In this document: positions 1 to 64,000 of the stretch, in pieces
Numbering within the stretch: position 1 is the first letter of the stretch
How the letters are laid out: each line of letters begins with the position of its first letter
Assembly (NCBI GenBank): GCA_963844965.1
Contig: CAWJQC010000009.1
Span: forward strand, 32,001-96,000
Origin: an uncultured bacterium
Lineage (GTDB): Bacteria > Patescibacteriota > Minisyncoccia > UBA6257 > 2-01-FULL-56-20
Length of the DNA stretch: 64,000 nt
Direction: 5' to 3'
Notes under the pieces: generated by a model
Told to the model about the DNA's origin: nothing
The model's input: the letters and a program-made list of their open reading frames with translations, nothing else
Database searches by the model: none
Position numbers and translations under genes: made by a program

Positions 1-404
1 TAGAACGGCCAGAAGTCATCGTCTTCCGGGTGGTAGTAAAAAGCTGGAAGCGCTTCTATCAAAAGCGCCAGGTGATGATCGCCCAAGCCGTCAGCGATAT
101 CTTTCAAGTTGCCGAGAAGCGCGTCGTTCTTCATAACGCCGCCGGCGTTTTTCAGATGCTTTTTACTGGAAGCGATTATTTGCGCGCAGTCGGGATTCTT
201 TGAAATTTCCTTTGAAATGGTATCTATGGCTGAATTCTCTATTTGTCTGATTCTTTCCCGCGTTACGTGCATTCTGTCGCCTATCGCCGCCAGCGTTTCA
301 TAATCGCCTTTGTTATTCAAACCAAAACGGCCGCAAATTACTTCCTTTTGGCGGCTATTTAAGACACTTATTAAACTATTGAACAACTTCTGTGCCGAAG
401 TCAT
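1..404 (-). CDS. Sigma-70 region-4-like HTH domain protein; N-terminus in window, 3' end runs off the window start
   Basis: Manual minus-strand translation from ATG (revcomp at 402..404) gives MTSAQKLFNSLISVLNSRQKEVICGRFGLNNKGDYETLAAIGDRMHVTRERIRQIENSAIDTISK... The 'TLAAIGDRMHVTRERIRQIE' stretch matches the sigma-70 region 4.2 HTH signature. It is absent from the ORF track because it is truncated. Confidence 0.5.
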   Translation of the reverse strand, partial: MTSAQKLFNSLISVLNSRQKEVICGRFGLNNKGDYETLAAIGDRMHVTRERIRQIENSAIDTISKEISKNPDCAQIIASSKKHLKNAGGVMKNDALLGNLKDIADGLGDHHLALLIEALPAFYYHPEDDDFWPF

Positions 405-487
405 ATGAGTTATTTGTTAGTTATTATACACCAGAGACCTTTTAAAAGTCAAGGGGGGGTTGCCCACACCCCATTTTTGGGCTTATT

Positions 488-1394
488 TTATAAGGATTTT
501 GAGGGGCTTTTACCGAATATGAGAAGGGCGGGGCTGGCAATGAAGATAGATGAGTAAATGCCGGTAGTAACGCCGACGAGAAGCGTCAAAATAAAGTACC
601 GCAGATTTATGGGACCCGTGAAGTACATGGCGACGAGCACCAAAATCAGCGTAAGAGAGGTGTTTATGGATCTCGCCAGGGTTTGATTGACGCTTGCGTT
701 TATAAGGGTCTCAAAGTCCTCCCTGCCTCTGCTTTTTAACAAATTTTCCCTTATTCTGTCAAATACCACGATTGTGTCGTGCACTGAGAAACCCATGACG
801 ACGAGGAGTGCGACCACGAAATTGCTGTCAATCTCAATTTTCAAAAAATGTCCGAGCAACGCGAGGAGACCGGCTGGAATGGCGACGTCGTGAAAAAGCG
901 TGAGTAGCGTCACGATGCCATACTTCCAGGAGCTCACCGGCCGCGACGCCTTTCTGAAAGCGAAGGCTATGTAAAGAGAAATGCCGATAAGGACGAGGCC
1001 GATGGCGATCAAAGCGTCCTTGCGGAGCTCCACGCCGATTGACGGTCCGATGGACTGGAAACTCAATTCGTCAAACGAAGGAATTTTGTTCTTAAGGACG
1101 CTCAAATATTTTTGGTGGTCGGTTTCGTTTATCTCCCCGGCCCGCACGAGGAATGTTCCGTTGGTTGTGTCGTAAGTAGCTACGGCATCCGGCAGGGCTG
1201 AGATCGGTATTGAAAATATTCTGGACGGCAGCCGGATCCGTATTGCCGCTCGCGGCCCGGAACTGCCAGAGCGTCCCGCCCGCAAAATCAACCCCTTCTT
1301 TAAACCTGAAGATGAGCATCGCGAGGATAGCTACGCCGACCAAGACACCGGAGAGCAAATAGAAATATTTTCGATTACCGATGATGTTTAACAT
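488..1394 (-). CDS. secF: Protein translocase subunit SecF, split by a frameshift near 1250-1291
   Basis: ORF 1092..1394 begins with a canonical SecF N-terminus (MLNIIGNRKYFYLLSGVLVGVAILAMLIFRFKEGVDFAGGTLWQFR). ORF 488..1291 in another frame carries the rest of SecF (TM-rich, ...SVHDTIVVFDRIREN...). The two overlap, which indicates a single indel. Confidence 0.8.
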
Positions 1395-1480
1395 AAATTT
1401 CTAATTTCTAATATCTAATTTCTAAACAATATGTTTGGGGTTTGTGATTTGGGTGTTGGGATTTATTTAGGAATTAGAAA

Positions 1481-2785
1481 TTAGGATTTAGGATTTGTTG
1501 TCTTGTCGTCTTTAATGAAGACCCTGAGGAACAGCCGCGTTGTCGTAATGGCGGAAAACAAGCTAACAAGAACGCCGATGAGGAGTGTCAGGGCGAAACC
1601 GCGAACAAAACTTGAAGTAAATTCATAGAGAATTATCGCCGTGATTATCGTGGACATGTTGGAATCGCGAATGGAGGGCCAGGCGCGCCGGAAGCCCTCT
1701 TCCATGGCGGATGTCTTTGAAAGTCCGTGTTTCAGTTCTTCTTTAATGCGTTCAAAGGTCAGGATGTTTGCGTCAACGGCCATACCGATGGTCAGGATAA
1801 ATCCGGCGAAACCGGCGAGACTTAGCGTTATTGGTATGAGTTTGAATACGCCGAGCGTGAGCGCGATATAAATAAGGAGCGCTAACGCGGCGTAAATGCC
1901 AAGCTTCCGATAGTACATGAGCATGAAAATAATTATAAGTACGGTGCCGATGATGCCGGCAATTATAACTTTGCGCAACGAGTCCGCTCCCAAGCTCGGG
2001 CTTATCGTCTGCTGATTGATAAGCGTGATCGGCGCGGGCAGCGCTCCGGCATTGAAACGCTCAACAAGTTTCTGCGCTTCGTCCACGGTGAAGCTGCCGG
2101 TAATCACGGCATGCCCTCCGGAAATCTGTTGCTGAACGACGGGGCAGGTCATAAGCTGATTGTCTATGAAAACAGGCAATGGCCTTTGAATATTTGCTCC
2201 CGTGAGATTTTCAAAAATCTTCGCGCCTTCGTCATTGAAAGTGATGGACACGCGCGGCGCGCGAGTTGTTTGGTCAAACTCCAGCTGTGCCCCCGTGACA
2301 TACCGTCCGGTCAGGTTTGTTACGACAAGAGTTGAACTTGCCGGGACGTTGCAGGCCGCGGCTATATCCGGCGGCATGGGGGCTACTTTCTCGCCCGGTG
2401 TGGGAGTTTCTATTTGTGCAAAATAAAGAAGCGGTGTTGAACCGATTTCCTTGATGGCGTCCGAAATATTCGTTACACCGGCCAGTTCCACGACGAGCTG
2501 GGCGTTGCCGCCTGACCTCGCGGTAAATATTTGCGGCTCACTCACACCAAATAAGTTCACTCTACGCTCTATCACGTCCCGCAGTCCGTTGATAACGGAA
2601 TCTTGGTCGGTAGCCGCTACTTGGGAGAGGTCAATCTGATAGACGAGGTGGCTGCCGCCGACCAAGTCCAGCCCCAGACGCCACGGCTGGTATCTGGCGC
2701 CGAGCCATTTCGGATAAACAAAAATCACGGCCGCGATAGCGACCAAAATTATGATTGTTAAAAACAAGCCCGGATTACGGCGCAT
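1481..2785 (-). CDS. secD: Protein translocase subunit SecD
   Basis: 434-aa ORF with the SecD periplasmic domain and C-terminal TM bundle (…GLDLVGGSHLVYQ…, …DANILTFERIKEEL…), immediately upstream of secF. Confidence 0.9.
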   Translation of the reverse strand: MRRNPGLFLTIIILVAIAAVIFVYPKWLGARYQPWRLGLDLVGGSHLVYQIDLSQVAATDQDSVINGLRDVIERRVNLFGVSEPQIFTARSGGNAQLVVELAGVTNISDAIKEIGSTPLLYFAQIETPTPGEKVAPMPPDIAAACNVPASSTLVVTNLTGRYVTGAQLEFDQTTRAPRVSITFNDEGAKIFENLTGANIQRPLPVFIDNQLMTCPVVQQQISGGHAVITGSFTVDEAQKLVERFNAGALPAPITLINQQTISPSLGADSLRKVIIAGIIGTVLIIIFMLMYYRKLGIYAALALLIYIALTLGVFKLIPITLSLAGFAGFILTIGMAVDANILTFERIKEELKHGLSKTSAMEEGFRRAWPSIRDSNMSTIITAIILYEFTSSFVRGFALTLLIGVLVSLFSAITTTRLFLRVFIKDDKTTNPKS

Positions 2786-2961
2786 ACCCAGTAGTGAAAC
2801 TGTGATTATTTATAAATCAAGCAATTCACGACGTAATTACTAATTGCCCATGCAATAAACCGTAGATGCCGCAAAGATGTTTTCCGCCTACGGCGTCGCA
2901 GTTCTACTACTGGGCATATGGAAATTAGTGTAACAGCATTCTAACAAAAAGTAAACACTTG

Positions 2962-3032
2962 TACCCCCACTAGGAATCGGACCTAGGTCAACTGCTTAAA
3001 AGGCAGCTGCTCTACCACTGAGCTATGGGGGC
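2962..3032 (-). tRNA. tRNA-Lys (anticodon UUU)
   Basis: Minus-strand sequence GCCCCCATAGCTCAGTGGTAGAGCAGCTGCCTTTTAAGCAGTTGACCTAGGTCCGATTCCTAGTGGGGGTA folds as a cloverleaf. It has a 7-bp acceptor stem, D-arm GCTC/GAGC, an anticodon loop CTTTTAA (anticodon TTT), and T-arm CTAGG/TCCGATT/CCTAG. Confidence 0.8.
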
Positions 3033-3156
3033 TGACCTGTATTATAACTTCTAATTTGGTTATTTTCAAACAAACAGAGCCGCTCTAAGGCGGCCTGAAG
3101 TGGATAGGTTTATTTAGACATTAATTCGATGATTTTTGTAACCCTATCCCACCGCG

Positions 3157-3687
3157 TTACTTGCTATTTCTCATTCGTTTTATCACTTCGCCAAATCTTC
3201 GCTCGAACTTATTTTTTGGTACTTGGCTACTATAGTGGAGAGCATAGTCCACTTTTATCTCTTTAGAAATTCGTGGCTCAATAAACGGCCCGAAGCTCGC
3301 CTCATAAGTTCTTCTACCCAAAACTACAATGGCTTTCGGTCGTATAATTTCTATTTCTTTAAGTAGGAATGGTAACCATTTCTGTATTTCTTTCTCTGTC
3401 GGTTGTCTTGGTCTATCTCCCGCCTTAACAATGTCGGTTACATAACTCCCGGCGACACCATATTTAACCATCATTTCTTGAAGAAATTTGTCTCTGGTTG
3501 TCCTGCTGAAATTGGGGTATTTATTTCTATTAGATTTTTCTTCGGGCTTATTCATAGACGGCATCTCTGCGACAAACATAAAATTAAACCGTTCCCGTGA
3601 GTCCTTTGGCAAAAATACCCCGCTCGATTCCCGTGATGGCTTTAGTTTTTTATTAAGATTTTTTAGTTTGTCTAGCTTACTGTTCAT
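3157..3687 (-). CDS. Uracil-DNA glycosylase superfamily-like protein (putative)
   Basis: 176-aa ORF. The segments ...FMFVAEMPS... and ...DIVKAGDRPRQPTEKEIQKWLPFLLKEIEIIRPKAIVVLGRRTYE... resemble UDG family 4/5 motifs, but the canonical GEGPG motif is not conserved. Confidence 0.35.
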   Translation of the reverse strand: MNSKLDKLKNLNKKLKPSRESSGVFLPKDSRERFNFMFVAEMPSMNKPEEKSNRNKYPNFSRTTRDKFLQEMMVKYGVAGSYVTDIVKAGDRPRQPTEKEIQKWLPFLLKEIEIIRPKAIVVLGRRTYEASFGPFIEPRISKEIKVDYALHYSSQVPKNKFERRFGEVIKRMRNSK

Positions 3688-3707
3688 AGAAAAACTCTTC
3701 TATCTTT

Positions 3708-3887
3708 TCATCTTTTCGATTCACTGATTTTCTTTTTGCAATCTTTGCAAATACCAGCCATTTGTTCGTCCCAATTGCTTAAATATTTTTTACAACTTAC
3801 ACACCGATTGGTTTCGGGAGTGGGAAGATGACACTTAGGACAAGAAGACATTCCGCCATATACAGCACCGCATTTGCAATTTGGCAT
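3708..3887 (-). CDS. Small zinc-ribbon protein with four CxxC pairs (59 aa)
   Basis: Manual translation gives MPNCKCGAVYGGMSSCPKCHLPTPETNRCVSCKKYLSNWDEQMAGICKDCKKKISESKR. It is below the 60-aa ORF-track cutoff. Confidence 0.45.
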   Translation of the reverse strand: MPNCKCGAVYGGMSSCPKCHLPTPETNRCVSCKKYLSNWDEQMAGICKDCKKKISESKR

Positions 3888-3935
3888 AATTTCGTATTTT
3901 TATTTTATATTTTTACTATATACGCGCGCGACCTT

Positions 3936-4493
3936 TCATCTATTTTTCCTTTCAAGACGCACAATCCACCTTATTTTTTCTTTTTCCACGTCGGTGGGTG
4001 GGTTAACAGATAAACCCTCGAGTTTTTTAGATATTAGATCTTCGGTAAGTCCGCTATTAAGTCCCTCGTCTATAATATCGGCGACTCTTTTAAACTCTGG
4101 ACGATGCGTTTTTTGATAGGCAAACAGCATGTCCGCGGCGTAATCAATAAACTTCTCACCATTAGACGAGAGAGTGCCCCCGTAATCGTCCAGTGGTAGA
4201 CCCCCCTCTTCGCTCTTTCCAGCTATATCATGCACGGTTTTGACAATCTCCTTGGCATCGGAATCGGAGAGGGCTTGGAAACGTTTTACCGCGGCATATA
4301 CTGATGTGATGATTTGATCCTCGGTAAGACCGCCGCGCAAACCCCTTCTTGCTATTCCCGAAAATACTTTCTTCGATTCGCCACCAGCTGATTGGAAAAT
4401 TTTAAATATTCCGTAAAGAAAACCAAAAATCAGCGAGAACACAACGGCGAAAAGACCGAAATCACTACCATCTTTTTTGTTTGATCCTGCCAT
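3936..4493 (-). CDS. Hypothetical membrane-anchored protein with duplicated GL(x)GLTED motif
   Basis: 185-aa ORF with an N-terminal TM helix and internal repeats RGLRGGLTEDQII and EGLNSGLTEDLIS. Confidence 0.5.
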   Translation of the reverse strand: MAGSNKKDGSDFGLFAVVFSLIFGFLYGIFKIFQSAGGESKKVFSGIARRGLRGGLTEDQIITSVYAAVKRFQALSDSDAKEIVKTVHDIAGKSEEGGLPLDDYGGTLSSNGEKFIDYAADMLFAYQKTHRPEFKRVADIIDEGLNSGLTEDLISKKLEGLSVNPPTDVEKEKIRWIVRLERKNR

Positions 4494-4583
4494 TGTTGAT
4501 TACATTCAAATTCTACCATTTTTTGCTTCGACCACCATGCTGTGCAATGACAAAAATATTGTTACTAAAGAGCAGTTTCTTTG

Positions 4584-5720
4584 CTATTCTTCTTTCTCCA
4601 ATTCTTCCAATAGTTTCTTCGCTTTCGGGCTTAATTTCTTCGGCGCCTTGACAGTGAAAGTCACGAGTAAATCGCCGCGGTTTACACCGAGCACCGTCGA
4701 GGTGCCAAATTTTGGCATTCCTTCCTCCGGAATCCGCAAGTTTTCCTTCAGATTGAAGTGCGCCGGGATTTCAATATTGATTTTCCCGCCGCCTATGGTC
4801 GGTATTTCTATTTTGCGTCCCAGAAGGAGGTCAAAAATATTCAGGTCCTTTTTGATGACGAGGTCGCTGCCGTGGCGTTCAAAGACCGGATGCTGGCGGA
4901 CGCGGACGCGGATATAGAGGTCGCCCGCCGCTGTGCCGCGCTCCCCCGCCTCGCCCATTCCTTTTATTTTTATAAGCTGGCCGTCATCAACGCCGGGCAA
5001 AATTTCAACTTTCACCTCGCGCTCGCCCGTGATTTTGCCGTTTCCTTTACAATAGCCGCAGACCTTGTTGGGAATCTGGCCCACGCCGTTGCATTTCGTA
5101 CAGGCCCTGATCTGCGAAAACGTGCCGAAAAAAGTCCTGCGTTGTTCGCGGATCTCTCCCTGCCCGCCGCAGACGGAGCAGGTCGTAAAGCCGGCAGAGG
5201 CGTCGCTCCCCTGCCCCTTGCAGTGCTCACAACGGAGCGATGTTTTTATTTTAAGGTCCTTCGTGACCCCGCGGAACGCTTCCTCAAGCGTCACCTCTTC
5301 CATCATTTCCAAATCCGAACCCCTCTCGTACGTGCGGCGGCGCGGCTTCACGCCGAGTCCCTCAAAGAAACTTTCAAAAATATCGCCAATGTCGCCGAAG
5401 TCCGAATAATTTCCGCCTTCGCTGCCGGGAAATCCAAAACCTTCCCAGTTAAATCCGCCGGGAAATCCACCCCACTCGGGCCCCGCGCCTCCTCCCCAGG
5501 AAAAGCCGCTAGCGGGCTCCGCCGTTCCGAAGCGGTCATAGTTGGCGCGCTTCGCTTTGTCCGACAGAACCTGATACGCTTCGTTTATTTCCTTGAATTT
5601 ATTTTCGTCGCCGCCGGCTTTATCCGGATGATACTGGTGTGCGAGCCGCCTGTAGGCCTTTTTAATCTCCTCTTCGGAGGCGTTTTTGGTCACGCCTAAA
5701 ATTTTATAATAATCTCTCAT
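4584..5720 (-). CDS. dnaJ: Chaperone DnaJ
   Basis: J-domain ([10 protein letters not shown]...HPDK), a G/F-rich region and four CxxCxGxG zinc-finger repeats. Confidence 0.9.
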
Positions 5721-5808
5721 AAAAATTTTTAATTTTAAAATTTTGCAATTTTCAATGATAACGCGTTTGAAAATTAAAAATTAGAAATTGAAAATTGGTC
5801 AGTATTCA

Positions 5809-6849
5809 TCAGTATTCTAAGACTTCGTGTGTCCGTGTCTCACCTAAAACGTGCATGAAATTGGACGCCAGAAGCATCTCGTATACCAGGAACGAAATAA
5901 GCCCGACGATAAGATAGAATATCACGCCGAGGATTCGGAGCACGATAAAGACCACAAGCACCCAGCCGATATCAAAAAAACTGCCGAAACGATCGCGCCA
6001 ACTGTTCAAGAACTTGATTATCACGTTATAGAGGACGTCGCTTGTCAGTTCGTCGCCGGTAATCGTTACGCCGAGACTCTTGCCCAGATTTTTTACCAGA
6101 TCGCCGGCGGTTTGCACTATGGCAGAATCCTGATCGGCGGCAGCCAGATTTTCAAATGTCGGATTATTTTTAAGCTCCACGCGCGCTATGCCTTCGGCAA
6201 ACTTTTCAAACGACGTGGAGGGGTTGATCTCCGGGTAGAAATTGGCCACAGATGCGGCAACCCAGTCGTAGAATTTCTGAAAATTGGCTTCCGAGACAAA
6301 CATGGTATTTTCATTCAATTGCGGCAAATAGAGGATGACAAACATCAGAAGAAGCGCCGTTGTCAATTTTTTAAGAACCGGTCTCGTCGTGCGGAAAAAA
6401 CTTATCTCCAAAACATTATCAAGTTCCCTGCGTCCAAATACGTCGCCGCAAAACATGAGCAAGAAGGTGAGCGCGGCGACGATGCCCAAAATTTTCAGAT
6501 TATAGGTATAGAACAATCCGAGGAGGGCAACTACCTCAAGGATAATGATCCAAAGCCGGTGCGCGAGTTCTTTCGTGAGTAGCATTGAGAGAACGGATAA
6601 AACCGAGAAAACGGTTACACCAAGTAAAAGCAGAGCGTAATTTACCGCTCCTACCAGGAACTGCCTGTAGAGGTATCCAACGCTGAACGCCGACGCGACC
6701 GTTAAGAGGTCCATAGCCAGCGGTTTATAAAAGTCGTGGCGCTTCACTGGGGCTTCGGGGTTAACCTGCCTGATCAGGTTTTGGGGAGACAATTTCGGTT
6801 CCATCCCGTTAGAAATAGGACGCGGACGAAAAAACTCCGTGCCTACCAT
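5809..6849 (-). CDS. Hypothetical polytopic membrane protein lying between dnaJ and dnaK
   Basis: 346-aa ORF with multiple predicted TM helices and no recognisable family. Confidence 0.55.
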   Translation of the reverse strand: MVGTEFFRPRPISNGMEPKLSPQNLIRQVNPEAPVKRHDFYKPLAMDLLTVASAFSVGYLYRQFLVGAVNYALLLLGVTVFSVLSVLSMLLTKELAHRLWIIILEVVALLGLFYTYNLKILGIVAALTFLLMFCGDVFGRRELDNVLEISFFRTTRPVLKKLTTALLLMFVILYLPQLNENTMFVSEANFQKFYDWVAASVANFYPEINPSTSFEKFAEGIARVELKNNPTFENLAAADQDSAIVQTAGDLVKNLGKSLGVTITGDELTSDVLYNVIIKFLNSWRDRFGSFFDIGWVLVVFIVLRILGVIFYLIVGLISFLVYEMLLASNFMHVLGETRTHEVLEY

Positions 6850-6940
6850 TATTGCTTAATATATTTCGACCGTTCAATAAATACGTCATTTGTAAAAGCG
6901 TCCGCGATTTCTAACGGGATTCCATCTTTTTCGTTATCTT

Positions 6941-9079
6941 TTATGCGGGCGGCTGTTGAGGTTTTTCTTCGCCTCTGCCTTCGTTCCCTTTATTATAGAA
7001 CGACTGGCCGATTTTTTGAACTTCCGCCGAAAGGGCGGCACTCGCGGATTTTATCGCTTCCAGGTCGCCGCTATCCTTAACCTTCTTGAGCGCTTCAACT
7101 TTTTCGTTCACCGCGTTCTTGATATCAGCGCCGATCTTATCTCCGGCGTCCTTCAAAGATTTTTCGGCGAGGTAAACCAGCGCTTCCGCCTGGTTGCGCG
7201 TATCGGCAAGTTCCTTTTTCCGCGCGTCGTCTGCGGCGTGTTCGGCGGCTTCCTTGCGCAACTTTTCAATTTCATCTTTGGACAAGTGGGTCGTCGCCTC
7301 AATTTTCACCGATTGCGATTTTCCCGACGCCTTGTCCTTGGCCGAGACGGAGAGTATCCCGTTGGCGTCAATGTCAAAAGTCACTTCAACCTGCGGAACG
7401 CCGCGAGGCGCGGGCGGTATGCCGTCCAGAATGAACCGCGCCAGGGTTTTGTTGTCCGCCGCCATTGGCCGTTCTCCTTGAAGAACGTGAACTTCCACCG
7501 ACGTTTGCATGTCCGCGGCCGTGGAGAAAACCTGTGTCTTCGCCGTCGGCACGGTGGTGTTTTTCTGGATCATCGGCGTCGCCACGCCGCCCAACGTTTC
7601 AATGCTTAAAGTGAGCGGCGTTACGTCCAAAAGCAAGATGTCCTTCACGTCGCCCTGGAGAATTCCCGCCTGCACGGCGGCTCCCACGGCTACGACCTCA
7701 TCGGGATTGATCCCCTTGTGCGGCTCCTTTCCGAAAAGTTTTTTCACCGCTTCCACCATCGCCGGCATTCTCGTCTGCCCGCCGACCAGAACCACTTCGT
7801 TGATGTCCGACAGTTTGAACCCGGCGCCTTTCGGCGGCGGGGCGGTCACCGTCTCGCGCGTAAGTTCTATGGAACGAGCTATGTAATCCTCAACGAGATT
7901 CTCCAATTTGGCGCGGCTGAGTTTTATCAGAAAATGCTTTGGGCCGGAAGCGTCGGAAGTAATATACGGAAGATTAATTTCGGTTTCCGTGGAAGTAGAA
8001 AGCTCGTGCTTCGCGCGTTCAGCAGCTTCTTTGAGACGCTGGAGCGCGAGCGGGTCCTTTGATATATCAATGCCTTCCCGCTTCTTGTATTCCGCGACCA
8101 AATATTCGTTGATACGCTTGTCAAAATCGTCGCCGCCCAGGTGCGTGTCGCCGCCGGTCGCCTTCACCTCAACGGTGTCGTCGCCGACCTCAAGGACGGA
8201 GATGTCAAAAGTTCCGCCGCCGAAATCGTAGACAATGATTTTTTCGCTTTTTTGGCGGTTCATCCCGTAAGCCAGGGCAGCCGCAGTCGGCTCGTTAATG
8301 ATTCGCCTAACCTTGAATCCCGCGATTTCCCCGGAATTTTTTGTCGCCTGCCGCTGCGAATCGTCAAAGTAAGCGGGCACGGTGATAACCGCCTCTTCCA
8401 CTTTTTCTCCCAGTTTCGCCTCTGCGTCGGCTTTAAGTTTTCCTAACATCATCGCGGACATTTCTTCCGGCGAATACCATTTATCGCCCATTTTTATTTC
8501 AACACCGCCGGATGCGCTTTGCTGGATGTCATAAGGCAGCCATGCCTTGTCGCGCTGGACTTCGGGGTCGGTCCATTTGCGGCCGATAAGGCGCTTTACG
8601 GAAAAAATCGTGTTCTTGGGATTCGTAATCGCTTGCCGCTTAGCGAGCAATCCGACGAGCCGCTCGCCGTTCTTTGAAATCGCGACTATGGAAGGCGTCG
8701 TGCGGTTGCCCTCGGGATTCTCAAGTATGCGCGGCTCGCCGCCTTCCGTTACGGCAACCGCGGAATTAGTTGTTCCCAAGTCAATTCCAATTATTTTTTT
8801 TCCCGTAGATTCACTGGCCGTAAATTCTGCCTCAAACGCACCTTCCCCGCTCGGCAGTAAAAACGGTTTTTCTTTCACCAAAAGAAAATCCCAATCTCCG
8901 AAATCGCCACCTTTAAAAAGATTCTCTAACCCGGATTTAGAAAATATCCCGGAGGGAGCTTTCTTAATTAAAACTGTTAAAATCCTTTTGCCGCCACCAC
9001 CGGTGGCAATAGCATCTTTCAGAACTTCTACTTCTAGACCTTTATTCTTACAAAATTTTTCAATTTTATCGTAGGACAT
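6941..9079 (-). CDS. dnaK: Chaperone DnaK (Hsp70) with an N-terminal extension of about 95 aa
   Basis: Canonical Hsp70 motifs ([29 protein letters not shown], substrate-binding domain and lid) are preceded in frame by [19 protein letters not shown]...FLLVKEKP... There is no alternative start next to KIIGIDLGT. Confidence 0.9.
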
Positions 9080-9114
9080 TTTATTATTTATTTTAATTAT
9101 TTTTCTAATTCGAC

Positions 9115-10041
9115 TTATTGCAGTTCCTCGACTTTATAGCTCCACGTTACGTCGTTAAACACCCCACTACTGACGGTTAAAAGGTACGTACCCGGACCAA
9201 ACCCATTATAGGTGCCACTTACTGTTTGGCCATCGGCAACTGGAATATTGTGAACGAACGTACCAAAAGGAATGGGATTTGAAGCATCCAGCAAACTCTT
9301 GATTCTCACAAAATCCAGGTCTTGCTTATTTTCTTCGGCGGTTGTTGGCCATGTATTTGAAGTTACATGATTTGTCATGGTCCATTGTACCCTCCATCGC
9401 TGAGAGGTTATTTGGAACGGCGGCGGATATTTTCTGTCTGTATAAGCTCGTGGGTCAGTTGACCTCGCTATACTGTTACCACGAGAAATCTCGACCCATA
9501 TCCCTGCTTGCGGGGTTGTAGACTGGGATATTACTTTATAAGTGGAGTCATCGGTAATTAGTATTGGTGTCGTTACAGATAAATTCGCTATTGTTTGGGA
9601 TGTATAGGAACTCGGATCACGCAAAGCATTGCCGTTATCGCTGCCAAGGGACCCCAAATACGTACCATTGAAAGAAATTTTATTACCGGGCATCAAATTC
9701 AAATTGTTGACTGTTTTAGGCAGGATGAAAGCAACTGCAGTATTACCTTGACTATCTTTAAGAACGAGACAGCAGTTCATCTCCATGCTTTGTATTGTGC
9801 CCTCGAATTGAGATGAATTCTCGGATGACAAATCTTGGCCAGAAAATTGTTCGATGGGAGATTGTTGCGTTGAGGCCAGAGGTGTTTTTGTCGTGGACGA
9901 TGCGGTTTGCAACTGATTTGTAGGCGTCGGAGATAAGGGCGGAGGTATTGCCACCGGAGTCTGGTTGTACAGTAGCCCGCCAGTTATAGCCACAACGAAA
10001 ATCGCACCGATTACTATAGACCATTTATATTTTGTCCACAT
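9115..10041 (-). CDS. Hypothetical membrane-anchored extracytoplasmic protein lying between dnaK and grpE
   Basis: 308-aa ORF with an N-terminal TM helix, a Pro/Thr/Ser-rich linker and a beta-rich C-terminus. Confidence 0.5.
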
Positions 10042-10064
10042 AGTATTTTTAAATGATAATCTAT

Positions 10065-10817
10065 TTACTTTCGCTTAAATTGAATTGACGGGCCAACTTC
10101 GTTGTGCTCCGAAAATCCGACCACGCGCCAGTCTTTAAATTGTGCCGCATCGAAAACATTTTTTATCTTCTCAAAAGAATCTGAAACAGAAAGCTCTAAC
10201 GGGACAGATAGAATTGACTTGTCATTAGTCCAAAGTGGATAAGGTGTCGTACGTTTAATGACTAAATTATGGCTTTTGCAAAATTCTTCAATCTCTTGAA
10301 CGTTGCCCTTGCTAACTTTAACCCTCGCCGGCCTTAATATTTTATCATAAATTCTGTAGCCGGGCTCTATTTCTTCCAAAACGGTCCCTTCTGGCTTATC
10401 GGATTCGGCGGCGGCAACCGCTTCGGCGGACGACGGGTCAAATTTGTCGCCGACCTTCACCTCAATCCGTTCCACGCCGCGCTTTCGCAAAATATCCTCT
10501 ATCTGCGTTCTAATCATATAAATTCCCTTATCCACAGAGCCGGATTTTTCCATAGCTCTCAATCCCAGGTCAAAATTATCAATAATCGCGATCAAATCTC
10601 TTATGAGTTCTACACTGCCGTAGCGCGCGATATCTTCCAAACGCTGCATTTCTTCCTTTTTATAGTTAATGAAGTCCGCTTTCGCTCTCTGCCAGCCGGC
10701 GAGATACTCAGCTTTTTCTTTCTCGCATTTCTCTAGTTTTTCTTTCAATTCTTTGACTTCGCCGCTGTCCGCGCCGCTTGCTTCCGAATTTTTCTTTTTA
10801 TCTTCTTCGTCTCCCAT
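10065..10817 (-). CDS. grpE: Nucleotide exchange factor GrpE with a C-terminal extension of about 80 aa
   Basis: GrpE coiled-coil and beta-sheet core (…AEYLAGWQRAKADFINYKKEE…, …IRTQIEDILRKRGVERIE…EAVAAAES…) followed by an extra domain EIEEFCKSHNLVIKR…FKDWRVVGFSEHN. Confidence 0.8.
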   Translation of the reverse strand: MGDEEDKKKNSEASGADSGEVKELKEKLEKCEKEKAEYLAGWQRAKADFINYKKEEMQRLEDIARYGSVELIRDLIAIIDNFDLGLRAMEKSGSVDKGIYMIRTQIEDILRKRGVERIEVKVGDKFDPSSAEAVAAAESDKPEGTVLEEIEPGYRIYDKILRPARVKVSKGNVQEIEEFCKSHNLVIKRTTPYPLWTNDKSILSVPLELSVSDSFEKIKNVFDAAQFKDWRVVGFSEHNEVGPSIQFKRK

Positions 10818-11446
10818 TATTTTTTATTGCTTAATTCTTTGAAAATACCCAGGACCTTTTTATAGTTCATTCTCTTCGGGCCGATAGCCAAAAGAAGAAC
10901 GCCGCCGCCGTTTGCCCCGTAGCTTCCCGAGATGACCGCCAAATCCCCACTTTTCGTCACCGGACTTTTCCTACCGATAAAGACCTGCGGCTCGGCGGAT
11001 TTTTTTAATTTTTTCTCCGCTCTGCCCAGTCGCTCGTCAAGCTCCGCGAAGTCGCGGACAATTTCTTTGATCGCGTCCGGCGTTTCCCACTCCGGCCGTT
11101 CCACGAGATTTTCAATCCCCTCTTTGTATATCTCGCCGCCTCCGCTCGCGACGCCCAAAAGTTCAAGTTCGTCCGAAAGGAATTCCGCGAGTCCCGCCAA
11201 GGCGTGCCTCGCGAACAAATTCCTCACGGACCACAAACCAAAAAACGATTCCTCCTCGGCAAGAATCCGATTGGCGAAAAATTCGTAACCGGCGTCGCTC
11301 GGGACCCTGCCGGCGGAGTGGTGTGGCTGTTCCAAAAACCCTTCGTTGGATAATTTCTCCAGTTCCAGCCGTATCATCGCCGGTTTAATGCCAAAATCGC
11401 AATGTTCGTAAAGCCAGCCGGAACTTATCGGCTCGTCTGAGTCGAC
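10817..11446 (-). CDS. hrcA: Heat-inducible repressor HrcA, 5'-truncated at the junction with the high-GC segment
   Basis: The ORF 10817..11377 ends with the HrcA C-terminus (LLLAIGPKRMNYKKVLGIF). In-frame translation upstream of the annotated Met continues HrcA (…DEPISSGWLYEHCDFGIKPAMIRLELEKLSNEGFLEQPHHSAGRVPSDAGYEFF). Homology is lost at about 11446, where GC content jumps. The first 20-25 aa of HrcA are missing. Confidence 0.7.
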   Translation of the reverse strand, partial: VDSDEPISSGWLYEHCDFGIKPAMIRLELEKLSNEGFLEQPHHSAGRVPSDAGYEFFANRILAEEESFFGLWSVRNLFARHALAGLAEFLSDELELLGVASGGGEIYKEGIENLVERPEWETPDAIKEIVRDFAELDERLGRAEKKLKKSAEPQVFIGRKSPVTKSGDLAVISGSYGANGGGVLLLAIGPKRMNYKKVLGIFKELSNKK

Positions 11447-13266
11447 AGCCGGCCGGAAATCGGCACCTGGAGCACAGCGGCAGCGCTACACATAGACACC
11501 AACGGCAACTCGATCTTCGATCCCGACAACCTCGATTTCACCAACCGCGACCTGGTCTACAGCTTCGGCTTCTCCACCGACAACATGTTCTCCGGCAACT
11601 TCAGCCCGATCGGGGCCGCAGCGGCCGACGGCTTCGACAAGCTGGCCGCCTACGGCAAGATCGGCACGCAATATCGTTGGATCGTCAACACCAATAACGA
11701 CGGCGTGCCGGACGATGGTGGTCAACGACCCGGCGAACATCAACGGCTTGCCGGTCGCCGGCAACTTCGACGGCAACGCCGCCAACGGCGACGAGGTCGG
11801 GCTGTTCGACGGCGCAACTGGTGGCTCGACACGAATCACGACTACAAAGTCAACACGAAAATCGTCAGCTCGTTGCGGGGTTATCCGATCGTGGGCGACT
11901 TCGACGGCGACCACAACTTCGACCTGGCGACCTACCAGGTCAACCCGGTCAACAAGTTCTTCTTCGAGTTGGAGCCGCTAGTGCCACGCCGGTGTTCAAG
12001 AGCATCGATGCCGCGAGCCAGTTCGGCTACATTGGCGTTCGCTCACGGCCGGTCGCGGCCGACATCGAGCGCGACGGCACGACCGACGTGGGGCTGTGGG
12101 TGCCGGACCGCACCGGCGCCACGGGCGACCACATCGGCGAATGGTCGTTCCTGCTCTCCAATTTCGTAGACGCAGCAAGGGCACGGTCAGTACGCTGGAC
12201 CATCAGTTTTCGCCGACGCCGTTGAGCACGACCTGCTTCGCCCGCTTCGGCAACGAGTTCCCTGCCGATGGTGGGTAATTTTGATCCGCCGCTGGCCAGC
12301 GTCAAGGCGGGGCCGGCGATTTCCGGCGTGGTGCTGACCGTTTCCGGGACGAAGCCGACGGTCACTTGGGCGGTGGACGCCGGCCGAGCATTGCCGCGGC
12401 GACGTTGTTGGTGGACGGCAAGGCGGTGGCGGTTTCCAAGCTATCGGGCAGCGCGACGCACGGCAGCTATTCCGCCGGCGCTGGCGGGGTTGAACCTGGC
12501 GGCGGGCAGTCACAGCTTTGTGATCAAGGCCACGGACTCGGCGGGCACGCCCGCCACGACGCAATGCACGGGCACGTTCGACGTCGTCGGGCCGACGATC
12601 AAGGGCGTGGCACTGTCGGTTGCGAAGGGCCTACTCACGTGGAACGCGGTTTCGCCGAACGGCATGGCCGGCGTTGCCCTGATGATCGACAACAAGTCGG
12701 TGTCGAAGATCGCGCTACGCCGTCGGAATTACGCTGGGACGATGGGTTTGCCGGGGATCGGCACCACAAGTACGTCATCACGGCCACCGACAAGACCGGC
12801 AAGAGCGTGACGCTAAGCGACAGTTTTGTCGTTACCGCCCCGACGATCAGCAACGTAGCGATAGCGGCTGCGAAGGGCTTGATCACGTGGACGGCTGCGG
12901 CTTCGCGGCGTGGCGAGTGTTGGTCTGACGATCGACGGCAAGCGAGTGTCGAACACAAGCGGTCCCAACGCGGCGGGGAACTGCTACGGGTTGGCGGGCA
13001 AGCTGCCGGCGGGCACGCACAAGTACGTCATCACGGTCACTGACAAGGGTGGCAAAGCGGTGACGCTTGGCGGTTCGTTCGTGGTGAGCAAGCCGTCCAA
13101 GGCTGTGCAGAGCACCGCGATATCGAGTGCAAGCCGGCTCTGCGTTGTCCGATTCGGCCAAGGTTGCCTGGCTTTACGATCTTGGCGGTTTGACCGGCAC
13201 ATCGTCGAGTACGACCAAAAAGAGCACGTCCGCCCAAGCCGCGGACACCGTTATTGCCCGCTACTG
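11447..13266 (+). pseudogene. High-GC FG-GAP / Ig-like repeat protein, 5'-truncated and fragmented across more than 8 frame changes
   Basis: Frames alternate (ORFs 11585, 11715, 11821, 12096, 12268, 12366 and 12910), each carrying real-looking repeat sequence (VAGNFDGN…, GDFDGDHNFDLATYQ…, KYVITATDKTGKSVTLSDSFVVTAPTISNVAIAAAKGLITW…). The reading frame is open back to the junction with no start codon. Confidence 0.5.
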
Positions 13267-13689
13267 AGCAGGGTTACAAGGATCGAGAAGCGGTTGAGGC
13301 GACAAGCGACATTGCCTTGTCGTAAGGATAGCATGCGTCGGGACGAGGGTTTCGAAATGGCACTATTTCGGGAGCGAACGCCTGGTCGCAGGATGGGTGC
13401 ATTTACTTACAGGATGTTTCGCCGTGAGAGTTCACCCGACAGGCGGTTGAGGATTTTTTTGAGGGTTGTGCCAACCATCTCCTGATTACCAATTGAGGTT
13501 TGGTGTTAAGAATAAGTGAAACTTGGCTCTCCGACTCGTCTGTATCGGGCGGGGATCGGCGAATCGGACGGGCCCGTCTGCCGGAGCCGTTGATCTTATA
13601 CCAGTCATTTAGAGTCGATCACCGCCGGCTCAGCCTTGCTCTGAGCCAGCCCAATAAGGGAGATTTCTGCCATGTGGTAACACCAAGCC

Positions 13690-16600
13690 ATGGGATTCCG
13701 TAACAACTCGCGACGTTCCTCCTCCGCCACGCGGCAGAAGTCGAAGCCATTCTCGATGCGAAACCGACACGCAGCATTTGAACCCCTCGAAGAGCGTCAG
13801 TTGCTGAGCGTCACGCTGACGGGCGTGCCGGATTGGGTCGCTAAGGGTACCGCCCCGATCGTTGCCGGCAACAGCGACAACGTTACGGGGATGACGCCCG
13901 CCACCAGCCTGGAAGTCGGCGCTGTGAACGCTCTGGCGGTCGACCCGACAAACACCAAGCATCTCTTTGCGGCCACCGTGAATGGCGGCATCTGGCAAAC
14001 CAACGACTTCACCGTGGCGAACCCGACCTGGACCACCAGCACGGATCTCATGCCGTCGCTGGCGATCAGCGCTATCGCCTTCAGCCCCACTAACAGCAGC
14101 GTCATCTATGCCGGAACGGGCAGCTACAGTTCCACGGGTGGCGGTGTGGGCGGGGCCGGCATGGGTGGCGGCTCTGTCGGGCTGTACAAGTCAATCAATG
14201 GCGGGGCCACCTGGCAGGTCATCGACCCGAATGGCATCTTCACCGGACTGCGCAGTCCGGCGAGTTGTCCCGAGACGCTTAACGGAGGCCAAACCGTCTT
14301 TGCGGCCGCGACCGATACGGCGGCCGGGAGCGGCGGCGTCTACCGCTCGGACGATGGCGGCGGCACCTGGACGCGGCTCTCGGGCGATAACGGCCTGCCC
14401 AACGCGGGCGTCACCGACCTGGTGGCTAATCCGGCCAACGCCAACCAGTTCTTCGCTGCGGTCGCCGGCGGATCCGGCGGCGCCGGCGGCACGGGCGGCA
14501 TCTTCAGCCTCGATCTATCGGTGAATACAACCTGGACGAACATTACGGGTAATATCAACACCATCAATCCCGGCGTGCTCAACAATGCGATCCGGGTGGA
14601 GTTGTCTGTCAGCATCGCCGGAGTGAATCCGATCTGGGCGAGCGTGATCAACAGCAGCGGCTTCTACGCCGACGTCTTCCGGGCGCCGAACGCCGCATCG
14701 CCCACATGGGCGGCCGTCGGACCCGGCGGTTTGCTTCCGGACGTTCTCCAAGGCAATCAGGGTGGCGTTCACGGCTCCATCGAGGCCGACCCCAACTCCG
14801 ACACGGTCGTGTACATCGGCGGCGATGCAAAGCAGACTGCCAGTCCCTTTAGCGGGTATCTTGCCCGAGGTGATTCCGGCACCAACACCTGAACCGGCAT
14901 GACCCCCGTCGATACCGTGACGGCGAACCCTGGCCTGACCGTCATCCCGACGGCTAATGGCGTCACCGCCGCCCCGCATCCGGACACCCGCAACCTGGTT
15001 TTTGCCTCTGGCGGAGTCCTGCTGGTATCGTGCGACGGCGGCGTCTACCAAGCCACAAACCCGACGGGGGCCGGGCCGGCGATGGCCTGGACTTCGATTA
15101 ACGGCACCCTCGAAGACAGCGAGTTTTACACGGTTTCCTATGACAACCGAAACACGGCAGCCACGGCCGACGATCTAATCGAGGGGGCCGCCCAGGACGA
15201 CAGCTCGAGTGAGCGGAACACGGCTGCCGTTTGGAACACCCAGACAGGCGGCGATGGCACCGTCGTGCTGGCTGACCCCATCAGCGACACACGCTATTTC
15301 TCGATGCAGAACTACTTCATGGGTAGTGTCATCGGCGGGGGCGGCGTCAATCGACCCGCCGGCACTGTCGCGGGCACGGGGGGCAAGGTTCTGAACGCGG
15401 CTAACGCCGGCACCAAGGCCGAGACGTTCCCCTTTACCCCCGCCTTCCAAATCAACCAGGGGGACATCGGCAGCGGGGCGGGCACGGCACGGGTTATCCT
15501 GGGGGGCAATCAGACGCTCTATGTCTCCAGCGACCAGGCAGCCAACTACACCTCGATCGGCGGCACAACTGCAAATAACCCCGACCCCGTGACCAACCTA
15601 ACCGCCCGGGTGATCACGATCGCGTTTGGTGCGGCGACCAATACGAATGCCTGCTACGTCGCTATGTCCGACGGCAACGTCACCAAGACGACGGACATCA
15701 CCACTGCCGGCGGTGGTTTCAGCCTCACGACCTTCCTTGCGACGGCCGGCGGTGAGGATGGCGCAGGGTATGGCGATCGATCCCAACGACGCGAATACGG
15801 TCTACGTAATCACTCTGACGCGCAGCCTGCGTGACCACGGACGGCGGCACTACGTGGGCCAACATCACGGACAACCTGGCATCCCTGTTCACTCCGGGCT
15901 TTGCCAGCAACGTGAGTCCGAGTCAGGAGCGGGGGATCACCCTGTTCAACAACGGCACGGCAACGAAGGCCGACGACGTGCTGTTGATCGGCGGTCCAGG
16001 CGGTGTCTTTCGGCGTCTGGCCGCATCGCCCCCGGGTGGCATTTGGAGCCAATATGGCGTTGATTTGCCCAACGTGCTGGTCGACAGTCTGCAATATGAC
16101 CAACTGAGCGATACGCTTCTGGCTGGCACTTTTGGCCGCGGCGACTGGACGGTTAGCAGCGTTGCCACCACAATTAACGCCGCTGGCGTGATGGTGATCT
16201 GCGGCGACCAGGATTTTGCCAACGAAGACGACACCTTTAAGCTGGTCCGCGACCCCGGCGATCCGTTGCTGTTGGATGTGTTTCAGAACAACACCACCAC
16301 TACCCCCGACTTCCAAGTGCCGTTGGCGGTGGTCCAGCAGATCGACGTCTTCGCCGCCGGCGGCAACGACAACTTGATTGTTGACAGCAGCAACGGCCTG
16401 ATCAGCGTCGCCGGCGGCATTCGTTACGACGCCGATCACGGCTGCCCGGGCGACACAGCCGCCGGAATCGGCGGTTTCGACCGCCTCACCCTCACCCAGA
16501 ATCTGACGGGTGGCCCCGCCATCGCTTCCGATCAATTGGCGCCGGGTGCCACCCCGGGCGACGGCATCAGCACCGTCAACGACACGGCCGGCAACGTCCA

Positions 16601-19223
16601 GACGATTGATTTCCAGTACCTCGAACCGGTTGTCGATAACGTCCCCTCGCCGACGTTCGATATCGCCGCCGTCCCCGGATTGGCGAGTCTGCTGGACGCC
16701 GACAACGCCATCGACTATACGGCCAGCCAGATTCTGCTTACCGGCGGCCGCGTGACGATCGACAATTTCGAGCCGATCGAGTTCGAGAACAAGGTCACCT
16801 TGGTCATCGACGCCGGGGCCGGCAGTGATGCGATCAATCTGAACAATCCCACCACGCCCACCGGCCTGGCGGCCATCACCGTCAACGGTGGCGACCCGTC
16901 GCTCGCCGATACGATCACCGTCAACGGCATCAAGGGGGCTACGGACCATTTCGTGGTGCTGCCCACGGCCGCAGGCAACGGAAACATTTTCGACACCGAC
17001 ACAGCGAGCGCCAAATATCGCCCCCGAGGTTCACTATTCCGGCATGCAAGGGGTCAACGTCGTGGGCCAAAACGCGGATGCGGACGCCTTGGCGGACGGA
17101 GGAACTGTGGGCGACGACTCGTTCACCTATAATCCTGGCACGACCGCGTCTTCCGGAGAGATTCACGGTTTCAACAGCGGTTTCTCCTTTGGGGCCTTGA
17201 CCTTTAACGGAATCACCGGCTGGGTCACGATGGGATCGCCTTTGGTGAACCTTACCGCAGGTTCGGCGACCGGCCTCCTCGTCCTCGGCGGCCACGACAC
17301 GGTGGTCATCGACGGGACGGCGGCTGACGATTCCTTCAATTGGGACAATTCTCTTGTATTCCTGCAGGTGCGAGTGGACACTGGCGGCGACCTTCACACC
17401 CCCATCGTCCTGGCCGGCGACCAAATCGTTGGATACGTTTCACACGTCATTGTGCAGGGGCTCGACGGCAACGACACGTTCAATGTGATTCCTGGGGGGG
17501 CCCCTGGCAGTGACTTGTTCGACATCCGCATCGAAGGAGGGGATTCCGATAGCTTTACCGACACACTAAACCTCAGCGGCGCCGTCGGCCCGGTGGGGGT
17601 GAATCTGGCCGACAGCACCGTGCCCTCCGACACCTCGATAACCGGCTACGGCAGCACCGTCACGCTCACCGGCGTCGAGTTGGTCCACATGGATGTCAAC
17701 GGCACAAACCCTGACGGTCACGGGCACGGCGGGCGCGGACCAGTTCAACTTCACGCCCACGGCGCTGGGCGTCGGCAGTTTCAAGGTCACGACCACCGGC
17801 GCCATCGTCGAGACCAGCCCGCAATTCACCTATACCGGCGTGGCGGCCACGGGCGTCACGCTCAACGGCGGTACGGGCGGATTCGACGTGCTGGGACTGA
17901 CGGCCACGGCCGGCAACGACACGATCAACGCCGTGCAGACCGACGCCACGCATTTGAGCTTCACCCTCAACGCGTTCACGCAGCCTTTCATTTTCGCCAC
18001 GCCGGCTTCGGTGCCAGGGGTCAACATCTACGCCGGCGCCGGCGATGACTTGATTCGCGTGAGCGTGACCAATGCGCTGGAAAGCACCACGCCGAGCGCC
18101 AGCCTGCGGTTCACGGTCGACGGCGGCGAGCCCAATGCCAGCGATCGGCTGCTCGTGAACGACGACGGCATTGGCGACCTGACTATCCTTCGCCAGGGCC
18201 CCGATGATCGAAGCGGCTCGGTGACGGTGGGCGTTCTGAATCCCGTTGTCTATGAAAACGTCGAGCGTCTCGACGTCACGCCGCTTAATCCCATCACCGG
18301 TGGGACCGGCACTGACGGCAACGGCCGCATCTTCGTCATGCATCAGAATCCGTTCGAGACCAACGACAGCCTCGCGAACGCACGGCGCAGATCGAGCGGC
18401 TGGCCGATTCGCCGACCAGCCCCACGATCGACCCGGCCGGCCTCAATACCCCTCCGTTTACGGTCAGCGGCGACGAAGATTGGTACGTCTTCCGTCCCAA
18501 GTTCACCACGGACTACCAAGTCCGCATCCTGTTCCATCGCATCGTGGCTTTGGCGAACGGCCGGCCTGGCCTGCCGGGCACCGGCGACTTGTCGCTCGAC
18601 ATCTACGACGCCAACGGGGCGTTGATCGTCTCCGGCGTGGCCGATGGAAACGGCGACAACCGCACGGCCATTTTCGGGGCCACGCCCACCGTGGCACAGT
18701 TCGCCACGATCTATATCCGCGTCAAAGGCGGAGAAGCGCCAGCTGGCGCCTCGGTCAATCTCTACGACTTCGACAACATCACCGCATTGACGTTCCCGGT
18801 GCCACCGGGGGTCGGCAACGTGGACGTGTTCGGTCCCCAGGTCACCGGCGTGGCCATCACCACCGCGCCGGCCTACAACTTGTTCGATCCCAAGGAATTC
18901 ACACATGGCGGCCTGGGCCCGACGCCATTGGTAAACGGCCTGACCATCAGTTTCAAGGATTTACCGGCACGCACCCCGGGCTTCGTCTATCCGGCCCTCG
19001 ATCCGGCCACGGCCAGCACCCGGGCACTTATGTGGTCAAGGGAGATGCCAACGGCATCGTTCAGATCTCGCAGATCATCGTGACCAACAACCCGCCGGCG
19101 GTGGGACAGGTGCCCACGGCGACGGTCCAACTGGTTTTCGCCCAGCCGTTGCCCGACGATCGCTTCACGTTGACGATCAACGACAATCTGCTCGATCCGG
19201 CCACCGCGTCTATAAATCCCTGA
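13690..19223 (+). pseudogene. Giant BNR/Asp-box repeat extracellular protein with a Planctomycetes-type N-terminus; contains 1 in-frame TGA and at least 4 frame changes
   Basis: The N-terminus MGFRNNS…MRNRHAAFEPLEERQLLSV matches the planctomycete 'LExLExRxLLS' signal-anchor motif. It has repeated SxDxGxTW boxes (SINGGATWQV, SDDGGGTWTR, TTDGGTTWANI). ORFs 13690, 14899, 15831, 16888, 17693 and 18246 are colinear pieces of one gene. Confidence 0.55.
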
Positions 19224-19275
19224 ACCGCCGCCTCCAAAATTTTCTGCGTTCTTTCCGTAAACATGGAGTAATCGC

Positions 19276-19346
19276 GAATAATGCGAATCTATTTTAAATA
19301 ATGCGAATATTATTATTAGTGTTATTTGCTATCATTCGCATTATTA
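19276..19346. repeat. AT-rich region with three copies of AATAATGCGAAT (two direct, one inverted); putative operator
   Basis: GCGAATAATGCGAAT at 19276, AAATAATGCGAATA at 19299 and the inverted ATTCGCATTATT at 19335. The region lies between the end of the high-GC segment and the gene at 19490. Confidence 0.4.
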
Positions 19347-19489
19347 GCGAACACTCCGAATTATAGTCCTATTGGCAATCTTGTCAAGCGATTGCTAATA
19401 CTTGACAGAAATATAATTCCATGCTAACATTACATCAGTACTTGCCCGAACGTGTTTGATGTTGGGCAAGAGAAAAGGAGAAGGGCGAC

Positions 19490-19825
19490 ATGAACTATCG
19501 TCTGAAAGTTTTGATTGCCGTGTTAATTGTGGTGCTTTCGGTCGTGGCGGCTTTGCTGTGCGGCTTTGCCAAGCTCTCGGTTGTGTTCGCGATCGCTGGC
19601 ACAGCCTTCGTTGTCAATCGGCACATCTGTCGGTGCCGCAACTGCTCAAGCTGGAGAACGCATTGGGATTTCCAGTACGTTGGGGATAATTGGAATCCTG
19701 GCCACGGAACAACACAGGAATTTAGGTGTTGCGCGGCATGTCACCAAACAACGCTTTTAGATACCCATTCAAGCTGCGCGGAGAATCCACTGAATGTTCC
19801 CGACGACTTAAACTCGAACTACTAG
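19490..19825 (+). CDS. Hypothetical small Cys-rich membrane-anchored protein
   Basis: 111-aa ORF with an N-terminal TM helix and 8 Cys. A TTGACA-N17-TAACAT promoter-like sequence lies upstream at 19404..19432. Confidence 0.4.
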   Translation: MNYRLKVLIAVLIVVLSVVAALLCGFAKLSVVFAIAGTAFVVNRHICRCRNCSSWRTHWDFQYVGDNWNPGHGTTQEFRCCAACHQTTLLDTHSSCAENPLNVPDDLNSNY

Positions 19826-19960
19826 CTTCGTCCTCCAATCCCGCTACGTCCCCCTGCTTTGGCAGAATGGACTTGGCGGGATTTTTATTTGACGGAATTG
19901 CCTATTTCCTATAAAATTTGTGCAGCTTTATCGGATTGATAATTTGCGAGGATGGTGTAA

Positions 19961-20524
19961 ATGAAAAGATTTTTTCTGCCCTGCTTTTTGCTGTTTCTAC
20001 TGCTTCCGTTTCCGTCCGTTCTCACTGCTCAAACTACGGCTCAAATAGAATCATGGAACGACGTTATCGGCGGTAAGATTGTGCCGCAGGTTGACGCCTA
20101 CGTGACGCACAAATCGTCAGAGCGTGTCGGCCAGTTTGCCTGGTTCGTTACGGGCCAGCACTGGTCCGAGGCCTACGCAGGATTGGAGCTTTATCCCAAA
20201 AAATGGATGACATTGGACATGGGCGCTGGCCTGGAGACAAACAAAAATCCATGGCGTCTCGGCGGCATTGTGTGGATGGGTAGCCAAAAACAGTCGCTTC
20301 TGACCGCATTGGAAACAGGCGGCAGCGGCTTCTGGTGGCGGAGCATATACAACCGAAAAGTTAGAAAATGTTTCGGCATCGGGATAATCGGCCAGGCGCA
20401 CAGGGGCGTCGGTCCGAGGGCGCAGTTTTGTATTCCCAGAACGCCAATCACAATATGGGCTGCCAATTTCTTCTGGAACGGCAAGCCTTCACAGGCGTTC
20501 GGGATTGTCTATGGTTTCAACTAA
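19961..20524 (+). CDS. Hypothetical secreted protein with a signal peptide, aromatic-rich and beta-rich
   Basis: MKRFFLPCFLLFLLLPFPSVLTAQ signal peptide, a W/Y/G-rich mature region, and a C-terminal …IVYGFN. Confidence 0.5.
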   Translation: MKRFFLPCFLLFLLLPFPSVLTAQTTAQIESWNDVIGGKIVPQVDAYVTHKSSERVGQFAWFVTGQHWSEAYAGLELYPKKWMTLDMGAGLETNKNPWRLGGIVWMGSQKQSLLTALETGGSGFWWRSIYNRKVRKCFGIGIIGQAHRGVGPRAQFCIPRTPITIWAANFFWNGKPSQAFGIVYGFN

Positions 20525-20551
20525 AAACGCCGAACAGCAATTTTCAAACGG

Positions 20552-20597
20552 CCGCCGGAGTTTTTCGTATAACGCGATAAAACTTCGGCGGTTTTTT
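20552..20597 (+). terminator. Intrinsic terminator
   Basis: CCGCCGGAGTTTT…AAAACTTCGGCGG stem of about 13 bp followed by T6. Confidence 0.5.
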
Positions 20598-20690
20598 ATG
20601 TTTGACATTTTAACGCGCTGTGCGCTATTGTTCTTCCCAGAAGAAGGCGAACCGCCTTCAGTTTGAAAGTAAAAAAGGGGGGGTAAGGTT

Positions 20691-21218
20691 ATGCAGGCGC
20701 TTGCTGGATTTTTTGGGTTCACGACATTGGCCGGCGTTATTTGGAACTCTGTTGCTTATTTGGCATTCATATTGATTATCATCGGCGTTTTCTCCGACCG
20801 GTACCGCAATATCCTTATGACTTTTGGCGCCGCCGTACTTGCACTATACGCAGCAATCTTCCTTCATAATCCTCTATTTGCCGCACTACAAACGCTGATT
20901 GTCGTTTCAGGATTTTTACAATTAGCGAAGGTTTCCAAACGCACGGCGATGGCTACTATGGTGATATTTACAGCTGTGGCATATCTCTTCCTGGCACTGA
21001 ACGGCTCTATAGCCAATATCTGGGCGCTGCTCGGCTCTCTTGGCCTGCTTGGCATTGCCTTTGGCTTGGTCGCTCTCCCGCAACATAATGGTTTTCTGCT
21101 GATGGCAACGGGGGGTGTGTTGCTGATTGTTTATGCGTTTACGGTGGCTGCCTGGGTATTTTTCCTACTCAACGTTTTCTTTACCGTTGCGAACATTCGC
21201 GTCTGGCGGAAAAGATAA
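20691..21218 (+). CDS. Hypothetical integral membrane protein
   Basis: 175-aa ORF with 5-6 predicted TM helices. A GC-hairpin plus T-run terminator follows at about 21230..21275. Confidence 0.5.
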   Translation: MQALAGFFGFTTLAGVIWNSVAYLAFILIIIGVFSDRYRNILMTFGAAVLALYAAIFLHNPLFAALQTLIVVSGFLQLAKVSKRTAMATMVIFTAVAYLFLALNGSIANIWALLGSLGLLGIAFGLVALPQHNGFLLMATGGVLLIVYAFTVAAWVFFLLNVFFTVANIRVWRKR

Positions 21219-21329
21219 ATTTGCGCAAAAGCTGGCCGCTTGCCCCTTGAGGTCGGCGGCTTTTTGTTTTCCTATCGCCGGTTGTTGAACTAATTTAAAT
21301 GCCCGCCTCAGAACGAAGCGGGCGCATTT

Positions 21330-21773
21330 TTAATGTTTACCCGAAGACAAACTTAACCCGACCACACCGATAATCGTGATGGCGAGGAACGCCGTCTCAC
21401 GCCACGTCAGCATTCTCCGGGACATAACCGATACCAATACGGCAACGACCAGTGGATATGTAGCGGAAATTGCCGTAACTATGGCTACCTGCGTGCCTTC
21501 CGCGCGCGCGTACATGTAGTTGAAACCGATTAGGGCGCAGACATACACTGTCGCGCACAAGATTGTGATAAGAAAACCCTGGCCGCTGGTCACGAATTTA
21601 TCGCCGCAAAATCTCAACTGGATTAAGCCGGCAAGACAATAGACGAAGCCGAGAATTATAAAAAATTCCCCGCCGCTTACTCTCTTAAGGGCCGCGGACC
21701 AAAGCATCACGGCTATGCCCAAAAGTACGGCAACAATAATGGCAACAAAATTCAGATTGAAACCGGAATTCAC
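21330..21773 (-). CDS. Hypothetical small membrane protein (4 TM, EamA/SMR-like)
   Basis: 147-aa hydrophobic ORF, convergent with the previous gene. A shared hairpin lies at 21305..21335. Confidence 0.45.
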   Translation of the reverse strand: MNSGFNLNFVAIIVAVLLGIAVMLWSAALKRVSGGEFFIILGFVYCLAGLIQLRFCGDKFVTSGQGFLITILCATVYVCALIGFNYMYARAEGTQVAIVTAISATYPLVVAVLVSVMSRRMLTWRETAFLAITIIGVVGLSLSSGKH

Positions 21774-22008
21774 AGTTATCCTCCGTCAAGTATTCTGACG
21801 AGAGAATAGCACCGAATTGATTGAACGGCAAGCACTGGTACGTTTTGCCCGCAGCGGCCGATTCGTTTATAATAATTACATGCCGGGTAGTGAAAATTCG
21901 ACCGTAAGTGTATATATCCAACAGCCCGGTTATTGATTATACAATCCAATAAAATTGTCAGAAAAAAGTCGCTGGTTATAAAAATAAGTCGAATTTCTAC
22001 TACCCGGT

Positions 22009-22884
22009 ATGCCCACAACAAAACCAAACGCGGAGTGGATTGATATCCTCCATCCCAAAGCCAGGGACTTGGAGATAATCGGAAAAAGATTTCATATCCA
22101 CCCGGTAATCTTAAAAGAATTGAGGGAGCCGTCGGCCAGGTCACGCGTTGAGGCCTATGACCACTATCTGTATCTGATTTACTATTACCCGGTTTACGAT
22201 CCGGTGGAACAAACGTCGCGGCGGACAGAGATTGACTTCCTGATAACGAAAGGCGCCGTGATAACGACGCACTACGAGCCGCTTGAAGCCATCAGGGACT
22301 TTACGCCGAAGCTAGCCGAAAACACTTTGAAGCTCACCTATTTTCTGATAGAAGCGCTCCTGGATTTTGAAGAACGGCAGTTGAGGCACATTCGGGAAAA
22401 GGTTGAGGCGGTAGGCGCGGAACTGTTCAAAGATAAGGAGAAAGAAGTTCTGCGCAAGGTCTCGCGGATGAAGCGAGATGTTTCCGAATACAGAATTATC
22501 GTCAAGCACCAAGGACCGATATTGAAATCGCTTTTCAGCAGAGGCACGAAATTCTGGGGCGAAGACGCGAATGTTTACCTTGAGGACCTGATCGGCGACC
22601 ATCTCAAGATTGTTAACCAAATTGAGGATTACAGAGACGCCATTTCGGACTTTGAAGACACCAACAACCAGCTTATGAACCTGAAAACGAACGCCGTCAT
22701 GAAAACTTTCACCACGCTTTCCTTTCTCACGTTCCCCTTCATGCTCCTTGCCGCGCTTTTCAGCATGAACACGCGCGATACCCCCGTAATCAGCATGCCG
22801 AATGCTTTTTGGATTGTCTTCGGATTTATGATTGTGGCGATGGTCTCGCTCACTGTTTACTTCAAGAGAAAAGATTGGTTCTAG
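22009..22884 (+). CDS. corA: CorA-family Mg2+/Co2+ transporter
   Basis: Cytoplasmic N-domain plus two C-terminal TM helices. It has a degenerate GMN-type motif (FSMNTRDTPVI) and a C-terminal basic tail. Confidence 0.7.
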   Translation: MPTTKPNAEWIDILHPKARDLEIIGKRFHIHPVILKELREPSARSRVEAYDHYLYLIYYYPVYDPVEQTSRRTEIDFLITKGAVITTHYEPLEAIRDFTPKLAENTLKLTYFLIEALLDFEERQLRHIREKVEAVGAELFKDKEKEVLRKVSRMKRDVSEYRIIVKHQGPILKSLFSRGTKFWGEDANVYLEDLIGDHLKIVNQIEDYRDAISDFEDTNNQLMNLKTNAVMKTFTTLSFLTFPFMLLAALFSMNTRDTPVISMPNAFWIVFGFMIVAMVSLTVYFKRKDWF

Positions 22885-22905
22885 GCGTCATCCAGCAGAC
22901 GGAGT

Positions 22906-23763
22906 TTGTGTGTTATAATGATTATTATGCATTTAAGCTTTGTGAAAAAAATTCTTTTGGTCGCAGTTGTATTACTGGTGTTGGCGCTTCTTTTGCCAAT
23001 CGTAGAACTGAAAAATATTGATTCTCTTTTGACGGCCACAACTTTTCTTTTTGGCGTTCTTTACGGTTTCGAAATATCGGTTGTTATTGCTAATTTCGTT
23101 GCTTTGAAAACTCAACTTGCTATAGAAAATGCTGGATTATTGTCCATCTACCATTTAGCTGACATCATGGGTGGTAAAACTGGCGAGGAAATAAAAGATC
23201 GAATAGAACTACACCTTCTTGAGCTAATAGATTATCCCCTAGAAAGACATCTTGAGACTGGCAAATCATATTTTAATATTTTTGAACCCCTTAAAAAAGC
23301 TCCTGATCCAAGGAGCGCAGCAAAGGGCCAGGCACTTCAATACCTCAATGAAGGGATCTATTATATTCCTCAGGCACGCAATCAAGTAGCCGATGTTGCT
23401 CCTCGATTTGTGAATAAGGCTGAGTGGATGATGCTGTCAGTTTTGGGATTATTCTTGATCGTAGCTCTATTTCTTGGCCGGGGACCAGATTTCTTTTCGC
23501 AGATAACAGCCGCAGCCTTTTCAACTTTGGTAATCGGCTCGCTACTTCTCCTTGATGAAATTGATTCTAATAGAATCATGGAGGCTTACCTTGAGTATGG
23601 CATGTTCAACGACACACTGAAATCAATTGGCAAAACACCTTACTATCCAGAATTTGCGATTGAACAGGGAGATATAAAAATTCCCAAAGGAGAAAAATAT
23701 CGGTTGGGCACTTTCCCAAACTATCCATCTCTTGAGGGTAGACGCATAAAAATTGTAGGGTAA
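22906..23763 (+). CDS. Hypothetical membrane protein
   Basis: 285-aa ORF with N-terminal and central TM segments and no recognised motif. Confidence 0.45.
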   Translation: MCVIMIIMHLSFVKKILLVAVVLLVLALLLPIVELKNIDSLLTATTFLFGVLYGFEISVVIANFVALKTQLAIENAGLLSIYHLADIMGGKTGEEIKDRIELHLLELIDYPLERHLETGKSYFNIFEPLKKAPDPRSAAKGQALQYLNEGIYYIPQARNQVADVAPRFVNKAEWMMLSVLGLFLIVALFLGRGPDFFSQITAAAFSTLVIGSLLLLDEIDSNRIMEAYLEYGMFNDTLKSIGKTPYYPEFAIEQGDIKIPKGEKYRLGTFPNYPSLEGRRIKIVG

Positions 23764-23791
23764 CACGGGTTCTGACGAATCTCCGGCGTAT

Positions 23792-23820
23792 TTGGTTTCC
23801 CACCCTTGCGGTGTTAAAAT
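23792..23820 (+). promoter_or_regulatory. Sigma70-like promoter (TTGGTT-N17-TAAAAT) with conserved spacer CCTTGCGGTG; leaderless start
   Basis: The 17-mer CCTTGCGGTGTTAAAAT ends 7 nt before the CaCA start codon. A near-identical 17-mer precedes cysS. Confidence 0.4.
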
Positions 23821-23827
23821 TTTTCTA

Positions 23828-24871
23828 ATGGATAGATTATTTCGGGGTTTATTGTTGTTTATACCCATCGCATTGGCCGCGCAATTTTTGCATTTTTCTC
23901 CCGTTGCGGTTTTCTTTCTTTCCGCCTTGGCGATAGTGCCGCTCGCAAAATTCATCGGCGAGGCAACCGAGGAGTTGAGCGTCCATGTGGGACCGGCCTT
24001 GGGCGGACTTCTAAATGCCACTTTCGGCAACGCCACCGAACTCATCATCGGGATTTTCGCGATAAGGGCTGGTTTGATCGAGGTGGTGAAGGCGTCCCTT
24101 ACCGGTTCAATTATAGGCAACTTGCTTCTCGTTTTGGGAATGGCGATGTTTGCCGGCGGCTTGCGACATAAAAAGCAGGAATCCAACCGTACCGCGGCCA
24201 TGGCCAGCGGCTCGTCGCTCTTTATAGCGGCGATAGCGCTCGTGATTCCCGCGATATTCTTGCAATCGGTTTCTTCAAGCGGCGGCGCCACCGAAGAACT
24301 AAGCGTTTTCGTATCCATTTGCATCATCCTGCTCTATGTCGCTGGTTTGTGGTTTTCACTTTTCACGCATAAACACCTCTACACGGAAGAAGTCGGAAAG
24401 TTGGAGGCGCGCTGGAGCATAAAAAAGAGTATTTTGATTCTGCTTCTTGCCACCATAGCCGTCGCTTGGATGAGCGAAATTCTCGTCGGTTCCATAAATC
24501 CGCTTGTCGCTGCCCTCGGCTGGAGCGAGCTTTTCGTAGGCGTGATTTTTGTGGCAATCATCGGCAACGCCGCGGAGCACACCTCCGCCATCATGATGGC
24601 GATGAAAAACCGGATGGATCTGGCACTACAAGTTTCAATCGGTTCCGCGACCCAAATCGCGATATTCGTCGTGCCTTTTCTGGTTCTTGTGAGTTCCTTC
24701 CTTTCAAACCCGATGAATCTGGCATTCAATATTTTTGAACTCGTATCAATAGTCCTCTCCGTTTTGCTTGTTAATCTGATAATCGCCGACGGCGAAAGCA
24801 ATTGGCTTGAAGGTCTGCAACTTATCACGGCTTATGTCATCATCGGCGTGGCGTTTTTCTTCTACCGCTGA
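23828..24871 (+). CDS. Ca2+/H+ antiporter (CaCA family, ChaA/CAX-like)
   Basis: Two alpha-repeat signature motifs, GNATELIIGIFA and GNAAEHTSAIMMA, and about 10-11 TM helices. The start is assigned to MDRLFRG. Confidence 0.8.
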   Translation: MDRLFRGLLLFIPIALAAQFLHFSPVAVFFLSALAIVPLAKFIGEATEELSVHVGPALGGLLNATFGNATELIIGIFAIRAGLIEVVKASLTGSIIGNLLLVLGMAMFAGGLRHKKQESNRTAAMASGSSLFIAAIALVIPAIFLQSVSSSGGATEELSVFVSICIILLYVAGLWFSLFTHKHLYTEEVGKLEARWSIKKSILILLLATIAVAWMSEILVGSINPLVAALGWSELFVGVIFVAIIGNAAEHTSAIMMAMKNRMDLALQVSIGSATQIAIFVVPFLVLVSSFLSNPMNLAFNIFELVSIVLSVLLVNLIIADGESNWLEGLQLITAYVIIGVAFFFYR

Positions 24872-24964
24872 AATAATCACTATACCGGTGTTTAGTAAAA
24901 CGGCCCGGACGCATAGATGCGTTCTGACTTGTTTTTTTACTTTCTCCCCTCCACGTTTAAAATT

Positions 24965-24993
24965 TTGGCTTTTTATCCTTGCGGTGTTAGAAT
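24965..24993 (+). promoter_or_regulatory. Sigma70-like promoter (TTGGCT-N17-TAGAAT) with the same conserved spacer; leaderless start
   Basis: TCCTTGCGGTGTTAGAAT ends 6 nt before the cysS ATG. Confidence 0.4.
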
Positions 24994-24999
24994 CTTCCT

Positions 25000-26445
25000 A
25001 TGCTGAAGCTTTACAATACTCTCACGCGGCAGAAGGAAGCGTTCAAACCAATCCACAGGAACCGGGTTGGGCTTTACACCTGCGGACCGACCGTTTACAA
25101 CTACGCGCACATCGGAAATTTGCGCACCTATATTTTTGAAGATATTCTCCAGCGGACGCTGGAATACGAGGGCTACGCGGTGAACCGCGTGATGAACATC
25201 ACCGATGTCGGCCATCTGACCGCGGATTCCGACACGGGCGAAGATAAGGTTGAAAAGGAAGCGAAAAAAGAGCGGAAATCCGTGATGGAAATCGTTCATT
25301 TCTACACGAAGGCGTTTTTTGACGATCTCCGCGAACTTAACATAAAAATTCCCGAAATTTTGGAGCCGGCGACAAAACACATAGACGAGGAACAGAAAAT
25401 CATAAAAAAGTTATTTGAAAACGGATTGGCCTACGAAACTGAGAGCGCCGTCTATTTTGACGTCGCGAAATACGGTCTGGAGAAATATCTGAAACTTTCG
25501 CGCCAGCCGCTTGACGAGAAACGCACTGGCGCGCGCGAAGAAGTGATAGTTGACCCGCAAAAAAAGAGTCCGGCGGATTTCGTTCTTTGGTTCAAGCTCG
25601 CCGGCAAATTCAAAAATCATATCCAGCACTGGCCGTCGCCTTGGGGAGAAGGTTTTCCGGGGTGGCACATAGAGTGCTCGGCGATCTCCTCAAAGTTTTT
25701 AGGCCAGCCGTTTGACATCCACGTTGGCGGCGTTGACCACATAGGCACGCACCACACGAACGAAATCGCGCAGTCGGAAGGAGCGTATGGCGTTCCTCTC
25801 GCGAATTTCTGGCTGCACGGGGAATTTTTGCTCATGAGCGACGCGAAAATGGCAAAGTCGGTCGGGAATTTTCTGACGCTCGGCGAACTGGAAAAGCGCG
25901 GCATTAATCCTCTTGCCTTCCGCTATTTCGTTCTGAACACGCATTACCGCTCCAAACTTAATTTCAGCTGGAAAGGTCTGGAAGGAGCGCAAGCCGGGCT
26001 GAAAAATTTATATCGCTCCGTATATCATCTACTGCTGGAGAAAAACAGACCGGCGCCGAATGCCAAAAAAGTTACCCGAAGACCAGACTACGACGCGCAG
26101 TTTTCGGATGCTCTGAACGACGACCTCAACGCTCCCCGCGCGCTTTCCTGGCTCCATGAAGCCGTCAGGGCGGAAAATTTCACGGCAAAGGAAAAGTTGG
26201 CGCTTATTGAAAAATTTGACCGCGTTTTGGGCTTGAAACTGTTGGAAACCGCGAAAGGCGTACTCAAAGCTAATCGCGGCGCGGAGACGGCAAATATCCG
26301 AAAACTGGTCGGGAACTATGAGAAATTCAGAGCCAGTAAACAGTTTATGAACTCCGACCGCTTGAGGAAAAAAATTCTTGAGTTAGGATATGAGGTGGAG
26401 GACACAAAAAGCGGAACTATTTTATGGCCAAAACATCCACTCTAA
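25000..26445 (+). CDS. cysS: Cysteine--tRNA ligase
   Basis: Class I aaRS HIGH motif (CGPTVYNYAHIGN), KMSKS motif (KMAKSVGN), and Zn-binding Cys/His residues. Confidence 0.9.
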   Translation: MLKLYNTLTRQKEAFKPIHRNRVGLYTCGPTVYNYAHIGNLRTYIFEDILQRTLEYEGYAVNRVMNITDVGHLTADSDTGEDKVEKEAKKERKSVMEIVHFYTKAFFDDLRELNIKIPEILEPATKHIDEEQKIIKKLFENGLAYETESAVYFDVAKYGLEKYLKLSRQPLDEKRTGAREEVIVDPQKKSPADFVLWFKLAGKFKNHIQHWPSPWGEGFPGWHIECSAISSKFLGQPFDIHVGGVDHIGTHHTNEIAQSEGAYGVPLANFWLHGEFLLMSDAKMAKSVGNFLTLGELEKRGINPLAFRYFVLNTHYRSKLNFSWKGLEGAQAGLKNLYRSVYHLLLEKNRPAPNAKKVTRRPDYDAQFSDALNDDLNAPRALSWLHEAVRAENFTAKEKLALIEKFDRVLGLKLLETAKGVLKANRGAETANIRKLVGNYEKFRASKQFMNSDRLRKKILELGYEVEDTKSGTILWPKHPL

Positions 26446-27791
26446 AAATTCCGCCGCAGAATCTTGAGGCCGAACAGGCGGTGCTCGGCTGTCTGCTTAT
26501 AGACAAAAACGCCATTGTCCAGGTGGCGGATTTGCTTGAGCCGGCGGACTTTTACGACCCGAGGCACGAAAAAATCTACGAGGTTATCCTGGAATTGTAC
26601 GCCAAACACCAGCCGATAGACCTTATCACGACCACAAGTCACCTTAAGGAAAAAGAGCTTCTGAAAGACATCGGCGGTTCGGCTTATCTCGCGGAACTTA
26701 CGAATCAGGTCGCCACGGCGTCGCACGTCGCAGAGTACGCGGCCACGGTCAAGGAGAAAAAAGTTCTGCGCGATCTCATCAAGGCGGCGGCCGAAATCGC
26801 CGAAGATGTCTTTGAACCGTCAAAAGAAGTGGAAGATCTCCTTGACGAAATTGAGCAGAAAATCTTTTCAATATCGCAGAAATCAATCCAGCAAAATTTC
26901 ATTCATCTCAAGGAAGAATTAAAGGGCGCCTATGAACGGATAGAAAAGCTTCATCAGGGCGGCGGCCGGTTGCGCGGAATCCCCACCGGTTTTGACGAAC
27001 TGGACGAACTTCTGTCTGGATTGCAGAAATCGGAACTTATCGTTTTGGGCGCCAGGCCATCGCTCGGAAAAACCACGCTCGTTTTGGATATCGCGAGGAA
27101 CGCGGCCATGAAGGGCGGCATTCCCGTCGGGATTTTTTCGTTTGAAATGTCGCACGAACAGGTCATTGACCGCTTGATCGCCGCTGAGTCGCAGGTTCCA
27201 CTGTGGCACATTCTGACCGGCCGCATAAAGGAGGATGTGGAATTTGAAATGATACAGGGCGCGCTTGACCGGCTTTCCAAAACAGCCATCTTCATTGATG
27301 ACTCGCCGTCCTCCAATATCAGGGAGATGCGTTCCAGGGCGCGCCGCCTGCAAGCCGAGCACGGCCTGGGGCTTCTCGTCGTGGATTATCTCCAGCTTAT
27401 AAAACCGCGCATAAATTTTGAGAGCATGGTCCAGCAGGTTACGGAAATATCGCGGGGACTCAAGGAGCTGGCGCGCGAGCTCAAGGTACCGGTTCTCGCC
27501 GTTTCCCAGCTTTCTCGCAACGTGGAACAGCGCGAGGAAAGGCGGCCGCGTCTTTCGGACTTGCGTGAGTCGGGCAGTATTGAGCAGGACGCCGACGTCG
27601 TGATGTTCATTTACCGGAAAGACAAAGACAAGACGGATGTTCCGCCGGAAGAACAGAATATTGCCGAGATAACCGTCGCGAAGCACAGAAATGGTCCCGT
27701 GGGCAGCATTAAATTGCGGTTTGACACGGAAAGGATTTCGTTCAGGCCGCTCGAAAAAAGATACGGAGAACCATCGCCGTTCGATTCATAA
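26424..27791 (+). CDS. dnaB: Replicative DNA helicase DnaB
   Basis: DnaB N-terminal domain (NLEAEQAVLGCLL), Walker A (GARPSLGKTT), and RecA-like core (…LLVVDYLQLI…SQLSR…). Confidence 0.9.
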   Translation: MAKTSTLKIPPQNLEAEQAVLGCLLIDKNAIVQVADLLEPADFYDPRHEKIYEVILELYAKHQPIDLITTTSHLKEKELLKDIGGSAYLAELTNQVATASHVAEYAATVKEKKVLRDLIKAAAEIAEDVFEPSKEVEDLLDEIEQKIFSISQKSIQQNFIHLKEELKGAYERIEKLHQGGGRLRGIPTGFDELDELLSGLQKSELIVLGARPSLGKTTLVLDIARNAAMKGGIPVGIFSFEMSHEQVIDRLIAAESQVPLWHILTGRIKEDVEFEMIQGALDRLSKTAIFIDDSPSSNIREMRSRARRLQAEHGLGLLVVDYLQLIKPRINFESMVQQVTEISRGLKELARELKVPVLAVSQLSRNVEQREERRPRLSDLRESGSIEQDADVVMFIYRKDKDKTDVPPEEQNIAEITVAKHRNGPVGSIKLRFDTERISFRPLEKRYGEPSPFDS

Positions 27792-27803
27792 ATTTATTAT
27801 CTA

Positions 27804-27849
27804 TTAACGAATTAACGGATTTGAATTTTTGATACGTTAATTCGTTAAT
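27804..27849. repeat. Perfect 15-bp inverted repeat (ATTAACGAATTAACG / CGTTAATTCGTTAAT) with a 16-nt T-rich loop; terminator or operator
   Basis: Read directly from the sequence between the dnaB stop and recR. It is followed by a further CCGTTAATTT copy. Confidence 0.5.
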
Positions 27850-27882
27850 CCGTTAATTTACCAATTTGATTTAATTAAAAGC

Positions 27883-28464
27883 ATGAAACTGCCTGAATCC
27901 ATCAATAATTTAAAAGAGGAGCTGGCGGAACTGCCGTCAATAGGGCCGCGTCAGGCGATACGGCTGGCGTTTTATCTGGTCGGTCGCGGCGAAAATTTTA
28001 TAAAGAATTTCGCCGAGGACATTGACGAACTGCGCCGCGTTAAAATCTGCGAGCGCTGTTTTTTTGTTCATCAAAACAACGGTTCTTTGTGCGATATCTG
28101 CAAGAACCCCGCACGGCGCAAAGACATCATAATGCTTGTTGAGAAAGAAACCGACTTGATATCGCTTGAGAATACCGGCAAATTTAACGGCAGGTATTTT
28201 ATCCTTGGCCCGATCCCGAAAACTGGACTTCTTGAAGATTGGCAGAAACTACGCCTGCAGAGTCTAAAAAATTTTATCCAAAAAGAATTGGGCGGCAAAG
28301 CCGAGGAAATAATTTTGGCGCTGAATCCGACGAGCGTGGGCGATTTCCATGCCTCTCTTCTTGCCAAAGAGCTTGGAGAATTAGCGAAAAAAATAAACCG
28401 CCTGGGACGAGGATTGCCCACTGGAGGTGAGATTGAGTTCGCGGACGATGAGAGCTTTAGGTAG
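27883..28464 (+). CDS. recR: Recombination protein RecR
   Basis: HhH (LPSIGPRQAIRLAFYL), C4 zinc finger (CERCFF…CDICKN) and Toprim domain. Confidence 0.85.
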   Translation: MKLPESINNLKEELAELPSIGPRQAIRLAFYLVGRGENFIKNFAEDIDELRRVKICERCFFVHQNNGSLCDICKNPARRKDIIMLVEKETDLISLENTGKFNGRYFILGPIPKTGLLEDWQKLRLQSLKNFIQKELGGKAEEIILALNPTSVGDFHASLLAKELGELAKKINRLGRGLPTGGEIEFADDESFR

Positions 28465-28516
28465 TGCGCTGGAGAAACGATTTTAGTTTTGCGCAAACAC
28501 CCAAAGTTAATAAAAC

Positions 28517-28546
28517 AAGCCGATTAGAATTCTAATCGGCTTTTTG
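28517..28546. terminator. Bidirectional intrinsic terminator
   Basis: AAGCCGATTAGAATTCTAATCGGCTT perfect hairpin followed by T5, between convergent genes. Confidence 0.6.
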
Positions 28547-28882
28547 TATCAGTTCTTTGACAATGGCCATTGCCCGAAAACGAATAATCGCGACGTAATC
28601 CTTATCGGCCAAATCGGTTAATGTTTTTCTTAATTTCTCCAGGCCTTCCTCACTAAATTTCGAGGCGCGCACGATTCGCGTTTTTTTCGTAATTCTCAGA
28701 AAGGTAAACCTACCATCGGGAAAAACTCCGAGGACAATTTCGTTTTTTGAGAAATCATAAAGATCCTCATCGTCTTTACAGGAGACAACACGAAAAACAA
28801 TCGCCTCCCTACCCCGGAGCAAATGCTCTTCAAGCGGGTGGCCCTCGTTCAGATTCAATCTCAACTTCCTGATCTTATCCAA
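28532..28882 (-). CDS. Hypothetical protein
   Basis: 116-aa ORF with no recognised motif. Confidence 0.4.
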   Translation of the reverse strand: MDKIRKLRLNLNEGHPLEEHLLRGREAIVFRVVSCKDDEDLYDFSKNEIVLGVFPDGRFTFLRITKKTRIVRASKFSEEGLEKLRKTLTDLADKDYVAIIRFRAMAIVKELIQKAD

Positions 28883-28947
28883 TGCGATCCTCCGAAATTT
28901 TATCTATCTGCTGATGATATTTTAACAAATAAAATTTTATTTGCAAA

Positions 28948-29952
28948 CTAACCGTGGCGCACGACAACCACGTCGCCGTCCTGAACCACATATTCTTTTC
29001 CTTCCAGCCGAATCTGCCCTTTTTGTTTCGCTTGCACCCAGCCGCCGAGTTCCAGAAGTTTTTGCCAGTTGATGACTTCGGCTCGGATGAAGTTCTTCTC
29101 AAAATCCGTATGAATGACGCCCGCCGCCTGCGGCGCCTTTGTACCGCGCTTTATCGTCCAGGCGCGCGTTTCGTCCTCGCCGGTCGTTAGAAAGCTTATC
29201 AAATCCAGAATTTTGTAGGCTTTCTCTATCAGAATCGGGAGCTTGTCGGACGCACCTAGGTCAGCCACGATATAATCCGCCCCCAACTCCCCTATTTTCT
29301 TTATCAATTCCGGCTTGACTTCATTTTCCTTACCGTTCAGGAGGTAAATCTGCCGCTTGGTGGTCAGTAAGTTCAACTCTTTCACGATTTCCTCGTCTTT
29401 ATGTTTCAAGATCAAATTGCCGCCGTTCAATTCCTTCCGCACCACCTCCAAGACAGCCAGGTTTTTCATCGCCTGCTTGTCGCCTGTGCGCGCTTCGCCC
29501 CCCAATTTTCCGAGGCGCTTATCAATCGTTTCCAAATCTTTCAAGGCAAGTTCGGAATTTGTAGTGATGAGATCGCGCAGGGCGTCAACTGAATTTTCCA
29601 CGTGTATAATTTCGGGGTTTTCAAATGTCCGAAGAACTAACACTATCGCCTGCGTGTCGCGGATGTGAGCCAAAAATTGGTTGCCTAACCCCTCGCCCTT
29701 GTAGGCGCCGCGCACGAGCCCGGCGATGTCGTAAAACTCAACGACCGCTGGCACAACCTTTTTGGAATTGCTCAATTTGGCGAGTTTTTCCAGGCGCTCG
29801 TCCGGAACCGACACAATGCCGACATTCGGGTCAATCGTCGCGAAAGGATAGTTGGCGATATTCACTTCTTGCTTCGTTAAAATTTTAAACAGGGTGGATT
29901 TGCCAACGTTGGGTAGTCCCACGATGCCGATTGAAAGTTTTTGACCCGACAT
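28948..29952 (-). CDS. ychF: Ribosome-binding ATPase YchF
   Basis: GIVGLPNVGKSTLF G1 motif, Obg-like GTPase core, and C-terminal TGS domain (…RLEGKEYVVQDGDVVVVRH). Confidence 0.9.
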   Translation of the reverse strand: MSGQKLSIGIVGLPNVGKSTLFKILTKQEVNIANYPFATIDPNVGIVSVPDERLEKLAKLSNSKKVVPAVVEFYDIAGLVRGAYKGEGLGNQFLAHIRDTQAIVLVLRTFENPEIIHVENSVDALRDLITTNSELALKDLETIDKRLGKLGGEARTGDKQAMKNLAVLEVVRKELNGGNLILKHKDEEIVKELNLLTTKRQIYLLNGKENEVKPELIKKIGELGADYIVADLGASDKLPILIEKAYKILDLISFLTTGEDETRAWTIKRGTKAPQAAGVIHTDFEKNFIRAEVINWQKLLELGGWVQAKQKGQIRLEGKEYVVQDGDVVVVRHG

Positions 29953-31523
29953 AGTTTAGATTTCTAATTGGTATACCGCCGTATACATGCAATTCTTCTT
30001 GAGTGCCTACGACTTTATCTATAACATCCCTAACTATCGTCTTTTTTCCCTCAAAATTCAAGCGTGCAACGACTTCCGCCGCGCACTCGGCAAATTCCCT
30101 TACCTCGTTCCATTGGGGCAAAATAAAGTCATTCTGGCGCTCTCCCGCCTCTGGCGGCTTTGGCATCCTGCTTTCCAGTAAAGCAACCCGTGCCCGTAAA
30201 TCGCTCTTGTATTCCTTCAGCTTCTCCATGCCTATCAGCCCCGCCCCGTATGCCCTGTCATAGCGAGCTTCCTCGTCTTTCAACTTCTCAACGTCCCTTT
30301 TGAAATTGAAAATGGATATATCGGGGCGCGCCGCGCTTTCTTTCTTTTTCCCGATAAACTTCTGCGCGTTTTTCATCATCAGTTCCGGCGAAGTCATAAT
30401 CCCTGCCGTCTTTTTCCATACGAGCGCATCGGCTATCCTCGCGTTTATTCCCCGCTCGGCGCACTTCGGAGGCAAGGGGAAGCTGTGAACCCTATCCGTG
30501 CAGCGATAATAAAGATGTTTCCCGCGCTGCGGGCCTTCTCCGGCCCGCCTTCTCCCGCATCCGCAGTAAATCTTCCCGCTCAAAAGATACTCGTTTTTCC
30601 GGTTTCGCTGGCACTCCGCGAAATTTACCGCAAGTTGCCGCGCCGCCCGCTCAAATAATTCTCGGCTGATGAGGGCGGGTGTCGTTATTTTTATCCACTC
30701 CTCCTCCGGCCTCACCTTGCGGCTCGTCTTTTTGATTCTCCGGTAGCCCTCTTTCTTAAACGGATTCTCCGGCACGACGGCATAAGAGCTTCCATAATGC
30801 CCTTCGCCTATGTAGGTTTTATTCCTCAAAAGCGTTGAAAGGGTGCTGGTATTCCAAACGCCCCGCGCGCTCCAGCGCGGCGCTATGCCCGCTTTCATAA
30901 GCTCCTTCACAACCTGCCGCAAAGTAAGCCCGTCATCGGCAATCCACGAAAATATCTTTTTAACAACGGTTGCCTCTTGTTCGTTGATTTCATAGCAGCC
31001 ATGTTTCCCATCCGTTTCTTTTTTCGGCTTAAAAATATAGCCGTAGGGAGCTTCGCTGGTAATAATATGCCCCTCTTTTGCCTTCCGCAGTTTCCCAAGC
31101 CGGAAGCGCTCGGCGATTTTCGCCCTCTCATACTCGGCAAAAAGCCCCCTAACACCGTGCAGGATTTTCTCCTCGCTATTTTTCGGACGGAATGGTAACG
31201 AACAATACTTCAACTCCCGCCTCCCGTAGTTCGTCCATCACCAATTCCTGATAAGAGTAGCGGCGGGCCAACCTATCTGGGTCATAAATCAAAACCGCTT
31301 CCCATATCTTCTTTTTCACGTCCTGCCGGAGCTGGTCGAGTTGAGGCCGCACGAGCGTGTCCCCGCTCCAGCCGTTATCAATGTATTCCTGCACGATGGT
31401 GTAGCCATTTTTCACGGCAAACTCCCGAACGGCGACAAGCTGGGTTTCAATAGTGCCTTCATCCGGCGAGGTGCTGACACGGGCGTATATGGCAATCAAT
31501 TTTATGATGGCGGCTTCGTTCAT
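29885..31523 (-). CDS. Large serine recombinase (resolvase catalytic domain + recombinase domain + zinc ribbon/coiled coil), split by a homopolymer frameshift near 31179-31183
   Basis: ORF 31176..31523 carries the catalytic domain with the YARVST serine motif. ORF 29885..31213 carries the recombinase domain and the C4 zinc ribbon (CGCG…CTDR…C). The two join if the A5/T5 run is one base shorter (…VTIPSE-NSEEKILHGV…). Its C-terminus overlaps the ychF start by 68 nt. Confidence 0.8.
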
Positions 31524-31747
31524 CGTTTCGTGTTCTTATGTTTGCTTAAAAACTTTTGATATTCGCTTTTCGGTATGCGCCAGAGCGCCGTCCCTTTGCC
31601 GAGTTTATACCCGACCAACAGCCCCTTTTGAAGCCAGCGTTGAACTGTGCGGGGATGTATCCGCAGATTTTTAGCGATTTCGTCTTTCGTGAGAAACTCC
31701 ATGCTTTTAATTCTATTCCCAATAGTCGCAGTTGTCAAAATTGTCAA
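31520..31747 (-). CDS. Excisionase-family HTH DNA-binding protein
   Basis: 75-aa ORF with …LTKDEIAKNLRIHPRTVQRWLQKGLL…, overlapping the recombinase start by 4 nt. Confidence 0.6.
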   Translation of the reverse strand: MTILTTATIGNRIKSMEFLTKDEIAKNLRIHPRTVQRWLQKGLLVGYKLGKGTALWRIPKSEYQKFLSKHKNTKR

Positions 31748-31807
31748 AAGTGGACATCTTACCCCACCACCCCACTCACTATATCGTAGGCGTAAAACAA
31801 TAGTGAG

Positions 31808-33334
31808 TTAGAGGGTGGGGTAAATGAGCATCCTCCTTCTATCGTCAGGGTCTGCTTCTTGGGCTATCAGTCCGGCATTTTCCAGCATCGGGATAATCTG
31901 TTGTCGCAAAAGCCAATCTGGGAGCGGCCGTCCATACACTTGGAAGTGTTTTTGCGTTATTTCCCGTCTTGTAAGCCCGCATGGGGCGCTCGCCATACCA
32001 TCATCATTCCTGCTTTGGTTCTTCTCCTCCCATAGAGGAATAATCACTTCGTTGAAAATCTGGTATACATACGGCGGCAGGTTCAGCTCTTGGCTTTCAG
32101 ATATAGCGTCCCACACTTTAAAGGCATTTTTGATGTCATCCTCATTCGCCACGATGGTTGAGCCGTCTCTCTCCCTGAACCAAACATTCAACAAGGCAAA
32201 TGCCTTAATAAGTGATAAAATACGTCCGATGTCTCGCTGGTGGCGCGGCTTCAACCTCTTGTTTGCGCTGAAAAATCCCTCCCCCACTTTTTCCGGCGTG
32301 CCTATTTTTATGTCGCTTATATGCGCCTGCCTAATTGCCAGTATCCGCTCTTTAAGAAGTTTGCGCTCCGGCTTTTCGTCCAACGCCAGTTGGTATGCTT
32401 CATTGTCGGCTTCTTTTCGTATTTTCTCATAAATTGCCTCCCGTATCTTTTCTTGGTCTGTCTGGGGACTTAACAATATAAATCTCGTCGTTTCCTGCTC
32501 GTCTGCTTTTAGTCCCGCCGTGCAAAAAATAACGGAGGGAAACCCCCTTAAAAATATATTTTTCGTTTTTAGCCCGCCTCGCTGTGTCTTATCGGTAATC
32601 TTGAGCTTTATCTCTTTTCTATCGTGCGAAAGTAGCGGGCGGAGATGTTGGAGAAGCAAGGTATGTGGCTGGTCAAGAAAAATGAGAATCTTACGGGACA
32701 AATCAACGACAAGTTCATTCGTCTCTTTTCTATACTCTTTTGCCTTATCGTGGAAAAATGCCGTTGGTGAGCAGTAGCCAAGTTCAATAATATCTTCTTG
32801 CGGAAATAATTGAGCAATTTCTGTTGGGATATAAGATTTACCAGTTGAAGAGGGGGCATTAAAACTGATATTGAGTTGTGCGTTCTCGGTATAGGCGGAA
32901 AGCTCGCAAAGGAAAGTAATGAGCTTATTCTCTTCGTCTTTTTTGATGGTTATGCCAAGTATTTTAAGAATCTCTTCGGATGAAAGCGGCTTGAATTGCG
33001 AGGTGTCAATCGGCATTTCCGGCGCTGGTTCGGAGTTTGTGTCCGCCAAAGGAGGTGTTTCGGCTGCATCTGCTATCGCCCTTCTCTCTTTAGGAATGGT
33101 CTCTTGGGTTTCCTCAATTCCCATTTCCTTCAGGATTTCGGTCAGTTCTGCTTCTTTTCTACAAAACCAACAAGTGCCACGCCCAGTTTCTGTATTGATA
33201 TGTAGCGCATCCTTCGTGCCAGAGACAGCATCGGCGCAATAAGGACAGCCGATTCTTAAGAAGTTGCCCACGACTTCATACTCTATCTTATTTTTGTTGA
33301 GTAGTTTCTTTAGGTCTATTAGATTTATTTTCAT
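31808..33334 (-). CDS. Primase-helicase-like replication protein (N-terminal zinc-binding motif + P-loop NTPase)
   Basis: CPYCAD…CWFC zinc motif, Walker A FNAPSSTGKSY, and a Walker-B-like ILIFLDQ. Confidence 0.55.
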   Translation of the reverse strand: MKINLIDLKKLLNKNKIEYEVVGNFLRIGCPYCADAVSGTKDALHINTETGRGTCWFCRKEAELTEILKEMGIEETQETIPKERRAIADAAETPPLADTNSEPAPEMPIDTSQFKPLSSEEILKILGITIKKDEENKLITFLCELSAYTENAQLNISFNAPSSTGKSYIPTEIAQLFPQEDIIELGYCSPTAFFHDKAKEYRKETNELVVDLSRKILIFLDQPHTLLLQHLRPLLSHDRKEIKLKITDKTQRGGLKTKNIFLRGFPSVIFCTAGLKADEQETTRFILLSPQTDQEKIREAIYEKIRKEADNEAYQLALDEKPERKLLKERILAIRQAHISDIKIGTPEKVGEGFFSANKRLKPRHQRDIGRILSLIKAFALLNVWFRERDGSTIVANEDDIKNAFKVWDAISESQELNLPPYVYQIFNEVIIPLWEEKNQSRNDDGMASAPCGLTRREITQKHFQVYGRPLPDWLLRQQIIPMLENAGLIAQEADPDDRRRMLIYPTL

Positions 33335-33502
33335 CTTAATTTTTGATTATTTTGTTAAAATCTTTCATCTTTCGCGCCCGCCACAACTCTAACGCCTTCT
33401 CAAACACCCGATTATAGGCCCGCTCCACTCTGCATCTGCGCTCCATATCCTCATCCTCCGTCATCCCTGCGGGCTCGTGATAAAATATTTTCAATGGCGT
33501 TC

Positions 33503-33754
33503 TCATTGGCTTTCGTAGAGCCGCCCCTTAATAATCCGCATCGCGTTGAAGTAGGCCGCCGGCTCGACCTTTAGCTCCCCGCGCCAGTAGCCCGTAATCA
33601 GTTCGTCCAATTTGGCATCCCGCTTGAAAATGAACTGCGCCTTGCGTGGATTCTCGCGGTCTATTGCTTCGAGCGGATAGAAAAGCGAAAGTGCCGTCGC
33701 GAGGGCGAGGTCTTGTGTCTTTACCAAATCATTTTCGTTTAATCGCGGAATCAT
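33503..33754 (-). CDS. Hypothetical protein
   Basis: 83-aa ORF. Confidence 0.4.
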   Translation of the reverse strand: MIPRLNENDLVKTQDLALATALSLFYPLEAIDRENPRKAQFIFKRDAKLDELITGYWRGELKVEPAAYFNAMRIIKGRLYESQ

Positions 33755-33855
33755 TCATGGCGATGACTCCGGCGAAATTAAAAAGCCGAAGCTCATCATG
33801 CTTCGACTTTACTAAATCGTCAGGTGAGTCAATTACGACTCAATTGCTTCACATC

Positions 33856-34632
33856 TTAATAATTCCGTTTTATTGTTTTTTCTTGCCAAGTAAATAATTC
33901 GTCATCTGTGTTGCACACTTCTTTTATCCGTTTGTTCAGGGCATCCATAGCGTCATAAACCACTCGCCAGTTTTCTCTGGTTGCTGGCGGTTTCCCGAAA
34001 AATGCTTTGTAATATCCGACTATTCCCTCATAAATTTTAGACCAATCTATGGGTTCGCTCGCTCTATACTCATACATCGCACGACAAAGAAAATGCTCAT
34101 TTTTATAGGGTGGAATTTGGCAATTTTGAGTTCCAATGTACAACAGCGCCTTATCATCGTCATATTTTATCCCCATAGATTTTAGGCTAATTTTTGGTTT
34201 TGTGGTATTTTCTATCGTTTCTTTTTCATCGCCATCCGGTTTTGGAGCGATGGCATCAAATTTTTCCGTGTCAATCTCCAAAATATAAACCGGCTTATCG
34301 TAATCCTTATCTGGAGAAGAAACGAAGTTTGGCCGCTTTGGATAGGTGGGTTGCGGCGCATGAGGCGCAAACATGTGTATCTTTTTAAGAACAACGCGAC
34401 CTTGCGCCATCCTCTCAAATCCTAATTTTATATCTTGGTCATCTAAACCCTCACTTAAGAGTTTCTCATGATATATCGGAATGTGAAGCGTTTTAATGCC
34501 AAACGGCCTCCGGTATTCCAGCGCATCATCTATTACTCCTAAAAGTATTTCATATTTATTCTTCATTTTCATTGTCATTATTGCCTTTATTTTACCACCT
34601 TTTCCGCGCTCCGGCAACATAAAATCAGACAA
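33856..34632 (-). CDS. Hypothetical protein
   Basis: 258-aa ORF with no recognised motif. Confidence 0.4.
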   Translation of the reverse strand: MSDFMLPERGKGGKIKAIMTMKMKNKYEILLGVIDDALEYRRPFGIKTLHIPIYHEKLLSEGLDDQDIKLGFERMAQGRVVLKKIHMFAPHAPQPTYPKRPNFVSSPDKDYDKPVYILEIDTEKFDAIAPKPDGDEKETIENTTKPKISLKSMGIKYDDDKALLYIGTQNCQIPPYKNEHFLCRAMYEYRASEPIDWSKIYEGIVGYYKAFFGKPPATRENWRVVYDAMDALNKRIKEVCNTDDELFTWQEKTIKRNY

Positions 34633-34827
34633 AAAACCGCCCCTTGCCGGCGGAAAATTCTCCCATTACGGATTACAGAAGGGGGTGGCAGGAGGGGCTG
34701 GAGATACCCTTTTTAGCGCCCCCATCATATCACTGGTGCTCATACGCACGCATCCCCTTAATATCGGGGGCATTGATACATACCCGATCCGATACCTGAC
34801 CCTATGCTGTTTCCTTATAAAACCGCA

Positions 34828-35103
34828 CTAACGCCAAACGAGGGGAAAAACCGCCATCGCGCCCTTTGAGGCCTGCTTTTTCTTTGGCTTTTTTCGCTCC
34901 TCCTTCGGAAGTTCGGGAATCCCATGCTCATCCGCCAGCATCACCTCGCTATGGTATATGCGCCATTTCCTGCCTATCTTAAAGCCCCGCAACTGCCCTC
35001 TTTCAAGGAAGCGGCGAATAGTTTTGATACTCACGGCCCAATGCCGCGCTAAATTTCTGGTCGTCCAAGAGCGTTGGACAATAAGCGCTTCGTCTCTGTC
35101 CAT
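34828..35103 (-). CDS. Excisionase/MerR-like HTH protein
   Basis: …WTTRNLARHWAVSIKTIRRFLERGQLRGFKIGRKWRI…. Confidence 0.55.
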   Translation of the reverse strand: MDRDEALIVQRSWTTRNLARHWAVSIKTIRRFLERGQLRGFKIGRKWRIYHSEVMLADEHGIPELPKEERKKPKKKQASKGAMAVFPLVWR

Positions 35104-35333
35104 GGATTGACTTCCTCCTTTGGGGCTTCGGCCAAGCCCTCGCGGGTTAATCGTAGCGCCTCCTCGTAGGGTATGCGGCGCAATTTTCCGAGCTTCACGC
35201 TTCTTATCTTCTGGCTTTTAATCCACCGGTTAATGGTCGCTATGCTGACGGAAAGCTGACGGGCGAGTTCCTTTGTTTTCCACGCGCGCTCCACAAAGTA
35301 TTCGTTGTAGCTCATGGTATAATTATACTCCAT
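35049..35333 (-). CDS. Excisionase/MerR-like HTH protein
   Basis: …WKTKELARQLSVSIATINRWIKSQKIRSVKLGKLRRI…; paralogous to the previous gene. Confidence 0.55.
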   Translation of the reverse strand: MEYNYTMSYNEYFVERAWKTKELARQLSVSIATINRWIKSQKIRSVKLGKLRRIPYEEALRLTREGLAEAPKEEVNPWTETKRLLSNALGRPEI

Positions 35334-35405
35334 GCGAGCATCATCTTATCCCCATCCACATCCACAACGCTTTACTTTAGCCCACAGATTGCTATTATTC
35401 AAATC

Positions 35406-35993
35406 ATGGCAGAGCCAATATCGCAGGAGAAGGAGGTTGTTTACATCAATTATTTTGACGGAATTGATATGGAAAGGGTGCGCCTCTTGATGGGCGTTTG
35501 CACACAAATTTTAGGCCAACTCAAACCAAAAACTTTATATTTTCTTTTCGCATCTCCTGGGGGACAGGTGGATGCAGGTATCGCTTTGTATAATTTTCTT
35601 AAAGCCATTCCTCCAAAAATCGTGATGCACAATATGAGTTCGGTGGATTCAATTGGAACTGTAGTTTTTCTTGCTGGGGATGAACGATACGCCTCTCCAA
35701 ACACCACTTTCCTTTTCCATGGTGTGAGTACTCAATTCCAGAAAGAAGCTGCCCTTAATTTAAGTCAAATCAAAGAAATAGAAAGCCGGCTCTCGGAAGA
35801 CCAAAATAAAATAGCTGGTATCATTGCTGACAACAGCCAAATTACAAAAGAAGAGGTGCAAAGGTTATTCGCTCAAGGAGAAACTAAATCCTTGGACTTC
35901 GCCAAGCAAAAAGGGTTCATCACTGACATTAAATCCCTCCGCCTCTCTCACGAGGATGTTCTTATCAATGTTGGTTTCCAAAGTAAGGGATAG
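35406..35993 (+). CDS. ClpP-like (S14 family) serine protease
   Basis: FASPGGQVDAGIALYNFL (ClpP SPGG box), a catalytic Ser context in NMSSVDSIGTVVFLAG, and His in FLFHGV. Confidence 0.6.
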   Translation: MAEPISQEKEVVYINYFDGIDMERVRLLMGVCTQILGQLKPKTLYFLFASPGGQVDAGIALYNFLKAIPPKIVMHNMSSVDSIGTVVFLAGDERYASPNTTFLFHGVSTQFQKEAALNLSQIKEIESRLSEDQNKIAGIIADNSQITKEEVQRLFAQGETKSLDFAKQKGFITDIKSLRLSHEDVLINVGFQSKG

Positions 35994-36136
35994 CTTTTCC
36001 CGTTCTAAATAGGGAAATCCCGCATAGAAGTAATTGGTGTCAGACAACTTTTTTTCTTTTTCCGGCATAGTCATGTACCCAGTATACCAAATCTCCACAA
36101 CGGTGCAAATGCGTCCACGGTTTTAATTTAATTGCG

Positions 36137-38115
36137 CTAATTACTGAAAAAACGATAGCAAACTCCATGTATTGTCTGGATACTTATCGTCTCGTTATAT
36201 ATGTTATTATCCCCTATACTGGCGCAATCTACCTCCTCAAATATGCCCGTAGAATAAGTCCCATTATTATCGTGAATGGTATTATACATAATTGTGTTTG
36301 CATCAAAAATACCATCGCCATTATTTTGAATATTGTTTAGCAGTACCTTGTCGCCGTCAAAAATTCCCGCATAATGGCGGCCTGTCCCACCGGACCCATC
36401 GGGAGCTTGCCATATACATACCCGCCTTTAGCTGAATTTTGAATTGTTAAATATTGAATTGTGCTGTTTTTTGCCCCCACTACTGTATTCCCGGTATTAC
36501 TACCGTCTATTATTGTTTTATTTTCATCTTCTCCGTAAATACTAACTCCATCTTTTAGCACAACATTTTCATAATAAGTACCGTCGGCTATTTTAATATT
36601 ATCTCCGCTTTGAGCGGCGTTTATTGCCGCTTGAATTGTTGGATAATCGGCTGGCACATTAATGACATTTTGCAATTGCGTAGAAAAAGATTTTTGATCG
36701 CTCGTAGCCGTATTACCACTTTTATCAGAAGCGTTTATTTTATAATTATAAATTGTCCCCGGTAATAATCCTGTAACAGAAATACTGTGGCTCGTTGAAA
36801 GCGTGGAATCAGATAATACTAATACGTCATAATCTCCAAAGGGAGAATATGATAATTGGATGGTACTGGGTTCGTCTGTTGTGAGTGAAATCACCGCAGA
36901 ATTTGTGGTTGTATTAGATGATTGGATATTAGATATTACGGGTGGCATGCTATCGCAAGAGGTCGTCTCGTCAGGTTTTCCAGTAGTAATTCCACAATGC
37001 ATCAAATCGTTGCAGGTTCGTGTTTGTTGAGAATTTGCACAAGTGCTCCATGAGCCACATTGCCAGTTAGGAGTACACGTACATGATTGCGTCAAAGCCG
37101 GTTCTCCGGTTGAAACGCCGCAACTGTTTGAATCGTTGCAGGTTCGTGTTTGCATAGAATTCAAGCAGGTGTTCCAATTTGTGCATTGCCAATTTGGGGT
37201 ACAATTAACCGTTGTTGAACAACTGGTAGTTTGAGTTTGCCCGCCAAAATTAACAGTAAGATTGGCTGTTTTAGTACCTGCTTGAGAAAAAGAATTTGAA
37301 CAGCTTGATTTAGACCCAACACAATCACCAGTCCAAGAATAAATATAAGTACCAGTTCCTCCTAAAATTGCGACAGAGGAAGAAAATGTTACCGATTGGT
37401 TTGTTTGGTATGAGTTTGAATTTGCCGAACAAGAAACGGAAAGCGTTGCTGTGGGCGGAGTGCACGATTGAGTTAAAATTGGCTCTCCGGTTGCAACTCC
37501 ACAATTATTTGAATTGCTACAAGTCCTCATTTGTTGGGAATTTGCACAAGTGCTCCATGAGCCACATTGCCAATTTGGAGTACATGCTGGTGGCGTAGTA
37601 TTTTGTTGAATTTGCTGAAGCGTTTGATTTGTTTGCTGTTGGGCCGCTAACTGTTTTTGCAACAAGGCAACCTGCTGCAGAAGTGCGCTCAATTGCGACT
37701 GCAGTGAATTATTAATGTCATTCGTAGTTGCGGGCGGCGTTGGAGTTGGCGGCGTTGAACTGGTTTCCGCAATCGCCTGCGCGTTGGATGCCGAAAGCTG
37801 TTGCGACAATATCGCGTTTGCTGCCGTTCTTGTGAGCGGCCCGAAATATCCCGCGGGTGGCGTTATGTCTTGAGTAGTTTGGAATTGCTTGACCCCCGCG
37901 AGCGTCAAAGAAAAGAAATTGCCGCTGATTGGGCCGGAATATACGCCTTGAGATGTAAGAAATTCTTGGAGCTTGGTAACGTCGGAATCGCCCTGTATGC
38001 CGAAATATAAATCTTTTGTGAATAAGGTTTGCGCCTTGACCACTGGAATACCAAAGGAAGCCACGAGAAGAACTGCGATAACAAATTTTTTCATATTCAT
38101 TTTCATTGTTTTCAT
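36137..38115 (-). CDS. Secreted multidomain protein: signal peptide, peptidoglycan-binding domain, 3 Cys/Trp-rich repeats, FN3-like domain and right-handed beta-helix; split by a homopolymer frameshift near 36359-36363
   Basis: PG_binding_1-like LQEFLTSQGVYSGPISGNF…, three copies of CTPNWQCGSWSTCANSQQTRTCNDSNSCG, and PbH1-type repeats (IKIADGTYYENVVL…). After the annotated stop the other frame continues with beta-helix repeats (…FDGDKVLLNNIQNNGDGIFDANTIMYNTIHDNNGTY…). Lengthening the T5 run to T6 joins the two frames. Confidence 0.6.
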
Positions 38116-38128
38116 GGCACTCTTTTTT

Positions 38129-38332
38129 CTAACGAACAACATTAACCATCGCACAATCTCCTTCGTAACACTTTAGAAGGTCTAATATACTGCCTGCAGG
38201 GTTGTTGCTGTAAATATCGGATGTTGTTTTATAAATCTTTTCCAACTGCGAGGAAATGCGAAACAGTAAAACAATCGCCACTATCAGCAAAGCGACTATT
38301 ACCCATAGGGGGCTCGTAGATTTTAAATCCAT
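38129..38332 (-). CDS. Small membrane protein (holin-like, speculative)
   Basis: 67-aa ORF with 1 TM helix. Confidence 0.35.
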   Translation of the reverse strand: MDLKSTSPLWVIVALLIVAIVLLFRISSQLEKIYKTTSDIYSNNPAGSILDLLKCYEGDCAMVNVVR

Positions 38333-38338
38333 AAAAAT

Positions 38339-38554
38339 TTATTTTTTATCAGCCCAAAGTTTGTAAAGAATGAAGGTAATAATTCCAAAGAAAATAAAGA
38401 AGAATGGAACAGTGATTAAGCTCCCAATTATAACTGTATAGCCGTTGAGAGAATATCTCCCATCAAGAACGCCCAGAAAATATGAAGAATAGAACCCAAC
38501 AATCGGAGATAAAATTAAATAAATAGTGATGATTATTTTTTGAGATTTATTCAT
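38339..38554 (-). CDS. Small two-TM membrane protein (holin-like, speculative)
   Basis: 71-aa ORF with two hydrophobic helices. Confidence 0.4.
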   Translation of the reverse strand: MNKSQKIIITIYLILSPIVGFYSSYFLGVLDGRYSLNGYTVIIGSLITVPFFFIFFGIITFILYKLWADKK

Positions 38555-39095
38555 ATAATTTTATTTTTCCATATTTTAAATCTAACCAAAAAGGGACTAA
38601 CCGCACCACCTTGCGTCCCACAGTTTCAGACACCACGAGGGCATCTTTAGTGGAAGATGGGCGATTAGCCCCTTCCTGCACTAAAGAAAAACCCTCTGGC
38701 GACACAAAACCGTAGGACGCACCTTTACTATACCACGATAGCCCCGCAAGGCAACAAAAGCAACCGCCCGTTCGTGGGGCGATGTCCCACTCTTTTTTGA
38801 AACTCCAAAGAAAACTAACCCTATGGGGTTAAATCAAAAAGCCGGCGCGGACTTTCCCGCCGGCCCGAAACCGCGCCGAAATTGAATCACCGCCCCGCCC
38901 CCGCCGTGCCGCTCAAAGCCGGTCTGCGCCCTCTCGCTGGAAACGGCATCCTAATCGTAAATTCAAATGGAATCAGTTTTAATCTGCCTTCGCTCTCAAC
39001 CCCGTGTCGTGTTGTGTTCGCTCCATACCTATGGATAGTTTCATTTGTGTTAATATTAAAGAAAAGTCGCGTAATTAACAAATAGTATAAACGAT

Positions 39096-40490
39096 ATGAA
39101 TAAAAAAATTGTTTTTACGGCCGCTTCGGCCGCATTTCTGCTCGTAGTTTTATTGGCAAACGCCCAAATGCCGGTTCCTGCCGCTAATAACGCAGAAGCG
39201 TCTGGTGTCGGCACGGTGGCATCGAGCGCAACCGCAACGGTTGTTCCTGGAGCCATGAATCCAACTTTTATCATCAACCCGGTATCTCCAACGCTTGGCG
39301 GAAGTAATTCTTCGGGAACACCGGTCATGAATCCGCCGATTATAGCAAGACCCATATTGCCGCCGACGCAGGGCAATAATATTATCCAATTCAACAACCT
39401 AACCGTACAAAGCGTTTCGGCAACCACCCCGCCGGCAGAAATTGTAGCCAATGGCGGTATCTATAACATTCAGAGCGGCGGCACAACACCGCCAACGATG
39501 CAGCCGATGAATGCGCAAGTTTTCCCGCAAGCCACGCAGACATCTTCAATGAATTATTTGCAATCCAAATGTTTGAGGTATGAAAGTTTAGAGTCAAATT
39601 CCCCGATGGTAATCGCCTGCCCTGTTCCTCAAACTTCCGCTCCCGCGAGTTCAACCGTCACTGTCTCGCCCGGAGCAACCGCAATAATGCCAGTAGTGCC
39701 ACCGATATATCGCGGCGGACAATATCGTCTTGAGGTATCCACAACGACCCACCTCATGTTTAATGACCGTACATCGGCGGCATTAACCGATTTCTCGCCC
39801 GGCGATCAAATAAACGTTTACGGCATATACAATGAGGACGGAACCGTAGACGCGCTTATCGTTCGCAATCTTTCCAAGCCGTTCACAAAGCAGTTTGTCC
39901 AGCTCAACAACGTTAATTTGGTTTCGGTCTCGGCGACAACCACTCCGGCAACGCTTGTGGTCGCGCAGCAAATCGCCAATCCCTGTTACGGTTTCGGCAC
40001 CGATGGTAACACTAGGCAGGGAGCCATAGCCTGCCCCACGGGACTGCAATCGTTATCCGACAATGCCGCGTCGCAGAATGTCACGGTGCCGCAAGCCATA
40101 ATGCCCATTTTCAACCAATCGCGGAAGTATGTGATACAAATCGACACGCAAACAATACTGATGGACCGTGAGCGGGGTACACTCGCGCTTGGTGATCTCA
40201 AGATTGGTGATCAATTGAATATTTACGGCGCGACGCTGGACACAAACGGCGCGACGATTAATGCGGATATCGTCCGCGACCTCACGCAACCTCCGGTGGC
40301 GCAGAACTACAGTGGCCGCGTTACTCAGGTGAACGCCGACGGCTCGTTCGTGATTCAGAACTGACGGCGGCGAAACGTACACGGTGCAAAATCCGATACA
40401 AGTCGGCGCGACGGTCCAGCTCAAGGGGTTATTGGACCAGCTGCAAAAAATTATATCGCAGGTTTCTCAGATTATATTGCAGTGAATAAC
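39096..40490 (+). CDS. Secreted repeat protein with a signal peptide, a Pro/Thr-rich region and three beta-rich repeats of about 55 aa; the last repeat is split by a frame change at about 40362
   Basis: MNKKIVFTAASAAFLLVVLLANA signal. The repeats are …SPGDQINVYGIYNEDGTVDALIVRNLS… and …LGDLKIGDQLNIYGATLDTNGATINADIVRDLT… After TGA (40362..40364) the +1 frame continues …DGGETYTVQNPIQVGATVQLKGLLDQLQKIISQVSQIILQ*. Confidence 0.5.
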
Positions 40491-40550
40491 GGGCGAGAAT
40501 CACCCAACCAAAAAAGAAGGCGGAAACTAGGCAACGTTTCCGCCTTTTGG

Positions 40551-40724
40551 CTTACACCGCCCAGCCATAGCCATCTTCCCATTGTTCACTGCCGTCTTCG
40601 AGCGGATTTATCACCCCGGTTTCTTCCGCTTCCAGCTTCTTCGTTTCTGGAGTTTCATTTTTTGGCCGTACTTCAACCGTCTTTCCATTCGATGTCGACT
40701 GATCGTAAGGTCTTGACATTGTTC
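40551..40724 (-). CDS. Small acidic hypothetical protein (57 aa)
   Basis: MSRPYDQSTSNGKTVEVRPKNETPETKKLEAEETGVINPLEDGSEQWEDGYGWAV, with a GGAGGTGAACA-ATG Shine-Dalgarno. The upstream region at 40725..40870 contains three palindromes. Confidence 0.35.
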
Positions 40725-41049
40725 ACCTCCCAAAGAGCTATCTGCGATTCAGACCGTTTTCTGGTCTGAAAATTGATTATTTTCCAAACAATCAATTTTC
40801 AGGCCGGCATTGATTTAAAAAACCTCCTTTGGCGGGGAGGTCTTTTGCATTTTGATTTTGATATTTTATCGGTTTTTTACATATATGCAAGACCCCCTCG
40901 CCGTTTTCGGAGAATAAGTACAAGCAGAAGGCCAAGAAGACTCCGGGAGGACAAGGGCAAACTTTGAATTGCGAGATATGGCGTGTTCATTGTCATTTAG
41001 GTTCAGTTTATAGTGTTTGTCGGCTATGTCAAGAGCGCCCTGTGGAAAA

Positions 41050-41415
41050 TTAAATGCCGCTGTTTTTCTTTACGCCTCGCGCCATTTCAAAAAGCGCGAG
41101 CGCTCCCATCAAAAGCCCGACGTCCCTGAACGTGATGTCCAAGATGTTCAAATTCAGAACAACTATCGCCGCGAGCGTTATGGCGGCGAGGAGCGAAACC
41201 CAAACGAGCTTGCGGCCCCAGAAAAGAAAAGCTGCGAGTATTATCTCATAAACGGAAAATGCGGCGGAGAGTAAGTTTGAGAACGGCATGTTCTGCAAAA
41301 ACTGGGGAAAATATCCGGCCCAGTCGTCGGATTTAATAAGTCCGGCTATGGCGGCGTAGAAGAAAACAAATGCCAGTCCCCAGCGCAAAATAATCTCGGC
41401 GGAATTTCTGTTCAT
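41050..41415 (-). CDS. DoxX-like small membrane protein (putative)
   Basis: 121-aa ORF with 4 TM helices. Confidence 0.4.
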   Translation of the reverse strand: MNRNSAEIILRWGLAFVFFYAAIAGLIKSDDWAGYFPQFLQNMPFSNLLSAAFSVYEIILAAFLFWGRKLVWVSLLAAITLAAIVVLNLNILDITFRDVGLLMGALALFEMARGVKKNSGI

Positions 41416-41425
41416 CCGTTTGTAT

Positions 41426-42433
41426 TTACATTATACCTTTCGGGGTCTTACTTATTCGCACCTCCGAACCTGGCACGGTCACCCACTCGTCGTTAACCAA
41501 TTCCTGGGTTGCCTTGAAAGATACGACCGCTTCCTCTTTGGGATGAACTCGGTCTTCTCCTTTTACCATTCTACTAAAAATTACGTCGCGCAGTTCCCGT
41601 TTCTGGTCGTCTTCGTACTTGTGTAATATCTCGCAATCGCTCAAGAAAATTTTATGCCAGCTGCCACTGGGGTAGCCTGGCTCCCCGATAATTTCTTCCT
41701 CAACTTCTTCAACGTCGTGTTCAGCTGGATTCGCGGGGGTGGAAGATATTTCCCTTATAAGACGACGTCGCTTATCGCCCTCACGCCATTCCCTGATGAC
41801 TTGATATTCTTCTTTTTTCGGTTCATCCACGCCTGCTTGTTCCATGTTTTTTATTATCTTTGATACAGCCCGACAAGATACCGCTTGTGCAAGTAAATAC
41901 CTATTTATCTCCGCCTCAAGAGATTTTTTGTCCGAACCCGACTTTAAGTCAATTACAGCGCTTAGCGCGTAAATTGTAAAGTGATAGTGGTGAACTCCGG
42001 ATGGCGGGCAGGGACCGACGTAAGAAATCGTACCCGAACCATTTTTCCCTTCAATACTGCCGGCCGGCAAATCGCCATCCTCAATAACGGACGTCTTCGG
42101 GTCAATGTTCCAAACCAGCCAGTGCGTGAAGCCGCCGGCCATCGGCGCGTCCGGATCGTGCATTATGAGCGCCAAGCTTTTTGCTCCGGCCGGCACGCCG
42201 GAAATATCCAACTCGGGAATTGTATTTTCCCCGTCGCAGGTGAATCTCCTTGGAATATAGCCGTTATTTTCAAATGAGGTGCTTGTGATAGTCATAGAAT
42301 TATTTATTGGGTTATTGTTGATGGTTGATGTTGCTGGAGTCGTCGTTATCCGAGACGCACGAAAAATATAAGCCGATACGAAGATTATAGCAAAAATTAT
42401 GAATATTACGGTAATTCTCCGCGTTTTAGACAT
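41426..42433 (-). CDS. YbhB/YbcL-family PEBP (Raf-kinase-inhibitor-like) protein with an N-terminal TM anchor and a C-terminal acidic extension of about 150 aa
   Basis: …CDGENTIPEL…ALIMHDPDAPMAGGFTHWLVWNI…GPCPPSGVHHYHFTIYAL…. Confidence 0.7.
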   Translation of the reverse strand: MSKTRRITVIFIIFAIIFVSAYIFRASRITTTPATSTINNNPINNSMTITSTSFENNGYIPRRFTCDGENTIPELDISGVPAGAKSLALIMHDPDAPMAGGFTHWLVWNIDPKTSVIEDGDLPAGSIEGKNGSGTISYVGPCPPSGVHHYHFTIYALSAVIDLKSGSDKKSLEAEINRYLLAQAVSCRAVSKIIKNMEQAGVDEPKKEEYQVIREWREGDKRRRLIREISSTPANPAEHDVEEVEEEIIGEPGYPSGSWHKIFLSDCEILHKYEDDQKRELRDVIFSRMVKGEDRVHPKEEAVVSFKATQELVNDEWVTVPGSEVRISKTPKGIM

Positions 42434-42522
42434 TGTTTTAGACTATCAATTTATCAGTATATTACCTTCAAAATTAATGTTAAGTGCCGAAAAATTCAGT
42501 AAAATCAGGAAAAAATCGGCTG

Positions 42523-42550
42523 TTGACAAATATATAGAATCTGCTACAAT
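42523..42550 (+). promoter_or_regulatory. Near-consensus sigma70 promoter, TTGACA-N16-TACAAT
   Basis: TTGACA at 42523..42528 and TACAAT at 42545..42550; no protein gene follows. Confidence 0.6.
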
Positions 42551-42556
42551 ATGAGC

Positions 42557-43128
42557 AGCACCACCGAGAAGATTCCGGTGGGCCAAAATCTGTAAACCGT
42601 CGCTTATCAAAGGCGACGGGACGAAGGAGGATGCCATGGCGGCAAAAAAGGGAGTACCTGCTTTTCTGATTTCTTACGGCCAAGCTGGACGGGAACGGAA
42701 CAATATCCGGACCGCAGAGGTTGTGGTGTGCGTGTTGGGTCGTTCCACTACCCACCACCTTGAACTTCGGGGTGGAAAGTGGCTTGGCAAGAACGGTGTG
42801 GAATACAAAATCAACGACCGCATCAGAAATCGTAAGAACTGAGAGGGTCCAAAAGCCCACCACCCAGGACCCTAATCGAGGAGAGTGAGCTGTGCCAAGT
42901 AGGTAGACCCGCCGCCGAGGCCTAAGTCGGGGGGTTGAGAGACCAAAAATTCAGTCAAAATAAAAACAAATCCCGCGCTGACCCCAGCCGGTTGTATCCA
43001 GGGTGATACCGGTCAAACAAAAATCCACACTGGCTCCGCGAAAGCGAGGCGAAGTCTGTAGAAGATAGCACTCTACAGAAGGCAGGGCGGCAGTGCCCCA
43101 GGAGAGTTGGAAGACTCTCCTTTTTTTA
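42557..43128 (+). ncRNA. Candidate structured ncRNA of about 570 nt, identity unknown (RNase P RNA-like, OLE-like or novel)
   Basis: The interval runs from the promoter to a strong terminator with no credible protein gene. It contains many perfect stem-loops: CCGTCGC…GCGACGG, GGGTCC…GGACCC, CCGGT…ACCGG, TCTGTAGA…TCTACAGA, a GAAA tetraloop, and CCACTACCCACC / GGTGGAAAGTGG. Confidence 0.45.
43101..43128 (+). terminator. Intrinsic terminator
   Basis: GGAGAGT-TGGAAG-ACTCTCC hairpin followed by T7. Confidence 0.7.
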
Positions 43129-43430
43129 TTGTTCACTCGCAAGAATACCCTATACCTTCTTGCAACGTGATGAGAAGGTGTAGGGATGAATTGCGATGTG
43201 TGAATAATAAACCCCTCCCCATTTGTGGCAGGGGTTTGGTGATAACACCCAGCGAGAGCCGTAAGGCGACTTCGTCTTTGTATGTCGTGTGCGCATAGTT
43301 TTTGCGGCAAATGGAGAGGGGTGAATAACCGCAAGACCGCAGAGCGGCTTGGATACCGCACCGCTCTGCGGTGCGGTTATTCATTTTCTTTTCGGGAAAA
43401 AGGTGGCGATAGCAGGTTTAGTGGCCCAAA

Positions 43431-43766
43431 CTACGCCGCCGTTTTCATGTAATCGTTGTATGCCTGCCTGATCAAGTCGGTCGCAATCTCGCTCCTCGGT
43501 TTTGTCCGGCCCGGATACCGCCAGGCGCTGATAATCCTGCGGCGGGTTTTCGCGTCCTGGATCATCGTCCAGAGTTCATAGGGATGCTTTTTGCTGCCTC
43601 TGACCTGCATATAGGCGACCGTTCTCGGCGCGATCCCCTCTTCCACGCGCGCCGGTGAGTGGAGAATATTTTTCACCCGCTGTTCCGACAGACCGTAAAA
43701 CCGCATCTTGGAACGCACGTGATTGGTCCAGTACAAAATTCTCGGCTTATTGATTATAAGCGGCAT
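43431..43766 (-). CDS. DUF4258/RelE-like toxin-family protein (putative)
   Basis: …WTNHVRSKMRFYGLSEQRVKNIL… resembles the H-x3-RM-x2-RGI motif of DUF4258. Confidence 0.35.
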   Translation of the reverse strand: MPLIINKPRILYWTNHVRSKMRFYGLSEQRVKNILHSPARVEEGIAPRTVAYMQVRGSKKHPYELWTMIQDAKTRRRIISAWRYPGRTKPRSEIATDLIRQAYNDYMKTAA

Positions 43767-44201
43767 GGAGGGTTAGAAGTATTACCGCTTATTCATATTA
43801 ACCTCAAATCCGCATCTTGGAAAACAAATAACTGCGGACATAAAAATGCCTGATGATTATGGATAGGCCCCCATAAGAATGGGGGCTGGGCCGCACCCGG
43901 AGGCGACTTATCGCGGCATATCTCCATTTTCAACTCTTCTGATCGCTGGTTGTTGGGCGCGGCGGCTGGGTCGCTACTCCACTTTTTCATTTTCATTAAA
44001 TTTATTTGACTTGTTTGCTTGGCTGACCTTTGTTTTTGTTATTATTGCTTTCTTGACGAACTGGTTCTCATAAATTGTCGGCGATTTGTTTTTTATTATT
44101 ATCATGAAAGAATTTTAGAATGCTGGCAGTGAATATTGGATGAAAACACAAAAAAGGACCCCGTGATTGGATCCTTTTTTGATTTCCGATTTCCCGCACA
44201 A

Positions 44202-45290
44202 CTATGCGGCGTGCGGGAAAGTGACACGCACGATTGTGCCCTTATTAAGCTTGCTTTTTATGTTTATGCGCCCGCGGTGCAGTCGCACGATTTCGTTCAC
44301 GAGCGCCAGGCCCAAGCCGGCGTGACCAGTGACTTTCGCGTCTTCTTTTTCGCTGCCTTCGCCCGTTCGGCCGGCGCGATAAAACGGTTCCATAATTTTG
44401 GGAAGGTCTTCGGGACTTATGCCCCTGCCGTTGTCTTTGACCGTCAATTCAACTTCGCCCTGATTATTTTTAACCACGGAAACCATGACGGAACCGCCGG
44501 CGGGAGTGTAAGAAATGGCGTTATCCAGTAGATTTTTGACCATTTGTTCCAGCGCTGCGGGATTCCCCCAGATCTGCACCCAGTCGTATTTCGCGGACGC
44601 CAGCCTTATTCTTTTCTCCTTTATCGTTTTTGACCACTCCGTTTCTCTTTTTACCATCAACGAAACAAGCTCCGAAAAATTCAGCTTATAAAAAGGCGTC
44701 TGCGAGCGATTCGCGTATCTGGCGATGAACAGGAGATTCTCAATGATCTTCGCCATCCTGTCCACTTCCTCCACGTTGCTCTTTACAAGCTTTACGGCGT
44801 CAGCAAGCGTCTCATCTGACGCGCCGCCGCGCAAAAAAATTTCCGAACTTGTTTTAATGATGCTGAGGGGCGTGCGGAGCTCGTGCGCGGCGTCCGCCAT
44901 AAACCTTTTTTGGTCCTCCATCGTCTTTTTTACCGGCCGCAGAACCACGTTCGTGGCGAAATACAGGAGAACACTCGCTGCCGCACCGATAAAAACTTCA
45001 ATGTAATTTTCCCTCCTGTCGATTTCGTTGAATTCCGCGGCCAACAGGCCCCTTTCTTCCTGACTGAGAGCGCGCGAATTTTCTATGGTTACCAGCGCCT
45101 GCTGCCTTTCGTAGCCGAACACGGCGTCCACGACGAGCGTGAAGACGATTATGCTCAAAATCGCCGCTATGACCAGCTTAAATCTTGCGGATTGCAAAAC
45201 TTCTTCCCTGAAAAACCGCTCGCTCCCCCTCCAAGTCCTATCCTTTGAACTTGTAGCCCACGCCGTGAATTGTTTCCAGTAGGTCCTCAT
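44202..45290 (-). CDS. Sensor histidine kinase
   Basis: Two TM helices, H-box (AAHELRTPLSII), and N/G1/G2 ATPase boxes (…DNAISYTPAGG…DNGRGI…GLGLAL…). Confidence 0.8.
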   Translation of the reverse strand: MRTYWKQFTAWATSSKDRTWRGSERFFREEVLQSARFKLVIAAILSIIVFTLVVDAVFGYERQQALVTIENSRALSQEERGLLAAEFNEIDRRENYIEVFIGAAASVLLYFATNVVLRPVKKTMEDQKRFMADAAHELRTPLSIIKTSSEIFLRGGASDETLADAVKLVKSNVEEVDRMAKIIENLLFIARYANRSQTPFYKLNFSELVSLMVKRETEWSKTIKEKRIRLASAKYDWVQIWGNPAALEQMVKNLLDNAISYTPAGGSVMVSVVKNNQGEVELTVKDNGRGISPEDLPKIMEPFYRAGRTGEGSEKEDAKVTGHAGLGLALVNEIVRLHRGRINIKSKLNKGTIVRVTFPHAA

Positions 45291-45909
45291 GCCCCGCGAG
45301 TTTTTTCCTCAAATTTTTTATATGCACGTCTATCACATTGCTGAATGAACTGTCGGCGAAATCCCAAATATGGTCGTGAAGCTCCTCGCGATTTATCACG
45401 CGGTTAGGATTTCTCATAAAATATTCCAGAAGCGAAAATTCCTTGAGCGTCAGGGAAATTTTCTTCCCGCCCAGAACCACGTCGCGAGTCGCCGTGTTCA
45501 AGGCAAGGTCGCCCGCCGTAAGGGTCGTGGGCAGGAGAGATTTCTTCGGCCTGCGCAGAAGCGCTCTCACTCTCGCCACCAGCTCTTCAAAGGCGAACGG
45601 CTTCACGAGGTAATCGTCCGCGCCGCTATCAAGGGCAGTGGTCTTGTCCTCCACTGAGGGCCGCGCGGTAAGGACAAGAATGGGAATAGTTATCTCGCGT
45701 TCACGAATGCTCTTGCACACGGCAAACCCATCTTTTTTTGGAAGCATTAGGTCAAGAAGCACGAGGTCGTAATCATTGTGCGAAACGAGTATCCGCCGTT
45801 CCGCGGTTTGCCCGTCCGTCACGTAATCGGCCGCGTATCCCTCTTTCTCCAAACCGCTTTTAATGGCTTGAGCTAATTTTTCTTCGTCCTCAACTATCAA
45901 TATACGCAT
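45238..45909 (-). CDS. OmpR-family response regulator
   Basis: Receiver domain (MRILIVEDE…DLVLLDLMLP…) and winged-helix domain (…GVGYKFK). Confidence 0.85.
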   Translation of the reverse strand: MRILIVEDEEKLAQAIKSGLEKEGYAADYVTDGQTAERRILVSHNDYDLVLLDLMLPKKDGFAVCKSIREREITIPILVLTARPSVEDKTTALDSGADDYLVKPFAFEELVARVRALLRRPKKSLLPTTLTAGDLALNTATRDVVLGGKKISLTLKEFSLLEYFMRNPNRVINREELHDHIWDFADSSFSNVIDVHIKNLRKKLAGHEDLLETIHGVGYKFKG

Positions 45910-46054
45910 GTTTTTTTCTGATGGATATATTTTAATATAATTTAAACCAATTGTGTCAAGGAGGGGGCCGTGCCGTAAACCACCCCATATTATTGCCCCA
46001 GCTCCACCTTAAATCAATTATGTAAAATAATCATGAATTAATCATGAATCCCAC

Positions 46055-46118
46055 ACCTAATTGAGGAGCAACGCCTTATGTGTTGTTACCAATACTCCTC
46101 GTTAGGTGTGGGGATAAA
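46055..46118. repeat. Palindromic intergenic repeat element, copy 1 (CCCACACCTAA … TTAGGTGTGGGGATAAA)
   Basis: Outer 11-12-bp inverted repeat around an inner GAGGAG…CTCCTC hairpin; a second copy lies at 63635..63690. Confidence 0.5.
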
Positions 46119-46157
46119 TCTCTGCTTGGGGTCAGGAAGCTGATGGCTTCGCAACAT

Positions 46158-47159
46158 CTACCGCCCCGCAATTAATTTTTTGAATTCTTCCACCATCGGC
46201 ACCTCCTCGGGTTCAACCCCATAAAGCTTGGCGGTATAATACGCCGTCCAATCCGCCAAACTCAGGGACGAAAAGATTTTTTCCCAGACGTTTCCGCCAC
46301 GCAGAGGCAGGATTTCTGACTTGAATCCGCGCTTGGCAAAGATTTTTCGCATCACACTCATCCTTTTCGCGATTCGCGGCCCATCTTCCTTATCTGTTAG
46401 AAATATAAAATGGAAATTCCGCGAGAGCCGCGCCGTGCTCCGTTTGGCGTCCCCGCCAGAGGCGGGTCCGCCTCTGGCGGAAAAGCCGGTCATCTCGTTG
46501 TGATTCGCCTCCGGCAAGACATTGCAAAACGCCGGAATTTTCCCTGTCTCGTTGAATTTTATCTTCCAGTTGTAAGCGATCGCGCGGTTGCGGAAAGAGG
46601 CATAAATCACGGGCACGTTGCCCCTTAATCTCCTCGCAAGTTTTTTTCCTTCCTGCTCGCGGCGGGACGGATGAAACGTTTCGGCAAGCTCGCTCAAATC
46701 CGCGAGCGCCTTTTTCTCACCCATTATTTTCAAAATTGCTTTCAAGCTGTAGCCAAGCGCCATTCTCGGCTGCATGTGCGAAGGCACGACAATGTGCGGC
46801 ACTTTGAGCATATGCGCCATTGTTATCAATTTCCCGCCCGAAGCAACCGCGGCAACGTTCAGTTTCTTTTTTATCGCCATCTCAAACGCGTCAATCGTTT
46901 CTTCCGTGTTCCCCGAGTAAGAACTCGCTATAATCAAACGCTCTTTCAACTCCTTGAGCGACAATGGTGGCAAACCATAATTTGACCAGACAATCACATC
47001 AAAATCGGGCCGCCAGGTTTGTATTAAATCAGCCGCCAAATGCGACCCGCCCATACCGGCGACGATGAATTTTTTATACCCGCTCAATTTCTCGACGTTC
47101 TCAACCTGCGGTTCCCAAGCGAATTGCTTACTAAAATTTTTTATGTCGTCGTAGATCAT
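46158..47159 (-). CDS. Bifunctional phosphoglucose/phosphomannose isomerase (SIS domain)
   Basis: …FIVAGMGGSHLAADL… and a double SIS layout. Confidence 0.7.
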   Translation of the reverse strand: MIYDDIKNFSKQFAWEPQVENVEKLSGYKKFIVAGMGGSHLAADLIQTWRPDFDVIVWSNYGLPPLSLKELKERLIIASSYSGNTEETIDAFEMAIKKKLNVAAVASGGKLITMAHMLKVPHIVVPSHMQPRMALGYSLKAILKIMGEKKALADLSELAETFHPSRREQEGKKLARRLRGNVPVIYASFRNRAIAYNWKIKFNETGKIPAFCNVLPEANHNEMTGFSARGGPASGGDAKRSTARLSRNFHFIFLTDKEDGPRIAKRMSVMRKIFAKRGFKSEILPLRGGNVWEKIFSSLSLADWTAYYTAKLYGVEPEEVPMVEEFKKLIAGR

Positions 47160-47197
47160 GGCTGCGGTTCAGATAAATTATAACAAAACTATGCGAA

Positions 47198-48397
47198 TCA
47201 GAAAACCGTTTTTCTTTTTCCAGAAGCTTTCAAAACTTTTTCTTTCGCGATTTCCATTGCCACTTCGCGCGGATTTCTTTTGTCGGCCAGGCTCTTTTTC
47301 ATCACTTTGCGAGTCGCTTTCGTCACTTTCTCTTCCACCAACTCAAACATTTTTTCCGGCGAATAGCCTATATATTCAGCGTAGGAAGATATCACGCCGC
47401 CAGCGTTAGCGACGAAATCAGGTACGATAATAATCCCCTTCCTGAACAATTCGTCTTCAATATTTTCACGCATTGGAATATTCGCGCCTTCAACTATGAT
47501 TTTCGCCCTTATCTTGTCTTTGTTTTTCTCGTTTATAACATCGGTCACGGCCGCCGGTATCAGAATATCCACAGGTAGGGCGAACATTTCATCGCTCGTC
47601 AGTTTTTTCGCCTGTCCCGAGCCTTGTCGAGGGACGCCCTGATAATCGGCCACGGATTTTTTCCTTGCTTTCAGGTCATGTAGAACTTTTTCATCCAATC
47701 CAGATTCCAAATACGCCGCGCCGCGGCTGTCGGATACCGCCACTATTCTCGCACCCATTTCCTTCAAGTACTTGAACGCAAAACTGCCGACATTGCCGAA
47801 ACCTTCAATGGCGACGGTCGCTTGCCCTGAGCCTGTCGAATGGGCGCCTTTCATATTCACGCCCGCGAGTTCCGCGGCTATCTTCACCGAGTGCGCGACG
47901 CCAAAGCCGGTGCTGCCGAGTTCGTGGGGTAAGCCGCAACTCCTCGTCTCTCCTCCGCCGGTCACAACGCAAAAATTGGCCGGCTTTCCAGTTGCGGCAC
48001 GCCTGTCACCCACCGCTTCGGCGAACCATTGCATTTCACGCTCGCCGGAATTGACGTCAGGTCCGGCAATATATTTTGACGGGATCAACGGTTTCAACGC
48101 ACGCGCGAAACTCTGCACATGAAGCTTTTTTTCTTCATCCGATTTCCACTTCGCGACCAGTCCCGCCTTTGCTCCGCCGAAGGGAATATCGGCAAGCGCG
48201 TTTTTCCACGTCATCGTTCTAGCGAGACGCCGCACTTCATCAATCGTAACGTTCGGCGTCATGCGAATGCCGCCTTTTCCCGGTCCGAGTGCGGTGTTGT
48301 CAATGACCAAAAAGCCCTCCATACCAACCTCCGCATCGTACACATGAATCAAATACTCCGGCCCAAATTCGTCGTTTTTGCCCAAATTGGCGCTCAT
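47198..48397 (-). CDS. Glu/Leu/Phe/Val dehydrogenase (glutamate dehydrogenase-like)
   Basis: …GPGKGGIRMTPNVT…PFGGAKAGL… and a Rossmann domain GFGNVGSFAF. Confidence 0.85.
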   Translation of the reverse strand: MSANLGKNDEFGPEYLIHVYDAEVGMEGFLVIDNTALGPGKGGIRMTPNVTIDEVRRLARTMTWKNALADIPFGGAKAGLVAKWKSDEEKKLHVQSFARALKPLIPSKYIAGPDVNSGEREMQWFAEAVGDRRAATGKPANFCVVTGGGETRSCGLPHELGSTGFGVAHSVKIAAELAGVNMKGAHSTGSGQATVAIEGFGNVGSFAFKYLKEMGARIVAVSDSRGAAYLESGLDEKVLHDLKARKKSVADYQGVPRQGSGQAKKLTSDEMFALPVDILIPAAVTDVINEKNKDKIRAKIIVEGANIPMRENIEDELFRKGIIIVPDFVANAGGVISSYAEYIGYSPEKMFELVEEKVTKATRKVMKKSLADKRNPREVAMEIAKEKVLKASGKRKTVF

Positions 48398-48520
48398 TTG
48401 GTTAATTATATACCAAACCTAATTCGCCCGAAACCCTACCGAAACCGTGTTTATACATCAATTTATGTGCACCTTTTGTAAACTTTACGCCGTATATATG
48501 TTAAAATCTAATAAGAAAAC

Positions 48521-49689
48521 ATGGCAGAGACCAAGAAGTCAAGAACGGTCAAGAAGAGGGTTGCGACAAGATCAAAGCGAAAGTCCCGAGTTTCCTCTGC
48601 GGCGAAGAGAACAAAAAAAACGGCTGGACGCCGACGTGTTTTGCCGCGCAAACATATTGAACATATCCTGGAGAGATTCCCCGGCAATCCGATCATTCAG
48701 CCAAACGCCGAGAACCAGTGGGAAAGCAAAGCGACCTTCAACCCGGCGGCTCTCCACGACAAAGGAAAAATCCACATCGTCTACAGAGCGATAGGCGACA
48801 ATGACGTGTCCGTCCTGGGCTACGCCACAAGCACCGACGGCACGAACATAGAAGAAAGATTGCCTCATCCAATTTACGCCAAAAAAGTGAGCGCCGCGGA
48901 CAATTCGGAGCGGTGTCTTCGGGATTTACAATCGCCGATCTTTTACATTTCGGGGGGCGGCTGGAACGGCGGCTGCGAAGATCCGCGCCTCACGCGCATA
49001 GGTGACACCGTCTATATGCTCTACACGGCTTTTGACGGCTGGGGGTCGCTCCGAATAGCGCTGACCTCAATAAAGACGAATGACTTCCGCAACAGAATTT
49101 GGAAATGGAAAGAACCGGTCCTGATTTCCCCGCCCGGAGAAATACACAAGAACTGGGTGATTTTCCCGGAGAAAATAAACGGCAAGTTCGCCATCCTGCA
49201 CAGCATATCGCCGAAAATCATGATTGACTATTTTGACGGTTTGGACGACTTAGATAACGGGATTTTCATTCGCAGCCGTTACGGCGGGGAAATGCGAAAA
49301 AATAAATGGGACAGCCACCCGCGAGGAGCCGGTCCCCGCCGATAAAAACGGGATATGGCTGGCTTCTCCTCTATCACGCGATAGACCATAAAGACCCCGG
49401 CAAATACAAGCTTGGGGCTATGATTTTAGACCTCAAAGATCCGACAAAAATCCTTTATCGCTCGAAAAAACCGGTTTTGGAACCGGATGAATATTATGAA
49501 AACGAAGGGTTCAAAGCCGGCGTGATATATTCCTGCGGCGCAGTCGTCGTCAACGGCCGGCTTATCGTTTACTACGGCGGAGCCGACTCGGTAAGCTGCG
49601 TGGCCACCGCCAAACTTGACGAATTCCTGAAAGGGCTCATTTCCGACAAAGAACCGAAACTTACGCGCCTGCAGCGATTAAAAAGCTAA
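48521..49689 (+). CDS. GH130-family glycoside phosphorylase/hydrolase, split by a C-run frameshift at about 49334-49337
   Basis: ORFs 48521..49345 and 49306..49689 join as …NKWDSHPRGAGP-PPIKTGYGWLLLYH… if the C4 run is C5. GH130 motifs GGCEDPRLTRIGDTVYMLYTAFDG and GYGWLLLYHAI are present. Confidence 0.7.
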
Positions 49690-49724
49690 GACCCCGCTTA
49701 ATTTGTGCCTTCTCTAATTCCAAG

Positions 49725-51649
49725 ATGTTCGTCTTCAAACGTTCGGAGGAAAATCCGATATTAATACCGCAAACCGAAAATTTATGGGAAGCTGAGGCAA
49801 CCTTCAACGGTTGCCCTGTTCCCGACGGGAAAAAAACTCATCTCCTCTACCGGGCGGTTTCCTCGGGGCAAATAGTGGACGGAAAAGAAATCAAAATATC
49901 TTCCATCGGCTGCGCCCTGTCCGATGACGGCGTGCATTTCAAAAACCGCAGGCAGTTTATCAAGCCGGAATACGAATGGGAACGCTTCGGCTGCGAAATC
50001 TGCGCGTGACCAAGCTCGGCGACAAATATTATATTTTCTACACAGCACTTTCCCAGTATCCCTTCAGGGCGGATGGGATAAAGATAGGCGTAGCGATAAC
50101 GAAGGACTTCAAGAAAATAGACGCGAAGTACCCGGTGACAACTTTCAATTCAAAAGCGATGGCGCTTTTCCCCGAAAAAATCGGCGGGAAGATCACGGCG
50201 GTGCTCACAGTGAACACCGATAAGCCACCGGCCAGAATTTGCCTTGCGCAATTCGACAGAGAAGAACAAATCTGGTCCAGCGAATACTGGGAAGAATGGT
50301 ATGGTAAGCTTGATTACCATGTATTGCCGCTCGCGCGGAAGTCAACCGACCACACCGAAGTCGGCGCGCCGCCCATTAAAACCAAATATGGATGGCTTCT
50401 GATTCTACCATATATTTCCAACTATTTCTTGCCGCCGCCCATATTCGGCATAGAGGCGGCGCTTCTGGACCTGAAAAATCCGAGAAACATAATTGCCGCA
50501 ACGACCAGCGCGCTGCTCTACTCGCGCGAAGAATACGAGAAATTCGGGAACGTGCCCAATGTCATCTTTCCGTCGGGAGCTCTTGTCAGTCACGGCAATC
50601 TCAACTTATATTATGGCGCGGCGGACACAACTTGCGCTTTAGCCACCGGAAAATTAAACGAGCTGCTGGAAGACCTGCGCTCGAAGCGGCCGCGCGCGGC
50701 GCGGCTCAAACGCTTTGCCGGCAACCCGATAATCAAACCGAAACCGGAAAGCGCGTGGCAGTCAAAAGCAACTTTCAATCCCGGAGCCATATACGCCGGT
50801 GACAAAATACACCTTCTCTACAGAGCCATGGACAAAGACAACACTTCAACCTTCGGATACGCGGCAAGTTCGGATGGTTACACGATGGATTACCGGCTGC
50901 CGCAACCGGTTTACACGCCGCAAGCCGATTTTGAAAAAAAACTGGTTCCCGGAGCGAATTCCGGCTGCGAAGACCCGCGACTCACGCTCATCGATAAAAC
51001 GATCTATGTGTGTTACACCGCTTTTGACGGCAAAAATCCATGGCGTATAGCTCTGACCTCCATATCGTTGGACGATTTCCTGAGCAGGCGCTGGAACTGG
51101 AAACGCCCGGTTCTCATTTCTCCGCCGGGAATTGACGACAAAGACGCCGTTCTATTTCCCAAAAAAATTGGCGGCAAATATGTGTTTCTGCACCGCCTTG
51201 GCGCGGACATCTGGATAGATTTTGTTGACTCACTGGAATTTGACGGCAAGAGATGGCTGCAGGGGAAAATAATATTGACGCCGCAATCCGGACCACAGGC
51301 CTCAAAAAAAATAGGCACCGGCGGGCCGCCCATAGAAACAAAGTATGGCTGGCTTCTCATATACCACGGCATATCCAGAGATGAGGACAATCATTACCAC
51401 CTCCGCGCCGCTCTTTTAGATAAAAAGGATCCTGCCAAGATTATCGCGAGGACCCACGAACCCATTCTGGAAACCACGGAATATTATGAAAAAGGCGGTA
51501 ATGTGAACAACGTTGTCTTCACCTGCGGTTCCGTCGTCGTCAACAACACTCTTTTTGTCTATTACGGCGGCGCGGATACGGTCGTCGGCGTCGCCACGGC
51601 GAATTTTGATGATTTTATGAAAAAATTATCCCGCGAGAAATATGCTTAG
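49725..51649 (+). CDS. Tandem double-GH130-domain protein, split by a frameshift at about 49995-50000
   Basis: ORFs 49725..50009 and 49976..51649. The GH130 signature occurs twice (…KLGDKYYIFYTA…KYGWLLILPY… and …CEDPRLTLIDKTIYVCYTAFDG…KYGWLLIYHGI…). Confidence 0.7.
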
Positions 51650-51702
51650 GGCCGGTTCCCCCAACCTACCTTGTTTCAAAATCAGTGAAGTTCTTAACTT
51701 CG

Positions 51703-51936
51703 TCACCGAACTCTTTTTCTAATCTTTCCACGTTGGCAAGCGCCGGTCCTTTGCGGCACCATCCCAAAAATTTCTCCAGTATCTTTTTCCTCGCCTTCGG
51801 CTTCAATATAAACCGAGCCGTCGGCCTCGTTGCGCACAAATCCTTTTACGCCAAGTTTGTCGGCCGTAAGTTTCGCCTCAAAACGGAAGTTGACACCCTG
51901 CACATCGCCATAGATTTTGATTATCAGATTTTTCAT
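51703..51936 (-). CDS. acyP: Acylphosphatase
   Basis: …IYGDVQGVNFRFEAKLTADKLGVKGFVRNEADGSVYIEAEG…. Confidence 0.75.
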   Translation of the reverse strand: MKNLIIKIYGDVQGVNFRFEAKLTADKLGVKGFVRNEADGSVYIEAEGEEKDTGEIFGMVPQRTGACQRGKIRKRVR

Positions 51937-52517
51937 TTCAAAGTTGATGTCGCCGGTGCTCCGAAAAACGGACAGGAGCCCCACAATCCCTTTTTGGCTT
52001 CGCGCGCTTCCTTCTCCGCAGTCACGAACTCTGCCGCATATTTTACATCCGGCGGAAAAGTTAACGCCGCCGCGTATCCTTCTTTGACCAATTCCAAATT
52101 AACGAAAGTGTCGTCTTGAAGGTAAACGTATCGCAGAAGCCGGCCATATTCGTCGCGTTCGCTCACATCTTTTACCAAGCGAACCGACCTTCCTTCCACC
52201 AATTCCTTGTTTCGCCGCGACGCCTCGGCTCCAAAACATTCAACTGGCTTCCGAGGGTCAACGGTTTCCGGCGCGTCCATGCCGATGTAACGAACACGCT
52301 CGCCGCCCGCGAGTTCAATTGTGTCGCCGTCAATCACGCGGGTAACCAAAGATAATGTTTGTTGACCGACTGCCGGCTCGGCAATTGAAACCGTGCTGCT
52401 CGCGCCCGATACAAAAACAGCGGATTGCGGCGCGCTCTTTGGCGATAAGAACCTTCCGGCAAAGAACCCGGCGATCGCCACGCCCGCGAACAACAGAAAA
52501 AATGGAACGCGCTTCAT
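51933..52517 (-). CDS. Secreted thermonuclease (SNase-like)
   Basis: Signal/TM helix, then …VIDGDTIELAGGERVRYIGMDAPE…RLLRYVY…. Confidence 0.75.
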   Translation of the reverse strand: MKRVPFFLLFAGVAIAGFFAGRFLSPKSAPQSAVFVSGASSTVSIAEPAVGQQTLSLVTRVIDGDTIELAGGERVRYIGMDAPETVDPRKPVECFGAEASRRNKELVEGRSVRLVKDVSERDEYGRLLRYVYLQDDTFVNLELVKEGYAAALTFPPDVKYAAEFVTAEKEAREAKKGLWGSCPFFGAPATSTLK

Positions 52518-53107
52518 CTACCAGATTGTAAGCGATTCAAACCACATTTCAAGTTTCCGCCAACCTTTTTACAAAGAAGGGTCTCGTGGCGAACAGAGAG
52601 CTATTGTGGGATTGAATGGGCCGGCGCGAGGGACGGAGAATATTTTTCTCGTAACTTCTGCCCAGATTTTACGTTTTCTCTGTTATAGAAATATTGCAAG
52701 CGACCATGGAGGTAAAAATTAAAAGTCGAGCCTCCTAAAGTCGTTGAGATAAACCGCCGAAAGGCAAAAATATCTCATCGGTTGTATGTCTACACAATTA
52801 TTTGGTCCGGAATTTGCCGCCGCCTTTATGAAGGCTACTTGGGATGGTGTGCGGCTTGGTTTCGGTCTCGTTTGGCAAATCTTCGCTGCCGCCTGGCCGC
52901 TATGGCTAATCCTTATCGTCGTCACTGCCGTTGCTTATCGTCTTAGGTAATTATTGAGCTTGGCACTATGCGAACTTGTCGAAAAAAGGTCGGGGAAAAA
53001 TCTTGTTCGTGATAGACGATAATGAAATCTCTTGAGCGAAATTAGCCGCCAACGAAAATAAAAAACTGTTGGCGGCTTTTCGTTTTTATAAGGCGGGGAG
53101 GCGCGCT

Positions 53108-53497
53108 TTATTCTTTGGGAAAAGATTCCTTCACGATAATGTCGTTCTTCTCGTATGGCCCAGAACTGGGCGGCTCAATTTCATTGCAGAGCTTAGTCTT
53201 GCCATGATTATTATACAAACCAAACTCTATATCCAATCTATTGTTCTCATCTGAAACCTTGGCGTATCTATAATATGGCGACCTGCCACTTTTAAAAACC
53301 TTGTCTTTTATGCACTTATTGTTTTTATAATGATCTGATAATCTGTCCTTTATTAAGTCCTGACCGACATAAACAGGGAATCTCTTGTCTGTTTCTAGAT
53401 TGCGGTAGCCAATCAAATAAACTCCATCAAAATTTAGATTGGCAAAATTGTCATCATTAAATTTTTTTGGACCAGACCAAGTAACGGTGAACTCCAT
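53108..53497 (-). CDS. GIY-YIG nuclease domain protein
   Basis: GVYLIGYRN…KRFPVYVGQD…RLSDHY… matches GIY-(x9-11)-YIG-(x)-R-x3-H, with downstream conserved E and N. Its start overlaps the hsdS stop. Confidence 0.55.
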   Translation of the reverse strand: MEFTVTWSGPKKFNDDNFANLNFDGVYLIGYRNLETDKRFPVYVGQDLIKDRLSDHYKNNKCIKDKVFKSGRSPYYRYAKVSDENNRLDIEFGLYNNHGKTKLCNEIEPPSSGPYEKNDIIVKESFPKE

Positions 53498-53498
53498 C

Positions 53499-54869
53499 TT
53501 ATTTTTTACTCTCTATCATTTCTTCGACCTTTAGCTTGGCTTCTTCTAATAATTCTTTTGCTTTTTTGCGGGCGGCGTGAGATTCGCGAATAAGTTCGGC
53601 GATTTTTTGCTGGGTTGGTTTGGGCAAAATTGGAATTACAATATTCTCAACATCTTGATCGGTAATAGTTGGATAAGATGTGCCCGTTGTTGGTTTTTCC
53701 ATTTGCAACTTACCGATGACGGACCGCAAAACAACCTGTAGATATTCGCGCGTCGGAGACGGGACTTCAAAAACCGAGAAGGCGCCACTCGCAACAAAGT
53801 TTTTGCTCCAGCTATCGGGCACGATTGCGATGGCACCACGAGTGGGTCGAACTTTTGAAATCAACAGCTCGCCCCCGACAATTTTAATCTTGGCATTTGC
53901 GGGCAACTCTTTACCCAAGATCAAGTTACTAGAAATTGCTCCGTTTCCAACGTTAACGTCGCTAATCTCGATATATTCGTATTGGACATCGGGCGCAAGC
54001 CCTGCCCGCCTTGCTGTTCGCTTAGCAATTTTGCCAAGAGGTTTTACATTTTCCCCCAAGAGTTTTATTAACTTTTGATACTTCGGCTGGAAAAATTCGG
54101 CGTCAATGCGATTCGCTTTTTTTGCTTCGGACAAATTAACCACGCTCCATAATTCATTTTCCGATTCAAAATTCTTAAGCCCCAATTCTTCCAAAAGTAA
54201 ATTTTCTGCTTGAGAGTATAGGGCATTTGCTTGATCCAAAGTGTTCTTGGCCCCAATCACCACATTGTTGATATCTTTGACGAATGCTTCTGATGGAATC
54301 GGATAAATCAAATCATAAACATCCTGGACATTTAATTTGGGTTGAGCGTTCCCGCTAATTCTCCTCATAATCTGAGCAAAACCAAACCTAGAATTTAGAA
54401 AGGTTAACAGAAATATTTTTTGCTCCGGCATCACTTTCGAGTTTTTGAACTTGATACCGATGTTATTCTCACTTATATTACAAACTTCAAATTCTTCTGG
54501 CACGGCAGATACAATACCAATCGTGTTGCCAACTTTAGACATTATCAAGTCGAAGGGAGAAAGCTGAGATTGCTTTAGTCGGTCATTGTCCTTTTTTGAA
54601 ATATATATGAGCTCGGTTTTATCAAGAAAAAAGTTTTGCAAATCAGAAATTCTCAAAAAAGGAATACCACTACTTACATAGGCACTACTTTTTAACGAGG
54701 AGCCGAAAGGGCCACTAACAACAACAGCGCTTTCTTTTAAGGTTTGTGTTCCGCCAGAAAATGATTTTATTTCGTTTATTAATTTCAAATACTCCGGCTG
54801 ATAATATTCCGCATCCAGCCGGTACGCACCCTCCAGTTGAGATTTTTGGATGATAGAATAACTAACCAT
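53499..54869 (-). CDS. hsdS: Type I restriction-modification specificity subunit HsdS (two target-recognition domains)
   Basis: 456-aa ORF with two TRD-like halves separated by conserved coiled-coil spacers (…LEELGLKNFE…, …KAKELLEEAKLKVEEMI…). Confidence 0.8.
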   Translation of the reverse strand: MVSYSIIQKSQLEGAYRLDAEYYQPEYLKLINEIKSFSGGTQTLKESAVVVSGPFGSSLKSSAYVSSGIPFLRISDLQNFFLDKTELIYISKKDNDRLKQSQLSPFDLIMSKVGNTIGIVSAVPEEFEVCNISENNIGIKFKNSKVMPEQKIFLLTFLNSRFGFAQIMRRISGNAQPKLNVQDVYDLIYPIPSEAFVKDINNVVIGAKNTLDQANALYSQAENLLLEELGLKNFESENELWSVVNLSEAKKANRIDAEFFQPKYQKLIKLLGENVKPLGKIAKRTARRAGLAPDVQYEYIEISDVNVGNGAISSNLILGKELPANAKIKIVGGELLISKVRPTRGAIAIVPDSWSKNFVASGAFSVFEVPSPTREYLQVVLRSVIGKLQMEKPTTGTSYPTITDQDVENIVIPILPKPTQQKIAELIRESHAARKKAKELLEEAKLKVEEMIESKK

Positions 54870-55523
54870 TTATTTTCTATTCTCTTTTTTGAATTTAACC
54901 AGCTTGGCCATTATTGAATCATTTAAAACTATAGCTTTTTCAATAAATCTTTCGCAAAGCCTTATCTCTTTTCGCATTGTTTCCAGCCACGTCTTTTTGG
55001 TTAAAGATTTTTTTGATATTGGCCTAAAACTCCTGTCATAACCAGAAACAGCGGTGTCATAATAAATACGGTGAGTTAACATCTTTCGCTTTACTAATAT
55101 CTCATGCATAACTTTGTCTTCGTTGAATTTCTCTAGATCTTTTTTAACCGAAGATTTTCTGACCATAGAATCTTCAGTAAGTTTATTGAATAAAGAAGCT
55201 TTTTCTGAAAATTGCAGATCAAGAGAGGCGTTTATAAGTTGGCAAATTTTTTCCCTATACGAAAACGCTCTCAACCAAAAATTTTCCAGGTGGTAGCCCA
55301 GGGATTCAAAATCAGTTTCCTGATGAATCGGTGATAGCCAGCCCTTGCCTGTCATAATTATTTTCGCAGTCCTTTCACAAAGCAGGTACGTCCTGGCTGC
55401 CCTACTATAAACGTCAATCAAATCGGATATTTCTTGACGGACCTCATTGTGATAGGCTTTCGCTTTCTTGGGAAACAATCGCCTATCAAAATCAAAAAAT
55501 GGTTGCCCTTTTGTTTTTTTCAT
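54870..55523 (-). CDS. Unknown 217-aa protein embedded between hsdM and hsdS (possible HEPN/Abi-like effector)
   Basis: Contiguous with hsdS (no gap) and 11 nt from hsdM. It is alpha-helical and basic, with an R-x4-H arrangement (RKMLTHRIYY). Confidence 0.5.
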   Translation of the reverse strand: MKKTKGQPFFDFDRRLFPKKAKAYHNEVRQEISDLIDVYSRAARTYLLCERTAKIIMTGKGWLSPIHQETDFESLGYHLENFWLRAFSYREKICQLINASLDLQFSEKASLFNKLTEDSMVRKSSVKKDLEKFNEDKVMHEILVKRKMLTHRIYYDTAVSGYDRSFRPISKKSLTKKTWLETMRKEIRLCERFIEKAIVLNDSIMAKLVKFKKENRK

Positions 55524-55534
55524 TATTTTTTATC

Positions 55535-56842
55535 TCAAAAATCGAATTTTTGTTCCTTGGTAAATTTCACGAATGCCTCGGCGATTTCGTCCAAGTCGTG
55601 GTCAAGCACCTTACGGCCTTTAGAGCCGTGCACATAACTACCGTTCGCGTCTTTTTTATAAATATAGTCACCAGAATTATCTTTGCTACCTTTTTTAGAG
55701 ACCGCCATGAAAATTGGATAATCCTTTTGCGGTTTGCCAGTGTCGCCGCCCCATTTTTGTAAAAAGAGCACGCTTGTTTTTGTGCCGGTATGCGGCTTGA
55801 ACGTGTTACCGTGAAGCCCGACGACGGCAAGAATACGCGCTTTTTCAAAAAGCCACTCACGGATATATTCCATGTTGGTGTTGTTAAGCACGCCTTGCGG
55901 CAGAACGATTGCCAAGCGGCCGCCGGGACGGAGCATGTCCAATGCGCGTTCAATAAATAAAATGTGTCGCTCAACGTTATTGCGAAGCTTACCTCCTTCT
56001 TTTTTTGCCAGTTCGTACTGGCGCAGAAGTCCCTGCTCCGGATTTTCTCCGGCGAAGGGCGGATTCGTGAGCAATATATCAAAATTCAAATGCCGATAGG
56101 TCAGATGATTTTCCTTGTCGCTTTCGCTATTATCCAAGGTTTGCAACAGAGGTTTAAGCGCCACGCGTGCTTCTTCCGCCTCCGGACCAGTCCACTCCCG
56201 CGAATCCAACGAATCACGTTTGAAAATATGGTGCTTGCCATCGCCAGCGATAAGCATTAATGCCTGCGATATCCGGCGCATGTTGTCGTCAAAGTCAATG
56301 CCAAAAAGATATTTTGCGGCGTAGGATTTTTTCGCCGCTTCGGTTTTTGAAAAATTGTCCCAGACATGATACATCGCGTGAAGGAGGAATCCGCCAGAGC
56401 CGCATGCCGGATCTACCACGTATTCGTTTTCTTTCGGGCTGAGCATCTTTACGCACATTTTAATGACATGCCGCGGCGTGAAATACTGCCCCTTTTTTCC
56501 CTTAGAAACTTCGGTGATGAGATGCTCAAACGCTCCATCCACAATCTCGTATTCGCCCTGCCCAAGCTCAAATAAGCGAATATTTTCCACGAACGGCACG
56601 CAGATGTTAAGGCGTGCGGCGGTAAGCTTGATTTTATCCGATGGTTCGAATGTGTCGGGCCACTCCTTGACCGCTTCCTTAAAAAGCCCGTTTACAACCT
56701 CGTAGGTTTTTTCGGCGTCTTTATATCTTCTAAACAACACCTCCCTACTTTCCCTTTCTCGGATAGCCATTTGCTCATCGTAGAGCTTGGCGTAAATAAG
56801 CTTGAAGATTCTCTTCAAAAACATTACCGCCGGAGCCGGCAA
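55535..56842 (-). CDS. hsdM: N6-adenine DNA methyltransferase, HsdM-like
   Basis: …GQYFTPRHV…DPACGSGGFL…NPPFAG… The true start may be the internal Met at 56770, which would avoid the overlap with the upstream gene. Confidence 0.85.
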   Translation of the reverse strand: MPAPAVMFLKRIFKLIYAKLYDEQMAIRERESREVLFRRYKDAEKTYEVVNGLFKEAVKEWPDTFEPSDKIKLTAARLNICVPFVENIRLFELGQGEYEIVDGAFEHLITEVSKGKKGQYFTPRHVIKMCVKMLSPKENEYVVDPACGSGGFLLHAMYHVWDNFSKTEAAKKSYAAKYLFGIDFDDNMRRISQALMLIAGDGKHHIFKRDSLDSREWTGPEAEEARVALKPLLQTLDNSESDKENHLTYRHLNFDILLTNPPFAGENPEQGLLRQYELAKKEGGKLRNNVERHILFIERALDMLRPGGRLAIVLPQGVLNNTNMEYIREWLFEKARILAVVGLHGNTFKPHTGTKTSVLFLQKWGGDTGKPQKDYPIFMAVSKKGSKDNSGDYIYKKDANGSYVHGSKGRKVLDHDLDEIAEAFVKFTKEQKFDF

Positions 56843-57488
56843 GCGCTAATTCTTCTATACGCTTGACGACTTTTATGAAGTCAAACTTCGGGGTCAAATC
56901 GCTCCACGTTTTCTTAATTTCAAACAAATCGTCCACTGTTTGATCGGCCGTTGGAATCTCGCTCAATGATTCATATTCTTTCGGATAGGGACGATATAAA
57001 ATTACTTTATCCGTGCCGTTAGACCAGATGCCGATCTCCGACCCCTCCGCGCTCAAATACGCTTTTAATTGTTCCTGCCCTTTCTTTTCGCTGGGCGCCT
57101 TAACTTCGACAATAATGTACGGTGTGATTTTATCTTTCTTGTAAACAACGATGTCCGCGGCCTTTGCGTGAATTTCTCGTCCAAAGTGGATGCTTTTTTC
57201 TGTTTCCATTCGCTCAAACGGATATTTGTAGTTGGTGTGAAGTTTATATAACCAGAGTTGGCGGACGATTTCCTCCGGCCTGCCTGCGTTTTTCTTGGCA
57301 TCAAAAACTAAACGTTTTTTACCGCTTTTCAGGTCGGCGATGAAAAAACGGCTTGGTTCGTCTTCGGTAATTTCGAGCGCCGCGTTAAATTCTACGCCCT
57401 CAAACTCTTTGAGACCGTAGAGCAGCTCGGTATCCTTAAAAATCTTTCCAATTATTTCCTCTGCTTTGTTTTGTTTTTTGGTGGGCAT
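56775..57488 (-). CDS. Standalone PD-(D/E)xK nuclease resembling the HsdR N-terminal domain (no helicase motifs)
   Basis: …AADIVVYKKDKITPYIIVEVKAPSEKKGQEQLKAYLSAEGSEIGIWSNGTDKVILYRP… gives the D…EVK PD-(D/E)xK layout of HSDR_N-type domains. It is only 237 aa, with no GxGKT/DEAH motif. Confidence 0.55.
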   Translation of the reverse strand: MPTKKQNKAEEIIGKIFKDTELLYGLKEFEGVEFNAALEITEDEPSRFFIADLKSGKKRLVFDAKKNAGRPEEIVRQLWLYKLHTNYKYPFERMETEKSIHFGREIHAKAADIVVYKKDKITPYIIVEVKAPSEKKGQEQLKAYLSAEGSEIGIWSNGTDKVILYRPYPKEYESLSEIPTADQTVDDLFEIKKTWSDLTPKFDFIKVVKRIEELALAGSGGNVFEENLQAYLRQALR

Positions 57489-57489
57489 A

Positions 57490-58131
57490 TTATCTTATCG
57501 GTTGCCAATAGTTATTTTTAAGCACCGAGATAATTTTTCCTTTGAGTTCCATCTCGTGGGTAAAAGGAATCAGCTCGTACTTTGGGTTTTCGGGCTTAAG
57601 GTACACGTATGGCGGTTTGTCGTCGGACATGAATCGCTTTATCGTGCCCTCGTCGCCGATTTGGGCATAGACTATTTCACCGGATACGAATTCTTTTTTT
57701 GTTTGAACTAGCACGGCGTCGCCGTCGTCAATACCCGCGTTTATCATCGAATCGCCGGAGACTTTGAGCATAAACACCTCTTCCGCCAATCTGGAAATCT
57801 CTTGAGAAACTGGCTGCCATTCACCGGAAATTTCTATCGACTGAATCGGAGCCCCGGCGCTTGTTATGCCAAGAAAGGCCGCGAGGGGCGGTCTACCGAG
57901 CATCTCATACCCCAAAGGCAATATGGCTAATCCTCTAGCAGCTCCTTCTTTTCTTTGTATTATTTTATTTTTCTCAAGCTTATTGAGAAGATCTAAAACT
58001 GATTGATTTGAGGAAACGCCTAGACTTTCTCGCATTTCATCAAAAGTCGGTGGATGGCCATCGCTCTTAATATATGAGTAAATAACCTCTAAAAGCTGCT
58101 TTTGTCTTGGTGTTGTTATATTTTTCATCAC
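57490..58131 (-). CDS. lexA: LexA repressor
   Basis: N-terminal wHTH, Ala-Gly cleavage site (ITSAGAP), S24 peptidase Ser (GDSM) and Lys (TIKRF). The stop lies 1 nt before the start of the downstream nuclease gene. Confidence 0.85.
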   Translation of the reverse strand: MMKNITTPRQKQLLEVIYSYIKSDGHPPTFDEMRESLGVSSNQSVLDLLNKLEKNKIIQRKEGAARGLAILPLGYEMLGRPPLAAFLGITSAGAPIQSIEISGEWQPVSQEISRLAEEVFMLKVSGDSMINAGIDDGDAVLVQTKKEFVSGEIVYAQIGDEGTIKRFMSDDKPPYVYLKPENPKYELIPFTHEMELKGKIISVLKNNYWQPIR

Positions 58132-58135
58132 TTAC

Positions 58136-58164
58136 ATTATACCCGACTATATATTCAGTTACAA
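58136..58164 (-). promoter_or_regulatory. Putative lexA promoter, TTGTAA-N17-TATAAT
   Basis: On the minus strand, TATAAT lies 8 nt upstream of the lexA ATG, and TTGTAA lies 17 nt further upstream. Confidence 0.4.
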
Positions 58165-58301
58165 TGCGGGTTTATGCACAACCCCTTTTTGGCTGTTTTT
58201 TCCAGTAACTCCCACTTTTCCGCGGATTTTTCCGGAGTAGTAGAAACTCGACAGGCTGGCGCTGGAAGAAAAAGTCGAGTTTCACCACCCCGCATAGCAC
58301 C

Positions 58302-58904
58302 CTAGCGCACCCTTACCGCACCTTTGCGCAAAATTTTCAGATGCCCGTCATTAATCGCCACGAGCGTTGAGGGTTCGGAAACGCACCGGCCGGTGTCAAT
58401 ATAAAAATCCACCTTGTCTCCGAAATAGCGCCGTGCTTCGCGAACCGTCCGCGCCGGCTTCTCACCTTCCCAATTGGCACTCGGAGCCACAAGTGGCCCG
58501 ACATTAACCAATAGTCGTCTTAGCCAATAGGGCTTAGGCAGACGGAATGCCAGAGTTTTAGTCCCGCGATGAAGGTATTTAAATTTTTTAATTTTTAATT
58601 TTGAATTTCCAATTTTCAATATCACGCTTACCTTGTTGGGCCAAACCCGATTCAAAATTTTCCTCTCTTTAGCTCCGATTTTCACGCCGAATTTTTTTGG
58701 GTCGGCCAGCGAAGCGATAAGAACGATCATCGGCTTCCGCGGATTCCGCCGCCTCAACTTGTAAATCCTTTCAACCGTTTTCTTGTTCAAGGCCGAGCCG
58801 ACGATGCCATAAATGGTGTCGGTAGGCAAAATTCCCACGCCGCCGGCAAGCAGTATATCTTTTGTTTTTTTATCTTTATCTAATGAACGGCTGATCTTGG
58901 GCAT
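58302..58904 (-). CDS. tsaC: L-threonylcarbamoyladenylate synthase TsaC/YrdC
   Basis: …ILLAGGVGILPTDTIYGIVGSA…; the start is assigned to the internal Met (MPKISRSL). Confidence 0.75.
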   Translation of the reverse strand: MPKISRSLDKDKKTKDILLAGGVGILPTDTIYGIVGSALNKKTVERIYKLRRRNPRKPMIVLIASLADPKKFGVKIGAKERKILNRVWPNKVSVILKIGNSKLKIKKFKYLHRGTKTLAFRLPKPYWLRRLLVNVGPLVAPSANWEGEKPARTVREARRYFGDKVDFYIDTGRCVSEPSTLVAINDGHLKILRKGAVRVR

Positions 58905-58960
58905 ATTAGCTCTTGACCCGCAAAATTGCGGTTTGCTTGAAATTATCGTACAATACAAAG

Positions 58961-59788
58961 ATGCAAAACACAAAACAAACGATAACCATTGCGGTCGTTT
59001 TGATAGTGGTCGTCGCGGTTCTCTGGTGGGTGTTCGGGACACAGAACGGTGCCCAAAATACAGCCGCTCCGCCCGGAAACGGCTTGCCTACAGCCGGCGT
59101 TACCGTGGAAAGCTCGTCTACCGCCTCTTCTACGTCGCCGTCAGTACCAACGACGGCGACCCAACCGAAATCCCCGACTACAGCCGCACAACCCAAATCG
59201 TCAGCGTCAATTGCCATAATTCATCCCGCCTCCGGAGAAAAATTCGTCGTAGGCCAGAATAATCTCATCCAATGGAGCAAAGAGGGCGGGGTCAGCGGCA
59301 GTATCTACCTTGTGAACAGCGCCGACAAATCAACCGTTGGCTGGATAAATTCCGAAATTGCCGTACACCAGACATCGTATACTTGGGACACACGCGACGT
59401 TTTTTTGAGCCGTTCCAATCCGTCCAAGAAAGATATCGTCCCGGGCACATATATAATAAAACTTCAGTTTGATTCCGCTCGTCTCGCCACGGTATCGAGC
59501 GCGCCCTTCCAGATAATTTATCCGAGCCAAGTGCAAACGCCGTCTTACGCAATCAGCATCAAAAACTTCACATTTTCGCCGGACAATATCACCGTAACCA
59601 AGGGAACGCTCCTCGTTTTCACGAACAACGACGCGGTTACCCACCGGATAATTCTGCAAGGATTCAGTCCCTTCACCGTCACGCCCGGCGCAACTTTAAC
59701 CTTTGACACCTCGGTTCTCGCGCCGAGCCCCTACAGTTTTTACTCCGACGTTTACTCCACGATGCGGCTCACGGTTACGGTGCAGTAA
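58961..59788 (+). CDS. Membrane-anchored secreted protein with a C-terminal cupredoxin-like domain
   Basis: TM helix, a Thr/Ser/Pro-rich linker, then a beta-sandwich region (…ISIKNFTFSPDNITVTKGTLLVFTNNDAVTHRI…). Confidence 0.5.
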   Translation: MQNTKQTITIAVVLIVVVAVLWWVFGTQNGAQNTAAPPGNGLPTAGVTVESSSTASSTSPSVPTTATQPKSPTTAAQPKSSASIAIIHPASGEKFVVGQNNLIQWSKEGGVSGSIYLVNSADKSTVGWINSEIAVHQTSYTWDTRDVFLSRSNPSKKDIVPGTYIIKLQFDSARLATVSSAPFQIIYPSQVQTPSYAISIKNFTFSPDNITVTKGTLLVFTNNDAVTHRIILQGFSPFTVTPGATLTFDTSVLAPSPYSFYSDVYSTMRLTVTVQ

Positions 59789-59803
59789 ATTATTTTCGTA
59801 AAA

Positions 59804-60406
59804 GTGAAATTACTGAAGAGGGTTGATTCGCTGGAAGTCAAACGCTGTTTTGTCGTATCGCAATACGGAAGGGGCAGGAAAGATAAAAGGGACATACCGA
59901 CGTTCACCAAGCGAGCGTTCGCAAGAAGACTGAGTCGGGCGAAAAATTGGGCCAAAAAACTTTCCCAAAAACAACTGGATCGCATCATCGCCTCCGATTG
60001 GAAGCGCCGCCTCCGCGCTTACGATAGCGCCAGCTGGTGGCTAGGACAAGTAAATATAAACGAAGTCGGAGTATGGAGACGTGCCGGCGGCCTGCCGCTC
60101 TCCTGGACTAATTGCTCGCTTCAAGAAACGGCGAAAAAAGTCGCGAAAGCCCTTCCGGCTGGAGGCCGCTCAAGCGCCTTAAAAACGATACCAAAAATTT
60201 TGAAAACCTCAATTGGCTTCGTGCAAAAAGAAAAATTACTGTTTCCGATCGTTTTTCAGGGTGGCACTGGCACGCGAGGCAGAAAGGGGTTGAAAAAAAT
60301 GCGCGGCGACATTGATAACGGCTGCATGAGGGCTATCGCGCTCGCTATGACGGGCAAAAAATCTTTTAAGGCGTATATCGGTGTCAAGCTTCAACCTCAC
60401 AACTAA
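59804..60406 (+). CDS. Hypothetical basic protein
   Basis: 200-aa K/R-rich ORF. Confidence 0.35.
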   Translation: MKLLKRVDSLEVKRCFVVSQYGRGRKDKRDIPTFTKRAFARRLSRAKNWAKKLSQKQLDRIIASDWKRRLRAYDSASWWLGQVNINEVGVWRRAGGLPLSWTNCSLQETAKKVAKALPAGGRSSALKTIPKILKTSIGFVQKEKLLFPIVFQGGTGTRGRKGLKKMRGDIDNGCMRAIALAMTGKKSFKAYIGVKLQPHN

Positions 60407-61701
60407 AATCTGTCCCCGATAAACGCTCTGCCGCGCAGTTTTTTGTGATAGCTTATCGCAAAGCGGTGGGCTTCGTTCCTGACTCTTACGAGCGTGTTTT
60501 TGCTTACGCCGCGCGGGATTTCGCCGATTATGTCGTTGCGCTTGCGCTCTGGGCCCTTGGCGATGCCAACTATAGGAATTTTCAGTCCGAATTCCGCGAG
60601 CACGCTCTTCGCGGCGTTCACCTGTCCCCTGCCGCCGTCAATTAAAATCAAGGCGGGCAATGGCCAATTATTATGGAAGCGCCGGCGCAAAATTTCTTTG
60701 AGCATGCCAACATCGTCGGATTGAGTTATGGTTCTGATTCTGAATTTACGGTATTCGTTACTGTCGGGTTCATTTCTGCTGAACACAACCATAGAGCCGA
60801 CGGCCGAAGTGCCGGAGATATTGGAGATGTCATAACCCTCGACTCTCGTGGGTGGTAGGTGGCGAGTAGTAGGTAGTAGGTCGGAATCAGAGATCAGGGC
60901 AACGTCGCGGATGTGCTGCAACGCGAAAATCTGGCGACGGAATTTTTCGGCTTTTTCAAATTCAAGGTTTTTGCTTGCGGCGGTCATCTCTTTTTCCAGA
61001 TTCCGCAGAATCTGTTTTTTCTTGCCCCCGAACAACAATTTGAGATTTCTGATGTTTTTCATATAATCCCCGCGGCTTATCGCGCCGATGCACGTGCCAG
61101 GGCAAAGCCCCAGTTCGTATTCAAAACATGGACGCCTGCGGCTCAACCAACCCGAAGCAACAAATTTATCCGAATGCTCCGAATTTTTATTTGTAGATTC
61201 GGATGTAATCCGTAGTTTCGGATCGCACGCATCGGCATGAGTGCTCCACGGAAAAATCCGCCGCAGGATTCGTAACGCCTCGCGGATGCTTGACGCCGAA
61301 GTAAACGGACCATACTGCTTCGCCGCTGACTTACGCGGACTAGACGCAGACTTAACTTCTCGTCCACGGACGAGCAGCACACGCGGGAATTTTTCTTTTG
61401 TAATTTCCACGTACAAAAAACTTTTATCATCCCGTTCGCGCACATTGAAGGGCGGCGAGTATTTTCTTATAAGCTCCGCCTCCAAAATCAACGCTTCAAG
61501 CGCCGTATCGGTTTTTCTATGGTCAATTTTTTTGATTTTTCCGACCAATGTTTCAATGCGCGTGTCGTGCGCCCGCATGAAATAACTTGAAACCCGCCGG
61601 CGCAAATTTCCAGCCTTGCCGACATAGAGAATATGGCCGCCTCCGTCCCTGAACAAATAAACGCCCGGCTCGTCGGGCAGGTTTTTATACGAATTATCCA
61701 T
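60403..61701 (-). CDS. uvrC: Excinuclease ABC subunit C (short form lacking the C-terminal HhH domain)
   Basis: GIY-YIG (GVYLFRD…ILYVGKAGNLRRRV), UVR motif, and the RNaseH-like endonuclease domain (…GYDISNISGTSAVGSMVVF…YRKFRI…). Confidence 0.8.
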   Translation of the reverse strand: MDNSYKNLPDEPGVYLFRDGGGHILYVGKAGNLRRRVSSYFMRAHDTRIETLVGKIKKIDHRKTDTALEALILEAELIRKYSPPFNVRERDDKSFLYVEITKEKFPRVLLVRGREVKSASSPRKSAAKQYGPFTSASSIREALRILRRIFPWSTHADACDPKLRITSESTNKNSEHSDKFVASGWLSRRRPCFEYELGLCPGTCIGAISRGDYMKNIRNLKLLFGGKKKQILRNLEKEMTAASKNLEFEKAEKFRRQIFALQHIRDVALISDSDLLPTTRHLPPTRVEGYDISNISGTSAVGSMVVFSRNEPDSNEYRKFRIRTITQSDDVGMLKEILRRRFHNNWPLPALILIDGGRGQVNAAKSVLAEFGLKIPIVGIAKGPERKRNDIIGEIPRGVSKNTLVRVRNEAHRFAISYHKKLRGRAFIGDRF

Positions 61702-61710
61702 TAATTTATT

Positions 61711-62607
61711 TTAATCCTCTTTCTCGCTGTGAAACAGGAAATCCAGAAACTTTTCGCCAAACGTCTTGGGAAGTTCAGGGTAACCGGTCGCCCTCCTTAT
61801 CTCGCGCAGATGCAGTCTTGTCTCTTCGGCCCCGATGCCGATGATCTCCCGCGCGCTGCCGAAGCTGAAGGTGCCAAAACCAAAGATCTGCGGCTTAATG
61901 ACCACGTCCGCCTGCTTCAGTATGTTCTTGGCGAGCTGATACTCAACGATGCCCAGCGAGCTTGAGATAGCGGCATACATGCTTTTTGTATCTATCGCCT
62001 CGTCCGGCGAATCAGCCCATCGCGAAGAAACGTCAACGGCTATAACATATTCAGCACCCATTTCCCTCACAATGTCCGCCGGCACCGGATTCACGAGGCC
62101 GCCATCCATCAGTAATTTGCCGCCGGCTTCAACTGGACTGAAAATCAACGGCAGGGCGATGCTCGCATCCACGGCATCCATCAACTTACCGCTCTTCAAG
62201 ATCACCTCATCCCCATTTCTCGCGTCAGTGGCCACGGCCACGAAAGGAACTTTACAATCCTTAAAACTAAGGTTATGGAATGACGATTTCAGCAAGTGGC
62301 TCACGGAATCGCCCTTAAAGAGCGCGCCTTTTTTATGCCTCAGCATCTCCGTAACCGGGAAAATCTCGCGTGGCTTGATCTTTAAAAACAAATCTTCCAG
62401 AAATTCTATGTCTTCCGTGGCTGCGTACCAGGCGCCAACGAGCGCGCCCATGCTGGTTCCCGCAATAAAATCAATGGAGATGCCGGCGTTTTTTAAAACC
62501 TTAATAACGCCGATGTGCGCCAGACCCTTGGCTCCGCCGCCGCCGAGAGCGAGCCCCGTAGTGAGCCGAGCACCTCTTTTTTCTTTGCGCACCCGCGACA
62601 AGTTCAT
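61711..62607 (-). CDS. Patatin-like phospholipase
   Basis: GGGAKG oxyanion motif, GTSMG nucleophile elbow, and DGG; the start is assigned to the internal Met (MNLSRVRK). Confidence 0.75.
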   Translation of the reverse strand: MNLSRVRKEKRGARLTTGLALGGGGAKGLAHIGVIKVLKNAGISIDFIAGTSMGALVGAWYAATEDIEFLEDLFLKIKPREIFPVTEMLRHKKGALFKGDSVSHLLKSSFHNLSFKDCKVPFVAVATDARNGDEVILKSGKLMDAVDASIALPLIFSPVEAGGKLLMDGGLVNPVPADIVREMGAEYVIAVDVSSRWADSPDEAIDTKSMYAAISSSLGIVEYQLAKNILKQADVVIKPQIFGFGTFSFGSAREIIGIGAEETRLHLREIRRATGYPELPKTFGEKFLDFLFHSEKED

Positions 62608-62731
62608 GATTTTTTTATAGGAATACGCACGACACAAATTCCAAATAGAACAAAACTGGCCAGTGCTCGGTCTACTACGGGGCGAGACCGATTTTTTTCG
62701 TTTTGGGTGCTTTGGCCATGCCGACCGATGT

Positions 62732-63013
62732 TCAATCGCCCAGAAGCACGTATACCGCGCATTTGCCAATCATGGGAAGCACGCCGCCTTCAATCTCCTC
62801 ATCAACCTTATCCAGGGGAACGCTCACGCTGCCGCCGGCGGAAAATAAATGGTCGCCCACGATATAAGCAGTCTTATGCCCGTCTCTGTCGTAAATGAAA
62901 TTTCCCGCAAAGTAGCCGAGTTTTTTGTCGTCGTGGGCGCGGATGTGGCTTCCATCAATCCAGCCGACTTTTTCCCCGCCCCGCCAGATATCCCTGCCAA
63001 CTATTTTAAGCAT
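62732..63013 (-). CDS. Hypothetical small protein
   Basis: 93-aa ORF. Confidence 0.35.
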   Translation of the reverse strand: MLKIVGRDIWRGGEKVGWIDGSHIRAHDDKKLGYFAGNFIYDRDGHKTAYIVGDHLFSAGGSVSVPLDKVDEEIEGGVLPMIGKCAVYVLLGD

Positions 63014-63094
63014 GTCTTTTATGATTATTATAACAAAATCCTTTTAGAAAACAAGGCCGCGGTAAAATACTCCGCGGCCTGCGCATTTCGCGCG

Positions 63095-63517
63095 CTAAGA
63101 CGTTTCAAGCCGGTTCTGGTCGTCAACAAGCGCGAGAAGAACTTTGTTGAGGCTTTTGCTAATGCCACGCTTGTTTTCACTCTCAACAACCCTTTCAATC
63201 TCGGCGCGATTTACGAGAACGATCCTCTTTACCCTATTCATCAAGAAAAATACAGCAAATGCCATGCCAAATCTGAATCTTGAATCTTCAGAACCGATAA
63301 CCGGCAAAATGTGGACTTCATCCGACCGGGCTATGTCGCCCAACTCATTCATGTAATTCTGCAAGCCAACCGGATCGTCCTGTTTCATGTCGCGCGCTGG
63401 CCAATAAACCTCATGACCGTCGCGTTCCAATTCATCAACGTGCTCCCTTGCGGCTGTATGTTCGAGACCTCTATCACAAATCAGAAAGATTTTTTTCTTT
63501 CTTTTCTCGTTTTTCAT
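63095..63517 (-). CDS. Hypothetical protein
   Basis: 140-aa ORF. Confidence 0.4.
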   Translation of the reverse strand: MKNEKRKKKIFLICDRGLEHTAAREHVDELERDGHEVYWPARDMKQDDPVGLQNYMNELGDIARSDEVHILPVIGSEDSRFRFGMAFAVFFLMNRVKRIVLVNRAEIERVVESENKRGISKSLNKVLLALVDDQNRLETS

Positions 63518-63634
63518 AAGCTCCCAGCGGTAACTTTAAAACGGCTGAATATAATATAGGTTACCGCGGGAATTTTTGCAAATAAACAAAAGCGTTTCCC
63601 TACGCTATACCAGCACCTTCCTCAAATATTGCCC

Positions 63635-63690
63635 GGTAAATCCCCACACCTAACAGCGAGCAGGTTTTACTCTGTTACTCGCCATTAGGT
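63635..63690. repeat. Palindromic intergenic repeat element, copy 2 (CCCCACACCTAA … TTAGGTGTGGGGATAAA)
   Basis: Same outer arms as the copy at 46055..46118, with a different inner hairpin. Confidence 0.5.
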
Positions 63691-63712
63691 GTGGGGATAA
63701 AACTTCCCATCA

Positions 63713-64000
63713 TTAAACCAATACCTTCCTAAGATACTGTCCGGTGAAGCTCCCTGCCCTGCGGCTGATTTGCTCCGGCGTGCCTAGGGCGACAATCTTG
63801 CCGCCCTTCTCGCCGCCTTCGGGACCGAGATCAACCACCCAGTCGGCGCATTTAATAACGTCCAAGTTATGTTCAATCACAACGACCGTGTTGCCGCGGT
63901 CAACAAGCTTTTGCAGAACCAAAAGCAGTTTATCCACGTCGTCAAAATGTAGGCCGGTCGTCGGCTCGTCCAAAAGATAAAGGGTGCGGCGCGTGTCACG
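63713..64000 (-). CDS. uvrA: Excinuclease ABC subunit A, C-terminal end (gene continues beyond the window)
   Basis: …[57 protein letters not shown]…GTPEQI… is the UvrA C-terminal ABC signature. Confidence 0.85.

Follow-up and report, generated by a model that had tools for sequence, protein, structure and literature searches.

Among the described elements closest to the locus reported here is the DUF1874 motif, a multistem structure with highly conserved internal-loop nucleotides, which owes its name to an association with DUF1874 genes (Weinberg et al. 2017, NAR 45:10811; PMC5737381). It is found mostly in 5' UTRs and often occupies consecutive intergenic regions (RNA, ORF, RNA, ORF), and an unusual attC role has been suggested for it (PMC5737381). 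[quoted passage not shown] Two kinds of small gene unit invite comparison as well: integron cassettes, which bring varying payloads to a fixed locus and have a folded attC element behind each of their small ORFs, and phage morons or anti-defence mini-cassettes, which bring along their own promoter, a small gene and a terminator.

The locus described in the following lies in a 64-kb stretch of a Patescibacteria genome (the window), and it resembles each of these systems in part. It shares with the morons a promoter of its own, a predicted small gene and a terminator, but it has no phage context, is situated in a chromosomal operon spacer and contains a conserved RNA module. Like integron cassettes, it has a folded element behind a small ORF, and its payload differs between genomes at one and the same site. 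[quoted passage not shown] The original prediction had left open whether this region, assigned to an integrative element, encodes a novel large non-coding RNA (ncRNA), a divergent rnpB or the mRNA of a small protein whose 3' region is long and structured; the last of these survives our analysis, while rnpB, a single ncRNA of ~570 nt and the location inside the element do not. Our preferred reading of the sequence comparisons, which we hold with about even confidence, is that the locus gives rise to an mRNA for a small protein, or is what remains of such a unit in decay, and has a conserved RNA module in the 3' UTR.

An insertion between two conserved genes

The window contains an insertion of 997 nt (42434-43430) between a gene for a 111-aa protein and a PEBP gene, both encoded on the - strand. 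It is recognised from the spacing in relatives: the same two genes lie on the same strand at a distance of 11-28 nt in L081, L082, L083, L149 and L150, against 997 nt in the window. The 111-aa protein is conserved in Patescibacteria (Liptonbacteria, Colwellbacteria, Paceibacterota). The gene-free gap extends over the whole of 42434-43430 and is thus wider than originally stated. Using the proteins of L083 in tblastn searches, we obtained the backbone order GDH - PGI - (HK/RR) - 111aa - (997-nt insert) on one side and insert - PEBP - 136aa - DoxX-like - (~11 kb with serine recombinase) - YchF on the other. Three backbone genes (DoxX-like, the 136-aa homolog and PEBP) stand between the cassette and the serine-recombinase element, which covers ~29.95-41.05 kb. 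From this backbone order it follows that the cassette is a separate small insertion outside the recombinase element, and its earlier assignment to the interior of an integrative element was wrong. In other genomes the 111-aa/PEBP junction accommodates two large genes (L086) or a different neighbour (L151), and such gene orders mark it as a hot spot. The PEBP gene has been separated from its operon by the insertion, and a promoter-like site on the - strand (TTAACA-N16-TATACT, 42456-42483, 10/12 match) faces it; direct reading of the sequence shows an analogous TATAAT-type site upstream of the PBP gene in L088.

The presence of cassettes among the relatives is patchy. Inserts of ~780-910 nt, oriented like that of the window, occupy this site in L084/L085 and L088-L090, where the payload is an opposite-strand gene for a STIV_B116-like/DUF1874 protein of 115-125 aa (PF08960, E = 5e-10). 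To this DUF1874/STIV-B116-like family belong the cyclic-tetra-adenylate ring nucleases AcrIII-1 and Crn2, and thereby anti-CRISPR proteins. The window cassette and these B116 cassettes agree in orientation and in the order of promoter, payload, motif and terminator. The promoter block TTGACAAATATATAGAA.TCTGCTA is near-identical in the window, L084, L085 and L088 (compare TTGACAAATATATAGAATCTGCTACAAT in the window with TTGACAAATATATAGAAATCTGCTAATAC in L088); the flanking 111-aa gene of the window shares only 79% DNA identity with that of L084. A 3' segment at 42987-43033 of the window, GG-UUGUAUCCAGGGUGAU-CC ... CAAAAAUCCACACUGG, is common to the B116 inserts too, and in L088 the motif is present in two tandem copies around a mini-remnant. 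No homolog of the region was found in the PEBP-based loci of GTDB genomes (L002-L080), a concatenated-protein scan of metagenomes yielded no relatives, blastn of 42440-43430 against phage and plasmid collections returned nothing, and viral contigs contained no match to a 20-mer taken from the ORF.

Signals, folding and the 68-aa reading frame

The cassette promoter, which had been recognised before, is a sigma-70 site on the + strand, TTGACA-N16-TACAAT with a TG extension (42523-42550), and agrees with the consensus at 11/12 positions. Matches of at least 11/12 occur six times in the 64-kb window, where 0.5 would be expected if it were Markov-1 random sequence; of the six, only the cassette promoter carries a TG extension. 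It is also nearer to the consensus than the promoters of the B116 cassettes. Downstream of it, MFE and centroid structures place two hairpins in the predicted 5' UTR (42561-42619, + strand), one at 42561-42581 and one of 9 bp at 42597-42619. At the other end of the unit (43055-43128, + strand), two more hairpins (43055-43081 and 43085-43099) precede an intrinsic terminator, which consists of a 9-bp stem (43100-43121) and a run of seven T. This terminator had been correctly predicted, as had the abundance of hairpins, several of which have 6-9 bp, and the GNRA tetraloop, which is part of a CGC-GAAA-GCG hairpin at 43037-43046.

Folded as one + strand RNA, the interval 42557-43130 (574 nt) reaches -217.9 kcal/mol (z = -4.46, none of 100 shuffles being as good), compared with z = -1.82 on the - strand. 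This strand difference, the presence of promoter and terminator and the missing conservation of the ORF would all suit a single functional, large structured ncRNA of ~570 nt, in which the ORF is incidental. However, the excess structure resides at both ends, in the 5' UTR (z ~ -4 in a sliding scan; z = -4.0 for 42525-42674) and in the terminator region (z ~ -2.8 to -5), whereas the windows in the middle range from z -0.4 to -3.1 and 42600-43050 is of ordinary structure. Besides, no Rfam family matches at E<=10, the slot is protein-coding in the homologous cassettes of L084 and L088, and conservation elsewhere is limited to ~60-120 nt of the 3' part; the 5' 380 nt are free of homologs in all collections searched, and the other parts of the region found no matches in phage, plasmid, viral and metagenome searches. 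We consider the large ncRNA, on which the original prediction had centred, very improbable.

The most extreme structure begins only at the 3' edge of the feature, with z = -11.85 (+) and -11.77 (-) for 43125-43400, the + strand being 14 kcal/mol more stable than the - strand. According to fold z-scores and the terminator scan, this block consists of three long near-perfect hairpins (43126-43210, 43211-43322 and 43322-43383; 43126-43393 in total, + strand), the last of which doubles as a second + strand terminator (43355-43377 with a T-rich tail). The cassettes of L084 and L088 lack the three-hairpin block, which has no second copy within the 64-kb window.

Within the cassette, an AAGGAGG Shine-Dalgarno sequence (42624-42630), which ends 5 nt ahead of the ATG and is as strong as had been claimed, precedes an ORF of 68 aa (ATG 42636, stop 42840-42842; 42624-42842 including the Shine-Dalgarno, + strand). 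The predicted product, which includes the peptide MAAKKGVPAFLISYGQAGR, had been described as being of low complexity; we find that it is not. The ORF is, however, an orphan: a search of 5.8 billion protein clusters retrieved nothing but itself, and phmmer against 1.84 billion representatives returned three repeat proteins (P0002-P0004) only, which we rejected as spurious because repeat proteins of this kind matched different short pieces of the query. Pfam contains no family for the ORF, nor for any of the three frames. In codon usage, frame 0 is the best of the three, with log-odds of 0.061, a value above those of 98.8% of the off-frame windows but only at the 10th percentile of real genes; an antisense ORF scores 0.095. 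Single-sequence AlphaFold2 predicts an all-beta product (mean pLDDT 69, pTM 0.52), for which no significant structural neighbour was found in the PDB. Considering the orphan status, the codon scores and a single-sequence model without a PDB neighbour, a coding function of the ORF is plausible but unproven.

The comparison with the B116 payloads leads to a further rival. The B116 family HMM matches the 68-aa ORF at E = 0.76 in hmmsearch, which is not significant, and local alignment of the payload DNA with the B116 genes scores no better than chance (equalled in 143 and 35 of 500 shuffles). There is a weak collinear resemblance at the protein level, M-AAK.../TAEVVVCVLGR in the window and MFAAK.../TADVLTTLLGR in B116, which is marginal in shuffled Smith-Waterman comparisons (p = 0.037 and 0.06), and on this basis we would not regard the two payloads as demonstrably related. 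The cassette could nonetheless be a decaying relic, in which a former DUF1874/B116-like gene has eroded, the 68-aa ORF is a chance or residual frame, the motif copy is in decay, and the unit is functionless though maybe transcribed. Slot, promoter and 3' motif are indeed those of the B116 cassettes, the orphan status of the ORF and its collinear resemblance to B116 would fit, and the motif copy of the window is the most divergent of its family (see below). Yet neither the B116 profile nor Pfam in any frame nor the DNA comparison detects the supposed ancestor, the promoter is closer to the consensus than in the B116 cassettes, and Shine-Dalgarno, ATG and both terminators are intact. Erosion to a functionless relic therefore appears doubtful to us, but it should be noted that the preferred reading, a small-protein mRNA or its remnant with a 3'-UTR module, and the rivals discussed here overlap partly.

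A covarying motif downstream of small genes

The 3' segment shared with the B116 inserts belongs to a wider family. A metagenome scan with the pattern ATCCAKGG-N(8-38)-AAAATCCACNCTGG returned 57 loci, ~25 of which share an extended architecture; with the family profile the others obtain much lower scores, and they appear to be hits by chance. Members are CPR loci, contigs of one marine MAG of an unclassified 'bacterium' and the metagenome contigs L100, L102, L104/L131/L146 and L118. Their common architecture begins with a variable hairpin (P0) and proceeds through P1 (GGUUG, a stem with an AAAAUCC loop, GUAAAAGC) and P2 (whose stem carries an invariant loop, UUUGUAUCCAGGGWGAU) to a linker, AAAAAUCCACACUGGAGYC, which is followed by the P3 stem with the loop RAGCAGAR. 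A distance of 10-75 nt separates the start of the motif from the stop codon of a gene of 63-163 aa, and these small upstream genes are varied, encoding DUF1874-like proteins, a Zn-ribbon protein and unknowns. DUF1874-like genes lie near the motif in L084 and L088, and further in L102 (a 163-aa gene, Pfam E = 1.7e-3) and L104 (a homolog of the latter). An intrinsic terminator follows the motif in the window, L084, L088 and L118. In marine contigs the motif occupies consecutive intergenic regions; two copies are present in L098, L107 and L114. From IMG/VR viral contigs, searched with three motif patterns, it is absent. Sub-threshold matches to type III hammerheads were seen 1-7 kb away from the motif in three of its lineages.

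In a model-based alignment of 13 sequences (A5), pairing cells amount to 80.1%, compared with 66.0% in shuffles (reached in 0 of 500), and the covariation score is 0.346, compared with 0.133 in shuffles and at most 0.133 in every slid register. Changes on both sides of a pair are found in all four modelled P2 pairs, in three P1 pairs and in two P3 pairs. The U-G and G-U pairs of P1 indicate that the fold forms on the sense strand, that is, on the strand of the upstream gene. RNAalifold adds a long-range pairing of GGUUUGUAUCC with GGAAGCAGAGCC, which could represent a loop-loop contact; as all columns concerned are invariant, the alignment neither supports nor excludes it. The comparative search for covariation proposed with the original prediction has thus brought to light covarying hairpins, in the 3' motif only; of the readings offered at that time, the one in best agreement with this motif is an mRNA that encodes a small protein and has a long structured 3' region.

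The copy in the window departs from its family in several respects. Its core (42987-43033, + strand), identified by nhmmer matches to L084 and L088, consists of the P2 hairpin (42987-43013) and the linker CAAAAAUCCACACUGG (43018-43033). The P2 stem GCCGGU/ACCGGU, which shows compensatory changes relative to other members, encloses the loop UGUAUCCAGGGUGAU, in agreement with the family loop (U)UGUAUCCAKGGWGAU, and the linker CAAAAAUCCACRCUGG is exact at 43018-43033. Upstream of the core lie a hairpin, P0 (42915-42930), and a P1-like segment that is degenerate (from GGTTG at 42933-42937 to 42972; together 42915-42972, + strand); their positions in the alignment are those of P0 and P1 in L102, in L118 and in the copies from marine contigs. 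This P1 retains GGUUG and the A-rich AAAAAUUCA loop with a stem of 3 bp, and the L084 and L088 copies deviate as well. P3 is absent; according to the A5 alignment and the fold it is replaced by a hairpin with a GNRA loop (43034-43050, + strand; CUCCGC-GAAA-GCGAGG instead of the RAGCAGAR loop), and the P3 columns are unpaired in A5. With 65.8 bits under model R1 the window copy scores lowest among the true members, and it may no longer be working. Its membership was examined with two leave-one-out profiles, one built without the window copy and one without any cassette copy from related Patescibacteria. Within the 64 kb both hit 42990-43045 only, with E = 1.7e-12 and 2.9e-10, and they do not recover the P0/P1-like part at 42915-42972.

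None of the motif-bearing loci matches any Rfam 15 family. At the gathering threshold, Rfam 15 reports a tRNA only in the whole 64-kb window. The stretches that had been likened to conserved regions of RNase P RNA are not significant, no RNase P model being reached at E<=10 when cmscan was run over 42300-43500, and we rejected a divergent rnpB for lack of any match both at the gathering threshold in the whole window and at E<=10 over 42300-43500; the feature shares short chance resemblances only with bacterial RNase P RNA and is without its P4/CR-I/CR-V architecture. OLE, GOLLD, ROOL, HEARO/omega RNA, raiA and tmRNA, most of which had been named as candidates, gave no match even at E<=10, and over 42300-43500 the same threshold produced no riboswitch but noise only. 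A tmRNA was rejected on the grounds of this result and of ARAGORN, which returns only tRNA-Lys at 2961-3032. Two apparent likenesses within the motif were discarded as well, that of GGUUG...CGUAAAAGC to the tmRNA pseudoknot PK1 and that of GCACGGUAAAC and GCAGARCC to RNase P; both depart in topology and are recognised by no covariance model.

Possible roles of the motif and the cassette

The motif could exert its role as DNA, namely as an attC-like single-stranded recombination site bounding exchangeable cassettes, of which the window unit would be a captured one. Conserved flanks enclose different payloads, cassettes are patchily distributed among relatives, and motif copies stand in tandem around the mini-remnant of L088 and in consecutive intergenic regions of marine contigs. 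Moreover, a 39-nt direct repeat brackets the promoter and the ORF of the window cassette: its left copy (42479-42517, + strand) and its partner at 42934-42972, which is the P1-like part of the motif, are identical at 29/39 positions, a value reached in 0 of 200 Markov-1 randomisations (mean 23.1, maximum 27). Since both copies are A-rich, we treat the repeat as a lead only. For the DUF1874 motif, a role of this kind has already been proposed (Weinberg et al. 2017; PMC5737381). On the other hand, the locus differs from integron cassettes in having no integron integrase (IntI) nearby, the sole recombinase of the window being the serine recombinase 11 kb off, and direct reading of the motif reveals no R''/R' core sites (RYYYAAC / GTTRRRY). 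The cassettes possess their own promoter and terminators, arrays comprise at most two copies, and sequence conservation is far above that usual for attC. Recombination of attC uses the bottom strand, whereas the wobble pairs of the motif favour the sense strand. An attC-like site is, in our opinion, improbable.

It is a different question whether the present family and the DUF1874 motif of 2017 are the same. The present family, too, recurs beside DUF1874/B116-like genes (L084, L088, L102 and, by homology, L104) and is doubled in L088 and in marine contigs. It differs in its location, 10-75 nt past the stop codon of the upstream gene and often followed by a terminator, and the window itself holds a single copy and no DUF1874 gene. 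Comparing the two by description and by context, in which the agreement is striking, we lean slightly towards their identity.

Returning to the preferred reading, the transcript should be a small-protein mRNA with a 3'-UTR module, because promoter and motif are shared with the other cassettes and the motif follows the stop codons of small genes. The cassette was inserted antisense into the short 111-aa/PEBP operon spacer of a Patescibacteria (CPR) genome, where its sigma-70 promoter would start an RNA at ~42557. This RNA would be composed of a two-hairpin 5' UTR, the Shine-Dalgarno sequence, an ORF of 68 codons, a 3' UTR of ~290 nt and the intrinsic terminator, with the promoter and a ~50-nt core of the 3' UTR being homologous to those of the cassettes at the same site in related genomes. 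The 3'-UTR module would act in cis, most likely at the RNA level, for instance in the protection or processing of the 3' end or as a binding site for a factor. A broader proposal, which we consider rather unlikely, takes the motif for an uncatalogued functional element of nucleic acid by which small accessory genes, DUF1874 ring-nuclease-like ones among them, are accompanied in CPR and further uncultured bacteria. The motif would then define a non-integron cassette system, either as a novel catalytic or processing RNA or as a structured recombination site, and the window would document a cassette swap at a chromosomal hot spot.

Being an inserted mini-cassette, the region ought to be annotated neither as a novel large RNA nor as rnpB. 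The analysis brings out a conserved structured RNA (or single-stranded DNA) motif, which has covariation support and no match in Rfam 15, and which links groundwater Patescibacteria with marine uncultured bacteria, always residing just past small variable genes. If its identity with the DUF1874 motif holds true, the window would provide a concrete locus for a motif that has stayed unexplained since 2017. And a role of the motif in marking exchangeable cassettes, or in processing the transcripts of these, would show how streamlined CPR genomes may shuffle small accessory or anti-defence genes without integrons.

A serine-recombinase element and variable slots around the cassette

The original prediction placed the cassette (42523-43128, + strand) inside an integrative element; this placement has to be abandoned, as the true integrative element is the stretch of about 11 kb at 29885-41050, and the cassette lies outside it. 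YchF and the DoxX-like gene are separated by this stretch in the window, whereas in the related loci L083 and L087 the distance between them is only about 0.4-1 kb. A serine recombinase gene (29885-31213) stands at its start, and its other products include ClpP-like, PG-binding/fn3 and DUF5666 proteins.

Close to the cassette site, the PGI/111-aa gene junction also varies in content and makes a second variable slot: a histidine kinase/response regulator pair (44202-45909, - strand) occupies it in the window, ABC-transporter genes are found there in L081, and PGI directly adjoins the 111-aa gene in L083, L084 and L088. A further gene-free stretch of 430 nt lies at 43767-44201. The 335-aa 'PEBP' ORF flanking the insert (41426-42433, - strand) looks like a fusion of PBP and the next gene, which are separate genes in the relatives (146-208 aa for PBP, and 133-136 aa for the next gene in the closest ones); the L083 PBP maps to 42304-41882 of the window and its 136-aa neighbour to 41845-41429. 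The apparent fusion would be either real or due to a lost stop codon. At 11000-19000, a GC-rich island (GC 0.58-0.66, versus about 0.48 elsewhere) suggests DNA of foreign origin, or else a segment that is chimeric or mis-binned.

A hairpin block 3' of the cassette

The block at 43126-43393 is made up of three hairpins in a row (43126-43210, 43211-43322 and 43322-43383), all of them long and near-perfect, with TGAATAA/TTATTCA common to their arm ends. Folding gave z of about -11.8 on each strand, the + strand fold being the stabler by 14 kcal/mol, and the third hairpin constitutes a second + strand terminator. The homologous cassettes of L084 and L088 lack the block. Possible explanations are a MITE-like insertion and a bidirectional insulator that separates the cassette from the 111-aa gene, which is convergent with it.

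The RNA motif in metagenome loci

Marine 'bacterium' contigs contain two copies (85-95% identity) of a module of about 440 nt, in which the gene for a small Zn-ribbon protein (63-91 aa, C-terminus ...TATGRPV.S) is accompanied by the RNA motif; in L098 the copies (2303-2774 and 4191-4739) are 1.9 kb apart. Three of the lineages with the motif, independent of one another, also have matches to the type III hammerhead ribozyme at a distance of 1-7 kb from it, with scores of 31-35 bits (E = 4e-4 to 4e-3) that do not reach the Rfam threshold: L098 (3735-3789 and 5492-5546, - strand), L102 (1494-1548, - strand) and L131 (166-220, + strand). Both L098 matches lie immediately 5' of a gene, and the one at 3735-3789, which was inspected by eye, has the canonical CUGAUGA...GAAAC core.

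In L118 (1017-1062), P3, the last hairpin of the motif, competes with the terminator: its loop and 3' strand (GCAGAGCCGU) can alternatively pair with ACGGCUGC, which gives the terminator stem, so that P3 and terminator are mutually exclusive. This alternative pairing was seen neither in L084 nor in the window copy; it is the mutually exclusive stems of L118 that resemble a riboswitch.

Follow-up and report, generated by a model that had tools for sequence, protein, structure and literature searches.

The question raised by this locus is what the two palindromic elements at 46045-46118 and 63637-63701 of the window (the whole 64-kb stretch of DNA that was analysed) represent, given their common termini, (T/C)CCCCACACCTAA / TTAGGTGTGGGG(A/G), and unlike interiors. 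The original prediction had proposed a REP- or MITE-like nature for them. Both elements are, in our judgement, probably copies of a non-autonomous, MITE-like transposon family of Patescibacteria (CPR). The features discussed are listed in Table 1.

Table 1. Positions of the two elements, their parts and their neighbours in the window
Feature	Position	Strand	Remarks
Response regulator and histidine kinase	44202..45909	-	
Element copy 1 with both flanking tetranucleotides	46045..46118	.	TGAA ... TAAA, 3/4 identical
Copy 1, left terminal arm	46049..46060	.	TCCCACACCTAA, one C short compared with the right arm
Copy 1, interior	46061..46101	.	inner stem GAGGAG/CTCCTC, 46063-46068 and 46095-46100; apical part variable
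Copy 1, right terminal arm	46102..46114	.	TTAGGTGTGGGGA
PGI, bacterial-type phosphoglucose isomerase	46158..47159	-	PF10432; upstream neighbour of copy 1
Empty target site at the PGI start	47145..47159	-	ATGATCTACGACGAC; TCTA at 47152-47155 is the insertion point in L141
Element copy 2 with flanking direct repeat	63637..63701	.	perfect 4-nt repeat TAAA (63637-63640, 63698-63701)
Copy 2, left terminal arm	63641..63653	.	TCCCCACACCTAA
Copy 2, right terminal arm	63685..63697	.	TTAGGTGTGGGGA
uvrA, 3' end	63713..64000	-	stop codon 63713-63715; upstream neighbour of copy 2

Both elements were recovered by an arm search at the predicted sites, with boundaries that differ by a few bases from those first proposed. 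Regarding copy 2, the left arm CCCCACACCTAA occupies 63642-63653 and the right arm TTAGGTGTGGGG 63685-63696, followed by ATAAA up to 63701; copy 1 carries the same right arm (46102-46113), likewise followed by ATAAA (up to 46118), and GGGGATAAA does not differ between the copies. The left arm of copy 1 matches 11 of the 12 consensus bases, with one C missing. The ATAAA, previously taken for a shared tail, is present in both copies and consists of the last base of the inverted repeat, an A that pairs with the T preceding the C-run of the left arm, and the 4-nt flanking repeat TAAA. Between the 11-nt cores the interiors measure 41 nt (copy 1) and 31 nt (copy 2) and differ in sequence, as had been noted; because they are unrelated, a simple duplication does not account for the pair. 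The arm 11-mer occurs four times in the window, each time exactly, compared with 0.48 occurrences expected when up to one mismatch is allowed, and all four belong to these two inverted pairs. Upon single-strand folding both copies gave z-scores of -4.6 to -7.5 relative to shuffled sequences. A profile of the element ends detected neither additional copies nor remnants in the window. A similar-looking palindrome at 31759-31823 with a TACCCCACC foot was not counted as a member, because it neither matches the end profile nor has a flanking direct repeat.

In agreement with the original prediction, both copies are located 3' of minus-strand genes. Copy 1 lies 39 nt beyond the PGI stop, inside the gap between that stop (46158) and the start of the response regulator gene (45909), and copy 2 lies 11 nt beyond the uvrA stop, flanked on its other side by a terminator-like hairpin (63591-63606). 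The copies are 17.5 kb apart and surrounded by housekeeping genes. In relatives PGI adjoins a 110-aa gene; in the window the response regulator, the histidine kinase and copy 1 intervene. The element is not a feature of the PGI locus in general: none of 80 related loci carries a copy (474 kb around 80 PGI homologues), and the adjacency of PGI and response regulator is not conserved. In the closest relative (L139, L145) the PGI and uvrA loci contain neither copies nor degenerate ends, and both window sites are unoccupied or non-syntenic. A Logan search for sequence beyond the window returned just short contigs with identical sequence.

The pattern search proposed with the original prediction, run over species genomes, bore out a dispersed family with conserved termini and a variable interior. 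Scanning 185,579 species genomes for the arm pair CCCACACCTAA-N20-50-TTAGGTGTGGG yielded 58 sites in 57 loci, compared with about one expected by chance, so that the case of only these two copies existing, which had been named as favouring a coincidental terminator duplication, does not apply at the family level. The loci came from MAGs labelled as Patescibacteria (45), MAGs of unclassified 'bacterium' (6) and other taxa (6). The non-CPR matches were set aside as unrelated or chance: one (L002) is a hairpin in Coxiella endosymbiont 23S rRNA, two (L018 and L054) are a terminator-like hairpin orthologous between Marinicella genomes, and three (L033, L039 and L056) come from contig ends of a 'Prevotella' MAG, where another repeat is present. 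At least ten near-identical copies in both orientations, together with a second subfamily, were found in Nealsonbacteria CSMAG_2115; other MAGs carry two to four copies, and the window two within 64 kb. The distribution of the family is patchy. Across many CPR bacteria the copies are mostly intergenic, often hard against promoters, and their neighbours are ordinary housekeeping genes, among which no protein family recurs. The arm pair was absent from viral contigs, and two single-end viral matches, which lack a partner arm, were dismissed as chance along with a phage origin. A HIP1 or cyanobacterial origin was rejected as well, GCGATCGC not being enriched. Rfam models at the gathering threshold matched only a tRNA in the whole window, and the best hit around copy 1 (E<=10) had an E-value of 2.5. 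Literature searches found no description of the family: the arm sequence did not appear in a bacterial context and no MITEs in Patescibacteria were described, and to our knowledge no repeat or MITE family of this group has been reported.

That the two window copies are ordinary terminator hairpins of coincidental similarity, or products of a local duplication, has a vanishingly small probability and is already refuted by the arm-pair scan. Their position just 3' of minus-strand genes would fit such an origin; the 13-nt foot, identical in all four arms of the two copies and also present at more than 50 other loci, does not, and neither does the absence of the T-tract signature of intrinsic terminators, for which a scan was negative at both copies.

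The terminal inverted repeats of the family are approximately 20 bp long, with 13 invariant bases followed by 7 variable but complementary ones, i.e., 5'-(C/T)CCCCACACCTAA plus 7 variable bases, and enclose a short, unconstrained core. The elements have a total length of 35-140 bp (mostly 50-70 bp between the ends), with half-sites spaced 11 to 110 nt apart, and contain no ORF. In the pairing profile of 52 distinct copies the stem spans from 3 bases outside to 7 bases inside the core; the inner seven positions are 79-90% complementary, with three to six different pair types each, and one position further in, pairing drops sharply to about 21%. This pattern is the signature of fixed-length terminal inverted repeats around an unrelated core. 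Variants within the arms are compensated on both sides (CCTAT/ATAGG, CCTGC/GCAGG, CCCCTCACC/GGTGAGGGG). A strand-specific RNA structure was rejected: G-U versus A-C mismatches, read relative to the sense of the gene, gave 15 sense, 14 antisense and 7 tied cases, and since a bias toward the transcribed strand is absent, the palindrome looks like a feature of the DNA.

The copies are flanked by direct repeats, the layout being TAAA|TCCCC...GGGGA|TAAA in copy 2 and TGAA|TCCC...GGGGA|TAAA in copy 1. A perfect 4-bp repeat of the form TNNA was found in 21 of the 58 copies; 5000 permutations gave 4.1 on average and 11 at most. The two central bases of the repeat recur in direct orientation and are not complementary. 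Two copies of one genome with closely similar interiors (L040 and L044) have different repeats (TCAA vs TGAAA), and a further copy is flanked on either side by the atypical CACG, as is expected of a true target duplication. In 18 of the 58 copies an exact flanking repeat of at least 3 nt is lacking, and in one subfamily the repeat length apparently varies from 3 to 5 nt. In about one quarter of the copies the repeat runs on into the C-run (e.g., GTCAACCCCC), so that the target resembles the element's own end and a simple 4-bp duplication is insufficient as a description. The targets are A/T-rich (TNNA), often TTGAC or TTTAC, and TATAC was also seen.

Some of these properties could also point to a site-specific recombinase. 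Under this explanation, which we regard as very improbable indeed, the copies would be junction remnants or mini-elements of a serine or tyrosine recombinase, the arms its P/P' half-sites and T-NN-A the crossover core of attL/attR, within targets of the form GT-NN-AC that are often followed by CCCC. It is consistent with the repeat being a variable dinucleotide in a palindromic GT..AC frame, with direct repeats that often reach 7-12 nt and a target resembling the element end, and with the presence of large serine recombinases in these genomes, e.g., at 29885-31213 of the window. The crossover dinucleotide, however, should be fixed for each element and yet varies, CACG on both sides would need four coincidences, elements of 50-70 bp are too short for circularisation, and no recombinase gene recurs near the copies.

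Quite unlikely, too, is that the elements are REP-like or IS200/IS605-like single-stranded hairpins moved by an HUH (Y1) transposase, in which case the flanks would be cleavage or target motifs and not a duplication. The entire element does form one long hairpin, with the arm variants compensated as described, and the targets TTGAC, TTTAC and TATAC resemble those of IS200/IS605, members of which use penta- and tetranucleotide targets. Moreover, seven of the eight copies of the Nealsonbacteria subfamily have interiors oriented alike with respect to the TTGAC side, and in the lineage of the window organism one flank is always TTTA (both window copies, L026 and L141). Against this, the flanks of L040 and L044 differ between the two copies, although left and right flank agree within each; the element is symmetric, in contrast to the two like-oriented hairpins of Y1 elements; and no Y1_Tnp gene was present among the window ORFs scanned, nor any protein family recurrent near the copies. 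Regarding REP/BIME sequences with their RAYT (Y1), the family is similar in forming extragenic palindromic hairpins with lineage-specific stems, often after genes; REPs, in contrast, measure 20-40 nt, have a conserved GTAG or CGTC tetranucleotide at one end and are not flanked by duplications. The foot of the family is CCCCCACACC, without a conserved GTAG or CGTC head, its elements are 50-140 nt long and its flanks are variable TNNA. Because of the missing head, the greater length, the flanking direct repeats and the lack of a Y1 gene among the window ORFs scanned, the REP/RAYT part of the original proposal is unsupported; the MITE part is retained, in view of dispersed copies, flanking duplications and a filled and an empty site.

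This pair of sites is found at the start of PGI. In L141, which is related to the window organism and has a PGI 78% identical to the window's, a family copy lies within the first PGI codons and the sequence reads ...TTGATGA|TTTA|TCCCCACACCTAA...TTAGGTGTGGGGA|TCTA|CAACGAC. Removal of the element and one repeat in silico gives ATGATCTACAACGAC, and the ATGATCTAC... regained in this way equals the intact window sequence (Table 1). The PGI start of L141 is a filled site and its counterpart in the window is empty; this is the one such pair found, and its repeat copies differ by one base (TTTA vs TCTA).

The MITE-like transposon reading accordingly has behind it family membership, short non-coding elements with terminal inverted repeats, target duplications, several dispersed copies per genome in both orientations, and presence or absence at orthologous sites. 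Insertion at a short A/T-rich target (TNNA) would duplicate 4 bp, occasionally 5 bp, and movement would be effected in trans by a transposase recognising the conserved termini, which we infer to be a DDE-type cut- or copy-and-paste enzyme. The family may still be active and may influence expression. The window copies would be tolerated insertions into the intergenic spacers 3' of PGI and uvrA; apart from giving the 3' UTR a strong hairpin, they probably do little there. The window and about 1 Mb of loci yielded neither an autonomous element nor a transposase with these termini, and arm pairs 150-4000 bp apart were absent from the loci except for adjacent small copies. No DDE or Y1 transposase was detected among the 55 window ORFs scanned (the longer ones of a set of 71), and the only recombinase detected there, the large serine recombinase mentioned above, is situated inside an unrelated island.

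A relation to promoters is evident in part of the family. A near-consensus sigma-70 promoter with its -35 box 1-2 nt past the arm was found at 12 of 63 copies (19%), compared with 0.3% of background positions, and in other copies the arm, as the 17-nt promoter spacer, separates an internal TTGACT from an external TAGAAT. Perfect arms are retained in two orthologous pairs (the yajC-secD site and the site upstream of proS) whose interiors are only about 40% identical, a pattern that suggests selection on the arms for more than selfish mobility and hints at exaptation. It is possible, though fairly unlikely, that the 13-nt termini are the site of a conserved Patescibacteria protein and that copies were recruited as portable promoter-proximal modules long kept by selection. 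The protein would then be a transposase, whether active or domesticated, or else a nucleoid or transcription factor, and copies might insert into or rebuild the -35 and -10 hexamers and could provide the spacer of a promoter, a stop codon (TAA, left arm) or a start codon (GTG, right arm). A host cis-regulatory element that was never mobile, i.e., a binding site of a conserved protein or a processing or termination hairpin under selection, is very unlikely. The promoter association, the perfect arms at the two orthologous sites and the near absence of decayed copies are in line with it; the insertion within a coding start, with its empty counterpart, and the existence of flanking duplications are not. 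Nearly all relatives of the window organism lack the element, the genes downstream of copies share no function, and the half-site spacing is as variable as stated above. Furthermore, no promoter adjoins either window copy, a U-tract is missing from both, and beyond copy 2 uvrA possesses a terminator-like hairpin of its own.

The genomes of Patescibacteria are tiny and streamlined. An end conserved over many lineages implies that a corresponding transposase is widespread in them or is passed between them horizontally, and the family can serve to trace gene flow in these bacteria, for which few such markers exist. The conserved ends are a concrete start for finding the transposase, which, once found, could become a native transposon tool for organisms that have newly become genetically tractable. 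The promoter association and the insertion replacing a start codon suggest that the elements can rewire expression where regulators are very few. For annotation, the family accounts for a class of strong intergenic hairpins otherwise mistakable for terminators or small RNAs.

Among known systems, integron attC sites also have conserved outer inverted cores around a centre variable in sequence and length, and some family copies overlap RYYYAAC / GTTRRRY (ACCTAAC ... GTTAGGT). Most copies, however, read ACCTAAT/ATTAGGT, with a conserved part of 13 instead of 7 nt; attC cores AAC...GTT occur in a minority, each window copy having one of the two cores. Unlike attC sites, the copies are solitary among housekeeping genes, without cassette arrays, and no integron integrase (intI type) was found in the window ORFs scanned. 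Insertion sequences of the IS1380 family, like piggyBac-type ends, resemble the present elements in termini that start with CC, in A/T-rich target duplications of 4-5 bp and in outward end promoters. For IS1380, outward promoters are confirmed by one report (PMC9330008). No IS1380-like transposase or full-length element with the family's termini was found, and IS1380 as source of the mobiliser is only a lead. The bcr1 repeats of the Bacillus cereus group (~155 bp, T-rich target TTTAT duplicated) are likewise small, MITE-like and inserted with duplication of a preferred T-rich target, but differ in length, sequence and phylum. The Correia elements (NEMIS) occur only in the genus Neisseria, are 100-155 bp long, have 26-bp repeats and duplicate TA, whereas the elements of the Patescibacteria family mostly measure 50-70 bp between the ends (35-140 bp overall), with a 4-bp TNNA duplication and a 13-nt terminus conserved over many lineages, and have no known parent IS. 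Both are short and non-coding, with terminal inverted repeats and a short target duplication, both are dispersed between genes in two orientations, and in both the ends can supply or adjoin promoter hexamers and the transcribed element is a hairpin.

Two palindromic sequences with outer arms of identical kind were found on inspection of the window (Table). Both copies of the original prediction therefore exist, at positions shifted by a few bases, and share the predicted outer arms, except that a single C is missing from one of the four 12-mers. Four occurrences of the 11-mer core were counted in the window (0.48 expected), all of them within the two pairs, and a profile built from the family ends detected no further copies or remnants there. 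Single-strand folding of both copies was far above that of shuffled sequence (z-scores of -4.6 to -7.5). Their location 3' of minus-strand genes was confirmed: copy 1 lies 39 nt past the stop of a bacterial-type phosphoglucose isomerase (PGI) gene and 140 nt ahead of a response-regulator gene, copy 2 lies 11 nt past the uvrA stop and ahead of a 140-aa ORF, and all flanking genes are on the minus strand. No promoter abuts copy 1 or copy 2, the likely promoters of the downstream genes being 60-90 nt off, and uvrA has its own terminator-like hairpin beyond copy 2. A superficially similar palindrome in an 11-kb island was rejected, as it lacks a flanking direct repeat and is missed by the family end profile.

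Table. Location of the palindromic elements, of related or rejected sites, and of other window features (L numbers denote loci fetched from other genomes).
Locus	Position	Strand	Feature	Sequence or detail
Window	46045-46118	read on +	copy 1; flanks TGAA and TAAA	tgaa-TCCCACACCTAA-(41 nt)-TTAGGTGTGGGGA-taaa
Window	63637-63701		copy 2; flanks TAAA on both sides	taaa-TCCCCACACCTAA-(31 nt)-TTAGGTGTGGGGA-taaa
L141	4144-4287		family member in PGI codons 2-3	...TATAATTTAATTGATGA|TTTA|TCCCCACACCTAAAAAGGAT...ATCCTTTTTAGGTGTGGGGA|TCTA|CAACGACATAAAAAAT
L030, L004, L017	384-393, 1426-1435, 177-185		long direct repeats	e.g. GTCAACCCCC
L049	3929-3975, 5903-5945		repeated right arm and flank	TAAATCTCCGCT-T8-GACAAAAA
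L027, L055, L038	4250-5435, 1760-2780, 5000-5830		elements on both sides of single genes
L002	6314-6365		arm pair in 23S rRNA gene (rejected)	before GCGTACCTTTTGTATAATGGGTCAGCGACTTA
Window	31759-31823		palindrome (rejected)	TACCCCACC...GGTGGGGTA
Window	63591-63606	minus	canonical terminator-like hairpin with T-tract	after uvrA and copy 2
Window	~44145-44175	minus	canonical terminator-like hairpin with T-tract	after histidine-kinase gene
Window	43765-46157		copy 1 and regulator-kinase pair	between PGI and 110-aa gene
Window	12300-19300		G+C-rich segment
Window	13690-14892		ORF with Asp-box-like repeats
Window	29960-41050		~11-kb insertion
Window	29885-31213	minus	large serine recombinase
Window	53499-57488		type I restriction-modification locus	S, M, R-N-terminal fragments
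Window	57490-58131		lexA

The pattern search proposed in the original prediction was run as CCCACACCTAA-N20-50-TTAGGTGTGGG against one genome per species (185,579 species) and recovered dispersed copies, 58 sites in 57 loci, where chance would give about one (596 Gb x 31 spacings / 4^22). By the labels of the records themselves, some of which may be imprecise, 45 of the 57 loci are from Patescibacteria MAGs (Nealsonbacteria, Paceibacteria/Paceibacterota, Parcubacteria, Wolfebacteria, Colwellbacteria, Nomurabacteria and Saccharibacteria), six from unclassified 'bacterium' MAGs and six from other taxa. The latter six were treated as unrelated to the family: a Coxiella endosymbiont has the arm pair within its 23S rRNA gene, immediately ahead of a conserved segment, where it looks like an expansion or intervening hairpin with no relation to the CPR family, two Marinicella loci represent an orthologous terminator-like hairpin, and three 'Prevotella' MAG loci a different repeat at contig ends. 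The arm pair was absent from viral contigs. The element is present in about 33 assemblies. The largest number, at least ten near-identical copies lying in either orientation, was seen in a Nealsonbacteria MAG that also has a second subfamily, and several other MAGs have two to four copies each. In one Nealsonbacteria MAG, single housekeeping genes (pilin-like, MscL-like, nikR) have elements on both sides, with truncated or hybrid copies of two subfamilies side by side. In locus L049 the right arm and about 45 nt of flank occur twice, 2 kb apart, the second time without the left arm.

When 52 distinct copies were aligned from the outside inwards, the paired region was found to start three bases (A, then CC or TC) beyond the outer edge of the searched core and to run through it. 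The search pattern prescribed core positions 1-9; at the last two, which it left free, 49 of the 52 copies have TAA/TTA. Beyond the core, pairing continues for exactly seven positions (79-90% complementary, three to six pair types each, loose consensus YRAGNNN) and at the eighth drops sharply to about 21%. Where the 'invariant' part varies, which is rare, both arms have changed together (CCTAT/ATAGG, CCTGC/GCAGG and CCCCTCACC/GGTGAGGGG). The profile is that of terminal inverted repeats of about 20 bp enclosing an unconstrained interior, and alone it is compatible both with arm-arm pairing and with each arm being read by one same protein. The balance of G-U against A-C mismatches (15 sense, 14 antisense, 7 ties) does not favour the transcribed strand, so that a strand-specific RNA structure finds no support here; neither the elements in the window nor the surroundings of copy 1 matched a family in Rfam.

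Directly outside the inverted repeats stands a T-N-N-A tetranucleotide, the middle two bases of which are directly repeated across the two sides and not complementary. With the boundaries fixed, 21 of the 58 copies are flanked by a perfect 4-nt direct repeat (mean 4.1, maximum 11 in 5000 trials with permuted right flanks), and at least three of four flank positions are identical in 31 copies, with 15 expected. The commonest repeats are TAAA/TTTA, TCAA/TTGA and TATA. One copy with the atypical CACG on both sides, and two copies from one MAG (L040 and L044) with closely similar interiors and the repeats TCAA and TGAAA, speak for genuine duplication of a target that varies, and against a fixed part of the element. 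No exact repeat is present in 18 of the 58 copies, and repeat length is seemingly variable in one subfamily. In about one quarter of the targets CCC(CC) follows right behind the repeat, and at many loci the direct repeat is often 7-12 nt long since the flank goes on with CCCC(C), which makes the target look like the end of the element itself. This reach of the direct repeats into the C-run, together with the variable dinucleotide within a GT..AC frame, would fit an origin from a site-specific recombinase, which is kept as a rival to transposition.

An empty site could be reconstructed from the loci of the closest PGI relatives, which were fetched for comparison. In L141 (PGI 78% identical to that of the window) a 140-nt family member lies between the promoter and the PGI gene body. 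Removal of the element and one repeat gives ATG ATC TAC AAC GAC ATA AAA AAT, and the homologous PGI start of the window (47159 downwards) reads ATG ATC TAC GAC GAC ATA AAA AAT, which places the insertion of the L141 lineage in codons 2-3, at a TCTA still uninterrupted in the window. Reading from the original PGI ATG of L141 now ends at the left-arm TAA, and gene calling puts the PGI start at an in-frame GTG within the right arm; an insertion of this kind seems capable of replacing a start codon. Conversely, the two window sites are unoccupied in relatives. No element copies were found in 474 kb around 80 PGI homologues, and none at the PGI or uvrA loci of the closest relative (L139, L145). PGI is not followed by the response-regulator and histidine-kinase pair in four relatives (L073, L139, L140 and L141); a 110-aa gene follows 8-37 nt after PGI in L073, L139 and L141, and two ABC-transporter genes occupy the junction in L140. 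Copy 1 and the regulator-kinase pair fill this junction in the window, and copy 1 thus lies in DNA that is itself inserted relative to these four loci. The junction resembles a hotspot for gene insertion.

The units are short and non-coding, their terminal inverted repeats have a fixed length, and a 4-bp duplication flanks them; several copies exist, in either orientation, an empty site can be reconstructed, relatives carry the family patchily, and the neighbouring genes are unrelated. Together these features indicate that the family is probably a non-autonomous, MITE-like transposable element. The REP/MITE-like proposal is accordingly retained in its MITE part, on the repeats, the duplication and the empty site, and is not supported in its REP part, for which the defining features fail. 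Symmetric ends and the duplication suggest that the element would be moved by a DDE enzyme. The IS1380 family has CC termini and 4-5-bp duplications, and provides a lead as a candidate link for this enzyme. No DDE or Y1 transposase was detected among the 55 window ORFs scanned, and no full-length element with the family ends in about 1 Mb of fetched loci. A single-strand HUH mechanism is also kept as a rival, consistent with the hairpin nature of the element, the T-rich targets and a possible orientation bias (7/8) in one subfamily.

Every family copy lies between genes or at the edge of one, in most cases with both neighbours running in the same direction; tRNA genes adjoin several of them, the adjacent genes are housekeeping genes without relation to one another, and in the fetched loci no protein family is seen repeatedly beside the copies. 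A near-consensus sigma-70 promoter (at least 10/12) with its -35 starting 1-2 bases past the arm is present in 12 of 63 copies (19%), in the layout GGGGG-TTGACA-N16-18-TATAAT, the TTGA of the -35 box being the duplicated target; 0.3% of random positions in the same loci reach this score. The promoter spacers vary among copies, hence the promoter is not part of the repeat. In the yajC-secD spacer (L034, L047) the promoter consists of a TTGACT within the element and a TAGAAT outside it, with the arm between them as the 17-nt spacer; the layout upstream of proS (L015, L025) is alike, with a weaker internal -35-like TTGGGA and external TAGAAT/TAAAAT. At both sites the arms and flanks of the orthologous copies are identical between organisms and the middles strongly diverged; at the yajC-secD spacer, SecD of the two organisms is 67% identical. 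In the set recovered with no requirement for perfect arms, solo or truncated arms are fewer than intact or compensated copies, and the end profile found no degenerate ends in the window or in the relatives' loci. The repeat exceptions, the C-run targets, the perfect arms at orthologous sites and the few degraded copies suggest that the arms are under constraint, which could stem from continuing transposase interaction or from host use of the element. Exaptation or a role as binding site, added to mobility and not in its place, is considered rather improbable.

The window encodes SecDF, DnaK/DnaJ/GrpE/HrcA, CysRS, DnaB, RecR, YchF, LexA, UvrC, UvrA and a type I restriction-modification system, in which a HEPN-domain gene is embedded and which lexA adjoins. 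Source names of the closest PGI homologues, including Liptonbacteria, Parcubacteria, Paceibacterota, Minisyncoccia and Patescibacteria group, assign it to a Patescibacteria (CPR) genome. HIP1 is not enriched in the window. The segment of 59-63% G+C (44-50% in the remaining window) contains eight large ORFs with no match in Pfam or PHROG and may be a foreign island or a chimeric assembly; in one ORF an N-terminal '...FEPLEERQLLS' motif is combined with Asp-box-like SxDxGxTW repeats, as is typical of secreted proteins in the planctomycete style. About 11 kb of the window is an insertion when compared with the closest relative (L139), where the flanking YchF and 121-aa genes are about 430 nt apart; this insertion carries the serine recombinase, a ClpP-like protein and a PG-binding protein, and is probably an integrated element or prophage remnant.

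The feature is real and of an ordinary kind (MITE); the family is undescribed, in a group without documented elements of this kind. Neither the arm sequence nor any description of MITEs in Patescibacteria was found in the literature searches. Its link to promoters is of added interest. The family fails the defining features of intrinsic terminators, of REPs (GTAG or CGTC head, 20-40 nt, no duplication) and of attC sites (AAC/GTT cores, cassette arrays). The nearest analogues in behaviour are the Correia elements, bacterial MITEs which likewise have inverted repeats, a short duplication, promoter effects and a transcript hairpin; compared with such MITEs, the present family is much smaller, its duplication is different, and its terminus is kept across many lineages of a phylum.

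Follow-up and report, generated by a model that had tools for sequence, protein, structure and literature searches.

The gene cluster at the start of which lexA lies is probably a single LexA-autoregulated operon, comprising a promoter with operator, lexA, a restriction-modification (RM) gene, a HEPN gene, a specificity (S) gene, a GIY-YIG gene and a terminator, with RM and S forming a BcgI/BsaXI-like Type IIB system. It was found on the minus strand of a 64-kb stretch of DNA from a bacterium of the candidate phyla radiation (CPR); this whole stretch of 64,000 nucleotides is referred to as the window. Gene order and motif conservation suggest co-transcription and SOS induction of the genes.

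Gene organisation of the cluster

The following features were identified, in the order of transcription.

58136..58164, minus strand: lexA promoter and operator, with -35 TTGTAA at 58164-58159, -10 TATAAT at 58141-58136 and the predicted operator ACTGAATATATAGTCGGG filling the spacer
57490..58131, minus strand: lexA, 213 aa from GTG; the likelier start is ATG at 58128
55535..57488, minus strand: RM gene, with PD-(D/E)xK nuclease (HSDR_N_2), helical connector and gamma-class N6-adenine methyltransferase; repaired product 650 aa
56775..57488, minus strand: 237-aa ORF within the RM gene
55535..56842, minus strand: 435-aa ORF within the RM gene
56807..56816, minus strand: frameshift site GAAGAGAATC, one base more than in five intact relatives (GAGGA-AAT) by DNA alignment
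54870..55523, minus strand: 217-aa HEPN protein, Cthe_2314 family (PF18730), filling a variable slot between RM and S
53499..54869, minus strand: S subunit, 456 aa, two target-recognition domains (TRDs; PADLOC PDLC03095; PF01420)
53108..53497, minus strand: 129-aa standalone GIY-YIG-fold protein after S, with G25-V-Y27, Y43-V-G45, R52, H56, E91 and N105
53037-53082, minus strand: terminator-like hairpin after the last gene, RNA fold -25.7 kcal/mol, z = -3.09

All six minus-strand ORFs were present where the first-pass annotation had put them, and its junctions were reproduced exactly: a 1-nt gap between lexA and the 237-aa ORF (TAA-T-ATG), an overlap of 68 nt between the 237-aa and 435-aa ORFs, an 11-nt gap before the 217-aa ORF, a 0-nt gap before the 456-aa ORF (TAA-ATG) and a 1-nt gap before the 129-aa ORF (TAA-G-ATG). 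The count of six genes did not stand. The cluster has five, because the 237-aa and 435-aa ORFs are one gene with a +1 frameshift.

The RM gene is interrupted by a frameshift

Aligned with its relatives, the pair of ORFs is a single 650-aa RM gene, split by one extra base. Removing one A at 56807-56816 restored ...NVFEEIFKLIYAKLYDE..., which is invariant in homologues. The frameshift, which makes the gene read as two ORFs, lies in the connector that links the nuclease domain to the methyltransferase domain. RM was a single intact ORF in 81/81 other loci. One PADLOC profile, PDLC03034 (672 positions), spans both parts, with the 237-aa ORF matching 55-225 and the 435-aa ORF 220-668. The repaired protein aligned with over 100 homologues, each 645-664 aa long, which covered 98-100% of it at 73-90% identity, and PF13588 and PF02384 were both detected on it and on 120/120 homologues among the matches listed. 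The 237-aa protein, annotated at first as a standalone HsdR-N nuclease, is thus the N-terminal domain of a frameshifted fusion. A separate hsdM was likewise not retained, as the methyltransferase is fused to the PD-(D/E)xK domain in all homologues. An AlphaFold model of the fusion (pLDDT 49.5) was too poor for fold comparison.

Because of the frameshift, the RM enzyme may be dead in the organism of the window. It is also conceivable, if somewhat unlikely, that the additional base arose as a sequencing or assembly artefact, in which case RM would be intact and active and the rest of the operon as proposed. The other operon genes are intact and the RM frame has no further stops. A contig assembled independently from the same population carries another 1-nt indel within RM, in an A6 run, so indel errors or heterogeneity do occur in these data. 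However, such errors usually fall in long homopolymers, which the site (GAGAAT) does not contain, and the independent contig provides no second opinion, since it stops 70 nt short of the site.

Probable regulation by LexA

The first gene encodes a protein with the attributes of a LexA repressor, namely a winged-helix LexA DNA-binding domain and an S24 peptidase domain (PF01726 and PF00717 both matched), an Ala92-Gly93 cleavage site and the Ser/Lys dyad, with GDSM at 126 and IKRF at 164. With 144.8 bits against TIGR00498, it lies above the NCBIfam equivalog cutoff of 110.95. The promoter postulated upstream of lexA was confirmed: on the minus strand, the top-scoring sigma-70-like sequence lies directly 5' of the gene at 58164-58136 (TTGTAA-17-TATAAT, 10/12). 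The predicted 18-nt operator at 58142-58159 reached a position-weight matrix score of 26.3, and the block of -35, operator and -10 was conserved before lexA in 69/73 related loci. The operator matrix gave 73 matches in the related loci, which total 1.27 Mb, every one at a lexA promoter and none before RM, slot or S. The promoter and operator scans found neither kind of element before RM. At the other end, the hairpin reported 3' of the GIY-YIG gene was recovered, with a GC-rich stem of 10 bp (GCCGCCAAC.../...GUUGGCGGC). No credible terminator was found inside the cluster: terminator-like sites numbered 9 versus 7.1 expected, and the internal ones were all in coding sequence.

The gene neighbourhood points in the same direction. 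Of 80 species-representative genomes (almost all are Patescibacteria), about 70 have lexA directly upstream of RM on the same strand. The gaps are mostly -1 to 25 nt, and order and strand are conserved across many CPR classes. The proposed linkage to lexA is thus real, and co-transcription with it gained strong comparative backing from these genomes and from the conserved promoter/operator that occurs only before lexA. The lack of an internal terminator in the window fits as well.

This LexA could be a dedicated controller rather than a global SOS repressor, since the scans found the operator at lexA promoters only, besides chance matches. It would then resemble C proteins, CapH/CapP or BrxR and act on a private operator, which we consider unlikely on balance. 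The confinement of the operator to lexA promoters in the related loci fits such a role, and within the 64-kb window the single further near-match falls in a coding sequence. A metagenome scan turned up only lexA promoters and chance matches, which says little about recA, uvrA or other SOS genes. LexA proteins of a second clade, accompanied by the GIY-YIG partner, stand first in operons for CBASS and other defences. On the other hand, the protein reaches the equivalog cutoff, and the related loci cover only about 8 kb on each side, a sample outside which the recA and uvrA promoters lie.

There is a smaller chance still that lexA is a mere neighbour, with RM-S integrating or being retained downstream of it by preference or chance, under its own promoter and outside SOS control. 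The identities of RM and LexA to those of the window were uncorrelated across loci (Spearman 0.11); lexA and RM are therefore not simply travelling as one unit. Flanking genes vary between genomes, and lexA is missing beside distant RM+S relatives from viral contigs and non-CPR bins. Against this, most loci have gaps too short to accommodate a promoter, RM is preceded by nothing that resembles a promoter or operator, and order and strand have been maintained across many CPR classes.

RM and S are related to Type IIB enzymes

Judged by domain order and alignment, RM and S are a motor-less, BcgI/BsaXI-like Type IIB restriction-modification system. The best PDB match of RM was RM.BsaXI (8w0p), with E = 4.7e-41 over both domains; the nuclease aligned from 65-135 to 41-112 and the methyltransferase from 222-585 to 233-627. 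In BsaXI, mutagenesis identified E73, D90, E105 and K107 as essential for cleavage (PMC11997821). Their counterparts in RM, according to the profile alignment to 8w0p, are E97, D112, E128 and K130, which were invariant in 14 sequences. The methyltransferase contains DPACGSGGF as motif I and NPPF as motif IV. BcgI-like enzymes are defined by a 2RM:1S composition without motor (PMC3874165). With the Type IIB enzymes that have a separate S (BcgI, BsaXI, BaeI), the locus shares an N-terminal PD-(D/E)xK nuclease followed by a gamma-class N6-adenine methyltransferase on one polypeptide, although the gene is frameshifted in the window, a separate S subunit with two TRDs and the lack of an ATPase motor. 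The S subunit, with a predicted role in both activities, matched PADLOC Specificity_I PDLC03095 over 18-454 of 473 positions (E = 9.5e-42) and was always located downstream of RM in 75 loci. In contrast to these enzymes, the locus has a lexA-headed operon and a cargo slot between RM and S, and is known from sequence alone. RM has 650 aa versus 916 aa in BsaXI and is without the C-terminal knob/paddle part. The whole RM family lacks the approximately 290 C-terminal residues of BsaXI that hold its paddle, so two-sided cutting of the site is not assured.

A classical Type I system (HsdR2M2S) was rejected, as the window has neither a motor HsdR of about 1000 aa nor a stand-alone HsdM of about 500 aa; the score against TIGR00497 hsdM was 52.7 bits versus a cutoff of 242.75. 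The absence of a motor subunit noted earlier held true. No HsdR-like ORF was present in the 64-kb window, whose largest ORFs encode DnaK, a GH130 enzyme, DnaB and CysRS, and an HsdR of about 1000 aa with SF2 helicase/translocase motor was found neither there nor adjoining the CPR loci examined. The novel Type I-like design deduced from this, with two nucleases flanking an M-S core, is replaced by the known RM+S architecture of Type IIB, which is motor-less by nature.

The first reading would require a functional split, that is, a free 237-aa PD-(D/E)xK nuclease working with HsdM, HsdS and GIY-YIG as a motor-less Type I-like system. This is very improbable. Both ORFs exist, the break is near the nuclease/methyltransferase boundary, and an ATG 7 codons into the 435-aa ORF would allow two polypeptides. 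However, the break cuts the helix ELALAGSGxNVFEEIFKLIYAKLYDE, which is invariant in homologues, a single extra base is its cause, 0/81 other loci are split, and the second ORF has no evident ribosome-binding site upstream.

MADS was also considered. MAD2 has the same layout of HSDR_N plus methyltransferase and a similar length, and the best NCBIfam matches were MAD2 for RM and MAD5 for S. Both scores were far below cutoff (275.3 versus 720 and 164 versus 400, respectively), and membership was rejected. PADLOC and NCBIfam detected no other MADS genes in the window or operon.

The HEPN protein occupies a hypervariable slot

The 217-aa protein was affiliated with the HEPN family Cthe_2314 by PF18730 (E = 1.8e-11, 44.8 bits versus a cutoff of 27.1). 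Its Rx4H motif, R146-KMLT-H151, was conserved in the four full-length homologues and conforms to the Rx4-6H of the family; RNase activity is predicted. The HEPN active site suspected earlier is thus supported at family level. The GC content of the gene was 0.358. A PrrC/RloC anticodon nuclease was rejected, as only the HEPN match was obtained and Pfam, NCBIfam and PADLOC gave no ATPase domain.

Compared across loci, the interval separating RM from S proves to be a hypervariable cargo slot for defence and toxin genes. The 87 slot proteins formed 55 clusters. By Pfam and PADLOC, they included NYN, DUF4145-HEPN, PBECR3, RnlA, PemK, AbiEii-like, LmuA, AriA, GajA, PtuA, Old, NucC and mad3, the last matched by two CPR slot proteins. 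MazF was also seen among the slot families.

Campylobacter rlo genes are part of R-M loci with an embedded abortive-infection gene. The E. coli prr locus has a latent RNA-targeting toxin gene, PrrC, inside the R-M operon next to M and S (PMC3874165). The present operon shares with both a toxin gene, here predicted to target RNA, placed beside M and S. It differs from such loci in having no HsdR, in its toxin, a small stand-alone Cthe_2314 HEPN protein rather than an anticodon nuclease fused to an ABC ATPase, and in a slot content that varies from genome to genome. HEPN genes within R-M operons are a described theme, and no genomic association was listed for Cthe_2314 in the 2013 survey (PMC3710099).

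The GIY-YIG protein

The assignment of the 129-aa protein to the GIY-YIG superfamily was correct, based on the alpha/beta fold and the conserved catalytic residues Y, Y-x-G, R, H/Y, E and N. The protein itself scored below Pfam thresholds. In fold and catalytic residues (Y, Y, G, R, H, E and N) it agrees with the UvrC N-terminal domain, R.Eco29kI, T4 EndoII and I-TevI, but it is minimal in size, without DNA-binding extension. Among 1.84 billion proteins, this rare family accounts for about 120 cluster representatives. Its members typically sit just after lexA, and elsewhere homologues come second, behind lexA, in CBASS and other defence operons.

Proposed function of the operon

We propose that LexA, by binding the operator in the promoter spacer, would restrict expression of the entire operon, its own gene included, to a low level that would suffice for methylation of the chromosome. 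DNA damage or phage-generated single-stranded DNA would activate RecA, and self-cleavage of LexA at Ala92-Gly93 would raise the levels of restriction enzyme, toxin and nuclease in concert. With R and M on a single polypeptide in the (RM)2S complex, induction could not tip the balance between cutting and protection. The HEPN protein is probably an abortive-infection back-up, by analogy with PrrC in the prr locus.

Damage-sensing repressors heading immune or toxin genes have parallels. SymE, beside the E. coli hsd genes, is LexA-repressed (PMC1891008), and WYL/CapW/BrxR regulators control CBASS and BREX (PMC9122588, PMC9122601). In contrast to these, a full LexA is here encoded at the front of the very operon that encodes the R-M enzyme, for which no description was found in the literature searched. 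The arrangement as a whole is not unique: RM+S has a known Type IIB architecture, and the lexA-RM-slot-S layout was found again in hundreds of CPR species. The HEPN and GIY-YIG cargo, however, is particular to the lineage of the window.

The antiviral role itself could be questioned, with slight probability. With 59-90% identity across many CPR classes, RM is conserved to an unusual degree, which is atypical of fast-evolving defence genes, and Type IIB enzymes excise short fragments (PMC3874165). The lexA-RM-S genes might then serve damage-induced DNA processing, such as cutting imported or damaged DNA, and the small pieces would feed nucleotide salvage in organisms unable to make nucleotides. 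However, S diverges freely (31-50% identity across loci), as specificity arms races predict, and the slot holds recognised defence and toxin families. With immunity as the preferred reading, the LexA-headed layout common to hundreds of CPR bacteria suggests how such tiny cells turn on immunity.

Gene layout in the window

The six ORFs of the predicted operon were present on the minus strand at exactly the coordinates claimed in the first-pass annotation, in the following order.

58164-58136, minus strand, predicted lexA promoter TTGTAA-17-TATAAT, immediately before lexA
57490-58131, minus strand, lexA ORF
56775-57488, minus strand, 237-aa ORF, nuclease part of RM
55535-56842, minus strand, 435-aa ORF, methyltransferase part of RM
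54870-55523, minus strand, 217-aa ORF, HEPN
53499-54869, minus strand, 456-aa ORF, specificity subunit S
53108-53497, minus strand, 129-aa ORF, GIY-YIG
53037-53082, minus strand, stable hairpin after the last gene (-25.7 kcal/mol, z = -3.1)

The promoter and the hairpin, both proposed earlier, were recovered, the former as the best sigma-70-like site on the strand. The junctions likewise agreed: from lexA onwards they were a gap of 1 nt, an overlap of 68 nt, and gaps of 11, 0 and 1 nt. Terminator-like sites within the cluster occurred at chance level and were located in coding sequence. GC content was 0.358 for HEPN, 0.404 for S and 0.364 for the last gene versus 0.44-0.475 for lexA and RM, as would fit a distal part that was exchanged recently.

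The -10 box of the lexA promoter stopped 7 nt before the probable ATG (58128-58141), so that the lexA mRNA would be leaderless or nearly so. A similar spacing was observed in most related loci. The genes sua5/yrdC (58302-59042) and uvrC (60403-61701) were located close upstream of lexA and in its orientation; the GIY-YIG domain of uvrC itself was unrelated in sequence to the 129-aa protein. A block at 11500-19250, adjoining grpE and dnaK, had a GC content of 0.58-0.66 versus about 0.47 elsewhere. It held nine plus-strand ORFs of 180-433 aa, all without Pfam match, and looks like a foreign island.

A single frameshifted RM gene

The standalone nuclease and the separate hsdM of the first-pass annotation were two halves of one frameshifted gene. 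PADLOC profile PDLC03034 (672 positions) matched the 237-aa ORF with positions 55-225 and the 435-aa ORF with positions 220-668. Removal of one A from GAAGAGAATC (56807-56816) fused both frames into a 650-aa protein. For this repaired RM protein, over 100 homologues were found, 645-664 aa long except for one of 775 aa; they were 73-90% identical to it and spanned 98-100% of it, save one shorter match at 94%. PF13588 (HSDR_N_2) and PF02384 (N6_Mtase) were present in each listed homologue, and the junction peptide ELALAGSG-N-FEE-FK--YAK was invariant in 14 aligned sequences. The overlapping ORFs could be read as a functional two-part enzyme, which is unlikely. Against this reading, RM was one uninterrupted ORF in all 81 other loci, and a DNA alignment with five intact relatives showed a single extra base in the window.

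The frameshift may instead be an assembly artefact. L087, an independent assembly of the same population, was 99.96% identical over 4.7 kb; it ended 70 nt short of the frameshift site and is hence silent on the extra base. At its positions 241-260, L087 carried A5 where the window has A6 (56493-56498, methyltransferase part), which amounts to a further frameshift in RM, distinct from the first. The A5/A6 difference reflects an assembly error or else inactivation of the gene at the population level.

Identity of the restriction enzyme

The non-canonical Type I-like reading of the locus gave way to a Type IIB-like one. The best sequence match of RM among solved structures was the Type IIB enzyme RM.BsaXI, with E = 3.4e-32 for the single sequence and 4.7e-41 for the family profile. 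In the profile comparison, positions 65-135 (nuclease) aligned to 41-112 of BsaXI and positions 222-585 (methyltransferase) to 233-627. Alanine substitution of BsaXI E73, D90, E105 or K107 abolishes cleavage (PMC11997821); these residues paired with E97, D112, E128 and K130, which were invariant in the RM family. The S protein matched over its full length as a specificity subunit with two TRDs. Nothing HsdR-like was found within the 64-kb window, as reported previously, the largest ORFs being DnaK, a GH130 enzyme, DnaB and CysRS. For an enzyme of the Type IIB RM and S kind, this absence is expected and not an anomaly.

Compared with BsaXI, the RM family was about 270 residues shorter at the C-terminus. 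RM and S also resembled MAD2 and MAD5 of the methylation-associated defence system (MADS), yet scored far below the curated cutoffs. An AlphaFold2 model of the repaired RM from the 14-sequence alignment had a mean pLDDT of 49.5, too poor for a fold search, so the enzyme identity rests on sequence and profile matches. The labels 'Type I M protein' and 'N-6 DNA methylase' can give way to that of a bifunctional enzyme, predicted to be Type IIB-like.

Distant RM relatives (31-45% identity) were present on viral or prophage contigs from IMG/VR (L223-L245). There, S usually followed about 65-470 nt after RM, and lexA was not directly upstream. Neither a slot nor a GIY-YIG relative was found on these viral contigs. 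The plain RM and S pair is thus widespread, and what characterises the CPR clade is the lexA head and the large slot.

The slot between RM and S

In the related loci, S was always downstream of RM, at a distance of 2 nt to 2.7 kb. This slot held 87 proteins of at least 90 aa, falling into 55 BLAST clusters. Pfam families were DUF3800 (6), NYN (5), Trypsin_2 (3), DUF4145-HEPN (3), PBECR3 (3) and RnlA toxin (3), together with AbiEii-like AAA_21, PemK/MazF, GIY-YIG, OLD-TOPRIM and others. PADLOC assigned PDC-M04A, NYN, LmuA, mad3, AriA, AbiLi, GajA, PtuA, Old and NucC. Genes 3' of S were mostly unrelated housekeeping genes, and the conserved unit therefore ends at S.

In the window, the slot was occupied by a predicted Cthe_2314 HEPN protein (PF18730, 44.8 bits, R146-x4-H151), in line with the HEPN active site suspected earlier from the Rx4H motif of this 217-aa protein. 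It had only five homologues in 5.8 billion clusters and no PHROGs match. One homologue (94% identity) occupied the same slot in a syntenic relative; the remaining ones examined were outside R-M loci. For the Cthe_2314 family, the HEPN survey of 2013 gave no genomic association (PMC3710099). A non-defence role of the operon is an unlikely alternative; the recognised defence and toxin families in the slot argue against it.

Linkage to lexA and the candidate operator

A scan with one genome per species yielded 395 genomes with an RM relative. The best 80 (59-90% identity) were examined and were almost all Patescibacteria, from many classes. A lexA homologue (49-81% identity) was directly upstream on the same strand in about 70 of these 80. 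Exceptions were loci at contig edges, one Parcubacteria genome that is complete (L044), and the bins of Omnitrophota, Nitrospira and Proteobacteria. The distance from lexA stop to RM start was -1 to 25 nt in most loci and about 400 nt in five, where the gap held a small membrane-protein ORF.

In six loci (L001 at 7628-7999, L007, L030, L048, L070 and L081), lexA and RM were separated by a 123-aa ORF whose product is predicted to have two membrane helices. It was rejected as a member of the 129-aa family, given its two transmembrane helices and the family HMM, which found no member in 80 CPR loci. The 123-aa protein had no Pfam or PHROG matches.

Upstream of lexA, 69 of 73 loci shared the block TTGAC(-35) CCaGAaTAAATAGTCGGG TATaAT(-10). 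The candidate LexA operator, with its half-sites, is predicted as ACTGAATATATAGTCGGG; in several loci it was the perfect palindrome CCCGACTAwwTAGTCGGG. Across 1.27 Mb of related DNA, a matrix built from these sites matched 73 times, in each case at a lexA promoter; RM, slot genes and S had no match before them. LexA scored above the NCBIfam equivalog cutoff and had the Ala-Gly site and the Ser/Lys dyad. The conserved order behind lexA, the operator at lexA only and these LexA features are most economically read as signs of one transcript autoregulated by LexA. Co-transcription, as first proposed, is backed by gene order, operator and lack of an internal terminator; the transcript itself is a prediction. 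Mere adjacency of lexA to RM-S is an unlikely alternative; in most loci the short gaps have no space for a promoter ahead of RM, and the order recurs in about 70 of 80 genomes.

LexA may alternatively, though less probably, be a dedicated controller, given that the matrix matches were confined to lexA promoters; its equivalog score speaks against this. A metagenome scan for the perfect palindrome CCGACTANNTAGTCGG, aimed at other SOS genes, gave 80 loci and favours neither reading. Genuine sites among them were only those at lexA promoters (L109, L110 and L143), the other matches being mostly terminator hairpins, chance matches in coding sequence and one TetR operator. A second operator-like site in the window (34013-34023) was discarded as a chance match, being within coding sequence and lacking promoter context.

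In 34 of 73 CPR loci, far above chance, a DnaA-box-like TTWTCCACA was located in the 160 nt preceding lexA. Among L008-L086, 20-40 nt separated it from the lexA -35 box downstream (e.g. about 7285 in L014 and about 3610 in L055). Several other loci had TTTGATATA at the same place; the window had neither. DnaA may co-regulate the lexA operon.

The 129-aa protein and LexA cassettes

The 129-aa family was small: 1.84 billion proteins contained about 120 cluster representatives of it. Near-invariant residues were G25, Y27, Y43, V44, G45, R52, H56, N60, E91 and N105. The predicted GIY-YIG assignment was strengthened by 33 of 61 distant members matching Pfam GIY-YIG; PHROGs gave no match for the 129-aa protein. 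No member was found in 80 CPR loci, which makes the window copy, appended 3' to the rest of a lexA operon, an unusual one.

Of six homologues in other contexts, five belonged to a lexA operon; lexA was the immediately preceding gene for four of them, and for the fifth a 77-aa gene intervened. The sixth was beside a ubiquitin-like system. In four of the five lexA contexts the pair was directly ahead of CBASS or other defence genes.

LexA + GIY-YIG cassettes (GIY-YIG protein of 124-128 aa), by locus
L088, 5330-6375
L096, 4340-5387
L097, 4346-5387
L098, 4328-5375
L221, 4076-5378

The paired LexA proteins passed the equivalog cutoff, the four scored reaching 131-146 bits on TIGR00498. Their promoters contained CGACTAC-N9-GTAGTCG palindromes. 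In L088, L096, L097 and L098, from non-CPR genomes, the cassette directly preceded CBASS or DUF7380/EMARD genes, the CBASS being CD-NTase plus Cap15 or SAVED-HNH plus SMODS. The pair ahead of CBASS would represent a regulator class for which no description was found.

Proposed mechanism and significance

Beyond the gene identities, frameshift, conserved order, operator and variable slot demonstrated here, a mechanism can be proposed. LexA would hold the operon at low expression. Upon RecA-stimulated self-cleavage of LexA, the RM-S enzyme, HEPN and GIY-YIG proteins would rise together, and restriction and methylation on one polypeptide would avoid an imbalance upon induction. By analogy with PrrC in the prr locus (PMC3874165), HEPN may serve as an abortive-infection back-up.

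Taken separately, the enzyme class, the presence of HEPN genes in R-M loci and the control of defence by DNA damage are all known. Their combination was not found in the literature searched: a Type IIB-like operon headed by LexA, with a defence slot of exchangeable content, conserved in hundreds of CPR species, together with the LexA + mini-GIY-YIG cassette elsewhere. That literature held no direct description of LexA with R-M in CPR or of LexA-type CBASS regulators; a 2017 SOS-network study may overlap. This study, by Sanchez-Osuna, Barbe and Erill in Environ Microbiol 19:3465, reportedly treats the Patescibacteria SOS network and is the likeliest prior description of lexA-RM. Papers citing it contained nothing specific.

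CPR bacteria mostly lack CRISPR. To our knowledge, little has been established about how they regulate defence. The LexA-wired restriction enzyme in hundreds of species offers a testable model, in which immunity is held down until DNA damage raises it and toxin effectors are swapped through a modular slot. A broader reading, put forward tentatively and with considerable doubt, is that LexA operons serve immune systems in general, both as regulatory heads and as landing pads. In Patescibacteria, an ancient and widely retained operon would link a BsaXI-like restriction enzyme with the SOS repressor, its plug-in slot would allow abortive-infection toxins to be exchanged, and the LexA + mini-GIY-YIG cassette would play the same role before CBASS and other systems in other phyla. 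If this is true, organisms that have very few regulators would have DNA damage hard-wired as a primary trigger of their immunity.
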